Part shown: positions 1 to 17,017 of the stretch, piece by piece
Position numbering within the stretch: position 1 is the first letter of the stretch
How the letters are laid out: every line of letters starts with the position of its first letter
IMG/VR virus record: IMGVR_UViG_2721755645_000001
DNA length: 17,017 nucleotides
Origin: a virus
Taxonomy: Monodnaviria; Loebvirae; Hofneiviricota; Faserviricetes; Tubulavirales; Inoviridae
Direction: 5' to 3' (one strand)
The notes under the pieces: model-generated
Database searches by the model: none
Seen by the model: only the letters and a program-made list of their open reading frames with translations
Told to the model about the DNA's origin: nothing
Position numbers and translations under genes: made by a program

Positions 1-2
1 TT

Positions 3-34
3 GGTGCGCATAATGTCAACGCGTTATGTTGAAA
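3..34. other. dif-like XerC/XerD recombination site (att) at the left prophage boundary
   Basis: GGTGCGCATAA (3..13) is identical to the XerC-binding arm of E. coli dif; a 10-bp central region TGTCAACGCG follows, then TTATGTTGAAA, which resembles the XerD arm TTATGTTAAAT with 2 mismatches. Confidence 0.6.
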
Positions 35-68
35 AGGCCGCTGCGAAAATCGAATCCCGCAGCGGCCT
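35..68 (-). terminator. Rho-independent terminator candidate downstream of the 309-aa cargo gene
   Basis: GC-rich inverted repeat GGCCGCTGCG (36..45) / CGCAGCGGCC (58..67) with a 12-nt loop; on the minus strand it is followed by TTTTC; the gene's stop is at 101. Confidence 0.5.
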
Positions 69-100
69 CTTTAGCATAACGTCATTGTGCGAACCAATAG

Positions 101-1030
101 CTACTTTTTCGTATAACTCTCTTCGCATTTAGCCAAAAACAGCAGATTAGTAGCGGTTAAATGAAGGGTATAACTCGCTAAATACTCAGGAACTTTTGTT
201 ATTTCTGCCCCTTGTCCATGTCCACCTTCTTTATTTCGAATGGTTGGAATACCACTCTCAAGTAGAATTCTTATTGAAGAAAATTGATTCTGGAGGTATT
301 CAGGTACTAAATTATTTGCCAAACAACTGTTAATTAGTTTTTTAGCTGTGTCAGTATCATTAAATTGCCAAGAATGTTTTTTATGTATGGCTTTCATTAG
401 ACTTTCAAAAGATTTGAGGCAATCATTTAAACATTCTTTATATCGCTGATGTCTATAATGCTCATGGGCGGATAAAAACTCATCGTTTGCTCCGTTATAA
501 CTCTTGTTCTTACCAAGAATCTGAAGCGTAGGCTTTACAACATCAGAATGAATGAATTGTGAGTCAACTTTAACCAACTCTCCTGACTCAAATTGATATC
601 CAAGACCTGCTTCTTTAAACCTGATATTAAGTTCTTCAATAGCATCATCAGGACTTTGCTTTACTAACCCTCTGAATTTCCACTCATTTGATCTTATATA
701 CCCGTCTATCAGTTTGAAACATATCTCAATGATATCCAAGCATTTTTCATGATCTCTCTCAGCTAGGAAATAGTCAAAAATTGCCCCGAAATTCGATTCA
801 GGATACTGTTTGAGAGAGAATACACCATATTCCTTACACAGCGTTTTATGAACGAGTCTGTAAAGCTTACTTGCTTCCGTTTCATAGTCACTATCTTCAC
901 CGATAGTATCTCTTACAATATGAACAACCTGAACACGAAATGCATTTGGTATATTCGTGTATTGGTAAACATCAGCTACTTCACCTCTTAATTTTTTTTG
1001 TCTTTTTGAAAATAATTCGAATATAGCCAA
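101..1030 (-). CDS. Hypothetical 309-aa cargo protein; possible HEPN-type C-terminal domain (R265-x5-H271); function unknown
   Basis: Long ORF with GAGGA Shine-Dalgarno 7 nt upstream of the ATG; very AT-rich (about 30-32% GC in hand-sampled stretches) compared with neighbours; C-terminal motif IRNKEGGHG; terminator hairpin downstream. Confidence 0.75.
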   Translation of the reverse strand: MAIFELFSKRQKKLRGEVADVYQYTNIPNAFRVQVVHIVRDTIGEDSDYETEASKLYRLVHKTLCKEYGVFSLKQYPESNFGAIFDYFLAERDHEKCLDIIEICFKLIDGYIRSNEWKFRGLVKQSPDDAIEELNIRFKEAGLGYQFESGELVKVDSQFIHSDVVKPTLQILGKNKSYNGANDEFLSAHEHYRHQRYKECLNDCLKSFESLMKAIHKKHSWQFNDTDTAKKLINSCLANNLVPEYLQNQFSSIRILLESGIPTIRNKEGGHGQGAEITKVPEYLASYTLHLTATNLLFLAKCEESYTKK

Positions 1031-1116
1031 TTTATAATCCTCAAAGATATGCCATTAATATGTCTGAGTTGATGAAAATCACACCGCTTTTACAGTCGTT
1101 TTCCACGGTGGAGTTA

Positions 1117-1536
1117 TCAGTAATATGAGTTTCTTCTGTGCCACCAATAAAGAAGTCCGTATCCAATGATAAGAATTCCGAAAAACATCAACGACATTCC
1201 CCAGCCAGTTCCGTACCACGAAACCATATCATCGAAAACCAACCCACCCATTTCACGTACTCCGGCAGCTTCCTTAAGAATTGGTTTGAATACCGGAATC
1301 AGAAGGGCGATCGCCAGTGGAGCACCCCAGCGAACAAGACCTGTTTCCATTTTGATCCCGAAAAAGATCCCCGCTCCGACAGCAAGCAACCAGACTACCA
1401 GGCCAGGCGCAGTTTCCAGTGCTGTTTGCCATTCAACATCGAAAGTTTTCATTAGCCAGGCAACAACTGCCAGACAGAAAGCAAATACGCCGACGACAAC
1501 CAGTTCAACGCCGCTTGTTTCGTTATTTCTACTCAT
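1117..1536 (-). CDS. Small integral membrane protein, about 4 predicted TM helices, unknown function
   Basis: 139 aa with four hydrophobic stretches (LVVVGVFAFCLAVVAWLM, LVVWLLAVGAGIFFGI, PLAIALLIPVF, LMFFGILIIGYGLLYWW); about 52% GC in sampled stretches; AAGGA upstream of the ATG. Confidence 0.65.
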   Translation of the reverse strand: MSRNNETSGVELVVVGVFAFCLAVVAWLMKTFDVEWQTALETAPGLVVWLLAVGAGIFFGIKMETGLVRWGAPLAIALLIPVFKPILKEAAGVREMGGLVFDDMVSWYGTGWGMSLMFFGILIIGYGLLYWWHRRNSYY

Positions 1537-1578
1537 CCTTTTGATCCTTTTTCACTGTTCAAAATTCGCACAATAAAG

Positions 1579-1607
1579 AACGTGCAGTGTTGGTAATACT
1601 GCACGTT
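1579..1607 (-). terminator. Perfect 10-bp inverted repeat (AACGTGCAGT-N9-ACTGCACGTT); candidate terminator or attenuator after the repressor gene, or an operator
   Basis: Hairpin lies 29 nt downstream of the repressor stop (1636) on the minus strand and is followed on that strand by a T-rich tract (CTTTATTGTG). Confidence 0.4.
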
Positions 1608-1635
1608 TGTCTCATTCCTGAGACTGTTAATCCTT

Positions 1636-2082
1636 TTACTCTTCTCCAGACACCGCTTTTTTCATAAACATTTTAGTACTGTAAGTGTATGAACTTAAGG
1701 CAGAAACTTGCCTTGCGAGTGCCAGAATATCTTGTTTTTCCAGTGTCCTGATGTTCCACACGATGAAATTATGTGCGTTAGTGGTTTCTTCATCAGTATA
1801 TCCATCCGCAGAAGTGATTAGCTTCCGCTCGGTAGCTTCTTCTTTAACATCAAGAGCATAGCCATAAGCTAAGGTGTTTAAGTCTGCACCCGTAATTTTA
1901 GCTATCTGAATGATGTCACTGAATTTAGGTTCAGTTTTGCCGGACGCTATCCTGACCAGCGTACTCACGCTAATGCCAGTCTTCTCGGCCAGTTCTTCAT
2001 AAGTCGAGTGTTCCAGAATTACCTTTTTGATACGTTCTGCTCTCTGTTTGTCCGCCATAACTTCATGCTCATTGTTGCCCAT
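1636..2082 (-). CDS. XRE-family helix-turn-helix transcriptional regulator (phage repressor-like, analogous in position to RstR)
   Basis: 148 aa; N-terminal HTH-like segment YEELAEKTGISVSTLVRIASGKTEPKFSDIIQIAKITGADLNTL; divergently transcribed from the replication gene; GGAG 8 nt upstream of the ATG. Confidence 0.7.
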   Translation of the reverse strand: MGNNEHEVMADKQRAERIKKVILEHSTYEELAEKTGISVSTLVRIASGKTEPKFSDIIQIAKITGADLNTLAYGYALDVKEEATERKLITSADGYTDEETTNAHNFIVWNIRTLEKQDILALARQVSALSSYTYSTKMFMKKAVSGEE

Positions 2083-2253
2083 CTACTTGGCTCCATCTTA
2101 ACAGTGGTTTTTCAATAGTTAGATTTGATGCTCATTTCTGACAATTTAAACATTGCAAATGTATTGACTGTCAGATCTGAGCATATTACATTGTGACCAT
2201 TCAATCTGCTCACAAATGACTATTGACACATATTTTGATGGGTGTGACTACTT
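2083..2253. promoter_or_regulatory. Divergent promoter/operator region between the repressor and replication genes
   Basis: Rightward sigma70-like candidate: -35 TTGACT (2164..2169), 17-bp spacer, -10 TACATT (2187..2192). Overlapping palindromes TGACTGTCA (2165..2173) and TCAGATCTGA (2171..2180) and further TGAC repeats are candidate repressor sites. Confidence 0.45.
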
Positions 2254-3306
2254 ATGATCGACTGGTTTACCGGAATCCTGCCTTGCACACACCGACCGTT
2301 ACCGGCTGGTAGTGTCGTCAGCGTCGATGCTGACGGTGCAGTGGAGTGGGAAACAGTAAAACGGTTGACCGTTCGCGGTTCGCATGAGTCCACAATGAAA
2401 GTAAGGTCTGTTGGATCTGATGGTGAAGGTCGGGCAACACATCTCTACATTGACGGTAATCCATCAAAGTTTTTGCAAGGTCACTCTGTTATCGGTTCCG
2501 ACGATTTGCAAGGGTTGGTGTTAACAGCTTACGCCAGAATATTGGCATTACTGCATATTCCTCATGATCTACCATCCTATCGGCAGGTCATGAAAGGGCA
2601 ATTTAAGATCTCGCGCATCGATATCAATTACATGTATTCATTGTCAACATTAGAAAATGTCCGCGCATGGTTATATGCCGCAGAATTTAAAGCTAAAACT
2701 CGCCACGGTCGCGCCTGTAGTAAAGGTGGCACTGTTTACTTAGGGAAAAACTCCCGTCGTTGGAGCCTGAAATTTTATTCAAAATATGATGAGCATACAT
2801 CTGGCAAAAAAGGGCACCAGATGGCAGACGAATTCGTTAAAGCTGGTTTACTGGACTGGTCAAAAGATAAATTACGCATTGAATTAACATTAAGAACAAC
2901 TGAATTAATTGATTTGAATCTTACGCTTGGTAATAGCTGGAATATTGAGACGCCCAATAAATTATTCTCTGACTATGTAGGGAGAATAGAAATGAATCAA
3001 AATACTATATTAACTGATGAAAAAATAATTAATCTCCCAAGAAAAATACAGTCTACATATTTATTGTGGAAGCAGGGCGCGAACATGAAAGAGATGTTAC
3101 CGAAACCTACATTCTACCGACACCGTAAAGAATTACTTTCTTTCGGAATAGATATTAACTTTTATTGTGAGTCACCGGATTCTAATAACGTTGTTCCGTT
3201 GGTTCGTACTCTTGAAGCCAAACCAGCCAAAATTCCATCATGGGTTTATGAGAAAGGTTTAATTTTCGATTATAACCGTATTTCACATGCCAGTAACTGG
3301 CATTAA
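2254..3306 (+). CDS. Putative rolling-circle replication initiation protein (gene II / RstA-like)
   Basis: 350-aa ORF, first gene of the plus-strand module and divergent from the repressor, as in Ff and CTX-type phages; assignment by synteny and size only, no catalytic motif verified. Confidence 0.55.
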   Translation: MIDWFTGILPCTHRPLPAGSVVSVDADGAVEWETVKRLTVRGSHESTMKVRSVGSDGEGRATHLYIDGNPSKFLQGHSVIGSDDLQGLVLTAYARILALLHIPHDLPSYRQVMKGQFKISRIDINYMYSLSTLENVRAWLYAAEFKAKTRHGRACSKGGTVYLGKNSRRWSLKFYSKYDEHTSGKKGHQMADEFVKAGLLDWSKDKLRIELTLRTTELIDLNLTLGNSWNIETPNKLFSDYVGRIEMNQNTILTDEKIINLPRKIQSTYLLWKQGANMKEMLPKPTFYRHRKELLSFGIDINFYCESPDSNNVVPLVRTLEAKPAKIPSWVYEKGLIFDYNRISHASNWH

Positions 3307-3317
3307 AGGAGAGTGAT

Positions 3318-3635
3318 ATGTCTAATTATGGTCTTTTTGTAAAAGGTAAAATGCTTGGTGCTCGCCAGCGTAATAAGGTCAATGGTCAGGGATACTATAA
3401 TGAAATTGGTGTTGGCTTAGAGATTCCTGATGGTTTTGGCGGCACTAAGCAAGACCAGATTATTATTCGTGTATCTCAGGCTCTTGTTAATGCCGGTGTA
3501 ATGAATCAGGCAAATAATTTTATCGGTAAGTTAGTCCAGATACCTGTATATGTTCGCGTCTGGTCAATGGAGGGGAGGGAAGGAGTAACTTATAACATTT
3601 CATCAGATGGCGGCATTACTGAAATAAAAGGCTGA
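3318..3635 (+). CDS. Putative ssDNA-binding protein (gene V / RstB-like)
   Basis: 105-aa ORF directly after the replication gene; strong AAGGAGAG Shine-Dalgarno; position matches gV in Ff synteny. Confidence 0.45.
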   Translation: MSNYGLFVKGKMLGARQRNKVNGQGYYNEIGVGLEIPDGFGGTKQDQIIIRVSQALVNAGVMNQANNFIGKLVQIPVYVRVWSMEGREGVTYNISSDGGITEIKG

Positions 3636-3637
3636 TT

Positions 3638-3889
3638 ATGGATACATCAGGTTTCGATATTCAGTTTGATAATCATATTCCTGAAAATGGTTACCGTATT
3701 GAAGGTTATTTATGTAATGCGAACAATGCAAAAGAATGTCAGGCAATAATGGTACGTTCTGAACCATTTCATCAAATTGATTATTCTGCAATGGGAAATT
3801 ACTGGACATTAGGTTTTGGCTCTGTCCTGCTGCTCTGGCTTTTTTCTGTAGGTGTGGGACAGGTAATAAAGATGGTTCGTACTGCTTGA
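3638..3889 (+). CDS. Small protein with a C-terminal hydrophobic segment; possible minor coat or morphogenesis protein
   Basis: 83 aa, start 2 nt after the upstream stop; C-terminal segment WTLGFGSVLLLWLFSVGVGQVI; position corresponds to gVII/gIX in Ff order. Confidence 0.4.
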   Translation: MDTSGFDIQFDNHIPENGYRIEGYLCNANNAKECQAIMVRSEPFHQIDYSAMGNYWTLGFGSVLLLWLFSVGVGQVIKMVRTA

Positions 3890-3923
3890 ATGCGAACCTT
3901 TAAAATGTAATGGAGATAGAGTT

Positions 3924-4157
3924 ATGTTTAAAAAAATCGTTAGTTTTCTGGCTGTACCTGCATTAATGGCTGTTTCTGGCGCGACTTTCGCTGCAGAAGG
4001 AGCGGCATCAAGTGGTGTTGATTTATCGCCGCTGACGAACAGCATTGATTTCAGTACAGTTCTGGTTGCGATTATGGCCGTTGCTGCTTCACTGGTAACA
4101 CTTTATGCCGGTGTCGCTGGCGTTCGCTGGGTATTGCGTACCGTTAAATCCGCATAA
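3924..4157 (+). CDS. Major coat protein (gene VIII-like)
   Basis: 77 aa; signal peptide MFKKIVSFLAVPALMAVSGATFA with AXA-type cleavage, acidic mature N-terminus, hydrophobic core and basic C-terminus (RWVLRTVKSA); GGAGA Shine-Dalgarno; strong terminator follows. Confidence 0.75.
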   Translation: MFKKIVSFLAVPALMAVSGATFAAEGAASSGVDLSPLTNSIDFSTVLVAIMAVAASLVTLYAGVAGVRWVLRTVKSA

Positions 4158-4170
4158 ATTCATTATTCAT

Positions 4171-4195
4171 GGGCGATGCAATATCGCCCGTTTTA
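4171..4195 (+). terminator. Rho-independent terminator after the coat gene
   Basis: Stem GGGCGAT (4171..4177) / ATCGCCC (4183..4189) with a 5-nt loop, followed by GTTTTA; matches the position of the gVIII terminator in Ff phages. Confidence 0.7.
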
Positions 4196-4221
4196 CTTGA
4201 GGTTATTATGGAGATTGAATT

Positions 4222-5934
4222 ATGGAAATTGGGTTCCCTTTTATGGGGGATCGTCTCAGCTTATGTCGTTATTCTTGGGCTAAGAGGCTGACGGTTTATT
4301 CCTTTATTTTTTCCTTTCTCTGGGTTTCCTTTCCCCGATATTCATATTCATTTGTACCAGCAATTGCAGCAGTGGCTGCGCGGGCTGTTATTCCTAAAGT
4401 CGTTGGCCGGGTGCTTGTTCGTCGCTTTGCTGCCAATGATGCGATTTATACGGCATCACAGCTTACAGCAACCCGTGTTTTTGTTGGCCGCGCTGCGGCT
4501 AATGCTGCCGAATACTTGCCTGCTGCCTCATCATACAAAATGAGCGGTGTTGCAACGTGGGCGGGTATTGCTGCTGCTGTATCATCTTTTGTTCCGTCTT
4601 CTTTGAGTTCATCTGACGGCTCGGTAATGGTAATGACTAACGGTAAAAAGATTTCCGATAATTTATATGAAGTAACGTACAGTGGTCAAAGTGGTGAAAG
4701 TAAGACGATAACCGTTAATTTTGAACCACAGGAATTAAGTCCGGTAATCCTTCATGTTAGTCGTAATAATGTGGATGCGGGTTCTCCAGTTGTAGGTGTT
4801 GAAACAGGATATTCCACGCCAGATAATGCACTTTATTATTATCAGGATTCGAAAGAGCTAATTTATTACTATGGTGATAATCCAACTGAAATTGCCAGAA
4901 ATTATCTTAATGACTATAACTCGCGTACTTATACTGAAACACTAACGAATTTTGAACGCACTGTGACGAATAAAGTTGTCAACAGTAATGGAGATGTCTC
5001 CTTTACTGAACAGAATTATAAGTTTACTTATCCTTCCTCATTTTATGAAATTCCTGAGATTACACACTTGTATAGCAACCCGGCCGCATCTTCATTTCCC
5101 GCAGGTATTCCCATGTATGAAAATGTAGCAGGGCTTCCCATGTATTACAGCGTTGCTTATTTAACAGCAGGAAAGCAATATCAGTATCACAACACGCCTT
5201 GTAAAACGACTAATCAGTCAAATGGTGGATATTCGACGATTTGCGCCGTTCCTGAAAAAGAGGATTACACCACAAAAGATATTGATGAAAAGAGTGAGCT
5301 TACTATCTGGACCAATACCAAATATAAAGCCATGACGGAAGTACTGGAGGCCGGAAATATTGAGTCCATGATTGATTATCTGGAGTATCTTGATAGTGTT
5401 AGTGTATCGCCAGCACTTCTTGCCGACATGATTAACGAGCTGTGGTCTGAAGCTGCCGTTAATGCCGATTATAACGGCTTACCGTTTAAAGAGGTTTCAC
5501 CGGCTGAAGTAACTTCTGCGATGTCGGAACTTAGGCTATCTCCAACGTTATTAGATATGCTTTCACCTGTATCTGACAGTGCAGGGGCTGACGTCAATAT
5601 TGATATTACCATTAATAACAACTCAGGATCTGACACTGGAAATAATGGCAATATAGATTTGGGAGAAGATCCCGGTGTAAAAGAGCCTGAGCTTGAAGAA
5701 ACGCCAACGGCAAGAGATATTTTAACGCCAATTATTAACTTGTTGCCTTTTACAAACGAATTTAACATCGGCTCTCGTTCAGCATCCTGCCCCGTTGTTG
5801 AATTCAGCGTGTTTAATCACCAGTACAGAATTGACTCCCATTGTCCGTTAATTGAGCAGAACAGAAGCGCCGTAGAAACCATATTTCTGATTATATGGGG
5901 ATTTGTTGCGCTCCGTATTATTCTTAGTGCCTAA
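4222..5934 (+). CDS. Minor coat / adsorption protein (gene III-like)
   Basis: 570 aa; signal-like hydrophobic N-terminal segment, Gly/Ser/Asn-rich linker (NNNSGSDTGNNGN) and C-terminal membrane anchor (IFLIIWGFVALRIILSA); the true start may be the internal ATG at 4243. Confidence 0.65.
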   Translation: MEIGFPFMGDRLSLCRYSWAKRLTVYSFIFSFLWVSFPRYSYSFVPAIAAVAARAVIPKVVGRVLVRRFAANDAIYTASQLTATRVFVGRAAANAAEYLPAASSYKMSGVATWAGIAAAVSSFVPSSLSSSDGSVMVMTNGKKISDNLYEVTYSGQSGESKTITVNFEPQELSPVILHVSRNNVDAGSPVVGVETGYSTPDNALYYYQDSKELIYYYGDNPTEIARNYLNDYNSRTYTETLTNFERTVTNKVVNSNGDVSFTEQNYKFTYPSSFYEIPEITHLYSNPAASSFPAGIPMYENVAGLPMYYSVAYLTAGKQYQYHNTPCKTTNQSNGGYSTICAVPEKEDYTTKDIDEKSELTIWTNTKYKAMTEVLEAGNIESMIDYLEYLDSVSVSPALLADMINELWSEAAVNADYNGLPFKEVSPAEVTSAMSELRLSPTLLDMLSPVSDSAGADVNIDITINNNSGSDTGNNGNIDLGEDPGVKEPELEETPTARDILTPIINLLPFTNEFNIGSRSASCPVVEFSVFNHQYRIDSHCPLIEQNRSAVETIFLIIWGFVALRIILSA

Positions 5935-5946
5935 AGGAGTGCAACT

Positions 5947-6147
5947 ATGTTTGGGATTCTGATTAGTGCATTAAATACTTTGTTAGGTTTTGTATTCCGG
6001 TCATTGATTATTAAATTCGTCGTATTCTTTGCGCTGTATTTTGTAGTCCAGGGCTTCGTTGATATACGGGGAAAAAATAATGAAAAAGATTTTACTCGCA
6101 TTAACGCTACTATTTTCTTCATGTGCTTTCGCAGGGTCAGAGCTTGA
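5947..6147 (+). pseudogene. Truncated gene VI-like ORF; 3' end removed by the 1183-bp deletion in copy 1
   Basis: First 38 codons identical to the 95-aa ORF at 13681..13968, then the frame diverges after the deletion junction (6062|6063) and runs into the gIV region. Confidence 0.7.
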
Positions 6148-7324
6148 ATTAAATAAAGTCAAGCTACCGGAGGCTATTTCTCTTATTTACAGTGAGGTGC
6201 TTAAAGTCCCGTATATGCTAGATCCACAGCTTGTTAATGATGAACGAATGATTACATTCAGGTTAACATCTGATATTGATGAACGGGAATTTGTAACCCG
6301 TTATCTTGGCAATATGAACATTCGAATATGGACGAAAAAGGGTGTTGATTTTATCGCGCCCTATACGCCGAAAGAGCCGGTTAAGCCACGTTATACATGG
6401 ACTTATACGCCTCAGTACCGTTCTGTTGCCTACCTGTCTGATATTCTTGGCGGCTACGTTTCAGGCTCCTTCAATAACAGTGGAGCCGTGATTTCTGACG
6501 ATTCGCTAAAAGGTTCATCAGGGGCAAGCAACTACATCAATCGAACCGGTGATATTCTGGTTTATTATGGTACGAAAGAGGATATCGCCATCCTGAAAAC
6601 ACTGGTCACTTCGCTGGATACGATGAGTGATGAAGTGGTTGTTTCTGGTTATGTTTTTGAGGTTCAGACCTCGCAGTCTGACGGCTCCGGCATTCTTTTA
6701 GCGGCTAAAATTCTGTCTGATAAATTCAATATTTCAGTTGGTGCTGCCGGACTGGATAATTTTATCAATATTCGAACCGGCTCCATTGATGCCATTTTCA
6801 ATCTGCTGAAAACCGACAGTCGTTTTACTGTTGTCAGTGCGCCACGACTGCGGGTAAAAAATAATGCCTCAGCGTCTTTTTCAGTCGGCTCTGATGTGCC
6901 AGTACTGGGCAGTGTTACGGTGAATAACAATACGACAACGCAATCCGTTGAATATCGTTCCAGCGGTGTTTTGTTTAACGTGACGCCATCAATCAAAAGT
7001 CGGACAATGGATCTCAAGATTCAGCAGCAGCTTTCCAACTTTGTGACCACTGAAACCGGCGTCAATAACTCGCCAACCCTTATCAAGCGTGATGTAACAA
7101 CCGAAGTCAGCCTTGCAGATGGTGATATTATTTTACTTGGTGGCCTTGCTGAACAGAAAGACAGTAAGGCCAGTTCCGGCTGGAGCTTCTTCGGTTCCCG
7201 TACCAGTGAAAGCAACAAGACTGATATTATGGTGATGCTTCAGGTCAGAAAGGTTGACCGGAGCAGGGCGACGCCCCGCAGCGCCGCGAGGAGCGGTGAA
7301 CTGTTCCGGGACAACCTGAACTGA
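6080..7324 (+). CDS. Secretin (gene IV-like outer-membrane export channel), copy 1
   Basis: 414 aa from the ATG at 6080; signal peptide MKKILLALTLLFSSCAFA; C-terminal secretin-like motif DGDIILLGGL. The ORF-track start at 6059 is an in-frame ATG created by the deletion junction. Confidence 0.8.
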   Translation: MKKILLALTLLFSSCAFAGSELELNKVKLPEAISLIYSEVLKVPYMLDPQLVNDERMITFRLTSDIDEREFVTRYLGNMNIRIWTKKGVDFIAPYTPKEPVKPRYTWTYTPQYRSVAYLSDILGGYVSGSFNNSGAVISDDSLKGSSGASNYINRTGDILVYYGTKEDIAILKTLVTSLDTMSDEVVVSGYVFEVQTSQSDGSGILLAAKILSDKFNISVGAAGLDNFINIRTGSIDAIFNLLKTDSRFTVVSAPRLRVKNNASASFSVGSDVPVLGSVTVNNNTTTQSVEYRSSGVLFNVTPSIKSRTMDLKIQQQLSNFVTTETGVNNSPTLIKRDVTTEVSLADGDIILLGGLAEQKDSKASSGWSFFGSRTSESNKTDIMVMLQVRKVDRSRATPRSAARSGELFRDNLN

Positions 7325-7736
7325 TTGTATGGATTTTTATTATGGCGTTAACTTTTATGGGGTATGAACAGTACGACATCTTTTTGTTGCTGTCCGGGGT
7401 TGGCCAAGCCGTACAGTTTCCATTTTCAGCGTTATGGCTGATTCGGCGCGGCAGCATTCATCGGGCCTTATCATGGAAAAATTCATGACACATCAGGAGC
7501 ATGGTGATTGGTGATGGCACTGAAGAAGTGGTGTTTGATTCTCGTGTATCAGGTACAGATTTACCAACTAACTGGATGAACAGGCCTGATTGGTGAGGTC
7601 AGGCCGTTCACTTACTGCTGACAGACATTTGATTCTGATTCGTTTGGAGAAACGGATGATTTTGAATCACTGTCGATAGTAGCCAGTTGACGGCCAGTGT
7701 CAACGATTCCCGCCAGATTCTGCCATCCTTACCATT

Positions 7737-7768
7737 GGTGCGCATAATGTCAACGCGTTATGTTGAAA
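7737..7768. other. dif-like XerC/XerD site at the junction between the tandem prophage copies
   Basis: Same 32-bp sequence as 3..34, lying exactly at the copy 1 / copy 2 boundary. Confidence 0.6.
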
Positions 7769-7802
7769 AGGCCGCTGCGAAAATCGAATCCCGCAGCGGC
7801 CT
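7769..7802 (-). terminator. Rho-independent terminator candidate (copy 2 equivalent)
   Basis: Same hairpin as 35..68. Confidence 0.5.
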
Positions 7803-7834
7803 CTTTAGCATAACGTCATTGTGCGAACCAATAG

Positions 7835-8764
7835 CTACTTTTTCGTATAACTCTCTTCGCATTTAGCCAAAAACAGCAGATTAGTAGCGGTTAAATGAAG
7901 GGTATAACTCGCTAAATACTCAGGAACTTTTGTTATTTCTGCCCCTTGTCCATGTCCACCTTCTTTATTTCGAATGGTTGGAATACCACTCTCAAGTAGA
8001 ATTCTTATTGAAGAAAATTGATTCTGGAGGTATTCAGGTACTAAATTATTTGCCAAACAACTGTTAATTAGTTTTTTAGCTGTGTCAGTATCATTAAATT
8101 GCCAAGAATGTTTTTTATGTATGGCTTTCATTAGACTTTCAAAAGATTTGAGGCAATCATTTAAACATTCTTTATATCGCTGATGTCTATAATGCTCATG
8201 GGCGGATAAAAACTCATCGTTTGCTCCGTTATAACTCTTGTTCTTACCAAGAATCTGAAGCGTAGGCTTTACAACATCAGAATGAATGAATTGTGAGTCA
8301 ACTTTAACCAACTCTCCTGACTCAAATTGATATCCAAGACCTGCTTCTTTAAACCTGATATTAAGTTCTTCAATAGCATCATCAGGACTTTGCTTTACTA
8401 ACCCTCTGAATTTCCACTCATTTGATCTTATATACCCGTCTATCAGTTTGAAACATATCTCAATGATATCCAAGCATTTTTCATGATCTCTCTCAGCTAG
8501 GAAATAGTCAAAAATTGCCCCGAAATTCGATTCAGGATACTGTTTGAGAGAGAATACACCATATTCCTTACACAGCGTTTTATGAACGAGTCTGTAAAGC
8601 TTACTTGCTTCCGTTTCATAGTCACTATCTTCACCGATAGTATCTCTTACAATATGAACAACCTGAACACGAAATGCATTTGGTATATTCGTGTATTGGT
8701 AAACATCAGCTACTTCACCTCTTAATTTTTTTTGTCTTTTTGAAAATAATTCGAATATAGCCAA
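7835..8764 (-). CDS. Hypothetical 309-aa cargo protein (copy 2), possible HEPN-type C-terminus
   Basis: Identical translation to 101..1030. Confidence 0.75.
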   Translation of the reverse strand: MAIFELFSKRQKKLRGEVADVYQYTNIPNAFRVQVVHIVRDTIGEDSDYETEASKLYRLVHKTLCKEYGVFSLKQYPESNFGAIFDYFLAERDHEKCLDIIEICFKLIDGYIRSNEWKFRGLVKQSPDDAIEELNIRFKEAGLGYQFESGELVKVDSQFIHSDVVKPTLQILGKNKSYNGANDEFLSAHEHYRHQRYKECLNDCLKSFESLMKAIHKKHSWQFNDTDTAKKLINSCLANNLVPEYLQNQFSSIRILLESGIPTIRNKEGGHGQGAEITKVPEYLASYTLHLTATNLLFLAKCEESYTKK

Positions 8765-8850
8765 TTTATAATCCTCAAAGATATGCCATTAATATGTCTG
8801 AGTTGATGAAAATCACACCGCTTTTACAGTCGTTTTCCACGGTGGAGTTA

Positions 8851-9270
8851 TCAGTAATATGAGTTTCTTCTGTGCCACCAATAAAGAAGTCCGTATCCAA
8901 TGATAAGAATTCCGAAAAACATCAACGACATTCCCCAGCCAGTTCCGTACCACGAAACCATATCATCGAAAACCAACCCACCCATTTCACGTACTCCGGC
9001 AGCTTCCTTAAGAATTGGTTTGAATACCGGAATCAGAAGGGCGATCGCCAGTGGAGCACCCCAGCGAACAAGACCTGTTTCCATTTTGATCCCGAAAAAG
9101 ATCCCCGCTCCGACAGCAAGCAACCAGACTACCAGGCCAGGCGCAGTTTCCAGTGCTGTTTGCCATTCAACATCGAAAGTTTTCATTAGCCAGGCAACAA
9201 CTGCCAGACAGAAAGCAAATACGCCGACGACAACCAGTTCAACGCCGCTTGTTTCGTTATTTCTACTCAT
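8851..9270 (-). CDS. Small integral membrane protein (copy 2)
   Basis: Identical translation to 1117..1536. Confidence 0.65.
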   Translation of the reverse strand: MSRNNETSGVELVVVGVFAFCLAVVAWLMKTFDVEWQTALETAPGLVVWLLAVGAGIFFGIKMETGLVRWGAPLAIALLIPVFKPILKEAAGVREMGGLVFDDMVSWYGTGWGMSLMFFGILIIGYGLLYWWHRRNSYY

Positions 9271-9312
9271 CCTTTTGATCCTTTTTCACTGTTCAAAATT
9301 CGCACAATAAAG

Positions 9313-9341
9313 AACGTGCAGTGTTGGTAATACTGCACGTT
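9313..9341 (-). terminator. Inverted repeat, candidate terminator or operator (copy 2)
   Basis: Same sequence as 1579..1607. Confidence 0.4.
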
Positions 9342-9369
9342 TGTCTCATTCCTGAGACTGTTAATCCTT

Positions 9370-9816
9370 TTACTCTTCTCCAGACACCGCTTTTTTCATA
9401 AACATTTTAGTACTGTAAGTGTATGAACTTAAGGCAGAAACTTGCCTTGCGAGTGCCAGAATATCTTGTTTTTCCAGTGTCCTGATGTTCCACACGATGA
9501 AATTATGTGCGTTAGTGGTTTCTTCATCAGTATATCCATCCGCAGAAGTGATTAGCTTCCGCTCGGTAGCTTCTTCTTTAACATCAAGAGCATAGCCATA
9601 AGCTAAGGTGTTTAAGTCTGCACCCGTAATTTTAGCTATCTGAATGATGTCACTGAATTTAGGTTCAGTTTTGCCGGACGCTATCCTGACCAGCGTACTC
9701 ACGCTAATGCCAGTCTTCTCGGCCAGTTCTTCATAAGTCGAGTGTTCCAGAATTACCTTTTTGATACGTTCTGCTCTCTGTTTGTCCGCCATAACTTCAT
9801 GCTCATTGTTGCCCAT
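9370..9816 (-). CDS. XRE-family HTH transcriptional regulator (copy 2)
   Basis: Identical translation to 1636..2082. Confidence 0.7.
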   Translation of the reverse strand: MGNNEHEVMADKQRAERIKKVILEHSTYEELAEKTGISVSTLVRIASGKTEPKFSDIIQIAKITGADLNTLAYGYALDVKEEATERKLITSADGYTDEETTNAHNFIVWNIRTLEKQDILALARQVSALSSYTYSTKMFMKKAVSGEE

Positions 9817-9987
9817 CTACTTGGCTCCATCTTAACAGTGGTTTTTCAATAGTTAGATTTGATGCTCATTTCTGACAATTTAAACATTGCAAATGTATTG
9901 ACTGTCAGATCTGAGCATATTACATTGTGACCATTCAATCTGCTCACAAATGACTATTGACACATATTTTGATGGGTGTGACTACTT
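9817..9987. promoter_or_regulatory. Divergent promoter/operator region (copy 2)
   Basis: Same sequence as 2083..2253. Confidence 0.45.
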
Positions 9988-11040
9988 ATGATCGACTGGT
10001 TTACCGGAATCCTGCCTTGCACACACCGACCGTTACCGGCTGGTAGTGTCGTCAGCGTCGATGCTGACGGTGCAGTGGAGTGGGAAACAGTAAAACGGTT
10101 GACCGTTCGCGGTTCGCATGAGTCCACAATGAAAGTAAGGTCTGTTGGATCTGATGGTGAAGGTCGGGCAACACATCTCTACATTGACGGTAATCCATCA
10201 AAGTTTTTGCAAGGTCACTCTGTTATCGGTTCCGACGATTTGCAAGGGTTGGTGTTAACAGCTTACGCCAGAATATTGGCATTACTGCATATTCCTCATG
10301 ATCTACCATCCTATCGGCAGGTCATGAAAGGGCAATTTAAGATCTCGCGCATCGATATCAATTACATGTATTCATTGTCAACATTAGAAAATGTCCGCGC
10401 ATGGTTATATGCCGCAGAATTTAAAGCTAAAACTCGCCACGGTCGCGCCTGTAGTAAAGGTGGCACTGTTTACTTAGGGAAAAACTCCCGTCGTTGGAGC
10501 CTGAAATTTTATTCAAAATATGATGAGCATACATCTGGCAAAAAAGGGCACCAGATGGCAGACGAATTCGTTAAAGCTGGTTTACTGGACTGGTCAAAAG
10601 ATAAATTACGCATTGAATTAACATTAAGAACAACTGAATTAATTGATTTGAATCTTACGCTTGGTAATAGCTGGAATATTGAGACGCCCAATAAATTATT
10701 CTCTGACTATGTAGGGAGAATAGAAATGAATCAAAATACTATATTAACTGATGAAAAAATAATTAATCTCCCAAGAAAAATACAGTCTACATATTTATTG
10801 TGGAAGCAGGGCGCGAACATGAAAGAGATGTTACCGAAACCTACATTCTACCGACACCGTAAAGAATTACTTTCTTTCGGAATAGATATTAACTTTTATT
10901 GTGAGTCACCGGATTCTAATAACGTTGTTCCGTTGGTTCGTACTCTTGAAGCCAAACCAGCCAAAATTCCATCATGGGTTTATGAGAAAGGTTTAATTTT
11001 CGATTATAACCGTATTTCACATGCCAGTAACTGGCATTAA
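9988..11040 (+). CDS. Putative replication initiation protein (copy 2)
   Basis: Identical translation to 2254..3306. Confidence 0.55.
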   Translation: MIDWFTGILPCTHRPLPAGSVVSVDADGAVEWETVKRLTVRGSHESTMKVRSVGSDGEGRATHLYIDGNPSKFLQGHSVIGSDDLQGLVLTAYARILALLHIPHDLPSYRQVMKGQFKISRIDINYMYSLSTLENVRAWLYAAEFKAKTRHGRACSKGGTVYLGKNSRRWSLKFYSKYDEHTSGKKGHQMADEFVKAGLLDWSKDKLRIELTLRTTELIDLNLTLGNSWNIETPNKLFSDYVGRIEMNQNTILTDEKIINLPRKIQSTYLLWKQGANMKEMLPKPTFYRHRKELLSFGIDINFYCESPDSNNVVPLVRTLEAKPAKIPSWVYEKGLIFDYNRISHASNWH

Positions 11041-11051
11041 AGGAGAGTGAT

Positions 11052-11369
11052 ATGTCTAATTATGGTCTTTTTGTAAAAGGTAAAATGCTTGGTGCTCGCC
11101 AGCGTAATAAGGTCAATGGTCAGGGATACTATAATGAAATTGGTGTTGGCTTAGAGATTCCTGATGGTTTTGGCGGCACTAAGCAAGACCAGATTATTAT
11201 TCGTGTATCTCAGGCTCTTGTTAATGCCGGTGTAATGAATCAGGCAAATAATTTTATCGGTAAGTTAGTCCAGATACCTGTATATGTTCGCGTCTGGTCA
11301 ATGGAGGGGAGGGAAGGAGTAACTTATAACATTTCATCAGATGGCGGCATTACTGAAATAAAAGGCTGA
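11052..11369 (+). CDS. Putative ssDNA-binding protein (copy 2)
   Basis: Identical translation to 3318..3635. Confidence 0.45.
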   Translation: MSNYGLFVKGKMLGARQRNKVNGQGYYNEIGVGLEIPDGFGGTKQDQIIIRVSQALVNAGVMNQANNFIGKLVQIPVYVRVWSMEGREGVTYNISSDGGITEIKG

Positions 11370-11371
11370 TT

Positions 11372-11623
11372 ATGGATACATCAGGTTTCGATATTCAGTT
11401 TGATAATCATATTCCTGAAAATGGTTACCGTATTGAAGGTTATTTATGTAATGCGAACAATGCAAAAGAATGTCAGGCAATAATGGTACGTTCTGAACCA
11501 TTTCATCAAATTGATTATTCTGCAATGGGAAATTACTGGACATTAGGTTTTGGCTCTGTCCTGCTGCTCTGGCTTTTTTCTGTAGGTGTGGGACAGGTAA
11601 TAAAGATGGTTCGTACTGCTTGA
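11372..11623 (+). CDS. Small hydrophobic protein, possible minor coat protein (copy 2)
   Basis: Identical translation to 3638..3889. Confidence 0.4.
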   Translation: MDTSGFDIQFDNHIPENGYRIEGYLCNANNAKECQAIMVRSEPFHQIDYSAMGNYWTLGFGSVLLLWLFSVGVGQVIKMVRTA

Positions 11624-11657
11624 ATGCGAACCTTTAAAATGTAATGGAGATAGAGTT

Positions 11658-11891
11658 ATGTTTAAAAAAATCGTTAGTTTTCTGGCTGTACCTGCATTAA
11701 TGGCTGTTTCTGGCGCGACTTTCGCTGCAGAAGGAGCGGCATCAAGTGGTGTTGATTTATCGCCGCTGACGAACAGCATTGATTTCAGTACAGTTCTGGT
11801 TGCGATTATGGCCGTTGCTGCTTCACTGGTAACACTTTATGCCGGTGTCGCTGGCGTTCGCTGGGTATTGCGTACCGTTAAATCCGCATAA
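11658..11891 (+). CDS. Major coat protein (copy 2)
   Basis: Identical translation to 3924..4157. Confidence 0.75.
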   Translation: MFKKIVSFLAVPALMAVSGATFAAEGAASSGVDLSPLTNSIDFSTVLVAIMAVAASLVTLYAGVAGVRWVLRTVKSA

Positions 11892-11904
11892 ATTCATTAT
11901 TCAT

Positions 11905-11929
11905 GGGCGATGCAATATCGCCCGTTTTA
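11905..11929 (+). terminator. Rho-independent terminator after the coat gene (copy 2)
   Basis: Same sequence as 4171..4195. Confidence 0.7.
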
Positions 11930-11955
11930 CTTGAGGTTATTATGGAGATTGAATT

Positions 11956-13668
11956 ATGGAAATTGGGTTCCCTTTTATGGGGGATCGTCTCAGCTTATGT
12001 CGTTATTCTTGGGCTAAGAGGCTGACGGTTTATTCCTTTATTTTTTCCTTTCTCTGGGTTTCCTTTCCCCGATATTCATATTCATTTGTACCAGCAATTG
12101 CAGCAGTGGCTGCGCGGGCTGTTATTCCTAAAGTCGTTGGCCGGGTGCTTGTTCGTCGCTTTGCTGCCAATGATGCGATTTATACGGCATCACAGCTTAC
12201 AGCAACCCGTGTTTTTGTTGGCCGCGCTGCGGCTAATGCTGCCGAATACTTGCCTGCTGCCTCATCATACAAAATGAGCGGTGTTGCAACGTGGGCGGGT
12301 ATTGCTGCTGCTGTATCATCTTTTGTTCCGTCTTCTTTGAGTTCATCTGACGGCTCGGTAATGGTAATGACTAACGGTAAAAAGATTTCCGATAATTTAT
12401 ATGAAGTAACGTACAGTGGTCAAAGTGGTGAAAGTAAGACGATAACCGTTAATTTTGAACCACAGGAATTAAGTCCGGTAATCCTTCATGTTAGTCGTAA
12501 TAATGTGGATGCGGGTTCTCCAGTTGTAGGTGTTGAAACAGGATATTCCACGCCAGATAATGCACTTTATTATTATCAGGATTCGAAAGAGCTAATTTAT
12601 TACTATGGTGATAATCCAACTGAAATTGCCAGAAATTATCTTAATGACTATAACTCGCGTACTTATACTGAAACACTAACGAATTTTGAACGCACTGTGA
12701 CGAATAAAGTTGTCAACAGTAATGGAGATGTCTCCTTTACTGAACAGAATTATAAGTTTACTTATCCTTCCTCATTTTATGAAATTCCTGAGATTACACA
12801 CTTGTATAGCAACCCGGCCGCATCTTCATTTCCCGCAGGTATTCCCATGTATGAAAATGTAGCAGGGCTTCCCATGTATTACAGCGTTGCTTATTTAACA
12901 GCAGGAAAGCAATATCAGTATCACAACACGCCTTGTAAAACGACTAATCAGTCAAATGGTGGATATTCGACGATTTGCGCCGTTCCTGAAAAAGAGGATT
13001 ACACCACAAAAGATATTGATGAAAAGAGTGAGCTTACTATCTGGACCAATACCAAATATAAAGCCATGACGGAAGTACTGGAGGCCGGAAATATTGAGTC
13101 CATGATTGATTATCTGGAGTATCTTGATAGTGTTAGTGTATCGCCAGCACTTCTTGCCGACATGATTAACGAGCTGTGGTCTGAAGCTGCCGTTAATGCC
13201 GATTATAACGGCTTACCGTTTAAAGAGGTTTCACCGGCTGAAGTAACTTCTGCGATGTCGGAACTTAGGCTATCTCCAACGTTATTAGATATGCTTTCAC
13301 CTGTATCTGACAGTGCAGGGGCTGACGTCAATATTGATATTACCATTAATAACAACTCAGGATCTGACACTGGAAATAATGGCAATATAGATTTGGGAGA
13401 AGATCCCGGTGTAAAAGAGCCTGAGCTTGAAGAAACGCCAACGGCAAGAGATATTTTAACGCCAATTATTAACTTGTTGCCTTTTACAAACGAATTTAAC
13501 ATCGGCTCTCGTTCAGCATCCTGCCCCGTTGTTGAATTCAGCGTGTTTAATCACCAGTACAGAATTGACTCCCATTGTCCGTTAATTGAGCAGAACAGAA
13601 GCGCCGTAGAAACCATATTTCTGATTATATGGGGATTTGTTGCGCTCCGTATTATTCTTAGTGCCTAA
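11956..13668 (+). CDS. Minor coat / adsorption protein (copy 2)
   Basis: Identical translation to 4222..5934. Confidence 0.65.
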   Translation: MEIGFPFMGDRLSLCRYSWAKRLTVYSFIFSFLWVSFPRYSYSFVPAIAAVAARAVIPKVVGRVLVRRFAANDAIYTASQLTATRVFVGRAAANAAEYLPAASSYKMSGVATWAGIAAAVSSFVPSSLSSSDGSVMVMTNGKKISDNLYEVTYSGQSGESKTITVNFEPQELSPVILHVSRNNVDAGSPVVGVETGYSTPDNALYYYQDSKELIYYYGDNPTEIARNYLNDYNSRTYTETLTNFERTVTNKVVNSNGDVSFTEQNYKFTYPSSFYEIPEITHLYSNPAASSFPAGIPMYENVAGLPMYYSVAYLTAGKQYQYHNTPCKTTNQSNGGYSTICAVPEKEDYTTKDIDEKSELTIWTNTKYKAMTEVLEAGNIESMIDYLEYLDSVSVSPALLADMINELWSEAAVNADYNGLPFKEVSPAEVTSAMSELRLSPTLLDMLSPVSDSAGADVNIDITINNNSGSDTGNNGNIDLGEDPGVKEPELEETPTARDILTPIINLLPFTNEFNIGSRSASCPVVEFSVFNHQYRIDSHCPLIEQNRSAVETIFLIIWGFVALRIILSA

Positions 13669-13680
13669 AGGAGTGCAACT

Positions 13681-13968
13681 ATGTTTGGGATTCTGATTAG
13701 TGCATTAAATACTTTGTTAGGTTTTGTATTCCGGTCATTGATTATTAAATTCGTCGTATTCTTTGCGCTGTATTTTGTAGTCCAGGGCTTCGTTGAAATC
13801 CTTGTTGAGTTACTGCCAGATTCAAGCAATCTCTCATCGCTGTTTGCCAATTTATCAGACGGATTCTGGTACTTCATTAACCTGAGTAAATTACCACAGG
13901 GGATTAGTATGATTATCTCCGCAATGGCTACTCGTTTTATTATTCGACGTATTCCTGTTATAGGGTGA
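13681..13968 (+). CDS. Minor coat protein (gene VI-like)
   Basis: 95-aa hydrophobic protein with AAGGAG Shine-Dalgarno, lying between the gIII-like and gI-like genes as in Ff phages. Confidence 0.6.
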   Translation: MFGILISALNTLLGFVFRSLIIKFVVFFALYFVVQGFVEILVELLPDSSNLSSLFANLSDGFWYFINLSKLPQGISMIISAMATRFIIRRIPVIG

Positions 13969-13971
13969 GTT

Positions 13972-14997
13972 ATGGCTATTTCTGCATATATTGGCATACC
14001 CGGCTCAGGAAAAAGTTATGAAGCCGTTTGCAATGTCATTATTCCGGCATTTACCAGCGGCCGGAGAGTTGTGACGAACATTTATGGTTTACAAAAAGAT
14101 AAAATCACCGAACGTTATCCTGATGCAACGGGAGAAATTATTGTTGTGGATAATGATGATGTGCTTAAAGCAGATTTCTTTCCTTTTAAAGGTGGGGAAG
14201 GGAGCTTTTGCCAGTTTGGTGATTTAATTGTTATTGATGAAGCATGGCGAATCTTCGGTAGCGATAAGGATATGACGGCTGAGAAGAAATCATTTATTGC
14301 TGAACATCGTCATTTTACGCACCCTGAAACGGGTATTAGCTGTGATTTGGTTATTGTAAATCAGTCACTTTCTAATATTGCTCGCTTTCTGAAAGACAAA
14401 ATAGAAACAACTTACCGGATGCGCAAGCTGAAAGCGTTGGGCCTGAATAATCATTACTGCATTGACGTATATTCAGGCCACAAAATCTATAAAAGCAACC
14501 TCGTCACCAGTTATCGCAATAAATATAACCCTGATATTTTTGAACTTTACAAAAGTTATGAAGGAAATAACGGTAATGAAAAGCAGACAGATAAACGCCA
14601 GAGCATCTGGAATTCTGGCAAAGTCAGGTTCTTTCTTGTGCTTTTTCCATTGATGTTTATCGGGTCAGGCTGGCTGATTTACTCATTTTTCAGCACGTTT
14701 GGCCGAAGCGATCCCTCGCCAGATTTGACTACAACAGATGTACGTGATGCGGCCATGTTTCGTTCTTCCGCTGCTACTCCAGCACCAGATACTCCCTCAG
14801 AACCAGCTGAACCGCCACTTTCAACCGAGTGGCGTATATCAGGGAGAATGACCAGTGAAGGCAGGGCGTTTGTGATTCTTGTTAATGGTGCCGGTGTTTT
14901 GCGTGCCGTTCCTGCATCCAGTTTTAATTACAAAGGGATGTTGATGAGCGGAATTATTGATGGTGAGCGTGTGACGCTTTATACGGGGAAAAAATAA
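13972..14997 (+). CDS. Assembly ATPase (gene I / Zot-like)
   Basis: 341 aa; Walker A GIPGSGKSY at the N-terminus, Walker B-like LIVIDEAW, C-terminal TM segment (FFLVLFPLMFIGSGWLIYSFF); stop overlaps the gIV start (TAATG). Present only in copy 2. Confidence 0.8.
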   Translation: MAISAYIGIPGSGKSYEAVCNVIIPAFTSGRRVVTNIYGLQKDKITERYPDATGEIIVVDNDDVLKADFFPFKGGEGSFCQFGDLIVIDEAWRIFGSDKDMTAEKKSFIAEHRHFTHPETGISCDLVIVNQSLSNIARFLKDKIETTYRMRKLKALGLNNHYCIDVYSGHKIYKSNLVTSYRNKYNPDIFELYKSYEGNNGNEKQTDKRQSIWNSGKVRFFLVLFPLMFIGSGWLIYSFFSTFGRSDPSPDLTTTDVRDAAMFRSSAATPAPDTPSEPAEPPLSTEWRISGRMTSEGRAFVILVNGAGVLRAVPASSFNYKGMLMSGIIDGERVTLYTGKK

Positions 14998-16241
14998 TGA
15001 AAAAGATTTTACTCGCATTAACGCTACTATTTTCTTCATGTGCTTTCGCAGGGTCAGAGCTTGAATTAAATAAAGTCAAGCTACCGGAGGCTATTTCTCT
15101 TATTTACAGTGAGGTGCTTAAAGTCCCGTATATGCTAGATCCACAGCTTGTTAATGATGAACGAATGATTACATTCAGGTTAACATCTGATATTGATGAA
15201 CGGGAATTTGTAACCCGTTATCTTGGCAATATGAACATTCGAATATGGACGAAAAAGGGTGTTGATTTTATCGCGCCCTATACGCCGAAAGAGCCGGTTA
15301 AGCCACGTTATACATGGACTTATACGCCTCAGTACCGTTCTGTTGCCTACCTGTCTGATATTCTTGGCGGCTACGTTTCAGGCTCCTTCAATAACAGTGG
15401 AGCCGTGATTTCTGACGATTCGCTAAAAGGTTCATCAGGGGCAAGCAACTACATCAATCGAACCGGTGATATTCTGGTTTATTATGGTACGAAAGAGGAT
15501 ATCGCCATCCTGAAAACACTGGTCACTTCGCTGGATACGATGAGTGATGAAGTGGTTGTTTCTGGTTATGTTTTTGAGGTTCAGACCTCGCAGTCTGACG
15601 GCTCCGGCATTCTTTTAGCGGCTAAAATTCTGTCTGATAAATTCAATATTTCAGTTGGTGCTGCCGGACTGGATAATTTTATCAATATTCGAACCGGCTC
15701 CATTGATGCCATTTTCAATCTGCTGAAAACCGACAGTCGTTTTACTGTTGTCAGTGCGCCACGACTGCGGGTAAAAAATAATGCCTCAGCGTCTTTTTCA
15801 GTCGGCTCTGATGTGCCAGTACTGGGCAGTGTTACGGTGAATAACAATACGACAACGCAATCCGTTGAATATCGTTCCAGCGGTGTTTTGTTTAACGTGA
15901 CGCCATCAATCAAAAGTCGGACAATGGATCTCAAGATTCAGCAGCAGCTTTCCAACTTTGTGACCACTGAAACCGGCGTCAATAACTCGCCAACCCTTAT
16001 CAAGCGTGATGTAACAACCGAAGTCAGCCTTGCAGATGGTGATATTATTTTACTTGGTGGCCTTGCTGAACAGAAAGACAGTAAGGCCAGTTCCGGCTGG
16101 AGCTTCTTCGGTTCCCGTACCAGTGAAAGCAACAAGACTGATATTATGGTGATGCTTCAGGTCAGAAAGGTTGACCGGAGCAGGGCGACGCCCCGCAGCG
16201 CCGCGAGGAGCGGTGAACTGTTCCGGGACAACCTGAACTGA
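14997..16241 (+). CDS. Secretin (gene IV-like), copy 2
   Basis: Same 414-aa protein; GGGGA Shine-Dalgarno; start overlaps the gene I stop. Confidence 0.85.
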   Translation: MKKILLALTLLFSSCAFAGSELELNKVKLPEAISLIYSEVLKVPYMLDPQLVNDERMITFRLTSDIDEREFVTRYLGNMNIRIWTKKGVDFIAPYTPKEPVKPRYTWTYTPQYRSVAYLSDILGGYVSGSFNNSGAVISDDSLKGSSGASNYINRTGDILVYYGTKEDIAILKTLVTSLDTMSDEVVVSGYVFEVQTSQSDGSGILLAAKILSDKFNISVGAAGLDNFINIRTGSIDAIFNLLKTDSRFTVVSAPRLRVKNNASASFSVGSDVPVLGSVTVNNNTTTQSVEYRSSGVLFNVTPSIKSRTMDLKIQQQLSNFVTTETGVNNSPTLIKRDVTTEVSLADGDIILLGGLAEQKDSKASSGWSFFGSRTSESNKTDIMVMLQVRKVDRSRATPRSAARSGELFRDNLN

Positions 16242-16329
16242 TTGTATGGATTTTTATTATGGCGTTAACTTTTATGGGGTATGAACAGTACGACATCTTC
16301 TAGGTATTCAGTTACTTAGAGGATTTATT

Positions 16330-16578
16330 ATGTCTGTAAAAAATAAGGCGCGTGACCGACTTCCCGGTGGCCGCCTTAAGTCTTATCGTCGTGTAGGTTC
16401 ACATTTTGCCAGTTGTGCCAGATGGTTTGATAAATCGCCGTCCTGGTATCGCAATATGATGATGACCAGGCCTGAGCGCCGTGAAGTCAGAAGGCTTCTC
16501 AATCAGGTAATGCGTGGTCATGATGCTGACGGCATTGCTTTTCCGGTCAGTCATCGTCCGTTTGTTTATTGGTGGTGA
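16330..16578 (+). CDS. Hypothetical small basic protein (82 aa, Arg-rich), copy 2 only
   Basis: ORF with GAGGA Shine-Dalgarno 6 nt upstream; lies inside a 373-bp segment (about 16300..16672) that is absent from copy 1; no recognisable motif. Confidence 0.5.
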   Translation: MSVKNKARDRLPGGRLKSYRRVGSHFASCARWFDKSPSWYRNMMMTRPERREVRRLLNQVMRGHDADGIAFPVSHRPFVYWW

Positions 16579-17017
16579 ATTTCGTACGCACGAAATTTCA
16601 CGCATAAACACCAGACAAAAAATCGTTAACTGTCTGTTTTGAAAGATAACGCCGGTCAGTGACAAAACTTGTTTTGTTGCTGTCCGGGGTTGGCCAAGCC
16701 GTACAGTTTCCATTTTCAGCGTTATGGCTGATTCGGCGCGGCAGCATTCATCGGGCCTTATCATGGAAAAATTCATGACACATCAGGAGCATGGTGATGG
16801 CACTGAAGAAGTGGTGTTTGATTCTCGTGTATCAGGTACAGATTTACCAACTAACTGGATGAACAGGCCTGATTGGTGAGGTCAGGCCGTTCACTTACTG
16901 CTGACAGACATTTGATTCTGATTCGTTTGGAGAAACGGATGATTTTGAATCACTGTCGATAGTAGCCAGTTGACGGCCAGTGTCAACGATTCCCGCCAGA
17001 TTCTGCCATCCTTACCA

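Follow-up and report, generated by a model that had tools for sequence, protein, structure and literature searches.

Two copies of a filamentous prophage lie head to tail in the stretch of DNA analyzed here (the window, 17,017 nt), equal to the last nucleotide wherever they can be aligned and unequal in length. The question that this locus raises is whether it holds a phage beside its own defective derivative, and how much of that arrangement belongs to the chromosome and how much to the assembly. Our reading, to which we give a probability of about 0.6, is that the window is an array of an inovirus of the CUS-1/YpfΦ/NC-Ino type, integrated at dif in Escherichia coli NGF-1, with unit 1 as a deletion derivative. 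The finding is largely ordinary: the prophage type is known, tandem arrays have been published, and non-identical tandem copies at dif are already in print (Shapiro & Putonti, 2020).

Two prophage copies recorded at one dif site

The window is 100% identical to the chromosome of the mouse strain E. coli NGF-1 (NZ_CP016007.1), across the circular junction of that record. The matched stretch runs from attL to just before an intact, canonical dif, directly downstream of position 17017, and hipA lies upstream of unit 1. As the first-pass annotation had noticed, the window starts and stops at unit boundaries; this follows from its extraction, which began at attL and ended just short of the regenerated dif. 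BLAST of the halves and a repeat finder place the unit junction at 7734/7735 and show the three differences listed in that annotation to be exact: unit 2 alone has the segments of 1183 and 373 bp and unit 1 alone the 7-bp duplication, so that the lengths of the units, 7,734 and 9,283 bp, differ by 1,549 bp (1183 + 373 - 7). The nucleotide alignment that it had proposed as a check gave 0 substitutions: 1-6062 equals 7735-13796, 6063-7382 equals 14980-16299, and 7382-7734 equals 16672-17017 save one 7-nt gap. That all shared ORFs translate identically is trivial given 0 substitutions, and it fails for the pVI-like DUF2523 ORF, which is not intact in both copies.

The prophage is a Xer/dif-integrating filamentous phage of CTXφ-type architecture, and its earlier description as such in tandem is upheld by a folded attP(+) hairpin (ΔG -35.6 kcal/mol, z -5.5), by a domain search that found no integrase or recombinase among the phage's genes, and by the dif regenerated at the 3' end. 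The hybrid attL-type site shares a 16-nt core, TTGGTGCGCATAATGT, with dif, and BLAST of the halves returns a 60-nt imperfect palindrome at 22-81. YpfΦ and CUS-1Φ have been classed as CTXφ-type (Das, 2014).

Domain and phrog profile matches show unit 2 to be complete in inovirus genes and to encode no recombinase (Table 1). Its pII has 99% amino-acid identity to that of Y. pestis, and the genes at 11372-11891 are supported by Phage_Coat_B and phrog_2186 (virion structural protein). The 139-aa ORF can be read, from its hydrophobic translation, as a putative membrane protein. The candidate origin contains a 41-nt element common to the intergenic region of phage I2-2 (90% identity, E 7e-10) and folds stably (ΔG -16.2 kcal/mol, z -5.0); on this similarity and fold, we infer that it may act as the pII origin.

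Table 1. Coordinates of the two units and their features within the window.
Feature	Window position	Strand	Unit 1 copy	Remarks
Unit 1	1-7734	+		Deleted prophage copy, hipA side; hipA flank directly upstream
attL-type hybrid site	3-35	+		GGTGCGCATAATGT/CAACGCGTTATGTTGAAAAG; identical site again at unit junction, 7737-7769
127-nt stretch, then second TGGTGAT copy	7382-7515	+		Stretch 7382-7508; perfect tandem duplication, 7502-7508 and 7509-7515
Diagnostic of 7-bp duplication				TGGTGATTGGTGAT
Unit 2	7735-17017	+		Full-length prophage copy, 9,283 bp, adjoins dif; common form of the phage
attP(+) forked hairpin	7734-7832	+	1-98 (same sequence)	Two inverted dif-like half-sites, central bulge (CTXφ-type)
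Accessory cargo gene	7835-8764	-	101-1030	AbiJ_NTD4 + DUF7014 (STM4504/CBY_0614 family); PADLOC PDC-S32, 4.5e-10
139-aa ORF	8851-9270	-	1117-1536	phrog_4174 (unknown function); annotated "hypothetical protein"
Candidate pII (+)-strand origin	9312-9351	+	1578-1617	13-bp and 6-bp hairpins
HTH repressor	9370-9816	-	1636-2082	RstR/YPO2273 position
Replication initiator pII	9988-11040	+	2254-3306	Phage_CRI 1e-73, G2P_X_C 3e-34
ssDNA-binding protein pV	11052-11369	+	3318-3635	Putative_G5P 1e-52
Small membrane protein	11372-11623	+	3638-3889	
Major coat protein	11658-11891	+	3924-4157	
pIII-like adsorption protein	12106-13668	+	4372-5934	phrog_3942 9e-251, annotation, gene order; coordinates follow annotated start
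pVI-like minor coat protein (DUF2523)	13681-13968	+		95 aa; intact in unit 2 only
1183-bp segment missing from unit 1	13797-14979	+		Junction 6062/6063, 0-nt microhomology
Zot/pI assembly ATPase	13972-14997	+		Unit 2 only; Zot 2e-26, phrog_197 9e-94
Secretin pIV	14997-16241	+	6080-7324	Intact in both, RBS kept; Secretin 1.5e-24, phrog_1012
373-bp segment missing from unit 1	16300-16672	+		Junction 7382/7383, 1-nt microhomology
82-aa ORF	16330-16578	+		No family assignment; inside 373-bp segment

The losses of unit 1 and a possible helper

Unit 1 lacks Zot/pI, the C-terminal part of pVI and the 82-aa ORF. Only the first 38 codons of its pVI-like ORF are retained; from there the ORF (5947-6147, 66 aa) runs on in another frame, and the deposited record annotates it as a pseudogene. 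Both deletions respect gene boundaries, the secretin gene retaining its RBS and the 82-aa ORF being lost together with its own. Because Zot/pI and the C-terminal part of pVI are absent, unit 1 should need a helper for particle assembly, a role that unit 2 could fill in trans. YpfΦ no longer produces particles when YPO2279 is disrupted, a gene of its secretion module that we read as the pI homologue. The earlier suggestion of a defective copy beside its helper is therefore plausible, although the resemblance to RS1 that came with it is not borne out.

By analogy with the CTXφ and YpfΦ literature, the phage DNA, single-stranded and folded, would be integrated at dif by host XerCD, with dif regenerated, and repeated integration or recombination would build the array. 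Rolling-circle replication by pII, from the origin of one copy to that of the next, would then free phage DNA without excision. Unit 2 is the common, complete genome, and unit 1 would be a derivative by deletion. Both deletions lie downstream of the candidate origin (unit position about 1600). Should the deposited order (deleted copy, then full copy) be correct, a 7.7-kb defective genome would therefore be the circle that leaves the chromosome. Under the CTXφ model, unit 1 would thus be the genome exported from the array; it also keeps the repressor, pII, pV, attP and candidate origin, in tandem with a helper, all of which could suggest that it is no one-off deletion product but a distinct RS1-like satellite, parasitic on the full phage. 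This we consider highly improbable: unit 1 still carries the genes for coat, pIII and secretin, possesses no private gene (RS1 has rstC), shows 0 substitutions against unit 2, and has junctions that recur nowhere else among 5,426 E. coli genomes, IMG/VR and JGI contigs. Returning to a deletion derivative, the order of events proposed at first, a recent duplication followed by rapid deletion, is one of two that the data do not separate, the other being integration of an already deleted genome.

Relatives and their arrays

The phage is 99.6% identical in nucleotides to YpfΦ over 7.5 kb, from the repressor to the ORFs next to attR, and YpfΦ is likewise found in tandem in Yersinia pestis. Gene order, dif integration, a dif regenerated 3' and tandem copies are shared with YpfΦ and with CUS-1 of E. 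coli O18:K1:H7, and UTI89 and NU14 carry the zot allele of NGF-1. The left arm (unit position 111-1555) differs, NGF-1 having the AbiJ-like gene (7835-8764 in unit 2) and the 139-aa ORF where YpfΦ has other sequence, YPO2271/2272; near unit position 9056, YpfΦ is longer by about 92 nt. In the literature examined, no deleted copy of YpfΦ or CUS-1 is described. In contrast to CTXφ, YpfΦ reportedly integrates not only at the 3' end but also between copies already in place.

Unit 2 is found at 99.8% identity and 100% coverage in NC101 and other strains. NC-Ino of E. coli NC101 (PLoS Pathog, 2026) has the same left arm and site, with flanks 100% identical, and 3 SNPs and a 15-nt indel separate it from unit 2; these four differences all fall in zot, within the 1183-bp segment. 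This nearest sister strain carries two identical full-length copies of 9,268 bp where NGF-1 has a deleted and a full one; NC-Ino has been listed as a single 9,335-bp prophage (PLoS Pathog, 2026). Other complete genomes have arrays of 3, 4 and at least 4 copies, and the literature records tandems of 2-4 copies and episomal forms, so that tandem arrays of 2-4 copies are the rule for this phage.

A deleted copy beside full ones, in the same phage at the same site, occurs independently as the fourth copy of FDAARGOS_1251: its pIII/pVI/pI/pIV block, the one affected in NGF-1 too, has two internal deletions that are blunt (0-nt microhomology). Its breakpoints are others, the secretin is also lost, and it adjoins dif, whereas the deleted copy of NGF-1 adjoins hipA. 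UPΦ and the heterogeneous tandem triple of ECONIH2 (Shapiro & Putonti, 2020) are likewise dif-integrated enterobacterial inoviruses whose copies are not always identical, and carry the same caveat of copies unresolved by Illumina assemblies; but by that paper's account only genes II and V of UPΦ are related to YpfΦ, and the copies of ECONIH2 differ in accessory ORFs rather than by loss of an assembly gene. With CTXφ/RS1 of Vibrio cholerae the locus has in common tandem arrays, a folded attP(+) hairpin and the lack of an integrase, and it would also share the use of host XerCD, rolling-circle synthesis of phage DNA from one copy into the next, and complementation of defective elements by the prophage next to them; the phages are nevertheless unrelated in sequence, and the content of unit 1 is not RS1-like.

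The array in a short-read record

Each of the three unit-1 junctions occurs in 1 of 5,426 complete E. coli genomes, the NGF-1 record itself, and none turns up in contigs from IMG/VR or the JGI metagenomes; 16 IMG/VR contigs hold the wild-type breakpoint, and 117 genomes the 373-bp segment. The NGF-1 genome was assembled with SPAdes from 2x250 Illumina reads at ~22x coverage, and its 51 contigs were joined by reference guidance and by hand. A perfect repeat of 7.7-9.3 kb is beyond the span of any of these reads. Since the record is stitched from short reads, the arrangement of the array is unproven: deletion placement, phase and copy number are a reconstruction from contigs. The record is linearized inside the array and has a further private, clean deletion of 657 bp, 380 nt beyond dif, and both could reflect finishing problems in the region. 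Three alternative architectures (B, C and D) equal the record in 128-, 250- and 600-nt content; C, in which a single full prophage coexists with a deleted, circular episome, yields the same read content. That the indels might be assembly artefacts, named by the first-pass annotation as what would overturn it, is thus a live possibility for an Illumina-only, hand-joined record.

One form of it would make the array as written a finishing construct, in which the chromosome holds one or more full copies, the junctions come from separate episomal or subpopulation molecules, and the authors, to leave no contig unplaced, threaded these junctions into a second copy on the chromosome. The mode of assembly, the match of architectures C and D at all three spans, the documented episomal forms (with a 9,565-bp circular record in TUM14759), the two full copies of NC101 between identical flanks, the record origin within the array, and manual or graph handling at the 7-bp change (below) all favor it. 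We hold it to be unlikely, if worth serious attention: a second chromosomal copy is expected anyway, two-copy arrays being the norm; FDAARGOS_1251 has a deleted copy in its chromosome; the NGF-1 authors report no 7.7-kb circular element among the plasmids; and a defective episome would need a supply of pII, stable maintenance and a copy number that survives SPAdes graph cleaning.

It is less probable still, and indeed improbable, that the deletion junctions are spurious, from chimeric reads or blunt contig misjoins, and that NGF-1 in truth carries two identical full copies, as NC101 does. Junctions private to one record of low coverage (about 22x), with the 0-1 nt microhomology of a blunt join and a third private clean deletion 380 nt from dif, would fit. 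However, two identical full copies give a de Bruijn graph that is unbranched within the phage, so there would be no reason for contigs to end at 6062/6063 or 7382/7383, and bubbles from the NC101 alleles (about unit-2 positions 6696-7323) do not match the boundaries of the 1183-bp segment (6063-7245). Both deletions, moreover, keep to gene boundaries, and blunt deletions of the same style occur in FDAARGOS_1251, another assembly. Both large deletions probably correspond to real DNA molecules in NGF-1.

The 7-bp change is another matter. Only at k=127 does it correspond to a single k-mer vertex entered by two edges and left by two, and the duplication starts precisely where the k=127 junction unitig of the 373-bp deletion ends. 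Because it stands 127 nt, the largest k of SPAdes, from that junction, it is probably a stitching artefact, a cut-and-paste error at the joining of the 253-nt junction contig. By chance, a spacing of 127 nt has a probability of roughly 2 in 7,734.

Two copies of one filamentous phage beside dif, as recorded

The chromosome of E. coli NGF-1 (NZ_CP016007.1) matches the window at 100% identity. Its record is linearised at window 16883|16884, within the array and 134 nt short of its right end, and the whole window is recovered once the ends of the record are joined, with hipA upstream. The canonical dif site, GGTGCGCATAATGTATATTATGTTAAAT, directly follows position 17017, so that an intact dif lies at the 3' end, and each unit opens with TTGGTGCGCATAATGT|CAACGCGTTATGTTGAAAAG. 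The first-pass annotation had described two head-to-tail units whose boundaries coincide with the window ends, as is indeed the case (1-7734 and 7735-17017): the window was cut from attL to just before attR. It had also put the differences between the copies at 1183, 373 and 7 bp, figures that BLAST of one unit against the other and a repeat search reproduce exactly, and had proposed a full alignment to count substitutions, of which there are 0 in the three collinear blocks (see table). Unit 2 holds both long segments; a 7-bp perfect tandem duplication is the only thing in unit 1 that is absent from unit 2, and 1,549 of the 9,283 nt of unit 2 are missing from it. That the copies are identical at protein level, as the annotation stressed, follows trivially from the lack of nucleotide substitutions, and does not extend to the pVI-like ORF, which in unit 1 breaks off after codon 38.

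Coordinates of the features discussed (window numbering, unless a locus handle is given)
Feature	Coordinates	Strand	Position or remark	Basis
Block 1	1-6062 = 7735-13796			BLAST, repeat search
Block 2	6063-7382 = 14980-16299			BLAST, repeat search
Block 3	7382-7734 = 16672-17017		one 7-nt gap	BLAST, repeat search
1183-bp segment	13797-14979		unit 2 only	
373-bp segment	16300-16672		unit 2 only	
TGGTGAT duplication	7502-7508 + 7509-7515 (site TGGTGATTGGTGAT, 7502-7515)		unit 1 only	
AbiJ_NTD4 + DUF7014 protein (STM4504/CBY_0614 family)	101-1030, 7835-8764	minus	variable arm beside attL	
82-aa basic ORF	16330-16578		inside 373-bp segment	no Pfam or PHROG family
41-nt hairpin element	1578-1617, 9312-9351		left edge of YpfΦ-conserved core	
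zot differences: T14556C; 15-nt repeat-like indel 14775-14789; T14886C; C14931T	14556-14931		C-terminal half of zot	unit 2 vs NC101
Fourth copy, FDAARGOS_1251	L020 (FDAARGOS_1251 locus) 38880-45557		dif-proximal	
Double copy, K. spallanzanii SB6411	L024 (SB6411 locus) 6168-14125		beside dif	
657-bp segment, NC101 equivalent	L003 (NC101 locus) about 21995-22651		private deletion in NGF-1	

Searches against Pfam and PHROGs recover the inovirus core in canonical order (repressor, pII, pV, coat, pIII, pVI, pI/Zot, secretin). In unit 2, the minus strand carries the AbiJ-like cargo, a 139-aa ORF read as a membrane protein and the HTH repressor; pII, pV, a small membrane protein, the major coat protein, a pIII-like protein and a pVI-like DUF2523 protein come next, and Zot/pI, the secretin and the 82-aa ORF close the unit. 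The Rfam scan of the window gave 0 matches. Judged by its sequence, the element is a member of the CUS-1/YpfΦ/NC-Ino group of dif-integrating inoviruses. Scanning pII against species-representative genomes turned up Y. pestis at 99% amino-acid identity, and YpfΦ itself (Y. pestis NCTC5923), which is in tandem there too, matches unit 2 at 99.6% over 7,502 nt, from the repressor to the ORFs beside attR. Only the left arm beside attL differs, the same difference that the YpfΦ review describes between CUS-1 and YpfΦ. The prophage of NC101, recently named NC-Ino, is 99.8% identical over the whole of unit 2. Megablast of unit 2 against deposited phage genomes returned no match; CUS-1 and YpfΦ have no separate records in the phage collection, which is why YpfΦ was compared via the species-representative genomes, and the nearest phage there at protein level is I2-2, with a pII only 58% identical. 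Two metagenome bins, assigned to Aerococcus sp. and Candidatus Nanosynbacter sp. (L025 and L027), also contain contigs that encode pII, at 96% and 86% identity, and the L027 contig has enterobacterial-type dif sites; both are most likely misbinned enterobacterial DNA.

In the variable arm, the AbiJ_NTD4 + DUF7014 gene gives a weak PADLOC match to PDC-S32 and may be anti-phage cargo on a filamentous prophage, whereas YpfΦ has unrelated ORFs in its place. At the other end, YPO2280a/YPO2281 of YpfΦ, of unknown function and beside attR, are the positional counterparts of the 82-aa ORF.

The (+) strand over the unit junction is predicted to fold as a forked hairpin, with two inverted dif-like half-sites and a central bulge (ΔG -35.6 kcal/mol, z -5.5; 0 of 200 shuffles fold as well), and no ORF scanned with Pfam and PHROGs has an integrase or recombinase domain. 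As modelled, this hairpin is a CTXφ-type attP(+). Das 2014 places YpfΦ and CUS-1Φ in the CTXφ-type class of Xer-exploiting elements (IMEX), in which integration is irreversible and catalysed by XerC, and virion DNA is produced by rolling-circle replication across tandem copies. Both this classification and the inverted site pair folding as a hairpin disfavor a duplex attP of the VGJφ type. The annotation was thus right about the type of element and in its comparison with CTXφ, borne out by the folded attP(+), the lack of a recombinase and a dif regenerated on the 3' side; its analogy with RS1 is another matter, to which the deleted copy speaks.

The deleted copy and its counterparts in other arrays

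Unit 1 has lost Zot/pI entirely, together with the C-terminal part of pVI. The 1183-bp deletion stops 18 nt before the ATG of the secretin, whose RBS is kept, and the 373-bp deletion takes the 82-aa ORF cleanly along with its RBS; the two junctions show 0 and 1 nt of microhomology. In YpfΦ, disruption of YPO2279, in the secretion module, abolishes particle production. We read YPO2279 as the pI homologue, so that unit 1, lacking Zot/pI, should depend on a helper.

Each of the three unit-1 junctions occurs in one of 5,426 complete E. coli genomes, as counted for the 373-bp and 7-bp junctions with 44-nt queries (matches to a 200-nt query were bridged over the insert). Neither IMG/VR nor JGI metagenome contigs contain the 1183-bp junction, and IMG/VR contigs also lack the 373-bp junction; the wild-type breakpoint, our positive control, was found in 16 IMG/VR contigs. 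Four ORFs spanning the junctions had no recorded match on look-up, a result that does not inform on whether the junctions are real. NGF-1 being a chassis strain, engineered deletions were considered and rejected: the junctions have no scar or foreign sequence, and it was the isolate itself that was sequenced.

The first-pass annotation had likened the array to CTXφ and its satellite RS1. This part of the analogy fails, and we regard an RS1-like satellite as a very improbable description of unit 1. An element of the RS1 type retains genes for replication, integration and regulation but none of the morphogenesis block, whereas coat, pIII-like and secretin genes are all present in unit 1; RS1 carries the antirepressor rstC, whereas unit 1 has no gene of its own; and the RS1 type is a recurrent transmissible lineage found in many strains, unlike the single-genome junctions seen here. 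A defective interfering genome of the Ff miniphage type, which retains origin and packaging signal but little coding capacity, was also rejected, because no more than those 1,549 of 9,283 nt are missing.

Unit 2 differs from the NC101 copies at four places in all, 3 SNPs and a 15-nt indel, every one of them in zot and inside the 1183-bp segment. Unit 1 is consequently as identical to the NC101 phage as it is to unit 2, and the two are equally good candidates for its parent. The NGF-1 zot allele is the common one, present in 69 genomes including UTI89 and NU14; unit 2 would therefore be either a mosaic, with an NC-Ino backbone and a CUS-1-type zot, or else the NC-Ino allele would be the derived one.

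The annotation was correct that tandem arrays are known for Xer-integrating filamentous phages. The 5,426 complete E. coli genomes include about 100-117 with this phage, in which the median copy number is two. NC101 has two identical 9,268-bp copies, between flanks 100% identical to those of NGF-1 over 3 kb and 11 kb; the array of CUVET21-PYO5 consists of three identical copies, that of FDAARGOS_1251 of four and that of FEX669 of at least four. The two-copy tandem of NGF-1 is as written in a record whose source reads did not span the copies. For YpfΦ, a review reports 2-4 copies, two being predominant, plus episomal forms, and Shapiro and Putonti (2020) note of copies in tandem at dif that they "are not always identical" and are usually left unresolved in Illumina assemblies. 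In light of these arrays and reports, a tandem array at dif, even a heterogeneous one, is of an already known kind.

A counterpart to unit 1 is the fourth, dif-proximal copy of FDAARGOS_1251, of 6,678 bp. It bears two blunt internal deletions of 1081 and 1509 bp (in the unit coordinates of that genome), with a 101-nt island between them and 0-nt microhomology; the losses comprise the pIII end, pVI, most of Zot and the secretin. The same gene block is hit as in unit 1, by different deletions; blunt, multiple deletions of morphogenesis genes thus recur independently in this phage.

Other arrays are altered in other ways. All three copies of CUVET21-PYO5 (L022) are annotated with an internal stop in pII, and every copy of FEX669 (L021) has the same 252-bp secretin deletion, with 4-nt microhomology. 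Such all-defective arrays reflect either expansion without a working phage, through unequal crossing-over or gene conversion, or a later mutation that spread through the array. The draft genome of Klebsiella spallanzanii SB6411 has a rearranged double copy that runs from pII to pIII and then from pII to the coat gene, onto which a secretin fragment and the tail are joined, no att site separating the two; it looks like a deletion across a former unit junction.

How much of the array the assembly supports

The structural differences are plain in the record, yet they rest on an unverified, hand-finished assembly. According to the NGF-1 genome paper, only Illumina MiSeq 2x250 reads were used (~22x), and SPAdes 3.7.1 was run on them with --careful; the resulting 64 contigs, brought down to 51, were linked by means of Projector2, Ragout and some PCR, and also by hand through "identical segments" at their ends. 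With such reads, a perfect repeat of 7.7-9.3 kb is not spannable. We searched for a long-read resequencing of NGF-1 and found none.

We rebuilt the de Bruijn graph of the locus. For 250-nt reads, the largest k used by SPAdes is 127. At this k, one vertex, with an in-degree and an out-degree of 2, represents the k-mer 7382-7508, and the final base of the 253-nt unitig across the 373-bp deletion junction is where the 7-bp duplication begins. With k=99, 77 or 55, each of the two sites has its own vertex and the coincidence is gone. An independent event would fall exactly one k-mer away from the junction with a probability of about 2 in 7,734, and the 7-bp change is probably an artefact. Its simplest reading would be a cut-and-paste slip during the hand-building of the second copy, in which the final 7 nt of the junction contig entered a second time together with the piece that follows.

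The coincidence holds for the duplication only, and the test is uninformative on the two large deletions. That their junctions are spurious seems to us quite improbable; one potential source of error, graph bubbles between two zot alleles, was rejected, since bubbles would be expected at about unit-2 6696-7323 and not at the 6063-7245 boundaries of the 1183-bp segment. The arrangement of the deletions is a separate question. Three alternative architectures have the same 128-, 250- and 600-nt content as the record: one with the 1183-bp deletion phase-swapped (B), one full prophage with a circular deleted episome (C), and one 1183-deleted prophage with a circular episome (D). A swap of unit order or an added third copy can be told apart from the record at spans of at least 250 nt. 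Episomal forms are real for this phage, both in the YpfΦ literature and in E. coli TUM14759, where a 9,565-bp circular "untypable plasmid" (NZ_CP128883.1) is a complete phage genome, probably an episomal replicative form captured as a replicon. We nevertheless consider it somewhat unlikely that the deletions, though real, reside on episomes or in a subpopulation, and favor a real array containing a real deleted copy, with a probability of roughly 0.6.

The locus is mainly a caution that a short-read "complete genome" can show a hand-built tandem prophage array as fact, here given away by a 7-bp "variant" lying exactly one k-mer from a junction. It is also one more probable case of the already known dif-integrated inovirus arrays with non-identical copies.

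Possible export of phage DNA and the surroundings of dif

An intergenic region of I2-2, whose pII is the closest in the phage collection, shares with unit position 1578-1617 a 41-nt element (90% identity, E 7e-10) that is predicted to fold as 13-bp and 6-bp hairpins (z -5.0). A search for the Ff nick-site motif found none. From the similarity to I2-2, the element is a candidate pII (+) origin, previously unannotated as such as far as we found.

By analogy with the literature on CTXφ and YpfΦ, host XerCD would integrate the folded ssDNA at dif, arrays would grow through re-integration or recombination, and pII would replicate from one origin to the next, releasing phage DNA; YpfΦ often inserts between resident copies. 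Because both deletions lie downstream of the candidate origin, what leaves the chromosome under the deposited order would be only a 7,734-nt defective genome, to which unit 2 would supply pI and pVI in trans, provided that the order is right. We think it doubtful that both the order, deleted copy then full copy, and an origin near 1600 are real, making the full copy, last before dif, a locked and non-exportable helper and NGF-1 a strain that sheds only defective particles. If true, together with FDAARGOS_1251 and the arrays with a pII nonsense mutation or a secretin deletion, it would mean that defective derivatives, possibly interfering or domesticating, are recurrently made and fixed in dif arrays. 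Were the order confirmed, NGF-1 would be a natural test of CTXφ-like origin-to-origin DNA export in phages of the YpfΦ/CUS-1 type, and since the strain is a widely used engineered gut chassis, its users may care whether filamentous phage is shed.

Two further features of the record lie close to dif. From the linearisation point, 16883|16884, it is exactly 150 nt to where the sequence common to the phage tail and the att core ends; that this point is a k=127 unitig boundary was rejected, as the rebuilt graph shows no such coincidence. Finally, a clean 657-bp deletion private to NGF-1, with 1-nt microhomology, lies in an acetylxylan-esterase pseudogene 380 nt beyond dif on its right side; the segment is kept in NC101, FDAARGOS_1251 and CUVET21-PYO5. 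Counting this one, three clean deletions cluster around dif in the NGF-1 record, which could reflect a real instability of the terminus or a finishing problem.

Follow-up and report, generated by a model that had tools for sequence, protein, structure and literature searches.

The dif-like sequence that occurs twice on the plus strand of the 17,017-nt stretch of DNA analysed here (the window), at positions 3–34 and 7737–7768, very probably represents one half, attP1, of the CTXΦ-type attachment site in a filamentous phage of the CUS-1/YpfΦ family, which would integrate as folded (+) single-stranded DNA (ssDNA). By analogy with CTXΦ, the functional site would be a hairpin in this strand, and the double-stranded form, with its 10-bp spacer, would be masked and non-recombining. 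A sequence-only reading had regarded the 32 bp as the att site, with a 10-bp core. Its dif-like site is confirmed but accounts only for the attP1 half; the inverted attP2 at 69–95 and the stem-loop had both been missed.

The junction region is identical (100%) to the chromosome of the mouse-gut strain E. coli NGF1 (NZ_CP016007.1), and the window runs along the reverse strand across the origin of that record, with base 1 lying 76 nt downstream of hipA. It holds a CUS-1/YpfΦ-type filamentous prophage in two unequal tandem copies at dif, next to hipA (Table 1). The copies are 100% identical apart from three indels, among them two deletions in copy 1: one of 1183 bp (6062/6063 versus 13797–14979), which removes the C-terminal part of DUF2523 and nearly all of zot, and one of 372 bp (7382/7383 versus 16300–16671), which removes an 82-aa ORF, both with at most 1 nt of homology at their junctions. 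An assembly artefact, i.e., a circular contig read twice, was rejected on account of these three indels and of the placement of the array between hipA and dif in a finished chromosome. The site had been attributed to a phage-derived, Xer-exploiting element, which agrees with a prophage carrying the pII/G5P/coat/Zot/secretin gene set without an integrase: the ORFs scanned yielded neither an integrase nor any other recombinase domain, and integrase-based integration was rejected for this reason. A megablast search with the full prophage copy gave no match in the INPHARED phage collection; relatives came from E. coli chromosomes. If phage DNA is produced by rolling-circle synthesis as in CTXΦ, the only exportable genome would run from the origin of copy 1 into copy 2, a 7,734-nt zot-less form that would depend on copy 2 in trans. 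The protein encoded by the cargo gene also matches the PADLOC defence candidate PDC-S32 (E = 4.5e-10). This gene adjoins attP2, its place being taken by other genes in NU14 (CUS-1-type) and YpfΦ, and the boundary of the swap falls right at the end of attP2 (~base 97).

Past the end of the window, the NGF1 chromosome continues as ...ccttaccaTT GGTGCGCATAA TGTATA TTATGTTAAAT tgactg..., and the canonical dif (GGTGCGCATAATGTATATTATGTTAAAT) begins 3 nt after base 17017, which is where the sequence-only reading, in suggesting that the flank be inspected, had expected it; inside the 17,017-nt window there is no canonical, 6-bp-spaced dif. The empty site reconstructed from the left flank, dif and the right flank (112 nt) is found unchanged (100% identity) in other E. 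coli chromosomes and is covered to at least 80% in 832 genomes, and because it is intact in other strains, the array represents a precise insertion at dif. To the left of positions 3–34 lies chromosomal DNA of the hipA side (..ggtttatgTT). The sequence TTGGTGCGCATAATGT is common to all three junctions (attL, inter-copy and attR), which differ only 3' of it; this places the crossover inside this block, where the XerC cleavage position also lies. As a result of the insertion, dif is regenerated on the right side, and a hybrid of attP1 type is left on the left.

The 32-nt string GGTGCGCATAATGTCAACGCGTTATGTTGAAA is present at both positions with 0 mismatches (0 expected in 200 shuffles), in keeping with the earlier description of an exact XerC arm, a 10-bp central region and a XerD-like arm with 2 mismatches, and of its repetition at the inter-copy junction. 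The XerC arm agrees with that of NGF1's own dif at 11/11 positions, and the two sites are the only exact matches to this arm in the window, where matches with up to 2 mismatches number 7 versus 4 expected. The XerD-like arm TTATGTTGAAA matches that of dif at 9/11 positions (2 mismatches) and is displaced by the longer spacer. Taken alone, 11-mers within 2 mismatches of the XerD arm are not above chance (15 in the window versus 12.6 expected); the one at 24–34 is meaningful because it lies beside an exact XerC arm, is conserved in 43 other loci and has a pairing partner at 69–79. The cores of attP1 and dif have TGT in common and then differ (CAACGCG versus ATA), and the bottom strand has CGTCA where dif has TATACA. 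Parsing attP1 with a 6-bp core would make CGCGTTATGTT the XerD arm, which agrees by eye at 2/11 positions, and was rejected. About 30 nt upstream of attP1 there is an inverted repeat, GTTGAC ggccagt GTCAAC, at 7686–7706 (and 16969–16989); TGTCAACG is present both in this repeat and in the attP1 spacer.

The plus-strand attP1 and the minus-strand attP2 are inverted with respect to each other and separated by 34 nt, and their duplex cores, of 10 bp (TGTCAACGCG) and 5 bp (TGACG) versus 6 bp (TGTATA) in the host dif, are both incompatible with dif. When folded as ssDNA, the plus strand of positions 1–112 is predicted to form one long hairpin (−32.4 kcal/mol, z = −7.24; 0/200 shuffles as good) in which the XerC arm at 3–13 pairs with 85–95 and the XerD-like arm at 24–34 with 69–79, and in which, within the core, T14 and G15 pair with A84 and C83, and G21/C22/G23 with T82/G81/C80. 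The predicted hairpin re-forms inside a 301-nt context across the inter-copy junction, where the second copy is flanked by phage DNA on both sides and thus reads as the attP of the circular phage genome. The fold of the complementary (minus) strand is weaker but also good (−29.9 kcal/mol), so that the difference in energy alone does not pick the strand. Situated 3' of the cargo gene on the minus strand, the apical stem-loop could, as a guess, be its terminator, a role for which it may mainly exist; with its 12-nt loop, it was not called by a simple consensus terminator scan.

Table 1. Prophage copies, genes, attachment-site elements and related insertion-sequence examples (positions refer to the window unless a sequence is named).
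Feature	Position	Strand	Details
Prophage copy 1, hipA side, defective	1–7734	+	Without 1183 bp and 372 bp of copy 2; 7-bp duplication TGGTGAT at 7502–7515
Prophage copy 2, dif side, complete	7735–17017	+	Ten genes, listed separately below
Cargo gene	7835–8764 (copy 1: 101–1030)	-	AbiJ_NTD4 + DUF7014, STM4504/CBY_0614 family
Hypothetical gene	8851–9270	-	
HTH repressor-like gene	9370–9816	-	
pII replication protein	9988–11040	+	Phage_CRI + G2P_X_C
G5P ssDNA-binding protein	11052–11369	+	
Coat-like gene	11658–11891	+	Weak Coat_B match
570-aa protein, pIII position	11956–13668	+	
DUF2523 gene	13681–13968	+	
Zot	13972–14997	+	
Secretin	14997–16241	+	
attP1-type site / attL (left prophage/chromosome junction)	3–34	+	XerC arm 3–13 GGTGCGCATAA; 10-nt spacer 14–23 TGTCAACGCG; XerD-like arm 24–34 TTATGTTGAAA
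Apical G+C stem-loop between attP1 and attP2, hairpin tip	35–68	+	GGCCGCTGCG, 12-nt loop, CGCAGCGGCC; conserved in 29 aligned relatives
attP2-type inverted second site	69–95	-	Minus-strand reading: XerC-like arm GGTTCGCACAA (95–85); 5-nt spacer TGACG (84–80); XerD-like arm TTATGCTAAAG (79–69)
Whole hairpin region, attP(+) equivalent	1–97	+	Predicted pairs 1–5/93–97, 7–15/83–91, 21–29/74–82; TCAAC (16–20) bulged
Second hairpin copy, inter-copy junction	7735–7831	+	attP1 7737–7768, attP2 7803–7829; phage DNA on both sides
IS-borne half-hairpin examples	L004 (plasmid pEC244_2) 3950–6790; L003 (AR_0372 chromosome) 7946–10745; L007 247–991		

Sites of the same design were surveyed with the pattern GGTGCGCATAATGT + 4–12 nt + TTATGTT, i.e., an exact XerC arm followed by TGT in a spacer of more than normal length, which yielded 43 loci elsewhere: 31 IMG/VR contigs and 12 genome loci, the latter including genomes labelled Yersinia (among them Y. 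pestis), Erwinia, Enterobacter, Lelliottia, Kluyvera, Rosenbergiella and Phytobacter. The spacer measured 9, 10 or 11 nt in all 43, and the stem-loop and inverted partner followed downstream in 42, the remaining locus (L032) having a rearranged 3' arm. Both arms are conserved, and the spacer varies freely after the invariant TGT, although the very 10-nt spacer of the window was seen again in six surveyed contigs; three loci (L013, L039 and L047) combine the same arm design with an unrelated apical region. Among 29 unique aligned hairpins, 98.3% of pair cells were standard, versus 27–51% when the partner was slid by 1–3 columns. Covariation is thin, with 2 pairs changed on both sides among relatives that are ~90% identical and whose top-strand arms are fixed by the search pattern, and the case therefore rests on architecture, the slide controls and an asymmetry in wobble pairs: G·T occurred in 10 pair columns (61 cells) and A·C in 2 columns (2 cells). 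In addition, the strand that carries attP1 first was predicted to be more stable than its complement in 30/31 hairpins, by a mean of 2.5 kcal/mol, a bias that, as modelled, points to selection on one strand. Together, the G·T/A·C asymmetry and the stability bias support folding of the plus strand. The survey indicates that the design is common to many enterobacterial inoviruses with different cargo genes, and it provides a sequence rule by which this dif-integrating class can be flagged: an exact XerC arm, TGT, a 9–11-nt spacer, a XerD-like arm, a stem-loop and an inverted partner.

Several surveyed sequences showed further peculiarities. In E. coli LD39-1 (L005), two successive elements occupy dif, each with its own hairpin variant (10022–10115 and 19348–19440; spacers TGTACGACACG and TGTCATACGCG); the first of the two is an inovirus that has diverged and is in part degraded, and the arrangement suggests that different integrative mobile elements exploiting Xer (IMEXs) can be stacked serially at one dif. 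Enterobacterial-type attP1 sites also appeared in assemblies that bear the labels of unrelated taxa, namely a Candidatus Nanosynbacter MAG (L043), Actinomadura monticuli (L047) and Pseudomonas sp. UM16 (L039, a 244-nt contig), most likely because of contamination or mis-binning and not because the host range is wider; L043 bears the E. coli chromosomal flank ccttggtttatgtt.

Part of the hairpin has a separate distribution: several hundred E. coli plasmids, as well as chromosomes near dif, contain a ~93% identical counterpart of the stretch 25–98, which comprises the XerD-like arm of attP1, the stem-loop and attP2 but not the XerC arm. This recurrent half-hairpin sits in an element of the ISNCY/IS1202 family, ordered as inverted repeat, half-hairpin, passenger gene (AbiJ-like or SIR2), transposase and inverted repeat. 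On plasmid pEC244_2, the element has TGT...ACA ends with ATGTT on both sides, and one end lies 5 bp from the plasmid Xer site TGTGCGCACAA TCTATC TTATGTTAAAT; in L007, this same end of the IS directly adjoins a prophage attL at the latter's XerC arm. Both the targeting of Xer sites by the IS1202 family and passengers of the ISKpn21 type have already been published.

In CTXΦ, only the folded (+) ssDNA recombines, with XerC exchanging one pair of strands that is stabilised by core bases on the XerC side (PMC4246890, PMC3089051). Replication then completes integration, which is irreversible because the site is masked in the duplex prophage, and new phage DNA arises from tandem prophages by rolling-circle synthesis (PMC3089051, PMC4246890, PMC3442271). 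It is from CTXΦ that we infer folding, XerC dependence and irreversibility for the phage described here. The packaged (+) strand would correspond to the plus strand of the window, i.e., the sense strand of pII through pIV, and its bases 1–97 would fold as the hairpin, so that attP1 anneals to the inverted attP2 and offers XerC and XerD a duplex-like site to bind, in which the core is asymmetric and in part unpaired. If integration proceeds as in CTXΦ, XerC would cut both the attP1 strand and the top strand of dif 3' of GGTGCGCATAA and would swap one strand pair, the exchanged strands being held by the common TGT; XerD would stay inactive because the XerD-side cores differ; and replication would turn the resulting pseudo-Holliday junction into an integrated prophage. 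Once double-stranded, the prophage would have its site masked by the 10-bp and 5-bp cores, such that Xer excision should not occur and integration would be irreversible, and new (+) strands would be made, again following CTXΦ, by rolling-circle synthesis from one tandem copy into the next. The model predicts the order that is observed, with chromosomal flank and an attP1-type site at the left end, that site again between the copies and an intact dif on the right, and this right-hand dif would be available for the next integration. Counting against it is the bottom-strand core, which at 5 nt is shorter than the 6-bp core of dif.

Three other accounts of the site were weighed against integration of folded ssDNA. 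It is unlikely that, in the manner of VGJΦ, the 32-bp site serves directly as attP in the double-stranded replicative form, with XerC and XerD bound 10 bp apart and the inverted partner irrelevant to the process (e.g., as part of a terminator). Integration of this kind would leave the same junction products as that of ssDNA, such that the anatomy of the prophage alone cannot separate the two models, and the XerC arm of the site is indeed perfect, its XerD arm is good, and there is TGT homology on the XerC side. However, an inverted partner accompanies 42 of the 43 extended-spacer sites; a spacer of 9–11 nt and freely varying sequence is hard to fit to a fixed duplex geometry; and the excess of G·T over A·C pairs, like the strand bias in stability, points to single-strand folding. 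Moreover, the attP1 of CTXΦ, with its 12-bp core, has been reported as unsuitable for Xer recombination, and the VGJ-type site is a single one of 29 bp (PMC4246890).

We consider it very unlikely that the array and its hybrid junctions arose by homologous recombination or duplication, leaving a dif-like site without present function. Homologous recombination may alter copy number and put an incoming phage between resident copies (Derbise and Carniel, PMC4266046), and a double-stranded prophage site is expected to be inert under the folded-ssDNA model as well; but the arms are conserved across phages of different cargo and hosts where spacer and flanks diverge, and the insertion lies exactly at dif, with dif regenerated, neither of which a scar without function would lead one to expect. 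An exchange begun by XerD and activated by a phage factor, as for TLCΦ, whose site has a poor XerD arm, is scarcely credible here: nothing specific favours it except the 2 mismatches in the XerD-like arm, and that arm is good (9/11) but displaced, the XerD side of the core is not dif-like, and no DUF3653/XafT-like protein was detected among the ORFs scanned.

Within the folded-ssDNA model itself, we allow an outside chance that the double-stranded "imperfect dif" at attL and at the junction (attP1 with a 10–11-bp core) is not fully inert and acts as a secondary Xer target for incoming folded ssDNA. Were this the case, it would explain the published preference of superinfecting YpfΦ for insertion between resident copies over the regenerated dif, and XerC would be able to exchange strands on a duplex in which the XerD arm is displaced by 4–5 bp.

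The closest known systems are CUS-1Φ and YpfΦ, both of which have been classed as CTX-type (PMC4246890, PMC3089051, PMC3442271, PMC4266046) and have attP regions with features for direct integration of ssDNA (PMC3089051, PMC4246890, PMC3442271); for YpfΦ, an inverted pair of XerC/XerD binding sites, regeneration of the 3' dif and an "imperfect dif" between copies have been described (Derbise and Carniel, PMC4266046). With the cargo end left aside, copy 2 shows 99.2% identity to the CUS-1-type tandem prophage in E. coli NU14, an O18:K1:H7 strain, and 99.6–99.7% identity to YpfΦ as integrated in Y. pestis NCTC5923, and it shares RefSeq protein accessions with prophages of the CUS-1/YpfΦ type. 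The comparison with the attP of related phages that the sequence-only reading had proposed thus finds the same arms, stem-loop and attP2 in NU14 and YpfΦ, together with the same right-end flank (..ccatccttaccaTT) and tandem arrays at dif. The differences lie in the spacer, which is TGTACGACTCG (11 nt) in NU14 and Y. pestis versus TGTCAACGCG (10 nt) here; in the attL-adjacent cargo, where those phages carry ORFs of their own versus the AbiJ_NTD4+DUF7014 gene here; and in the deletions in copy 1 of the NGF1 array.

The resemblance to CTXΦ extends to two inverted dif-like sites, an over-long attP1 core that opens with the bases of the host dif (TGT) and a short attP2 core, a (+) ssDNA hairpin (here predicted), tandem arrays and regeneration of dif on one side (PMC3089051, PMC4246890, PMC3442271), and a minus-strand repressor gene followed by plus-strand replication and morphogenesis genes. 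In CTXΦ, however, attP1 (AGTGCGTATTA TGTGGCGCGGCA TTATGTTGAGG) has a 12-bp core and attP2 one of 7 bp (5–7), and the two inverted sites lie ~90 bp apart (PMC3089051, PMC4246890, PMC3442271) in a hairpin of ~150 nt, versus cores of 10 and 5 nt, a distance of 34 nt and a hairpin of ~97 nt here; its arms are those of a Vibrio dif rather than an enterobacterial one. Like the NGF1 phage, VGJΦ is filamentous, lacks an integrase and has homology with dif on the XerC side of the core, but it uses one double-stranded 29-bp site with a near-normal (~7-bp) core, reversibly, in contrast to the inverted pair here, whose cores measure 10 and 5 bp. TLC-type elements differ in having a degenerate XerD arm, a dif-like core and XafT (DUF3653), whereas here the arm matches at 9/11 positions, the core diverges after TGT and there is no DUF3653 match. 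The plasmid Xer sites cer and psi and the chromosomal dif likewise have 11-bp XerC and XerD arms around a central region; their cores are 6–8 bp long and act as duplex DNA, and a 10-bp duplex core falls outside that range. At the level of sequence, the window has every defining feature of CTX-type attachment sites; the design is already known for CUS-1/YpfΦ, and the 10-bp spacer is the expected signature of the CTXΦ style rather than a new kind of Xer site.

What the first reader, a model, noticed from the sequence alone, without database searches (positions are those of the whole stretch)
101..1536. Cargo pair next to the att site: 4-TM membrane protein plus a 309-aa protein; candidate undescribed defence/exclusion or virulence module
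On the minus strand, downstream of the repressor and abutting the dif-like site, sit two genes with no counterpart in the canonical Ff gene set: a 139-aa 4-TM membrane protein and a 309-aa soluble protein with its own strong Shine-Dalgarno and terminator. The att-proximal position, opposite orientation to the structural genes and anomalous base composition are typical of phage cargo genes (morons). Pairing a small membrane protein with a possible HEPN-like effector resembles abortive-infection or superinfection-exclusion modules, but I do not recognise this as a described system. If the element belongs to the CUS-1/Ypf-phi group of dif-integrated enterobacterial inoviruses (not verified), the 309-aa gene could instead be the strain-specific virulence-associated gene reported for that group. 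The module is repeated at 7835..9270.
Basis: partly seen in the sequence, partly recalled or inferred. Interest (0 to 1): 0.85.

Follow-up and report, generated by a model that had tools for sequence, protein, structure and literature searches.

The report
AbiJ-type HEPN cargo gene in inovirus
The 309-aa gene is a stand-alone, widely travelled member of the predicted AbiJ-type HEPN "suicide RNase" family that landed in the swappable cargo slot of a CUS/Ypf-type filamentous prophage, and the neighbouring 4-helix membrane gene is a separate accessory gene of the phage, not its partner.

Summary
Both ORFs exist exactly as described and recur, 100% identical, at 7835-9270. The window is the tandem CUSφ/Ypfφ-type inovirus prophage at dif of E. 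coli NGF1 (also NC101). The pair is not one module.

- **Its homologues.** There are more than 3,000. They sit alone in Vibrio superintegron cassettes, small integrase islets and plasmids, with no membrane partner.
- **139-aa 4-TM protein.** This is a roughly 50-member orphan family confined to Enterobacterales dif-inoviruses. It occurs in 128 of 5,426 complete E. coli genomes, against 18 for the 309-aa gene.
- **The cargo slot.** The 309-aa gene is a 1.0-kb, 35% GC single-gene cassette. It lies between the membrane gene's stop codon and a conserved 98-bp att hairpin. At least nine other cargos, or nothing, occupy the same slot elsewhere.
- **Ypfφ.** It lacks both genes.
- **puvA.** This is the g3p-like adsorption gene, not the 309-aa gene.

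Most likely the 309-aa protein is a one-protein abortive-infection RNase. That function is inferred and untested. The finding is a new member of a known kind and of modest interest.

The parts
101..1030 (-). 309-aa AbiJ-NTD4 + HEPN protein (STM4504/CBY_0614 family), the single-gene cargo. NTD4 spans about residues 1-168 and HEPN about 170-305. The catalytic motif is R265-NKEGG-H271.
7835..8764 (-). Second, identical copy of the 309-aa gene, in tandem prophage copy 2.
1031..1113 (-). 5' leader of the cassette, with Shine-Dalgarno GAGGA at 1038-1042. No convincing sigma-70 promoter and no terminator lie between the two genes.
   Evidence: Sequence and scan. Homology with other cargo variants breaks at 1089-1115.
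1117..1536 (-). 139-aa four-helix inner-membrane protein (phrog_4174). It is a separate accessory gene conserved in Enterobacterales dif-inoviruses. Its function is unknown.
   Evidence: Contexts. Absent from Ypfφ.
8851..9270 (-). Second, identical copy of the membrane gene.
1..98 (.). Conserved att block that forms the outer boundary of the cargo slot. It holds two inverted dif-like sites (3-34, and 69-95 on the minus strand) around a GC stem (36-45 / 58-67). It folds as a forked ssDNA hairpin, and on the minus-strand mRNA the GC stem plus UUUUC looks like the terminator for whatever gene fills the slot.
   Evidence: 92.9-97.0% identical across cargo variants other than NCTC9104, which matches as part of the whole 1-1637 block. 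DNA fold -32.4 kcal/mol, z -6.9. RNA fold -52.6 kcal/mol, z -7.8. Salmonella empty slot.
7735..7832 (.). Same att block at the junction between the two tandem copies.
   Evidence: D1
1571..1606 (-). 9-bp hairpin (1598-1606 / 1580-1588) plus a T-rich tail after the repressor gene. Homology with Ypfφ ends just inside it, at about 1556, so everything from about 99 to 1555 is accessory.
   Evidence: Sequence. Ypfφ homology starts at window 9290, which equals 1556 in copy 1.
1636..2082 (-). 148-aa HTH (Cro/CI, RstR-like) repressor. It is a backbone gene upstream of the accessory region and is listed for context.
   Evidence: The protein is identical in NC101, UTI89, MS8345 and Y. pestis.

Best explanation
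The two ORFs are two independent accessory genes stacked between the repressor and the attP hairpin of a CUSφ/Ypfφ-type, dif-integrating inovirus. They are not one system.

**309-aa gene**
- Shown: it is a horizontally mobile single-gene cassette of about 1.0 kb and 35% GC. It occupies a hypervariable cargo slot bounded by the stop codon of the membrane gene and the 98-bp att block.
- Shown: its product is a full-length member of the STM4504/CBY_0614 family, with an N-terminal AbiJ-NTD4 domain fused to an AbiJ-clade HEPN domain that keeps the Rx4-6H catalytic motif.
- Inferred, from the family model of Anantharaman et al. 2013 and from characterised single-protein HEPN defences such as HepS: in the lysogen the protein sits inactive. 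The NTD4 domain acts both as sensor and as in-cis inhibitor. A component of an infecting phage relieves the inhibition. The HEPN domain, probably as a dimer or higher oligomer, then cleaves cellular RNA (tRNA, rRNA or mRNA), and translation stops before the invader completes its cycle. That protects the clonal population and the resident filamentous prophage.

**139-aa protein**
- Shown: it is a separate accessory gene that is much more constant in Enterobacterales dif-inoviruses but dispensable, since Ypfφ lacks it.
- Guess: superinfection exclusion or another lysogen-expressed envelope function.
For: **Domains, motif and fold:**

**Family size and architecture:** 905 representatives at 50% clustering have E<=1e-30, and nearly all of the 150 listed are about 300-aa full-length matches.

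**The 309-aa gene stands alone elsewhere**
- V. cholerae superintegron cassettes, with a different neighbour each time.
- A proA-adjacent integrase islet in Enterobacteriaceae.
- Halomonas, Y. ruckeri and a K. aerogenes plasmid at 92% identity.

**Slot boundaries and alternative cargos:**. Empty slots.

**Composition:** the GC break falls exactly at the cassette.

**No antitoxin-like partner:** no second gene lies in the cassette, there are no tandem repeats and no RNA family match.

**Defence-type neighbourhoods or alleles**
- Partial match to the PADLOC candidate PDC-S32, 4.5e-10.
- A sister cargo carries a DpnII-MboI REase domain and matches a PADLOC Argonaute-associated REase model at 1.3e-34.

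**Precedents:** filamentous-prophage variable loci enriched in defence genes in Vibrio (PMC11630473), and a single-protein HEPN Abi on a prophage (PMC13043305).
Against: - No member of the NTD4 subfamily has a published phage-resistance test that I could find.
- Even L. lactis AbiJ has no known mechanism (PMC13064643).
- The protein matches no named Abi model in PADLOC, only a candidate model, and only in part.
- Pfam Abi_C is below threshold in the current release (12.8 bits against 24).
- The catalytic loop 259-276 is modelled at low confidence.
- The family is unusually conserved for a defence gene, at 69-75% identity between E. coli and Vibrio, Shewanella or Halomonas.
- Promoter and transcription are unresolved.
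- The block 1-1637, which carries both genes, has moved as a unit onto a UPφ-type backbone. Linkage of the two genes is therefore not excluded by that case alone.
Confidence: 0.6

Rival explanations
1. Two-gene abortive-infection or exclusion module. The HEPN protein and the 4-TM protein would work together, for example as a sensor/RNase plus a membrane effector or anchor, in the manner of RexAB.
For: The genes are adjacent, co-directional and 86 nt apart, with no terminator between them. Both are present in all 18 E. coli genomes that carry the 309-aa gene. The block 1-1637 is 98.7% identical on a different (UPφ-type) backbone.
Against: - The 309-aa family has more than 3,230 homologues and the membrane family about 50.
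- 110 of the 128 E. coli genomes with the membrane gene lack the 309-aa gene.
- Homologues at 74-92% identity stand alone with unrelated neighbours.
- The membrane gene occurs with at least nine other cargos or with an empty slot.
- A sharp GC break separates the two genes.
Confidence: 0.1
2. Addiction or stabilisation toxin. The HEPN RNase would act as a post-segregational killer that penalises loss of the unstable tandem prophage or episome, rather than defending against other phages.
Against: No antitoxin gene (MNT or other) lies in the cassette or is conserved next to homologues. There is no repeat-RNA antitoxin. A single stable protein cannot by itself give post-segregational killing.
Confidence: 0.12
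3. Host-directed fitness or virulence factor: the strain-specific virulence gene of the CUS-1 group.
For: CUS-1 and Ypfφ modestly raise in-vivo fitness (PMC4266046). Cargo at this end of the phage differs between pathotypes.
Against: - The reported gene, puvA, is the g3p-like adsorption protein, not this gene (PMC4266046).
- The CUS-1 lineage strain UTI89 carries a different, 369-aa cargo, and Ypfφ carries two other ORFs.
- The 309-aa protein has no signal peptide or hydrophobic segment; the maximum 19-residue Kyte-Doolittle mean is 0.98.
- The family is spread through marine and environmental bacteria.
Confidence: 0.05
4. A non-catalytic or regulatory HEPN domain that binds a ligand, as in MtlR or sacsin, with no RNase or suicide activity.
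Against: R265, N266 and H271 are at least 90% conserved across the family down to about 40% identity. Families that have lost catalysis typically lose the R or the H (table in PMC3710099). The genomic contexts are mobile or defence-like.
Confidence: 0.1

Closest known systems
AbiJ (Abi-859) of Lactococcus lactis and the AbiJ-NTD4/HEPN architecture typified by CBY_0614 (Anantharaman et al. 2013, PMC3710099)
   Same: Same two-domain plan: a variable N-terminal 'NTD' fused to an AbiJ-clade HEPN domain with Rx4-6H. It is a single polypeptide of about 300 aa with no partner gene. The Pfam AbiJ_NTD4 and NCBIfam STM4504/CBY_0614 thresholds are passed.
   Different: No direct comparison with the lactococcal protein was possible here. 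The NTD type may differ from that of AbiJ itself. No phenotype has been reported for any NTD4 member. Here the gene is carried by a filamentous prophage in E. coli.
HepS of the Salmonella Gifsy-1 prophage (PMC13043305)
   Different: - No detectable sequence relationship, and a different N-terminal region.
- HepS is about 218 aa and senses siphovirus tail-tip proteins; the trigger and the RNA target here are unknown.
- The carrier here is a non-lytic inovirus.
Taranis, a V. cholerae superintegron cassette (bioRxiv 10.1101/2024.07.02.601686)
   Same: A single-gene cassette with an Abi_C-type HEPN domain and an AbiJ-NTD-like N-terminus, experimentally anti-phage. A 74%-identical homologue of the 309-aa protein is itself a V. 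cholerae superintegron cassette.
   Different: The N-terminus of Taranis is described as NTD5-like, not NTD4. I have no evidence that the NTD4 cassette was tested.
Variable accessory loci of filamentous prophages (Vibrio, PMC11630473), P2/P4 defence hotspots, and the 'variable accessory regions' of CUSφ, Ypfφ and UPφ (PMC4266046, PMC7307601)
   Same: Conserved flanks with interchangeable, low-GC cargo next to the att site. Some cargos carry defence-type nuclease domains.
   Different: Here the slot is mapped to the base (about 99-1113) in Enterobacterales dif-inoviruses. A second, more constant accessory gene (the 4-TM protein) lies inside it. Most alleles have no recognisable domain. Earlier papers on this phage group reported these ORFs as having no homologues.

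Membership tests
STM4504/CBY_0614 (AbiJ-NTD4 + AbiJ-clade HEPN) | N-terminal AbiJ-NTD4 domain (PF18863) | tested here: met
   E 8.6e-27, 94.9 bits against a cut-off of 34, residues 5-168.
STM4504/CBY_0614 (AbiJ-NTD4 + AbiJ-clade HEPN) | C-terminal HEPN domain of the AbiJ clade | tested here: met
   - DUF7014 scores 258.9 bits against a cut-off of 27, residues 170-305.
- Precomputed PF14355 (Abi_C) is listed for this protein and all listed homologues.
- Abi_C reaches only 12.8 bits in the current Pfam release.
STM4504/CBY_0614 (AbiJ-NTD4 + AbiJ-clade HEPN) | Rx4-6H catalytic motif | tested here: met
   R265-NKEGG-H271. It is invariant in 32 homologues and at least 90% conserved in 45 representatives at 37-57% identity.
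STM4504/CBY_0614 (AbiJ-NTD4 + AbiJ-clade HEPN) | NCBIfam NF046078 score above the curated cut-off | tested here: met
   456.1 bits against 150, covering model positions 1-280 of 281.
Abortive-infection system (functional class) | Phage resistance with death or arrest of the infected cell; RNase activity dependent on R and H | not testable with these tools
   No experimental report on an NTD4 member was found.
L. lactis AbiJ (strict homology) | Detectable sequence similarity to Abi-859 itself | not tested
PADLOC returned no named Abi model, only PDC-S32 at 4.5e-10 over residues 6-223.
   - Homologue counts are about 3,230 and about 50.
- E. coli genomes number 18 and 128.
- The 309-aa gene stands alone.
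- The membrane gene occurs with other cargo or none.
HEPN toxin-antitoxin (HEPN-MNT type II, or type III with an RNA antitoxin) | Adjacent antitoxin gene or repeat-RNA antitoxin | tested here: not met
   There is no second gene in the cassette, no tandem repeats and no Rfam match above noise. Neighbours of the homologues are not conserved.
puvA (CUS-1 virulence-associated gene) | Identity with the gene hit in the signature-tagged screen | tested here: not met
   PMC4266046 describes puvA as the virion protein that binds the host receptor. The window's 570-aa g3p-like ORF is at 4222-5934. The CUS-1-lineage strain UTI89 lacks the 309-aa gene.
CUSφ/Ypfφ group of dif-integrating inoviruses (the carrier element) | Near-identity of the backbone and integration at dif | tested here: met
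   99.6% identity over 7,366 bp to the Y. pestis NCTC5923 prophage. The element sits in tandem next to hipBA in NC101. The inovirus gene set is present: Phage_CRI/G2P, Zot, secretin. dif-like sites lie in the att block.
Mobile-element cargo/defence hotspot | Conserved flanks with interchangeable cargo; cargo enriched in defence genes | tested here: inconclusive
   Flanks and at least 10 slot states are shown. Only two alleles carry recognisable defence-type nuclease domains, HEPN and the DpnII-MboI REase domain. The others have no significant hits.

The most novel reading that the evidence does not exclude
The att-proximal slot of Enterobacterales dif-inoviruses (CUSφ, Ypfφ and UPφ types) may be a genuine anti-phage hotspot. 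On this reading the AbiJ-NTD4 HEPN protein is one working single-gene defence. Several of the unannotated alleles would be new defence systems: the 369-aa CUS-1 orf1, the 363-aa ORF, the 155+123-aa, 159+91-aa and 262+98-aa pairs, the 110-aa ORF, and YPO2271/2272 of the plague phage. The conserved 4-TM protein would be the phages' superinfection-exclusion factor. That would recast the long-unexplained 'fitness' ORFs of CUS-1 and Ypfφ as phage-warfare genes.
Probability: 0.3. Interest if true: 0.55.

Novelty: new member of a known kind. Interest (0 to 1): 0.33.

Why it matters
If the prediction holds, a chronic, non-lytic filamentous prophage at dif would arm its E. coli host with a compact one-gene RNase defence. 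The hosts include widely used mouse strains (NC101, NGF1) and clinical isolates. The finding also gives a functional label to ORFs that the CUS-1, Ypfφ and UPφ literature reported as having no homologues. The precisely mapped slot is a small, tractable place to look for further defence genes: conserved 98-bp att hairpin, then cargo, then the 4-TM gene. The concept itself is already established for Vibrio filamentous prophages and for P2/P4 hotspots, and the protein family was described computationally in 2013. The gain is therefore incremental.

Tried and rejected
- **Phage record search.** Megablast of 1-2200 against the phage collection found nothing.
- **Solved structures by sequence.** Only noise came back, with E>0.1.
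- **Membrane protein.**
  - No Pfam, PADLOC or meaningful NCBIfam hit.
  - The AF2 model is weak (pLDDT 65), and the BFVD fold search gave nothing with E<0.5.
  - A profile search added only two homologues, from Pantoea and Xenorhabdus. Its function remains a guess.
- **Type III TA idea.** Rejected, because there are no tandem repeats and no Rfam family.
- **Halomonas neighbour as a hidden membrane partner.** Rejected. It is soluble and unrelated.
- **Promoters.** The scan found no sigma-70-like site upstream of either gene, so transcription is unresolved.
- **Literature.** Searches for STM4504, PDC-S32, DUF7014, AbiJ_NTD4, AbiJ-like and PICI + AbiJ found no experimental work on this subfamily.
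- **Other cargo alleles.** Pfam and PADLOC scans were mostly empty. By eye, the C-terminus of the 369-aa CUS-1 cargo looked TIR-like or nucleotide-binding, but no model supported that, so I make no such claim.
Full report
**1. What is in the sequence**

The window holds two head-to-tail copies of a filamentous prophage. Copy 1 is 1-7734 and copy 2 runs from 7735 to the end. The 309-aa ORF (101-1030, minus strand, TTG start) and the 139-aa ORF (1117-1536, minus strand) are real, and both recur unchanged at 7835-8764 and 8851-9270.

The window is 100% identical to E. coli NGF1 (NZ_CP016007.1, 1-16883) and 99.8% identical to NC101 and others. In NC101 the array lies directly after hipBA, which is where dif sits. 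RefSeq annotates the two genes there as 'STM4504/CBY_0614 family protein' and 'hypothetical protein'.

The backbone carries the Phage_CRI/G2P replication protein, a G5P-like protein, a 570-aa adsorption protein, DUF2523, Zot and a secretin. It is 99.6% identical over 7.4 kb to the Ypfφ prophage of Y. pestis NCTC5923. The repressor protein is identical in UTI89, the O18:K1:H7 lineage that hosts CUS-1.

**2. The 309-aa protein**

*Domain matches*
- Pfam gives AbiJ_NTD4 (residues 5-168, 8.6e-27) and DUF7014 (170-305, 1.1e-77). Abi_C and HEPN hits are sub-threshold.
- NCBIfam NF046078 'STM4504/CBY_0614' scores 456 bits against a cut-off of 150.
- PADLOC gives only a partial match to the unvalidated candidate PDC-S32 (4.5e-10).

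*Motif and fold*
- The HEPN motif is R265-NKEGG-H271. It is invariant in 32 homologues and at least 90% conserved in 45 cluster representatives at about 40% identity.
- The catalytic loop 259-276 and the conserved N-terminal 20 residues are poorly modelled.

*Prior description*
- This architecture, AbiJ-NTD4 + AbiJ HEPN, was defined on CBY_0614 by Anantharaman et al. (PMC3710099). They proposed that the NTD senses a viral component and restrains the suicidal RNase.

*Conservation within the protein*
- The HEPN half is more conserved than the NTD: mean column identity is 0.87 against 0.72. The most variable patches are at residues 41-60, 71-80 and 111-130.

**3. The pair is not a unit**

*Family sizes*
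- The 309-aa family has more than 3,230 homologues across Gammaproteobacteria and beyond. It also has 905 representatives at 50% clustering with E<=1e-30, and nearly all of the 150 listed are about 300-aa full-length matches.
- The membrane protein has about 50 homologues, all in Enterobacterales.

*Contexts of the 309-aa gene elsewhere*

| Homologue | Identity | Context |
|---|---|---|
| V. cholerae | 74% | single superintegron cassettes, four different neighbour sets |
| Enterobacteriaceae | 74% | lone gene beside an integrase next to proA |
| Halomonas | 74% | alone; the downstream neighbour is soluble and unrelated to the membrane protein |
| Y. ruckeri | 81% | alone in an island |
| K. 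aerogenes plasmid | 92% | alone |
| Salmonella | 96% | the same inovirus, next to the membrane gene |

Only the Salmonella variant keeps the inovirus setting.

*Counts in E. coli*
- Among 5,426 complete E. coli genomes, the 309-aa gene is in 18 and the membrane gene in 128.

**4. Anatomy of the accessory region**

BLAST against variants puts one conserved edge at window 1-98, the att block. That block is 92.9-97.0% identical across the cargo variants other than NCTC9104. The other edge is at 1089-1115, the stop codon of the membrane gene.

The interval between them holds only the 309-aa gene and its 86-nt leader with the GAGGA Shine-Dalgarno. It is 34.7% GC, against 47.4% for the membrane gene.

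The same slot carries other contents elsewhere:

| Slot content | Where seen |
|---|---|
| 369-aa ORF | UTI89 (CUS-1 lineage); 10 E. coli genomes |
| 363-aa ORF | CAVp367 |
| 264-aa protein with a DpnII-MboI REase domain (PADLOC Aga_Helical-REase 1.3e-34; N-terminus PDC-S35) plus DUF6953 | 24 genomes |
| 155 + 123 aa | MS8345; 15 genomes at ≥99% identity, plus 80 at 80-90% identity; most matches are on plasmids |
| 110 aa | IMG/VR contig |
| 159 + 91 aa | IMG/VR contigs |
| 262 + 98 aa | IMG/VR contig |
| HTH protein + DUF6904 | Salmonella |
| other ORFs | Y. enterocolitica, Xenorhabdus |
| nothing (8-11 nt) | Salmonella and IMG/VR contigs |

All slot intervals measured in the IMG/VR contigs, including the 11-nt empty ones, are about 35-36% GC, and their main ORFs lie on the membrane-gene strand.

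In Ypfφ, homology to the window resumes only at the copy-1 equivalent of position 1556. Ypfφ therefore lacks the membrane gene as well and carries a 135-aa and an 87-aa ORF instead. This matches the statement that YPO2271/2272 are replaced by orf1/orf1a in CUS-1 (PMC4266046). Both genes are thus accessory, in two nested tiers.

The whole block 1-1637 also appears at 98.7% identity on a UPφ-type (IKe/I2-2-like) backbone in NCTC9104. That probably corresponds to the 'three ORFs in reverse orientation' by dif that the UPφ paper reported as lacking homologues (PMC7307601).

**5. The 'own terminator'**

The GC hairpin (36-45 / 58-67) with its U-run lies inside the conserved att block. That block is an imperfect palindrome of two inverted dif-like sites. 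It folds as a forked ssDNA hairpin (-32.4 kcal/mol, z -6.9), which resembles the attP(+) structure of CTXφ; that comparison rests on my own knowledge. It follows whatever gene fills the slot. It may still terminate the mRNA, but it is a feature of the phage, not of the cargo.

**6. Mechanism**

*Shown*
- A mobile single-gene cassette encodes an intact AbiJ-NTD4-HEPN protein with a conserved catalytic dyad.
- It has no partner or antitoxin gene, no repeat RNA and no Rfam match.

*Inferred*
- It is a self-contained sensor-effector abortive-infection RNase of the kind proposed for AbiJ proteins.
- This mode of action has been demonstrated for the unrelated single HEPN protein HepS of prophage Gifsy-1 (PMC13043305).
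- The V. cholerae cassette Taranis, which carries an Abi_C domain, is experimentally anti-phage (bioRxiv 10.1101/2024.07.02.601686).
- The carrier phage gains because its host clone survives lytic phages.

*Unknown*
- The trigger, the RNA target, the oligomeric state and the transcription signals. No sigma-70-like promoter was found upstream of either gene.

*The 4-TM protein*
- It has no informative homology or fold match.
- Superinfection exclusion is only a guess. It rests on the gene's position on the lysogeny-side strand and on its membrane location.

**7. Rivals**

The rival readings, with my confidence in each, are:
- a true two-gene module, about 0.1;
- an addiction toxin, about 0.12;
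- a non-catalytic HEPN domain, about 0.1;
- a virulence factor, about 0.05. puvA is the g3p-like adsorption protein, not this gene (PMC4266046).

**8. Verdict**

- The 'pair', 'undescribed' and 'virulence gene' parts are not supported.
- This is a new member of a known, computationally described but experimentally untested family.
- It sits in a cargo slot whose general nature is already known for filamentous prophages (PMC11630473).
- Interest is modest. The most useful by-product is the base-level map of the slot and its list of unannotated alleles.

Noticed in passing
window 1-7734 vs 7735-17017 (junction near 6059; 16296-16672): Copy 1 of the tandem prophage is a deletion derivative. It lacks 1,183 bp, covering the 3' part of the DUF2523/pVI-like gene and the whole zot/pI gene. 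It also lacks about 370 bp that include the 82-aa ORF at 16330-16578 of copy 2. Only copy 2 looks able to assemble virions. In NC101 both copies are full length (9,268-bp period).
   Followed up: partly
window 1-98 (= 7735-7832): The att block is an imperfect palindrome of two inverted dif-like sites. One is at 3-34, GGTGCGCATAA..TTATGTTGAAA. The other is on the minus strand at 69-95, GGTTCGCACAATGACGTTATGCTAAAG. The block folds as a forked ssDNA hairpin (-32.4 kcal/mol, z -6.9), which suggests CTXφ-style integration of single-stranded attP(+).
   Followed up: partly
L023:2358-3429 (E. coli D8; also VR50, L030, L033): An alternative cargo in the same slot. It is a 264-aa protein with a C-terminal DpnII-MboI REase domain (Pfam 6.9e-59; PADLOC Argonaute-associated Helical-REase 1.3e-34; N-terminus matches PDC-S35), plus an 88-aa DUF6953 protein. 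It is present in 24 complete E. coli genomes.
   Followed up: partly
L003:743-1627 (E. coli MS8345): The 155-aa + 123-aa cargo pair of this slot is found at 99% identity or more in 15 E. coli genomes. It is also found at 80-90% identity in 80 more. Across all matches, 73 of 105 places are on plasmids, so the pair looks like a separate mobile two-gene module of unknown function. The 155-aa protein has an N-terminal TM helix and is related to the 159-aa cargo of L035/L036.
   Followed up: no
L056:5374-6066 (Y. pestis NCTC5923, Ypfφ): Ypfφ lacks both genes of the finding. It carries a 135-aa and an 87-aa ORF (presumably YPO2272/YPO2271) between the repressor terminator and the att block. Neither has any Pfam or PADLOC hit.
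   Followed up: partly
L016:7001-7423 and L020:7001-7411 (Lonsdalea, Mixta): Homologues of the 4-TM gene sit alone near the glutaminase (glsB-like) gene with no inovirus genes around them. They look like remnants of decayed dif-site prophages.
   Followed up: no
NZ_CP092647.1 (E. coli EC5502), hit H76: The membrane gene matches 16 places in this one genome, at 94% identity. This could be a very long tandem array or many scattered copies.
   Followed up: no
L055 and L058 (genome contigs): Contigs labelled 'Candidatus Nanosynbacter' MAG and 'Ruminococcaceae' MAG carry this E. coli-type inovirus at 93-99% identity. These are most likely binning contamination.
   Followed up: no
window 1580-1606 (minus strand): A 9-bp hairpin with a 9-nt loop and a T-rich tail lies just after the repressor stop codon. 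The terminator scan missed it because of its loop limit of 8. It marks the inner edge of the accessory region.
   Followed up: no

Follow-up and report, generated by a model that had tools for sequence, protein, structure and literature searches.

The 309-aa protein encoded on the minus strand at 101-1030 of the window (the whole 17,017-nt stretch of DNA that was analysed) almost certainly carries at its C-terminus a domain of HEPN fold with a canonical catalytic motif, and its gene sits at the dif-proximal end of a filamentous prophage, in a cargo slot that holds one exchangeable gene. We consider it likely that the protein is a single-polypeptide AbiJ-type defence protein with an active HEPN RNase. 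The HEPN assignment itself is already known, the family, its two domains and its catalytic motif having been published in 2013 (PMC3710099), and an HEPN RNase gene is ordinary for a mobile element; what is new, in modest degree, is that this one lies in a swappable slot on the prophage of an inovirus. The features of the gene on which the argument draws are as follows.

101-1030, minus strand: gene of the 309-aa protein (AbiJ_NTD4 plus HEPN, the latter DUF7014/Abi_C), with a TTG start, from the ORF list
1039-1042, minus strand: Shine-Dalgarno-like GAGG, 8 nt 5' of the TTG, read from the sequence
527-1018, minus strand: AbiJ-NTD4 domain (residues 5-168), a helical bundle with a beta-hairpin at residues 145-154
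116-523, minus strand: C-terminal HEPN-fold domain (residues 170-305)
392-406, minus strand: E209-S-L-M-K213, the E-x3-[KR] of HEPN helix 2 and second active-site element, from conservation and PMC3710099
218-238, minus strand: R265-N-K-E-G-G-H271, the HEPN R-phi-x4-H (R-x5-H) catalytic motif, from sequence and conservation
32-67, minus strand: GC-rich hairpin GGCCGCTGCG...CGCAGCGGCC, then UUUU, 34 nt 3' of the HEPN stop codon

The product of 101-1030 is identical to RefSeq WP_000963948.1. The TTG start is credible because GAGG lies 8 nt upstream, RefSeq gives the same 930-nt gene, and the alignments of homologues to the protein begin at residue 1. The original prediction had placed an R-x5-H motif near the C-terminus, and its coordinates and numbering are correct: R265 is encoded by nt 236-238 and H271 by nt 218-220, with 38 residues after H271. 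The motif region of the protein is PTIRNKEGGHGQG, and the same stretch, as also read from the minus strand of 101-1030, is SGIPTIRNKEGGHGQGAEITK.

It had been cautioned that so short a motif may occur by chance, which holds for the bare pattern but not for residues 265-271. From the composition of the protein (13 R, 11 H), R-x(4-6)-H is expected 1.3 times, and 76% of 20,000 shuffles of the sequence contained at least one such match, while R-[NDH]-x(3-5)-H, a stricter pattern, turned up in 17%. One other match occurs in the protein, R32-H37 in the N-terminal domain, where H37 is retained by just 53% of relatives. When 1.84 billion cluster representatives were searched exhaustively with HMMER, 2,720 relatives of the 309-aa protein were returned, and conservation was counted in the best 150 of these, all cluster representatives with 38-58% identity. 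R265 was kept in 98% of these best 150, N266 in 97%, H271 in 99% and G272 in 98%; five residues separate R265 from H271 in 147 of the 151 sequences. As judged from the alignment, it is conservation, and not the bare pattern, that separates the 265-271 motif from chance.

An AlphaFold2 model built from 136 diverse relatives was confident (pLDDT 91.5, pTM 0.73) and placed the motif in the expected fold. The modelled C-terminal domain is a four-helix up-down bundle in which an insert separates helix 2 from helix 3; it is made up of helix 1 (176-193), helix 2 (197-218), the insert (219-250), helix 3 (251-268, kinked at 260), a loop (269-281) and helix 4 (282-307); inserts at this point are common in HEPN domains (PMC3710099). 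The last turn of helix 3 contains R265, and H271 falls within the loop behind it, which is the canonical position of the motif. N266 directly follows R265, and the residue after the arginine in HEPN motifs is usually N, D or H (PMC3710099). HEPN helix 2 has a second conserved acidic residue in the form E-x3-[KR] (PMC3710099); the corresponding E209 is kept in 151/151 sequences and K213 in 144/151, both inside helix 2. The proposal that R-x5-H is an HEPN active-site motif was thus upheld by the fold, the canonical position, the 97-99% conservation of R, N and H, and the complete conservation of E209. Searching the sequences of the PDB with the protein alone or with a profile of 136 sequences gave no meaningful match, and likeness to HEPN among solved structures was seen only by fold comparison, in which the top matches (TT1696, sacsin and AF0298) are HEPN domains without an established RNase activity.

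Profile searches identified the protein as a member of a defined family. NCBIfam NF046078 (STM4504/CBY_0614) scored 456.1 bits (cutoff 150) over residues 23-300, covering profile positions 1-280 of 281, and RefSeq already names WP_000963948.1 as a member. This family, AbiJ-NTD4 joined to an AbiJ-family HEPN, was defined by Anantharaman et al. in 2013 on CBY_0614 of Clostridium butyricum (PMC3710099) and rests on computational prediction; the 309-aa protein shares both domains over their full length as well as the conserved R-phi-x-H and shows no structural difference from it. Pfam AbiJ_NTD4 (PF18863) matched residues 5-168 at 94.9 bits against a cutoff of 34 (8.6e-27, profile positions 1-150 of 152) and was matched by all 136 relatives. 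Together with NF046078 this fits the AbiJ-like layout, earlier named as an example, of an N-terminal domain followed by a C-terminal HEPN.

The Pfam check that had been proposed for the C-terminal region gave a divided answer: DUF7014 covered residues 170-305 at 1.1e-77, whereas Abi_C in PF14355.11, in a region assigned to DUF7014, scored 12.8 bits over residues 259-300 (cutoff 24, E 0.14) and Pfam HEPN was likewise sub-threshold (E 0.15). In PF14355.13, precomputed for a large protein collection, all 120 close homologues are labelled Abi_C plus AbiJ_NTD4, and the homologue P0020 matches Abi_C of that version at E ≤ 1e-5. Among the 136 relatives, 25 reach Pfam HEPN (best 1.6e-5), 12 reach Abi_C (E ≤ 0.01) and 4 reach Ymh, all three being HEPN-type families in the Anantharaman classification (PMC3710099). 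In PADLOC-DB 2.0.0, with an E-value limit of 10, the only model found was PDC-S32, an uncharacterised candidate, as a partial match (E 4.5e-10, residues 6-223), and the AbiJ model did not match the 309-aa protein; PADLOC is reported to match no Abi_C protein (PMC13590631). A survey of the literature on STM4504, PDC-S32 and AbiJ-NTD4/DUF7014 found no experimental work on this subfamily, whether on RNase activity or on phage defence.

The closest guide to function is SadR of Staphylococcus aureus, a 266-aa Abi_C HEPN protein that breaks down total as well as single-stranded RNA and defends against phage 80alpha, and of which the R225A, N226A and H232A mutants each lose both RNA degradation and phage defence (PMC13590631, 2026). 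Lower plasmid acquisition is described as well (PMC13590631), and the report lists a class combining Abi_C with AbiJ-NTD4 (n=3). By its published description, SadR resembles the 309-aa protein in being a single protein that ends in an Abi_C/HEPN domain and has an R-N-...-H motif. The two differ in that the SadR motif, RNEYGDAH, is R-x6-H as against R-x5-H, that the N-terminal domain of SadR belongs to a class other than NTD4, and that sadR is chromosomal, beside rlmH/SCCmec in a Gram-positive host. AbiJ (Abi-859) of Lactococcus lactis, a phage-defence protein whose escape mutants lie in phage ssDNA-annealing proteins, is a plasmid-borne single-gene abortive-infection protein with a predicted C-terminal HEPN and the prototype of the Abi_C/AbiJ HEPN family; compared by description, it differs from the 309-aa protein in its N-terminal region. 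HepS, from the Salmonella prophage Gifsy-1, acts as a lone HEPN protein; it recognises a tail-tip protein and cuts tRNA anticodon loops (PMC13043305). It is a single-domain tetramer (PDB 9oik) without NTD4, carried by a siphovirus prophage and standing outside the STM4504/CBY_0614 family, and is alike in fold and logic only. A tblastn search with the HEPN domain against plasmids and phages retrieved members of the same family and no other Abi_C classes.

By analogy with the characterised HEPN enzymes, residues 170-305 would form an HEPN RNase that cuts RNA independently of metal, probably as a dimer or higher oligomer. AbiJ-NTD4 (residues 5-168), presumed to be a sensor or regulatory domain, would keep the RNase inactive until a phage component or an infection signal is sensed; the site made of R265, N266, H271, E209 and K213 would then cleave RNA, and growth of the infected cell would stop.

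The end of the N-terminal domain (residues 131-170, about 521-640 on the minus strand) has the consensus ELNxRFxEHGxGYQF...VDSxxxHxExVKP and is as conserved as the HEPN active site. N135 and G144 are invariant and R137 and H161 are kept in at least 97% of relatives, the remainder of the domain being variable. This conservation suggests a site for binding or catalysis, in a domain for which no related structure has been solved. N135, R137 and H161 are more in keeping with a conserved site for a ligand or an interaction than with a sensor of phage proteins, which would evolve fast, and this counts against the sensing of a phage component.

The window consists of two tandem copies of a CUS-1-like filamentous prophage, 1-7734 and 7735-17017, and the following features place the gene within them.

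7835-8764, minus strand: second, identical copy of the HEPN gene, in the second prophage copy, with the motif at 7952-7972
3-13 and 7737-7747, plus strand: dif XerC-arm GGTGCGCATAA, exact, at the left edge of each prophage copy

The XerC-arms are followed by TGTCAACGCG and TTATGTTGAAA. A full dif site was not found within three mismatches, the junction being imperfect and dif-like, which fits the XerCD-mediated integration described for CUS-1 and YpfPhi (PMC4266046). In the complete genomes of NC101 and UTI89 the CUS-1-like prophage lies beside hipBA and adjoins dif-like sequences. Copy 1 equals copy 2 minus two deletions (13797-14979 and 16300-16671 in copy 2 coordinates), the first of which takes the greater part of the DUF2523/pVI-like gene and almost the whole of the Zot/pI-like gene; the deletions therefore probably make virion assembly by copy 1 alone impossible. 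The pIII/puvA-like gene (4222-5934 and 11956-13668, plus strand) is a 570-aa ORF here as against 520 aa (1563 nt) for NC101 in RefSeq, and its start codon is uncertain.

The HEPN gene is the last of three leftward genes, after an HTH repressor-like gene (1636-2082) and the gene of a 139-aa membrane protein (1117-1536). Its position 3' of these two genes on the leftward strand makes its expression in lysogens probable, and a promoter scan of 1-2400 gave nothing convincing for the leftward genes, the HEPN gene included. The hairpin and UUUU at 32-67 are likely the intrinsic terminator of this operon. The 85-nt stretch containing the hairpin folds as RNA at -40.3 kcal/mol, and a consensus terminator scan missed it because its T-run has only four T. 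The 139-aa protein (1117-1536, minus strand, and 8851-9270) has several hydrophobic segments resembling membrane spans and matches phrog_4174; it has no Pfam or PADLOC match, its gene is kept in UTI89, and a putative role in superinfection exclusion is possible.

UTI89 is homologous to nt 1-97 and 1092-2600 of the window, and has in place of 98-1091, the segment with the HEPN gene and its ribosome-binding site, an unrelated segment with a 369-aa ORF (locus L082, 2289-3490) that has no Pfam or PADLOC match. Identity to the window is 97% in the terminator and dif-like flank and 97.8% in the orf139/HTH/pII region. This single-gene replacement shows the dif-proximal position to be a one-gene exchangeable cargo slot. 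We do not claim the HEPN gene as 'orf1' of CUS-1; UTI89, of the same O18:K1:H7 clone, has another gene there. Our survey of the literature on inoviruses and HEPN did not find the family described on a filamentous prophage.

The exact HEPN gene was found in 18 of 5,426 complete E. coli genomes, always on the chromosome and in one to four copies per genome, while the HTH/pII backbone is common to about 96 E. coli genomes. Members of the family also occur on 288 E. coli plasmids, mostly conjugative, and in a Clostridium temperate phage. The P0020 homologue (74% identity; L083-L086, 6001-8396) follows proBA and adjoins a tyrosine-integrase gene in several Enterobacteriaceae, and in L083 and L086 the homologue and the integrase appear to be the entire island. 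The neighbourhoods of 80 species-level homologue loci, found with an alignment of closer relatives, were surveyed: the phage proteins of the window, orf139 and the HTH gene stood beside 0/80 homologues from other species, and when 676 neighbouring ORFs were clustered all against all, no cluster extended beyond five of the 80 loci, the clusters coming from closely related genomes. Such a distribution, on plasmids, an island and phages and with no fixed partner, is typical of mobile defence genes.

The same carriage on plasmids, an integrase island and prophages would also suit an active RNase that serves the mobile element itself, through addiction, post-segregational killing, the exclusion of competitors among plasmids and filamentous phages, or an effect on host RNA to the benefit of in-host fitness. 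The plasmid effect of SadR points the same way, as do CUS-1 and YpfPhi, which have modest in-host fitness effects and terminal ORFs with no assigned function. We nevertheless regard this reading as rather unlikely: a lone protein with no antitoxin partner is an ill fit to classical addiction, the fitness effect reported for CUS-1 stemmed from puvA and prophage types that have another terminal gene, and the closest characterised relatives are anti-phage.

It is improbable that the domain is an HEPN fold with no nuclease activity, binding a ligand, nucleotide or protein as do MtlR, sacsin and the nucleotidyltransferase-associated HEPNs. Non-catalytic HEPN families have lost all or part of Rx4-6H (PMC3710099), whereas R265, N266, H271 and the acidic residue of helix 2 are kept in at least 97% of relatives, and SadR needs the same three residues for its RNase activity (PMC13590631).

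A two-gene module, toxin-antitoxin or two-component defence, in which the protein would be the toxin and the 139-aa membrane protein or the HTH protein its partner, is suggested by the arrangement of the three minus-strand genes, which lie closely spaced and head-to-tail over 101-2082 with one terminator behind the last of them, and by the many HEPN toxins that have a cognate antitoxin (PMC3710099). The HEPN-MNT type II toxins (SO_3166, PDB 5yep and 7ae2) are small one-domain proteins neutralised by an adjacent MNT nucleotidyltransferase, whereas no MNT-type gene lies beside the HEPN gene, its neighbours being the 139-aa membrane protein and the HTH protein. Neither neighbour accompanies any of the 80 homologues, which have no other recurrent neighbour either, and UTI89 keeps the membrane-protein and HTH genes while swapping the HEPN gene alone. 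A toxin-antitoxin pair with orf139 was rejected on the co-occurrence in these 80 loci, and a two-gene module is very unlikely overall. A chance R-x5-H in a helical domain other than HEPN, to which the frequency of the pattern in shuffles, the weakly conserved R32-H37 and the blank PDB sequence searches might point, is contradicted by the conservation and the HEPN fold and was rejected as having next to no probability.

The reading we prefer, of a single-protein AbiJ-type defence, leads to a tentative view of the slot. With a conserved terminator plus dif-like site as one boundary and orf139/HTH as the other, it would hold, in a minority of E. coli, an AbiJ-NTD4/HEPN RNase that may protect both the lysogen and its non-lytic inovirus from lytic phages, with NTD4, through its invariant N135, R137, G144 and H161, perhaps sensing a conserved small ligand or nucleic acid and not a phage protein that varies; we put this forward as possible, though somewhat doubtful. 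The gene is compact and single, has clear catalytic residues and is found in the well-studied E. coli NC101 and NGF1, and the UTI89 prophage with its other slot gene provides a natural control. Filamentous prophages, mostly discussed for toxins and fitness, can carry predicted abortive-infection cargo, a point of relevance to the puzzling terminal ORFs of CUS-1 and YpfPhi.

Follow-up and report, generated by a model that had tools for sequence, protein, structure and literature searches.

A predicted AbiJ-type HEPN gene as likely swappable cargo beside the attachment site of a dif-integrating inovirus of Escherichia coli

Beside the attachment site of a filamentous prophage, an AT-rich gene of 309 codons adjoins a membrane-protein gene of clearly higher GC content. 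This locus raises the question of whether the 309-aa gene is part of the phage backbone or was acquired separately, and what its product might do for the phage or its host. The step lies in a stretch of 17,017 bp, all of which was analyzed and which is referred to here as the window. Exact-protein look-ups and megablast showed the window to be 100% identical to the chromosome of E. coli strain NGF-1, beside hipBA, which lies on the left of the prophage. Self-comparison revealed that two tandem copies of one inovirus unit fill the window: positions 1..6062 equal 7735..13796 at 100% identity, 6063..7382 matches 14980..16299, and 7382..7734 matches 16672..17017. In copy A, which is defective, two segments of copy B are missing, one of 1,183 bp that covers the pVI C-terminus, Zot, and the beginning of the secretin gene, and one of 372 bp that corresponds to orf82. 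As a result of the tandem duplication, the gene and its GC step both occur twice (Table 1).

The inovirus core genes identified with Pfam follow the canonical order of G2P, G5P, coat B, a 570-aa pIII-like protein, DUF2523 (pVI-like), Zot, and secretin. Since the G2P and repressor genes are 99.8% identical at the nucleotide level to those of Yersinia pestis YpfPhi, and since UTI89, of the O18:K1:H7 lineage in which CUS-1 was described, has the same backbone proteins, the element is a CUS-1/YpfPhi-type, Xer-dependent, dif-integrating inovirus in a tandem array. YpfPhi has been reported to carry inverted XerC/XerD sites of the CTXphi type, to reconstitute dif at its 3' end, and to occur in two to four tandem copies (PMC4266046), and the window element matches that description in its inverted Xer sites, in the dif at its 3' end, and in its tandem copies (PMC4266046). 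An intact E. coli dif (28/28) is present just right of the prophage in four of the related loci that were compared (L011, L014, L015, and L019), and no E. coli dif with three or fewer mismatches was found inside the window. A megablast search with the entire unit as query found no match among deposited phage genomes; the phage is represented only as prophages in bacterial records.

Table 1 Features of the 17,017-bp window, followed by the alternative cargos that occupy the same slot in related prophages
Feature	Position	Strand	Basis, remark, or carrier
309-aa cargo gene, STM4504/CBY_0614 family (AbiJ_NTD4 + HEPN)	101..1030	-	Pfam, NCBIfam, RefSeq WP_000963948.1
309-aa cargo gene, second copy, 100% identical	7835..8764	-	Self-comparison
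AbiJ_NTD4 domain, residues 1-168, presumed sensor/regulatory	527..1030	-	Pfam
HEPN-fold C-terminal domain, residues 170-305	116..523	-	Pfam DUF7014
Rx5H HEPN catalytic motif RNKEGGH (R265...H271)	218..238	-	Translation
attL/attP block, copy A; ~95-bp imperfect palindrome, left slot boundary	1..98	.	Kept in all cargo variants
attP-type palindrome, junction of tandem copies (copy B)	7735..7832	.	Self-comparison, folding, dif-like scan
dif-like site GGTGCGCATAA-TGTCAACGCG-TTATGTTGAAA	3..34	+	XerC arm without mismatches; spacer of 10 nt; two mismatches in the XerD arm
Inverted second dif-like site GGTTCGCACAA-TGACG-TTATGCTAAAG	69..95	-	dif-like scan
Cargo slot, copy A: 309-aa gene + 86-bp upstream spacer	99..1114	-	Homology breakpoints; equals 7833..8848 in copy B
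Membrane protein, 139 aa, predicted 4-TM, phrog_4174	1117..1536	-	Conserved right-hand slot anchor, 47-48% GC
Membrane gene (139 aa), second copy	8851..9270	-	Tandem duplication
HTH repressor, RstR-like, 148 aa	1636..2082	-	Pfam HTH_3 1.6e-9; co-oriented with cargo
Repressor gene, second copy	9370..9816	-	Tandem duplication
G2P replication initiator	2254..3306	+	Pfam Phage_CRI 1.1e-73; starts the divergent replication/structural genes
Cargo, 123 + 155 aa			Strain MS8345
Cargo, DUF6953 + 264-aa DpnII-MboI-type REase			Strain D8; PADLOC 1.3e-34
Cargo, 369 aa			GU2018_CL13 and UTI89 (i.e., CUS-1)
Cargo, ECs_2282 zinc-ribbon protein + 159 aa			L018, L033
Cargo, 87 + 135 aa			YpfPhi, Y. pestis; no membrane gene there
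Cargo, 240 + 89 aa			Klebsiella spallanzanii
Cargo, 363 aa, 1,206 bp			L019

The 309-aa gene lies directly against the attP block. Folded as single-stranded DNA, positions 7730..7840 form a forked hairpin (-33.5 kcal/mol, z = -8.3) in which a bulge separates the XerC-like from the XerD-like arm, and a hairpin with two inverted Xer sites is the CTXphi-type attP layout proposed for YpfPhi (PMC4266046). An integron attC was considered as an identity for this hairpin and rejected on sequence inspection, the GTT/AAC ends being opposite to the R''/R' arrangement. Read on the minus strand, the block consists of a GC stem and then a T-run, and it probably also terminates transcription of the cargo. 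It is conserved in L011, L018, and L019, where the conservation stops 2 nt short of the stop codon of the cargo, and it is found beside every cargo because its role is essential. The right boundary of the slot is equally sharp. In L019, homology to the window ends at 7832 and restarts at 8849, precisely where the membrane gene has its stop codon, and the 1,016 bp of the slot are replaced by a longer segment encoding an unrelated protein (Table 1).

Such replacement is common in this phage group. At least eight unrelated cargo sets, all of them AT-rich, share the slot with identical junctions in related prophages, and the E. coli cargo variants adjoin an identical repressor (WP_000527682.1). 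The first-pass annotation had proposed, from the sequence of the window, that the 309-aa gene was acquired separately and inserted between the phage backbone and the att site. The break in homology exactly at 7833..8848 bears this out, and so does the comparison with related prophages that had been suggested as a check, in which the same position holds unrelated cargos. Among 5,426 complete E. coli genomes, the membrane gene that anchors the slot is present in 127 and the repressor/G2P/G5P module (at least 80% coverage) in 91. The 309-aa gene was found in only 18 of the 127 anchor-bearing genomes, a rough frequency given that complete RefSeq genomes are clonally biased, and it is thus not universal at this position in CUS-1/YpfPhi-type phages. 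The same gene, with 0-2 nt differences of 930, also occurs in a second dif-inovirus backbone that encodes a 60-aa regulator, a GP8-type coat protein, DUF5455, a 364-aa Zot, and a 421-aa secretin. The G2P of that backbone is only 80% identical to that of the window phage, and its structural genes are without nucleotide similarity to those of the window. Since the cargo is nearly invariant between such diverged backbones, its transfer between them was recent. We regard it as very probable that the slot is hypervariable and that the 309-aa gene is one of its exchangeable cargos.

Cargos of a recognizable defense type account for two of the at least eight sets, namely the AbiJ-like HEPN gene and the pair of DUF6953 with a DpnII-MboI REase; the others have no family assignment or weak matches. 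Because most of the others are without recognizable function, the label "defense hotspot" draws on these two cargo types.

The protein encoded by the window cargo is an exact match to RefSeq WP_000963948.1, which is already named as a member of the STM4504/CBY_0614 family, and it matches the corresponding NCBIfam model (NF046078) over residues 23-300 with 456.1 bits against a cutoff of 150 (E = 4.1e-137). Its reading frame opens with a TTG start codon, 7 nt downstream of a GAGGA Shine-Dalgarno sequence as read from the alignment. Pfam assigns residues 5-168 to AbiJ_NTD4 (PF18863; 8.6e-27, 94.9 bits against a gathering threshold of 34) and residues 170-305 to DUF7014 (1.1e-77), which is the entry that claims the C-terminal domain in current Pfam. 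This C-terminal domain has the four-helix up-and-down fold of HEPN proteins, and the Rx4-6H motif is present at the start of its last helix, as R265-N-K-E-G-G-H271. The Pfam match to Abi_C (PF14355.11) is sub-threshold, with 12.8 bits against a gathering threshold of 24 (E = 0.14, residues 259-300), as is the match to the Pfam HEPN entry (E = 0.15); a precomputed annotation using the newer PF14355.13 lists Abi_C for this protein (E of 1e-5 or below). In PHROGs, the protein matches a family annotated as of unknown function. PADLOC returned the candidate model PDC-S32 only (4.5e-10, 37.7 bits, residues 6-223, profile positions 9-214 of 285), and no AbiJ model in PADLOC matched the cargo protein. 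Across 138 diverse homologues (38% to 58% identity), the predicted catalytic site is conserved, with R265 retained in 98%, N266 in 97%, H271 in 99%, and G272 in 98%, and about 30 further residues are near-invariant throughout the family. In the structure model, the catalytic loop (residues 264-271) has a pLDDT below 50, and a search with the N-terminal domain modeled alone (pLDDT 85) returned no convincing structural relative. The copies of the cargo are too alike (0-2 differences) for dN/dS to be informative. The possibility that the 309-aa gene is the PuvA of CUS-1 was ruled out, puvA encoding the pIII-like virion protein.

CBY_0614 is the prototype for the fusion of AbiJ-NTD4 to an AbiJ-type HEPN domain (Anantharaman et al. 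2013, PMC3710099), an architecture for which a sensor or antitoxin role of the N-terminus and a suicidal RNase activity of the C-terminus have been proposed (PMC3710099). A published phenotype or experiment for any member of the STM4504/CBY_0614 family was not found in the literature searched. On balance, we lean towards an abortive-infection HEPN RNase as the predicted function of the cargo. The gene is on the same strand as the membrane gene, as had been noted in the first-pass annotation, and as the repressor gene; the replication and structural genes are on the other strand. Expression in the lysogen is likely because the cargo is co-oriented with the repressor, and co-transcription is assumed because a consensus scan detected no sigma-70-like promoter directly upstream of the cargo; judging from this arrangement, the cargo may plausibly be expressed in the lysogen together with the repressor and the membrane gene. 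The protein would then be present in small amounts and kept inactive by its own N-terminal domain, with AbiJ_NTD4 sensing an infection cue and restraining the enzyme until that point. Infection by a lytic phage would supply the trigger, upon which the Rx5H site of the HEPN domain would cleave RNA, translation would stop, and the infection would be aborted, so that spread of the lytic phage is blocked. As a non-lytic phage with chronic secretion, the inovirus depends on its clonal host population, and abortion of this kind would protect that population.

A HEPN protein carried by a phage could also serve the phage directly, either as an addiction or stabilization toxin that makes loss of the prophage costly or as a weapon against competing dif-integrating elements and other inoviruses (superinfection exclusion). 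We consider this unlikely, since an adjacent antitoxin gene is absent and the membrane gene is kept with every cargo type and is therefore not a dedicated partner. Members of the family are also present in large non-inovirus viral contigs and on plasmids, a distribution that fits general defense better than a service to the inovirus.

Cargos would most likely be swapped by homologous recombination through the conserved flanks, that is, the attP block on one side and the membrane and repressor genes on the other, with co-resident or co-infecting relatives as partners. The membrane-gene allele of the window is found at 99% identity or more only in about 15 genomes, close to the 18 that carry the cargo, and elsewhere the identity is 95% to 97%. 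Because this allele is linked to the cargo, exchange via flanking homology fits. A site-specific route would instead have Xer recombinases shuffle the cargos, much as pdif modules or integron cassettes are shuffled. The left junction is indeed base-precise and abuts sequence resembling a XerC arm, and the plasmid relatives of the slot point in the same direction. On the widespread ColV/IncF plasmids, the 3' neighbor of an Abi homologue with 60% identity is an attP-like block (89% to 92% identical), and on another IncF plasmid the attP-like block lies 3' of a three-gene cargo containing ECs_2282, so that similar blocks flank two different cargos. Each plasmid cargo has an ISNCY-family transposase gene as its neighbor, and about 2.7 kb away, beyond that gene, there is a second good dif-like site (TGTGCGCACAA-TCTATC-TTATGTTAAAT); cargo, transposase gene, and second dif-like site together make up a Xer-bounded module of 2.8 to 3.0 kb. 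In the phage, however, the dif-like scan found no Xer-like site at the right slot boundary, all such sites being on the attP side, which rules out a pdif-like module there. Together with the linkage of the membrane-gene allele to the cargo, which is what flanking homology would produce, and a hairpin that does not have the integron arrangement, this makes Xer-mediated shuffling in the phage very unlikely.

The plasmid modules are most simply interpreted as degraded Xer-integrated relics that retained their cargo, a situation already reported for Vibrio. They would also be compatible with a shared pool of Xer-exploiting cassettes (a small IMEX family) that shuttles defense genes between filamentous phages and conjugative plasmids of Enterobacterales, a scenario that we consider quite unlikely. 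If it were true, the predicted AbiJ-NTD4/HEPN effector would be among the commonest payloads of the pool, and the attP-linked slot would be more than a passive hotspot.

The composition step that first drew attention to the gene is real, significant, and smaller than the hand counts over 60-nt stretches had indicated. These had put the 309-aa gene at 30% to 32% GC and the membrane gene at about 52%, a step of about 21 points. Over their full lengths, the 309-aa gene has 34.7% GC (GC3 26.8%) and the membrane gene 47.4% (GC3 45.0%). The former estimate was too low because the lowest of the 60-nt stretches, which span 28% to 40%, had been sampled, and the value of 52% to 53% is true of positions 1261..1380 only. 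The full-length calculation thus retains a significant difference (chi-square p = 1.3e-5 between the two genes and p = 1.4e-5 between the 309-aa gene and the rest of the unit), with a size of about 12.7 to 12.9 points. The other phage genes pooled have 42.7% GC (GC3 38.4%) and the whole unit has 41.4%. No other 930-bp stretch of the unit has a lower GC content than the 309-aa gene, but the margin is small, since a 930-bp stretch of the core starting at 10595 (the G2P 3' end, G5P, and orf83) goes down to 35.7%.

For a decomposition of the step, the GC content expected from each protein was calculated under one common codon table (core phage codon usage). The amino-acid sequences alone predict 38.7% versus 46.3% GC, or 7.6 points of the 12.9-point step (about 60%), with a soluble, K/N/I-rich cargo protein standing beside a G/A/W-rich membrane protein. 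Synonymous-codon choice in the cargo contributes a further -4.0 points (z = -4.2), and the codon residual of the membrane gene (+1.3 points) is not significant. Because most of the gap is amino-acid composition, composition by itself is weak evidence of foreign origin. Every cargo in the slot has 31% to 37% GC next to a membrane gene that always has 47% to 48%, so the step belongs to the slot and not to the 309-aa gene alone. The further suggestion in the first-pass annotation, that the gene came from an AT-rich source, does not follow from its composition. In all 12 unrelated contexts compared, which include large viral contigs and a ColV-type plasmid, the genes of this family have a lower GC content than the DNA around them (mean -6.5 GC points, range -2.4 to -13.1). 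Because the family is AT-biased wherever it was compared and all slot cargos are likewise, an AT-rich donor cannot be inferred, and low GC is a general trait of the mobile cargo pool rather than the fingerprint of one donor.

These values invite the more skeptical reading that the step is mere protein composition in an AT-rich, heterogeneous phage and that the 309-aa gene is an ordinary backbone gene. The large share of the gap explained by amino-acid sequence agrees with it, as do core genes that are as AT-biased as the cargo (orf83 with a GC3 of 25% and a residual of -4.9; G5P with a GC3 of 32%), the AT-rich core stretch from 10595, and the position of the whole prophage (41% GC) already about 8 points under its E. 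coli flanks (47% to 49%). It is extremely improbable nonetheless, since, in comparisons that do not depend on composition, unrelated genes replace the 309-aa gene at base-precise junctions, the gene is present in a minority of slot-bearing genomes, it has moved between diverged backbones, and its codon-choice residual is significant. Presence and absence among related prophages refute this reading as a full explanation, and it survives as a caveat on the foreignness signal. A GC step between neighboring genes can be mostly amino-acid composition, and it is the presence/absence comparison that establishes separate acquisition. Finally, we give hardly any credence to the idea that the gene is a decaying, non-functional passenger, as its TTG start codon and the defective state of prophage copy A might suggest, since the ORF is intact in 9 of 9 compared copies, both window copies are identical, the catalytic motif and other near-invariant residues are maintained family-wide, the gene has a good Shine-Dalgarno sequence, and the assembly collection lists the exact protein in 2,087 of its blocks.

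The explanation that accounts best for the locus, and that we consider likely, is therefore a swappable AbiJ-type abortive-infection cargo of a dif-integrating inovirus. Variable attL-adjacent ORFs, the hypervariable loci of Vibrio prophages, and the curated and named protein family were already known. Added here are a predicted function for one cargo among the attL-adjacent ORFs of the CUS-1/YpfPhi group, a base-precise definition of the slot, a catalogue of at least eight alternative cargos, and the decomposition of the GC step. The CUS-1/YpfPhi group is linked to virulent E. coli K1 and to pandemic Y. pestis lineages, and these inoviruses of Enterobacterales have a base-precise, hypervariable cargo slot like that recently described in Vibrio. 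The practical value lies in at least eight compact, AT-rich cargo sets, mostly without annotation, which are candidate anti-phage systems and include the predicted AbiJ-NTD4/HEPN protein and the DpnII-MboI-type nuclease pair.

In two-domain architecture and Rx4-6H motif, the cargo shows no structural difference from other members of the STM4504/CBY_0614 family, whose role is computationally predicted and whose presence as inovirus cargo has not been pointed out in the literature searched. Lactococcus lactis AbiJ (Abi-859) resembles it in being a single-gene abortive-infection system with a C-terminal Abi_C-type HEPN domain and a variable N-terminal domain. That N-terminal domain is a different one, however, the sequence similarity is marginal (the Abi_C match noted above), and AbiJ is plasmid-borne in a Gram-positive host. 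The mechanism of lactococcal AbiJ is not known, and only escape mutations in ssDNA-annealing proteins have been described (PMC13064643). An analogue of the proposed action is HepS of the Salmonella prophage Gifsy-1, for which it has been experimentally proven that one HEPN protein both senses and acts (PMC13043305). HepS is shorter, is borne by a tailed prophage, and has no AbiJ_NTD4 domain (PMC13043305), and the siphovirus tail tip as trigger and the tRNA anticodon loop as target are known for HepS only (PMC13043305).

With regard to the slot, hypervariable, defense-enriched loci of Vibrio filamentous prophages were described in 2024-2025 (PMC11630473, PMC12715192). The pHVR of these prophages is 1 to 2 kb long, is enriched for Abi, TA, and nuclease genes, takes part in gene exchange with bacteria and with other phages, and is still present in degraded relics (PMC11630473, PMC12715192). 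Both the Vibrio pHVR and the window slot constitute a single hypervariable locus between conserved flanks in a small dif-integrating inovirus. In CTX-I phages, the pHVR is flanked by zot and xafT, at the opposite end of the prophage, whereas the window slot is between attP and the membrane and repressor genes; orf82, examined as a XafT-like candidate, gave no Pfam or PHROG match. The window phage group belongs to Enterobacterales, and its slot is pHVR-like in how it works but is not the CTX-I locus. Defense hotspots of P2-like phages and P4-like satellites, with many experimentally validated cargos, were reportedly described by Rousset et al. in 2022. They share with the window slot the conserved flanks and the interchangeable, AT-rich defense cargo, which in P2 and P4 is expressed from the lysogen, and they differ from it in virus realm and in integration mechanism.

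Close counterparts are the attL-adjacent ORFs of CUS-1 (orf1/orf1a) and YpfPhi (YPO2271/YPO2272), which have been known as unrelated replacements and were described without homologues or function. They belong to the same phage group as the window element (G2P and repressor 99% to 100% identical) and occupy the same position as its cargo. The window thus holds a third cargo type beside those of CUS-1 and YpfPhi, and of the three it is the one with a recognizable predicted function.

The cargo gene and the adjacent membrane gene also occur together, almost unchanged in sequence, in a second, diverged dif-inovirus backbone, which encodes a 60-aa regulator, a GP8-type coat protein, DUF5455, a 364-aa Zot, and a 421-aa secretin, and which also forms tandem arrays. 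This sharing shows that the attP-proximal module has been exchanged mosaically between phage types.

The interval between the attP block and the membrane gene holds other genes in several related prophages. One of these alternative cargos pairs a DUF6953 protein with a protein bearing a DpnII-MboI REase domain (PADLOC Aga_Helical-REase, 1.3e-34), and another pairs a CxxC zinc-ribbon protein, ECs_2282, with a 159-aa protein. Two more are proteins of 363 and 369 aa that are akin to each other and have hydrophobic segments. The remainder consist of several small ORFs to which no family was assigned. All have a GC content of 31-37%, and they are candidates for new defence or conflict genes. Some tandem arrays include a partial copy that begins directly at the repressor gene, sometimes a 140-aa variant, and lacks the right hairpin half, the cargo, and the membrane gene; such a copy is of an "empty-slot" or RS1-like form.

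The attP-like block is also present on IncF/ColV plasmids, bordering a 313-aa homologue of the window cargo (60% amino acid identity) in some cases and a cargo of three genes unrelated to it in others. Block and cargo are followed by an ISNCY-family transposase gene and then by a second good dif-like site, the whole making up an Xer-bounded module of 2.8-3.0 kb. The transposase genes of the two plasmids compared are only 85.5% identical. A 1,536-bp query comprising the attP block, cargo, and membrane gene gave 478 matches on E. coli plasmids, and most of the plasmid matches listed were to the cargo homologue.

Locations of features in the window and in the compared loci (L numbers) of other genomes
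Feature	Location	Strand	Remarks
139-aa membrane protein	1117..1536; 8851..9270	-	four hydrophobic segments; phrog_4174
attP palindrome	1..98; 7735..7832		
Prophage copies A; B	1..7734; 7735..17017		tandem duplication
Copy A deletion 1	copy B 13797..14979		1,183 bp; removes pVI C-terminus, whole Zot, secretin start
Fusion ORF, copy A	6059..7324		421 aa
Copy A deletion 2	copy B 16300..16671		372 bp; removes orf82
pIII-like ORF	4222..5934	+	570 aa counted from first ATG
IS within pIII-like gene	L016 3165..4145; L017 13633..14613		
Cargo and membrane-gene pair, second backbone	L001, L003, L004, L008-L010, about 9224..10930		
Partial copies	L015, L020, each about 9340		window 7751..9326 missing
Plasmid module	L022 4940..7860		pMB7536_1
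Plasmid module	L023 2940..6073		pHS13-1-IncF
Alternative cargos	L025 1603..2674 (E. coli D8); L018 17114..17868; L019 7659..8750; L027 1608..2717; L024 1599..2483; L028 4594..5286; L030 1102..2114		

The 139-aa membrane protein had no Pfam or NCBIfam match. It is conserved in E. coli and Klebsiella whatever the cargo type, but is missing from YpfPhi of Y. pestis; one guess is a role in superinfection exclusion. Two ORFs that overlap its gene on the plus strand, 105 and 136 aa long, are probably spurious.

Within the window, copy A is defective. The larger of its two deletions creates the fusion ORF, and no clear case of microhomology was found at the deletion junctions. The copies also differ by one 7-bp TGGTGAT repeat unit. 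The pIII-like product is annotated as 520 aa, from a downstream start, in RefSeq and several assemblies, and its length ranges from 491 to 570 aa across related prophages. One E. coli genome has one prophage copy whose pIII-like gene is split by an insertion sequence (DDE_Tnp_1/DUF772 transposase).

Beside every cargo type, the attP block is kept. It is an imperfect palindrome of ~95 bp with two inverted dif-like (XerC/XerD) sites and a predicted single-stranded folding energy of -33.5 kcal/mol (z=-8.3), and it looks like the folded attP of the CTXphi type.

Follow-up and report, generated by a model that had tools for sequence, protein, structure and literature searches.

Tandem Inovirus Prophages at dif in Escherichia coli NGF-1, One Recorded Copy of Which Lacks Gene I and Part of Gene VI

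The 17,017-nucleotide stretch of DNA analyzed here (the window) is a tandem pair of CUS-1/Ypf-phi-class inoviruses at the chromosome terminus dif site of Escherichia coli NGF-1, and one of the two recorded copies lacks 1183 bp that are present in the other. The best explanation, which we hold to be probable, is the decay of one member of a redundant prophage array, with one deleted copy of two. We read the deletion as a new, private case of ordinary prophage decay whose placement within the array rests on the assembly model.

Prophage array, gene content, and relatives

The window corresponds to the minus strand of the NGF-1 chromosome (NZ_CP016007.1), with window base 1 at record base 16883, and the record's own origin lies inside the window, at 16883/16884, within copy 2. 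The window holds two head-to-tail prophage copies (1 to 7734 and 7735 to 17017) and nothing else, and each copy opens with TTGGTGCGCATAATGTCAACGCGTTATGTTGAAA. The order at the locus is hipA, att, copy 1, att, copy 2, dif, with hipA directly to the left of the window and a perfect dif, GGTGCGCATAATGTATATTATGTTAAAT, directly after base 17017 in the record. Apart from three changes in copy 1, the two copies are 100% identical. The main features are as follows.

1 to 7734, plus strand: prophage copy 1, 7734 nt, with the deletion; recorded on the hipA side
7735 to 17017, plus strand: copy 2 of the prophage (9283 nt), complete, dif-proximal
1 to 99, plus strand: left attachment site of the array, with a dif-like site at 3 to 34 (GGTGCGCATAA-TGTCAACGCG-TTATGTTGAAA) and an inverted dif-like site at 69 to 95 on the minus strand
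2254 to 3306, plus strand: gene II of copy 1, replication initiator, intact and identical to 9988 to 11040
13681 to 13968, plus strand: gene VI of copy 2, minor coat protein of 95 aa (DUF2523; PHROG "minor head protein")
13972 to 14997, plus strand: gene I of copy 2, Zot-like assembly ATPase of 341 aa
14997 to 16241, plus strand: gene IV of copy 2, secretin of 414 aa (PHROG 1012, "protein IV of M13," 2e-137)
6080 to 7324, plus strand: gene IV of copy 1, secretin, intact, 414 aa, the same protein as in copy 2

Pfam and PHROG matches give the complete copy an inovirus module in the order gII-gV-small ORF-gVIII-gIII-gVI-gI(Zot)-gIV(secretin), together with a divergent HTH regulator; gene VIII is coat-B-like, and the gene III-like ORF is large. 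Gene II (9988 to 11040) matches Phage_CRI (1e-73) and G2P_X_C. The gene I product has the features of a pI/Zot assembly ATPase, namely, a Zot domain (PF05707, 2e-26; PHROG 197, 9e-94), an N-terminal Walker A motif (GIPGSGKS, residues 8 to 15), and one hydrophobic, membrane-spanning segment with a hydropathy peak near residues 218 to 240. The exact pI protein of copy 2 is widespread and is 100% identical to one encoded in Yersinia pestis.

Some minor features of the gene content were also noted. A 15-nt in-frame indel (14775 to 14789) lies between TACTCC repeats in the Pro/Thr/Ala-rich part of gene I; the 341-aa allele found in NGF-1 copy 2 is the widespread one, and a 336-aa allele is present in both copies of the sister strain NC101 and in other genomes with the same cargo. 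This cargo gene, on the attL side (7835 to 8764, minus strand, and also 101 to 1030), encodes a 309-aa protein of the STM4504/CBY_0614 family and is matched at 73 to 85% identity by hundreds of enterobacterial plasmids, most of which are conjugative. In the 171-nt intergenic region between the HTH gene and gene II, a palindrome (9862 to 9918; arms of 27 nt) overlaps two promoter-like sites and is probably an operator and promoter region. In promoter and terminator scans around gene IV, promoter-like sites were fewer than in shuffled sequence.

An intact dif is rebuilt at the 3' end of the array (hipA flank, att, and so on to copy 2, followed by GGTGCGCATAATGTATATTATGTTAAAT). At the other end, the two inverted dif-like sites are predicted to constitute a CTX-type forked-hairpin attP in the (+) single-stranded DNA (ssDNA); the modeled fold has an energy of -32.4 kcal/mol (z = -8.3) and an unpaired central region. 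Because two inverted dif-like sites make up the attP, reversible integration of the VGJ type was rejected. The published classification places CUS-1 and Ypf-phi in the CTX class, whose members integrate irreversibly and generate phage DNA by rolling-circle replication over tandem copies (PMC4246890).

The phage of NC101 has been named NC-Ino (PMC12803456) and is the same phage as that in the window. Ypf-phi of Y. pestis, CUS-1 of E. coli O18:K1:H7, and NC-Ino share the gene order seen here, as well as integration at dif with dif rebuilt at the 3' end and the presence of tandem copies, and Ypf-phi forms arrays of two to four copies (PMC4266046). The array of Y. pestis NCTC5923 is 99.6% identical in nucleotide sequence over 9290 to 16790 (the 7.5-kb core) and 100% identical over 16790 to 17017. 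Compared with these phages, one NGF-1 copy lacks gene I, part of gene VI, and an 82-aa ORF and has a 7-nt duplication, whereas Ypf-phi and the CUS-1-like variants carry unrelated attL-side cargo in place of the STM4504/CBY_0614 gene.

Of 5,426 complete E. coli genomes, ~100 (about 104) carry the phage, the median being two copies per genome. A megablast search of copy 2 against the INPHARED phage collection gave zero matches; the family is deposited only as prophages and "plasmids," and a 9565-bp circular form exists as a "plasmid" record. The same phage is also found at two places in the 248-kb Klebsiella pneumoniae plasmid NZ_CP132684.1 (99.4% identical over 89% of the length), which is a case of integration away from the chromosomal dif.

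Anatomy and age of the deletion

BLAST comparison of 1 to 7734 with 7735 to 17017 aligned 1 to 6062 with 7735 to 13796 and 6063 to 7382 with 14980 to 16299, both gapless and at 100% identity, a match pattern that cannot be due to chance; copy 1 is thus without exactly 13797 to 14979 (1183 bp). The lesions of copy 1 are as follows.

6062/6063: deletion junction, joining copy-2 positions 13796 and 14980
13797 to 14979, plus strand: segment present in copy 2 and absent from copy 1, comprising the 3' 172 nt of gene VI and gene I minus its last 18 nt
5947 to 6147, plus strand: truncated gene VI of copy 1, a 66-aa ORF of 38 native and 28 out-of-frame residues
7382/7383: second deletion junction of copy 1, lacking 373 bp (copy-2 positions 16300 to 16672), with one ambiguous T
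7502 to 7515, plus strand: 7-nt tandem duplication in copy 1 (TGGTGAT twice; one unit in copy 2, at 16792 to 16798)

Read directly, copy 1 runs ...GGGCTTCGTTGA/TATACGGGG... at the junction. The corresponding edges in copy 2 are ...GTTGA/AATCC... on the left and ...ACGCTT/TATAC... on the right, with no base common to either side of the junction, in agreement with the earlier statement that microhomology is absent. The original prediction of a clean 1183-bp deletion removing gene I and the 3' end of gene VI is confirmed by BLAST and by direct reading, and so are its finer points: gene VI has become a 66-aa frame-shifted ORF that keeps 38 of the 95 native residues, gene I is reduced to its last 18 nt, and gene IV is intact with its Shine-Dalgarno sequence (the GGGG Shine-Dalgarno and the TAATG overlap are kept, and the protein is identical). 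The truncated gene VI ORF overlaps gene IV by 68 nt, and pVI loses its C-terminal 57 residues; in RefSeq, the gene VI remnant is flagged as a pseudogene.

The 373-bp deletion and the 7-nt duplication were absent from that prediction. The former takes out an 82-aa ORF (16330 to 16578) that has no Pfam or PHROG match and that, from its place after gene IV, may correspond to YPO2280a of Ypf-phi. The left end of this deletion is in a predicted hairpin (16295 to 16324), and the right end is at the apex of another (16648 to 16691) with 21-nt arms. The duplication lies 128 nt beyond the 373-bp deletion. The CUS-1-like and Ypf-phi variants have ~92 extra nt at 16790, completing a 65-aa ORF (WP_001298440.1); since the duplication and this insertion share a site, 16790 is an indel hotspot. 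We rejected the duplication as a remnant of the 92-nt segment, as it is a simple tandem repeat.

The age of the deletion can be judged from NC101, an independently sequenced strain in which two intact 9268-nt copies, identical to each other, occupy the same site and the flanks are ~100% identical to those of NGF-1. The four copies of the two strains differ by indels only, with zero base substitutions, and the complete NGF-1 phage is one 15-nt indel apart from the NC101 phage. Given the intact NC101 copies and the lack of substitutions among the four copies, the deletion is a recent, derived change. Among the 5,426 complete E. coli genomes, NGF-1 alone gave a contiguous match to a 600-nt probe spanning the junction; searches for the exact 37 nt of the junction in IMG/VR, JGI metagenome contigs, and GTDB genome contigs gave no match; and none of the four ORFs spanning either junction is on record as an exact sequence in a 15-billion-protein collection. 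The deletion is therefore private to the NGF-1 record. The possibility that copy 1 is an ancestral short form was rejected, as the deletion breaks a conserved ORF and the missing segment is present in NC101, Y. pestis, and ~100 other E. coli genomes.

Outside the window, NGF-1 is also without 656 bp of chromosome ~350 nt beyond dif (NGF-1 19487; NC101 9855 to 10510). This loss is inside an esterase pseudogene and has a nearly blunt junction with 1-nt microhomology. The genome sizes of NGF-1 and NC101 differ by 3,982 bp, over half of which is due to this loss and the array differences combined.

Independent lesions in the gene I region are also present in the dif arrays of other E. coli strains: (i) in SCU-101, both copies are without 14288 to 15420 (1133 bp), giving an in-frame gI-gIV fusion, and the presence of the same fusion in both copies means that a defective genome was duplicated or integrated twice; (ii) in TUM13881, gene I contains IS1; and (iii) in VR50, the upstream, hipA-proximal copy is truncated from gene III onward, with 13197 joined to 9327 of the next copy, a position inside the loop of the candidate-origin hairpin described below. 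The NGF-1 junction is common to none of these three strains, and the endpoints differ. In a further genome, CEA106S, 28% of the 13797-to-14979 segment is retained.

Assembly record and placement of the deletion

The NGF-1 genome was assembled with SPAdes from Illumina 2x250 reads only, giving 51 contigs that were joined by hand with the help of short stretches of identity at their ends, the genomes of other E. coli strains, and some PCR; 13 contigs were removed as contamination (PMC6284091). With two near-identical 9-kb copies and short reads only, the copies are not resolvable from the NGF-1 data. From the 1183-bp junction to the nearest other difference between the copies there are 1320 nt, more than an ordinary insert spans, and to the left of the junction the copies are identical. 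The junction itself can be supported by reads, but its hipA-proximal placement cannot, and a chromosomal "copy 1" in which the deletion is linked to the other two changes was modeled by the finishers rather than observed. The graph branch at 13796/14980 most likely reflects real reads, which makes it probable that the deleted molecule exists. Only about 130 to 240 nt separate the 373-bp junction, the 7-nt duplication, and the inter-copy att junction from one another, so that reads could phase these three.

Several properties of the record speak against simple decay of the chromosomal copy 1. The record is based on short reads only, with manual and reference-guided joining, and its origin falls inside copy 2. 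The junction is in no other genome or contig collection searched, and no junction-spanning ORF is on record. In addition, three structural changes with zero substitutions in one copy, next to the 656-bp loss, are an unusual concentration. Some of these properties are shared by the alternative in which the junction is real but misplaced or mis-phased, so that the deletion would lie in the dif-proximal copy, in an episomal "miniphage" population of replicative-form DNA, or in only a subset of the cells and would have been threaded into a two-copy model. We regard this alternative as rather unlikely. The hand joining of short-read contigs, the 1320-nt distance, and a record that starts inside the array are all in line with it. 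This prophage is also where the assemblies of FDAARGOS_1257, YZB902, FDAARGOS_1261, and DA33137 start or stop; Ypf-phi occurs in extrachromosomal form, and its arrays are dynamic; and a 9565-bp circular form is on record as a "plasmid." However, NC101 shows that the lineage carries two chromosomal copies, a two-path assembly graph most simply means two chromosomal alleles, and the other two changes could be phased with the att junction by reads. We prefer the decay of one chromosomal copy. More generally, tandem inovirus arrays in "complete" genomes based on short reads should not be read copy by copy.

Functional consequences and candidate replication origin

Ff phages cannot assemble without pI, and in these phages the terminating end of the particle is capped by pVI. 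In Ypf-phi, disruption of YPO2279 abolished particle production, and YPO2279 has been grouped with the next gene, YPO2280, as a secretion module (PMC4266046); judging from the gene order, YPO2279 would be the gene I homologue. The earlier claim that copy 1 could not assemble particles alone is well founded by analogy, as the Zot/pI ATPase is lost, its Ypf-phi homologue is 100% identical, and the YPO2279 disruption abolishes particles. The claim that copy 1 would depend on copy 2 in trans is reasonable as far as the supply of pI and pVI by the intact copy is concerned, but it is incomplete given the rolling-circle export of CTX-class phages.

Under the decay reading, one copy would have lost the 1183 bp by an illegitimate, microhomology-free deletion in the NGF-1 lineage, and with it the Zot-like assembly ATPase pI and the C-terminal end of pVI (57 residues). 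The deleted copy would keep genes II, V, VIII, III, and IV, the attP, and the candidate origin, and with the replication, coat, and secretin genes retained, it should be replicable and probably packageable. Its assembly would need pI and pVI from the intact neighbor. Such a deletion matters little beyond the NGF-1 strain.

Tandem arrays of filamentous prophages with a defective member are familiar, and the textbook example is CTX-phi/RS1. The Vibrio cholerae elements resemble the NGF-1 array in their forked-hairpin single-stranded attP, in irreversible integration at dif by the Xer recombinases, and in a tandem arrangement in which a morphogenesis-deficient element lies beside the complete phage on which it relies, as the deleted copy presumably does in NGF-1. 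Phage DNA is produced from the CTX-phi array by rolling-circle replication (PMC4246890). However, RS1 is without the whole core module and encodes the antirepressor RstC, whereas in the NGF-1 copy only gene I and part of gene VI are missing and nothing has been added, and the replication protein of the NGF-1 phage is of the Ff type (Phage_CRI) and not of the RstA type as in CTX-phi/RS1. Copy 1 keeps gVIII, gIII, and gIV and has no unique sequence beyond the 7-nt duplication; with most morphogenesis genes kept and no added gene, its identity as an RS1-type satellite was rejected. The miniphages and defective interfering particles of Ff phages (f1/M13) are likewise deletion derivatives that need helper functions in trans, but they are episomal and keep little beyond the intergenic origin/packaging region. 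The NGF-1 copy is recorded as chromosomal and keeps 7734 of 9283 nt (83%), gene II included, on which ground identity as an Ff-type miniphage was also rejected; the endpoints of the 1183-bp deletion are >4 kb from the candidate origin.

1579 to 1624, plus strand: candidate (+)-strand origin of copy 1, identical to 9313 to 9358
9313 to 9358, plus strand: candidate (+)-strand origin of copy 2, based on conservation and covariation across relatives

The candidate origin consists of a hairpin, AACGTGCAGT-GTTGGTAAT-ACTGCACGTT, followed by an inverted repeat, GTCTCA-TTCC-TGAGAC. The hairpin (9313 to 9341; 1579 to 1607 in copy 1) has the stem AACGTGCAGT and the loop GTTGGTAAT, and in 15 relatives whose gene II proteins are 85 to 99% identical, the stem is invariant and one loop base varies, while the flanks diverge. 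Both arms of the adjacent inverted repeat change together, from GTCTCA..TGAGAC to GTACCA..TGGTAC, and this change follows the gene II class and not the repressor allele. The element is conserved in 31 of 39 IMG/VR relatives. It adjoins the repressor gene, with a 139-aa ORF on one side and the HTH gene on the other, in a position like that of ig-1 in CTX-phi, and the hairpin is at the left edge of the core shared with Ypf-phi. Its layout is like that of the Ff nick hairpin followed by the initiator-binding repeat. A search with the f1/IKe nick-site consensus found nothing significant, and the best local alignment with the f1 origin core was inside gene II on the wrong strand, with 11 of 100 shuffles giving matches as good. 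From conservation and layout, the hairpin is fairly probably the (+) origin. This conserved candidate origin beside the repressor gene, together with the repeated gene I lesions, may be more useful than the deletion itself.

The candidate origins bear on a further alternative, in which the deleted copy would be the only exportable genome of the array. In the CTX scheme, export covers the stretch between the upstream and the downstream origins, so that with the recorded copy order and the candidate origin both correct, the array would release the 7734-nt deleted genome alone. Rolling-circle replication from the copy-1 origin to the copy-2 origin would free a 7734-nt circle, helper dependent and RS1-like, to be packaged with pI and pVI from an immobile copy 2. 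The CTX-class assignment of CUS-1 and Ypf-phi, with irreversible integration and with tandem copies needed for rolling-circle phage production (PMC4246890), is compatible with such export, as are the CTX-type attP found in the window, the invariance of the candidate origin in the 15 relatives with an inverted repeat that covaries with the gene II class, and the location of all three copy-1 lesions between the two candidate origins. On the other hand, the origin assignment comes from conservation and layout, with similarity to the f1 origin that is not significant, the copy order is that of a short-read assembly model, and the 373-bp deletion interrupts predicted hairpins with a possible role in packaging or as the minus-strand origin. 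Export of this kind is unlikely in our estimation, and the full proposition that NGF-1 exports only the 7734-nt genome, as a newly formed RS1-like satellite with the intact copy as its captive helper, is a little more doubtful again. Were it true, recurrent gene I lesions in upstream copies elsewhere could reflect the same route to phage domestication; were the copy order reversed, the full genome would be exported and the deleted copy would be inert. NGF-1 is a widely used engineered gut chassis, and whether it sheds infectious phage, defective phage, or none is a practical question whose answer depends on which copy carries the deletion.

That the deletion is purely a finishing artefact, carried by no molecule and made by abutting contigs or omitting the segment from one copy, is very unlikely: manual, reference-guided finishing with 13 contigs discarded, a junction without microhomology such as simple abutment would give, its uniqueness to the NGF-1 record, and another clean 656-bp "deletion" adjoining the array could all be so explained, but the same 1183 bp are present in copy 2 and hence were assembled, in a de Bruijn graph contigs end only where a real branch occurs, identical copies would collapse and be duplicated whole, and three separate differences in one copy are hard to obtain by omission. 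The decay of one of two chromosomal copies remains our preferred reading.

As a separate observation on this prophage family, at least 5 of the about 104 complete phage-carrying genomes (NZ_CP016007, NZ_CP069480, NZ_CM135960, NZ_CP069441, and NZ_CP029579) have records that start or end within ~15 kb of the array, where chance predicts <1; the prophage array is a frequent assembly break point.

Follow-up and report, generated by a model that had tools for sequence, protein, structure and literature searches.

In the drug-inducible cat-86, cmlA and ermC systems, stalling of a ribosome on a short leader opens a hairpin that sequesters the Shine-Dalgarno (SD) sequence of the downstream gene, and the short upstream open reading frame (uORF) TnaC stalls the ribosome at a UGA stop codon. 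On other mobile elements, small upstream frames such as tap of plasmid R1 tap-repA or mok of hok/mok open a structure over the main ribosome-binding site, and the sequences of the tap and mok leader peptides are not known to matter. Elements that integrate at dif can also carry small accessory proteins, among them XafT, the DUF3653 Xer activation factor of the Vibrio TLCΦ satellite. A further uORF, PepNL, is 14 codons long and encodes a nascent peptide that blocks release at UGA with RF2 and affects the downstream gene (PMC11890864). For the filamentous phage YpfΦ, two attR-side ORFs have been listed with no predictable function (Derbise and Carniel 2014, PMC4266046); the leader ORF, hairpin and wider protein family considered below are absent from that review.

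Here, we describe one such attR-side gene, ORF82, in a window of 17,017 nucleotides, the term denoting the whole stretch of DNA that was analysed. What is new is that a tiny frame ending in Asp-Ile-Phe (DIF) and a hairpin that hides the SD sequence precede ORF82 and also its distant relatives carried by other mobile elements. Our overall account, in which a leader-gated ORF82 belongs to a conserved cassette and its absence from one of two prophage copies is a derived state, is one to which we assign a probability of roughly 0.6.

As in cat-86, cmlA and ermC, the short leader ORF overlaps the 5' arm of the hairpin, the 3' arm holds the SD sequence of the next gene, and the paused ribosome would lie over the 5' arm; the motif here, however, is Tyr-x3-Asp-Ile-Phe, no resistance gene lies downstream, and the carriers are phages and plasmids of many taxa. 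The leaders share with TnaC and PepNL the form of a short uORF (13-14 codons, usually ending in DIF-stop) but, in contrast to those UGA-dependent systems, their stop codons are exclusively UAG or UAA, and many have a sense codon after DIF. The resemblance to tap-repA and hok/mok lies in the proposed opening of a structure over the main ribosome-binding site by a small upstream frame on mobile elements; unlike in those systems, the leader peptide sequence is conserved, and the scans for an antisense RNA, which are insensitive, detected none. Finally, ORF82 resembles XafT in being a small protein of a dif-integrating element, yet it lacks sequence or domain similarity to XafT, and its relatives are not confined to dif-integrating elements.

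The tandem prophages and their attachment sites

By sequence match, the window corresponds to Escherichia coli NGF-1 (NZ_CP016007.1) and spans the origin of that record. It contains two CUS-1/YpfΦ-type filamentous prophages in tandem at dif, with attL/attP and dif present. The RefSeq annotation of the same DNA gives the inovirus gene order gII, gV, coat genes, gIII, gVI, gI (zot) and gIV, and the proteins of the window are 99-100% identical to those of a Yersinia pestis prophage (tblastn); a megablast search of the phage collection with the complete phage as query returned no matches. The attP comprises two inverted XerC/D-like sites, and positions 7700-7850 fold as single-stranded DNA into a forked stem of the CTX type (z-score -6.9). 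A folded attP of this composition has already been described for YpfΦ, and paired XerC/D-like sites were also found in related loci. The sequence GGTGCGCATAATGT is common to attL, attP and the dif of strain NC101, and an intact dif is regenerated at the right end, where the NC101 array is followed by 3 nt and then by a perfect 28-nt dif. The features discussed below are collected in Table 1.

Table 1. Positions of the ORF82 cassette, the differences between the two prophage copies and neighbouring features, in window coordinates
Feature	Position	Strand	Details
gIV secretin	14997..16241	+	upstream neighbour of the cassette
Leader mini-ORF	16259..16303	+	14 codons, MALTFMGYEQYDIF, TAG stop; start 18 nt past the gIV stop
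SD-sequestering hairpin	16295..16324	+	5' arm 16295-16306 AUCUUCUAGGUA; 3' arm 16313-16324 UACUUAGAGGAU
ORF82	16330..16578	+	82-aa Arg-rich protein, RefSeq WP_001399975.1; ATG start, C-terminal WW
Hairpin after ORF82	16578-16585/16590-16597	+	8 bp + 4-nt loop, AATTTCGT/ACGAAATT; begins at the last base of the stop codon
Copy-2-only segment	16300..16671	.	372 bp, 1-bp T ambiguity; missing at 7381/7382 of copy 1
Inverted repeat	16648..16691	+	21 nt per arm, 81% complementary, 2 nt between arms
Second accessory ORF, shortened form	16775..16879	+	in-frame 93-bp deletion at 16790/16791
Second copy-2-only segment	13797..14979	.	1183 bp; gVI 3' end and gI/zot
Copy-1 junction product	7342..7488	+	leader ORF fused across 7381/7382 into a 48-codon frame
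TGGTGAT tandem duplication	7502..7515	.	7 bp, copy 1 only; exactly 127 nt after junction B (372-bp deletion)
attP/attL region	7735..7832	+	two inverted XerC/D-like sites, forked ssDNA hairpin; identical sequence at 1-98; chromosomal dif beyond the window end

Conservation of ORF82

The frame had earlier been described as a well-formed gene with a GAGGA SD sequence and an ATG, encoding a basic protein that ends in WW, and comparison with relatives bears this out. The SD sequence (16320-16324) lies 5 nt before the ATG, homologues with 59-100% identity comprise 82 codons at 13/13 loci checked, and dN/dS is 0.10-0.26 in frame versus 1.3-1.7 in most other frames; judged from these sequence comparisons, ORF82 is a real gene under purifying selection. 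A 125-aa antisense ORF (16399-16776) was rejected, as this frame is closed in some relatives and it is the sense frame that shows the coding signal. The inverted repeat reported after the stop codon is real, its stem being one of 8 bp around a 4-nt loop rather than 7 bp around six nucleotides, and no T-run follows it.

The Y. pestis prophage locus (L004) encodes an 82-aa protein 100% identical to ORF82, located after gIV, 535 bp before attP and ahead of the attR-side dif; ORF82 is thus most likely YPO2280a of YpfΦ and its E. coli CUS-1 homologue, the name being assigned by position. The second accessory ORF, 65 aa long in UTI89 and in the Y. pestis phage, is probably YPO2281. The match to this known but unexplained YpfΦ/CUS-1 ORF was overlooked in the earlier note, as were the leader and the SD-sequestering hairpin.

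Across divergent dif-integrating inoviruses, ORF82 is the most conserved gene: it retains 59-70% identity in phages whose gIV proteins are only 26-48% identical, and it lies upstream of dif/attP at 15/15 loci, at distances of 20-1943 bp. At three of these 15 loci only a remnant is left, with no further phage gene detected. Solitary intact copies of ORF82 stand beside dif in Pantoea (where neighbouring genes were also checked) and Brenneria, and the Erwinia locus keeps only a partial match. A circular extrachromosomal phage copy of 9,565 bp carries ORF82 as well. A Pseudomonas hit, which lies inside a 960-aa ORF, was rejected as a relative.

A conserved leader and an SD-sequestering hairpin

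In the window copy, the leader ends in GYEQYDIF followed directly by its stop codon. Among loci that were collected via protein similarity, many of which are related, such that leader counts do not represent independent events, exact DIF is encoded 19-32 nt before the main start in 69/81 distinct upstream regions, compared with 0.16% of shuffles, and Tyr occupies position -7 in 69 of 74 leaders. Codon entropy is 0-0.38 bits at codon positions 1 and 2 and 0.41-1.14 bits at position 3, and the leader therefore appears to be conserved at the amino-acid level and not as nucleotides alone. The most frequent leader length is 13 codons, and ATG accounts for 72 of the 74 start codons assigned; an obvious SD sequence of the leader's own is present in only 46/75. 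A stop codon directly follows DIF in 42/75 leaders (31 TAG, 11 TAA, 0 TGA), and in the other 33/75 a sense codon follows and the frame continues for 35-356 nt, in either phase, with no conserved stop position. A literature search on leader and arrest peptides did not bring up this leader, whose motif is difficult to find by text.

The 5' arm of the hairpin covers the leader's Ile and Phe codons, its stop codon and 3 nt more, and the 3' arm holds the GAGGA. Leader hairpins have a median minimum free energy (MFE) z-score of -4.2, with 96% of sequences below -2, and the base pairing includes the SD-like tetramer in 59 of 67 hairpins. Because MAFFT left the diverse 3' arms out of register, covariation was tested by arm-swap permutation, and pairing between a leader's own 5' and 3' arms beat that with swapped partners in 2000/2000 permutations. 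For the close set, RNAalifold returned a 13-bp stem in which one pair shows a both-sided compensatory change.

A proposed translational gate

We propose that the 372-bp stretch forms the bulk of a conserved accessory cassette, made up of the 14-codon leader, the hairpin and the 82-aa basic protein and located at the dif-proximal end of CUS-1/YpfΦ-type phages that integrate via XerCD. In free mRNA, the SD sequence of ORF82 would be base-paired and translation would be off. A ribosome reaching the leader Phe codon and pausing or terminating there would cover the whole 5' arm and release the SD sequence, such that synthesis of ORF82 would require translation of the leader and would scale with the time the ribosome dwells at DIF. 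Counted from the Phe codon, the 5' arm extends from -4 to +8, the 3' arm begins at +14, the SD sequence lies at +20 and the main start at +29. The footprint of a ribosome extends about 15-16 nt downstream from the first base of its P-site codon, and the proposed pause site is positioned for the ribosome to disrupt the structure masking the ribosome-binding site. The same geometry places the main start only ~13 nt past the leading edge of a DIF-paused ribosome, which may hinder loading of the 30S subunit. From these features we infer that a ribosome held at DIF gates the translation of ORF82.

That Tyr(-7)...Asp-Ile-Phe is conserved at the level of the peptide suggests that the dwell time is set by the nascent chain itself, in the manner of an arrest peptide, and the leader is possibly a new one. 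A reading that dispenses with the peptide is plain translational coupling, in which the peptide is irrelevant to regulation and DIF and Tyr are kept for RNA pairing or for the function of a free micropeptide. It is consistent with AUCUUC, part of the DIF coding sequence, being complementary to the SD sequence and forming the anti-SD arm, with the pairing of the GYE codons with the main AUG in the close set, and with the 42/75 leaders that stop directly after DIF, as in tap-repA or mok-hok. Since the DIF nucleotides double as the anti-SD arm, constraints on RNA and on peptide are partly confounded. Against coupling, leaders that differ widely in GC content and in 3' partner vary at third codon positions only (e.g. 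GAC AUA UUU in leader L036, which pairs with the start codon, or the GC-rich leader L023), and Tyr(-7) lies outside the SD-sequestering stem. Moreover, with 33/75 leaders lacking a stop after DIF, and with the position of any later stop not conserved, simple termination-reinitiation cannot be the general mechanism. We consider plain coupling a possible but somewhat unlikely explanation.

Taking the gate by a DIF-held ribosome further, Tyr-x3-Asp-Ile-Phe might be an undescribed arrest motif specific for RF1 termination or for an A-site Gln codon, through which phages, plasmids and integrative elements across Proteobacteria sense the translation state of the host and switch on an Arg-rich effector of a new family, with YPO2280a as the best-placed experimental example; we offer this extension tentatively, as a minority expectation. 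One lead from outside bacteria is the eukaryotic uORF peptide MAGDIS of mammalian AdoMetDC, which spans six codons, ends in Asp-Ile-x-stop and mediates polyamine-dependent pausing at termination; its likeness to the leader is a lead only.

The ORF82 family and its possible functions

ORF82 belongs to an uncharacterised family of small Arg-rich proteins encoded on phages, plasmids and integrative elements. The suggestion that such a basic protein could be a DNA-binding or regulatory factor gained no support from the homology and structure searches, which matched no known family or fold: ORF82 has no Pfam match at E<=1 and 92 family members have none at E<=0.1, and there was no informative match in PHROG, NCBIfam, PADLOC, PDB sequences or, by Foldseek, PDB and BFVD. 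Weak matches to Prp4, JetB, DrmE and ribosomal protein S7 were dismissed as noise. The AlphaFold model consists of one long amphipathic helix (38-61) at a moderate pLDDT of 77.7 (51 when only 19 close sequences were supplied); it is not a helix-turn-helix (HTH), and neither profiles nor PDB/BFVD folds matched an HTH or winged helix. The protein is most likely a nucleic-acid or host-machinery binder under tight translational control.

Genomic neighbourhoods bear on two more specific proposals. The first sees in ORF82 a toxin-like or addiction element, comparable with type I systems and kept off by the leader and hairpin, a reading that would account for its survival alone beside dif. The solitary intact copies in Pantoea and Brenneria accord with it, as do relatives that adjoin RelE, HigB, PIN, CcdAB, ParE, Fic and Phd/Doc modules, and the tight sequestration of the SD sequence recalls the logic of mok/hok. 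ORF82, however, has no hydrophobic stretch of the kind found in small membrane toxins of type I systems, and it matches no PADLOC or toxin-antitoxin family. No antitoxin or antisense promoter was identified, a simple scan of the minus strand across 16259-16330 giving no promoter-like site and Rfam no hit (both tests are insensitive), and the need for deletions to spare dif could by itself explain why remnants persist next to it. The second small ORF was rejected as an antitoxin: no Pfam family matches its 65-aa form in UTI89, and in the window it has lost an internal stretch while ORF82 remains intact. On this evidence, we judge an addiction function unlikely.

The second proposal is that ORF82 is an XafT-like accessory factor for Xer recombination at dif. 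Its position fits, in that ORF82 is always the last conserved gene before attP/dif, in the same orientation at 15/15 loci, and its conservation exceeds that of the morphogenesis genes. We nevertheless hold such a role to be quite improbable, as ORF82 has no match to DUF3653 or any other Pfam family, and a CTX-type folded attP requires XerC catalysis only. Further, homologues sharing the leader occur, with no dif nearby, on tyrosine-integrase elements, on plasmids and in the interiors of long viral-class contigs (IMG/VR), and remoter homologues lacking the DIF leader are located in what is probably an early-gene region of a tailed phage.

The difference between the two prophage copies

Self-comparison of the window aligns 1-6062 with 7735-13796, 6063-7382 with 14980-16299 and 7382-7734 with 16672-17017, and the parts common to both copies are 100% identical. 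The segment absent from copy 1 was correctly recognised in the earlier note and spans 372 bp, the earlier count of 373 reflecting an ambiguous T. Its left junction (16299/16300) falls in the last sense codon of the leader (Phe, 16298-16300), and its right junction (16671/16672) coincides with the apex of the 21-nt-arm inverted repeat, which occurs in the Pantoea and Brenneria loci too. The segment boundaries differ from those of the gene unit, which begins upstream of the segment at 16259. An attP within the segment was considered and rejected, the folded attP lying outside it.

That the segment is a mobile insertion gained by copy 2 is suggested by its presence in one copy only and by nothing further, and we regard this as next to impossible. 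As had been observed before, no terminal inverted or direct repeats flank it, the junctions sharing only a 1-nt T microhomology. An insertion sequence or transposon was accordingly rejected: there is no target-site duplication and no transposase, the sole ORF being that of the 82-aa protein. Furthermore, the left end cuts the conserved leader ORF, and about 97 complete E. coli genomes, Y. pestis and the extrachromosomal circular copy have the same sequence at the corresponding position; it is present in other Enterobacterales as well. The near-identical strain NC101 carries the segment in both prophage copies, both of them full, and both deleted junctions are private to NGF-1 among 5426 complete genomes. 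Comparison with related prophages thus identifies the segment-bearing state as ancestral, in keeping with the earlier suggestion of a gene lost from copy 1, except that the loss itself may be an assembly artefact. The NGF-1 genome was assembled with SPAdes 3.7.1 from 2x250-bp Illumina reads at 22x, and its 51 contigs were joined by Projector2/Ragout, manual end joins and PCR. Given 250-bp reads and reference-guided joining, the lack of the segment in copy 1 is derived and confined to the NGF-1 record, and stems either from recent deletion or from a scaffolding artefact.

We place about even odds on an artefact, in which case NGF-1 truly has at least two full copies, as NC101 does, and the 372-bp and 1183-bp 'deletions' reflect short contigs that reference-guided scaffolding and manual end joining positioned a single time. 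Reads of 250 bp are unable to count or phase a 9.3-kb tandem repeat, and the uniqueness of both junctions, the intact arrays of the sister strain and the complete identity of the shared parts all point in this direction. The record also lacks 656 bp of chromosome, 381 bp past the array, that are full in at least 37 genomes including NC101, and its origin lies within the array (16883/16884). The distance from junction B to the 7-bp duplication is exactly 127 nt, a value equal to the largest k that SPAdes uses by default on 250-bp reads; a k-mer signature of this sort was sought for deletion A (1183 bp), however, and none was found. Also against an artefact, the junctions are clean and free of Ns, and some sequence must have backed them. 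Deletion B, moreover, ends on both sides in hairpins (the 5' arm of the leader hairpin and the inverted-repeat apex), on which a genuine deletion by slippage could plausibly arise in a single-stranded DNA replicon, and defective deletion genomes are common among filamentous phages.

Implications

Differences between tandem prophage copies in 'complete' genomes built from short reads need read-level support before they are interpreted biologically. YpfΦ and CUS-1 have been linked to the fitness of Y. pestis and of extraintestinal E. coli in animals, and the attR-side ORFs were left as an open question in the 2014 review; the conservation of ORF82, together with a translational gate that may be family-wide, provides an entry point to that question. 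Beyond these phages, a conserved leader of 13-14 codons with a fixed C-terminal tripeptide, carried by many kinds of mobile elements, represents a candidate for a new nascent-peptide regulator.

Host genome and prophage identity

The window exactly matches the E. coli NGF-1 chromosome (NZ_CP016007.1) in reverse orientation, crossing the record origin (position 1 corresponds to window 16883), and contains two filamentous-prophage copies, arranged head-to-tail and each starting with TTGGTGCGCATAATGTCAACGCGTTATGTTGAAA. The RefSeq annotation of the prophage lists a replication protein II/X, a gV-like DNA-binding protein, coat proteins, a DUF2523 gVI-like protein, a zot-like gI and a GspD-like secretin, as well as three leftward genes, an HTH repressor among them. 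In NC101, the sister strain, the array is followed by a perfect dif site, indicating that the element integrated at dif. Near the start of the right prophage, single-stranded DNA forms a forked hairpin from two inverted XerC/D-like sites (fold z = -6.9), and the same folded arrangement has been described for YpfΦ. With 99-100% protein identity to the Y. pestis prophage, the phage belongs by sequence to the CUS-1/YpfΦ type.

The first leftward gene encodes a 309-aa protein with an AbiJ N-terminal domain 4 and DUF7014, weak HEPN and Abi_C matches, and a match to the PADLOC candidate PDC-S32; on a filamentous phage, this is probably a cargo gene for abortive infection or defence. YpfΦ carries other genes at this end. 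A 9,565-bp circular copy of the window's phage, filed for E. coli TUM14759 as an 'untypable plasmid' (NZ_CP128883.1), is presumably the replicative form.

Features of the two prophage copies (window coordinates)
Feature	Coordinates	Sequence or remark
Leader mini-ORF	16259-16303	MALTFMGYEQYDIF
Hairpin 5' arm	16295-16306	AUCUUCUAGGUA
Hairpin 3' arm	16313-16324	UACUUAGAGGAU; holds the Shine-Dalgarno sequence
ORF82	16330-16578 (+)	82 aa
Segment missing from copy 1	16300-16671	372 bp, 1-base ambiguity; copy-1 junction 7381|7382
Piece missing from copy 1	13797-14979	1183 bp; copy-1 junction 6062|6063
Extra TGGTGAT in copy 1	7509-7515
Inverted repeat after ORF82	16648-16691	21-nt arms
Forked hairpin	7735-7832	XerC/D-like sites
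First leftward gene	7835-8764 (-), 101-1030 (-)	309 aa
Deletion in second attR-side ORF	16790|16791	93 bp, in frame

A conserved gene next to dif

The earlier note had described a well-formed gene for an 82-aa Arg-rich protein (ORF82; RefSeq WP_001399975.1) with a GAGGA Shine-Dalgarno sequence (SD), and both features are as it described them. The gene is real: its frame spans a constant 82 codons in 13/13 genomic loci, pairwise dN/dS is 0.10-0.26, and homologues of exactly 82 residues (68-98% identity) occur in Salmonella, Pantoea, Brenneria, Morganella, Xenorhabdus and Pectobacterium. The ORF82 frame has a median pN/pS of 0.21, compared with 0.40 in the antisense frame of shared codon phase and 1.3-1.7 in the remaining four. 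In Xenorhabdus phages ORF82 is the best-conserved gene of the compared set, with 59-70% identity to the window as against 26-48% for gIV and about 42% for gI. In 15/15 loci ORF82 keeps the same orientation and is followed, 20-1943 bp downstream, by a dif or attP-like site; three of these loci are remnants (Pantoea, Brenneria, Erwinia) with no other phage gene detected.

A review of YpfΦ places YPO2280a and YPO2281 next to attR, 'with no predictable functions', and names their role an open question (Derbise and Carniel 2014, PMC4266046). Assigned by position, ORF82 is most likely YPO2280a, and the gene is an already catalogued, unexplained YpfΦ/CUS-1 ORF. The second attR-side ORF encodes 65 aa in UTI89, the Y. 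pestis phage and TUM14759.

The hairpin that had been noted after the ORF82 stop exists, but with an 8-bp stem and a 4-nt loop rather than 7 bp and N6. The larger inverted repeat downstream of ORF82 recurs in the Pantoea and Brenneria loci and may act as a terminator or as an ssDNA element (e.g. a minus-strand origin or packaging signal); as ssDNA, the post-ORF82 region folds better than its shuffles (z = -4.7). An Rpn/YhgA-like recombination-promoting nuclease gene follows the ORF82 homologue in two unrelated contexts, in Pantoea piersonii (L005 8747-11480) and on a Salmonella IncFIB plasmid (L155 5001-6360). The Pantoea homologue stands after a WapI-like immunity gene at a distance of 126 bp from dif, and no further phage gene was detected there. 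An identical ORF82 sequence occurs at 2 places in the 248-kb K. pneumoniae plasmid NZ_CP132684.1.

The ORF82 protein family

Pfam, PHROGs, NCBIfam, PADLOC, PDB sequences and two fold libraries gave no informative match to the family. Among 1.84 billion representative proteins, a profile search returned 153 at E<=0.001, of 49-146 residues and with the common C-terminal pattern PxWW...TRPxRR...G.D.D...FP...KPHxYYW. An AlphaFold model built from 92 sequences (pLDDT 77.7) has a basic N-terminal tail and a single confident helix (38-61); no HTH is seen in it. Relatives reside in integrative elements with tyrosine integrases, on plasmid-like contigs and on Salmonella IncFIB plasmids, and one lies on a contig that, from its small ORFs in a row, tRNA 3' end and S-AdoMet-lyase-like gene, looks like the early region of a tailed phage. 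Toxin-antitoxin modules (RelE, HigB, PIN, CcdAB, ParE, Fic, Phd/Doc) often adjoin them. This spread over kinds of element argues against a Xer-specific function and would suit an accessory, host-directed factor. On L026, a metagenomic contig with the early-gene layout of a likely tailed phage, a distant homologue with the mini-leader MVRNIEAVFM-stop follows directly after a tRNA-like 3' end (GGTTCAAATCC...CCA) at about 8880-8930; L028 carries the same stretch.

A predicted leader peptide and SD-masking hairpin

Alignment of the upstream DNA places a mini-ORF before ORF82 in every close relative, with the pattern M-x4-5-G-Y-E-Q-[Y/L/Q]-D-I-F-stop; from its coordinates, the copy-2-specific segment begins within the leader's last sense codon. 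The leaders of distant relatives read MMLYWYRSLDIF, MHYLDQDIF, ...AYQEMDIF, MTNQVWSFAKDIF and MDYYAEDIF, and that of a still more distant plasmid form MYLLQEHF, each followed by a stop. A search with a narrower alignment retrieved 97 more loci from metagenomes and viral contigs; counted over all loci, which are not independent samples, an exact Asp-Ile-Phe (DIF) ending lies 19-32 nt before the main start in 69 of 81 distinct upstream regions, with DIL, DFF or DFL instead in six, while only 0.16% of shuffled controls have DIF at this place. Tyr occupies position -7 in 69/74 leaders, 72 of the 74 assigned starts are ATG, and leader length peaks at 13 codons (36/75).

In the four conserved codons, the first and second positions have an entropy of 0-0.38 bits and the third one of 0.41-1.14 bits, with GAC/GAT, ATC/ATT/ATA and TTC/TTT as the alternatives. 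Such third-position variation is a signature of selection on the leader at the peptide level, read from a stretch in which the DIF nucleotides are partly also the anti-SD arm. The codon after Phe is TAG (31), CAG (22), TAA (11) or another sense codon (11), and never TGA; where it is a sense codon, the frame continues for 35-356 nt in either phase to an end that is not conserved, so that the conserved part of the leader stops at Phe. Rfam holds no family over the leader/hairpin region, and the leader was not found in a literature search on leader and arrest peptides.

RNAalifold on 12 close sequences yields a 13-bp stem and an outer helix, the GYE codons being paired with the main AUG. Across the family, the fold from the Asp codon to the main start has a median z-score of -4.2, with 96% of sequences below -2. 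The 7 nt following the Phe codon take 39 different forms, and a member's own downstream arm pairs better than do the arms of other members (0/2000 permutations reach the observed mean). An SD-like tetramer lies within the 3' arm in 59/67 sequences. Counted from the first base of the Phe codon the geometry is constant, with the 5' arm at -4 to +8, the 3' arm from +14, the SD at +20 and the main start at +29.

The leader start region (16249-16272) is also complementary to two stretches within 16607-16653, downstream of the ORF82 stop (18 nt at 78% and 12 nt at 92%, with about 0.3-0.5 such pairs expected by chance in the region), which could be a 5'-3' fold-back like that of hok mRNA, or chance.

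Proposed mechanism

With Phe in its P site, a ribosome covers some 15-16 nt of downstream mRNA (the toeprint distance). Positioned at the leader Phe, it would hold the entire 5' arm and free the SD; on the simplest reading, ORF82 would be off unless the leader is under translation, and dwell time at DIF would set the level of ORF82 output. Because conservation acts on the amino acids of the peptide and ends at Phe, after which only RF1-readable stops or sense codons stand, the sequences point to a nascent-peptide effect, proposed by analogy with TnaC or PepNL, rather than to plain coupling.

Deletion or assembly artefact in the left prophage

The segment is confirmed as present in copy 2 only. 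Copy 1 (the left prophage) also lacks the gVI end and gI and carries the extra TGGTGAT, and these three differences are all that separate the copies. Terminal repeats are absent from the junctions of the segment, in agreement with the earlier note, and the gI junction is without microhomology. A 601-bp probe across the segment found matches in 119 of the 5426 complete E. coli genomes, and in 97 these covered 80% or more of the probe, whereas a copy-1-junction probe was contiguous in NGF-1 only and split into two pieces about 370 bp apart in every other listed genome; a gI-junction probe was likewise contiguous only in NGF-1 among the 5426. The segment is also present in the Y. pestis prophage and the circular TUM14759 copy, and NC101, a 100% match to NGF-1 over the compared flanks, has two full prophage copies. 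By these comparisons the segment-bearing form is the common state, and since the segment is widespread and the copy-1 junction private to NGF-1, the segment is not a mobile insertion, in line with the earlier note. The accompanying suggestion of gene loss from copy 1 holds as to the common state, but the difference between the copies may be a short-read assembly artefact.

We consider artefact and real deletion about equally likely. According to its announcement, the NGF-1 genome was assembled from 2x250-bp Illumina reads (22x) with SPAdes into 51 contigs; reference-guided software, PCR and joining of ends by hand then linked these. A tandem repeat of 9.3 kb is beyond the resolution of such data. 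In favour of an artefact, 656 bp of chromosome just past the array, carried in full by at least 37 complete genomes including NC101 (L001 19199-19854), are also missing from NGF-1; all NGF-1/NC101 differences within the phage are confined to the 1183-bp copy-2-only piece; the record origin falls within the array; and exactly 127 nt separate the 372-bp gap junction from the 7-bp duplication. The largest default SPAdes k-mer for 250-bp reads is 127, and this spacing (7382-7515) may be a trace of the assembly graph. A real deletion is favoured by the clean junctions and by the fact that the 372-bp gap starts in the leader hairpin's 5' arm and ends at the apex of the 21-nt inverted repeat; having a hairpin at each end would suit slippage deletion in a single-stranded replicon.

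Located next to dif, 381 bp beyond the right end of the window, the 656-bp gap is the third one private to NGF-1 close to the record origin. NGF-1 copy 2 differs from the phage of NC101 by 3 SNPs and a 15-bp indel in zot, all within 375 bp (14556-14931); the other 8.9 kb are identical. The NGF-1 and NC101 phages share the 93-bp deletion in the second attR-side ORF (L025, a compared locus, 2143-2234), and the copy-1 7-bp duplication falls at the same spot, a coincidence that makes the site look like a local hotspot. In Klebsiella spallanzanii (L017 9803-10150), a rearranged array just before dif has gVIII joined to part of gIV and to the last 50 codons of ORF82; this is an independent case of internal deletion in these tandem prophages.

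Implications

The valuable result is, as predicted from sequence, a family-wide cassette of leader peptide, SD-masking hairpin and small basic protein: a known regulatory principle, varied, on an uncharacterised protein family. In the CTXφ model, virion DNA is copied from the upstream-prophage origin to the downstream-prophage origin; if the copy-1 deletion is real, the array would by analogy put out only genomes without gI and the cassette. The cassette makes the long-unexplained attR-side ORF of YpfΦ/CUS-1 phages directly testable.
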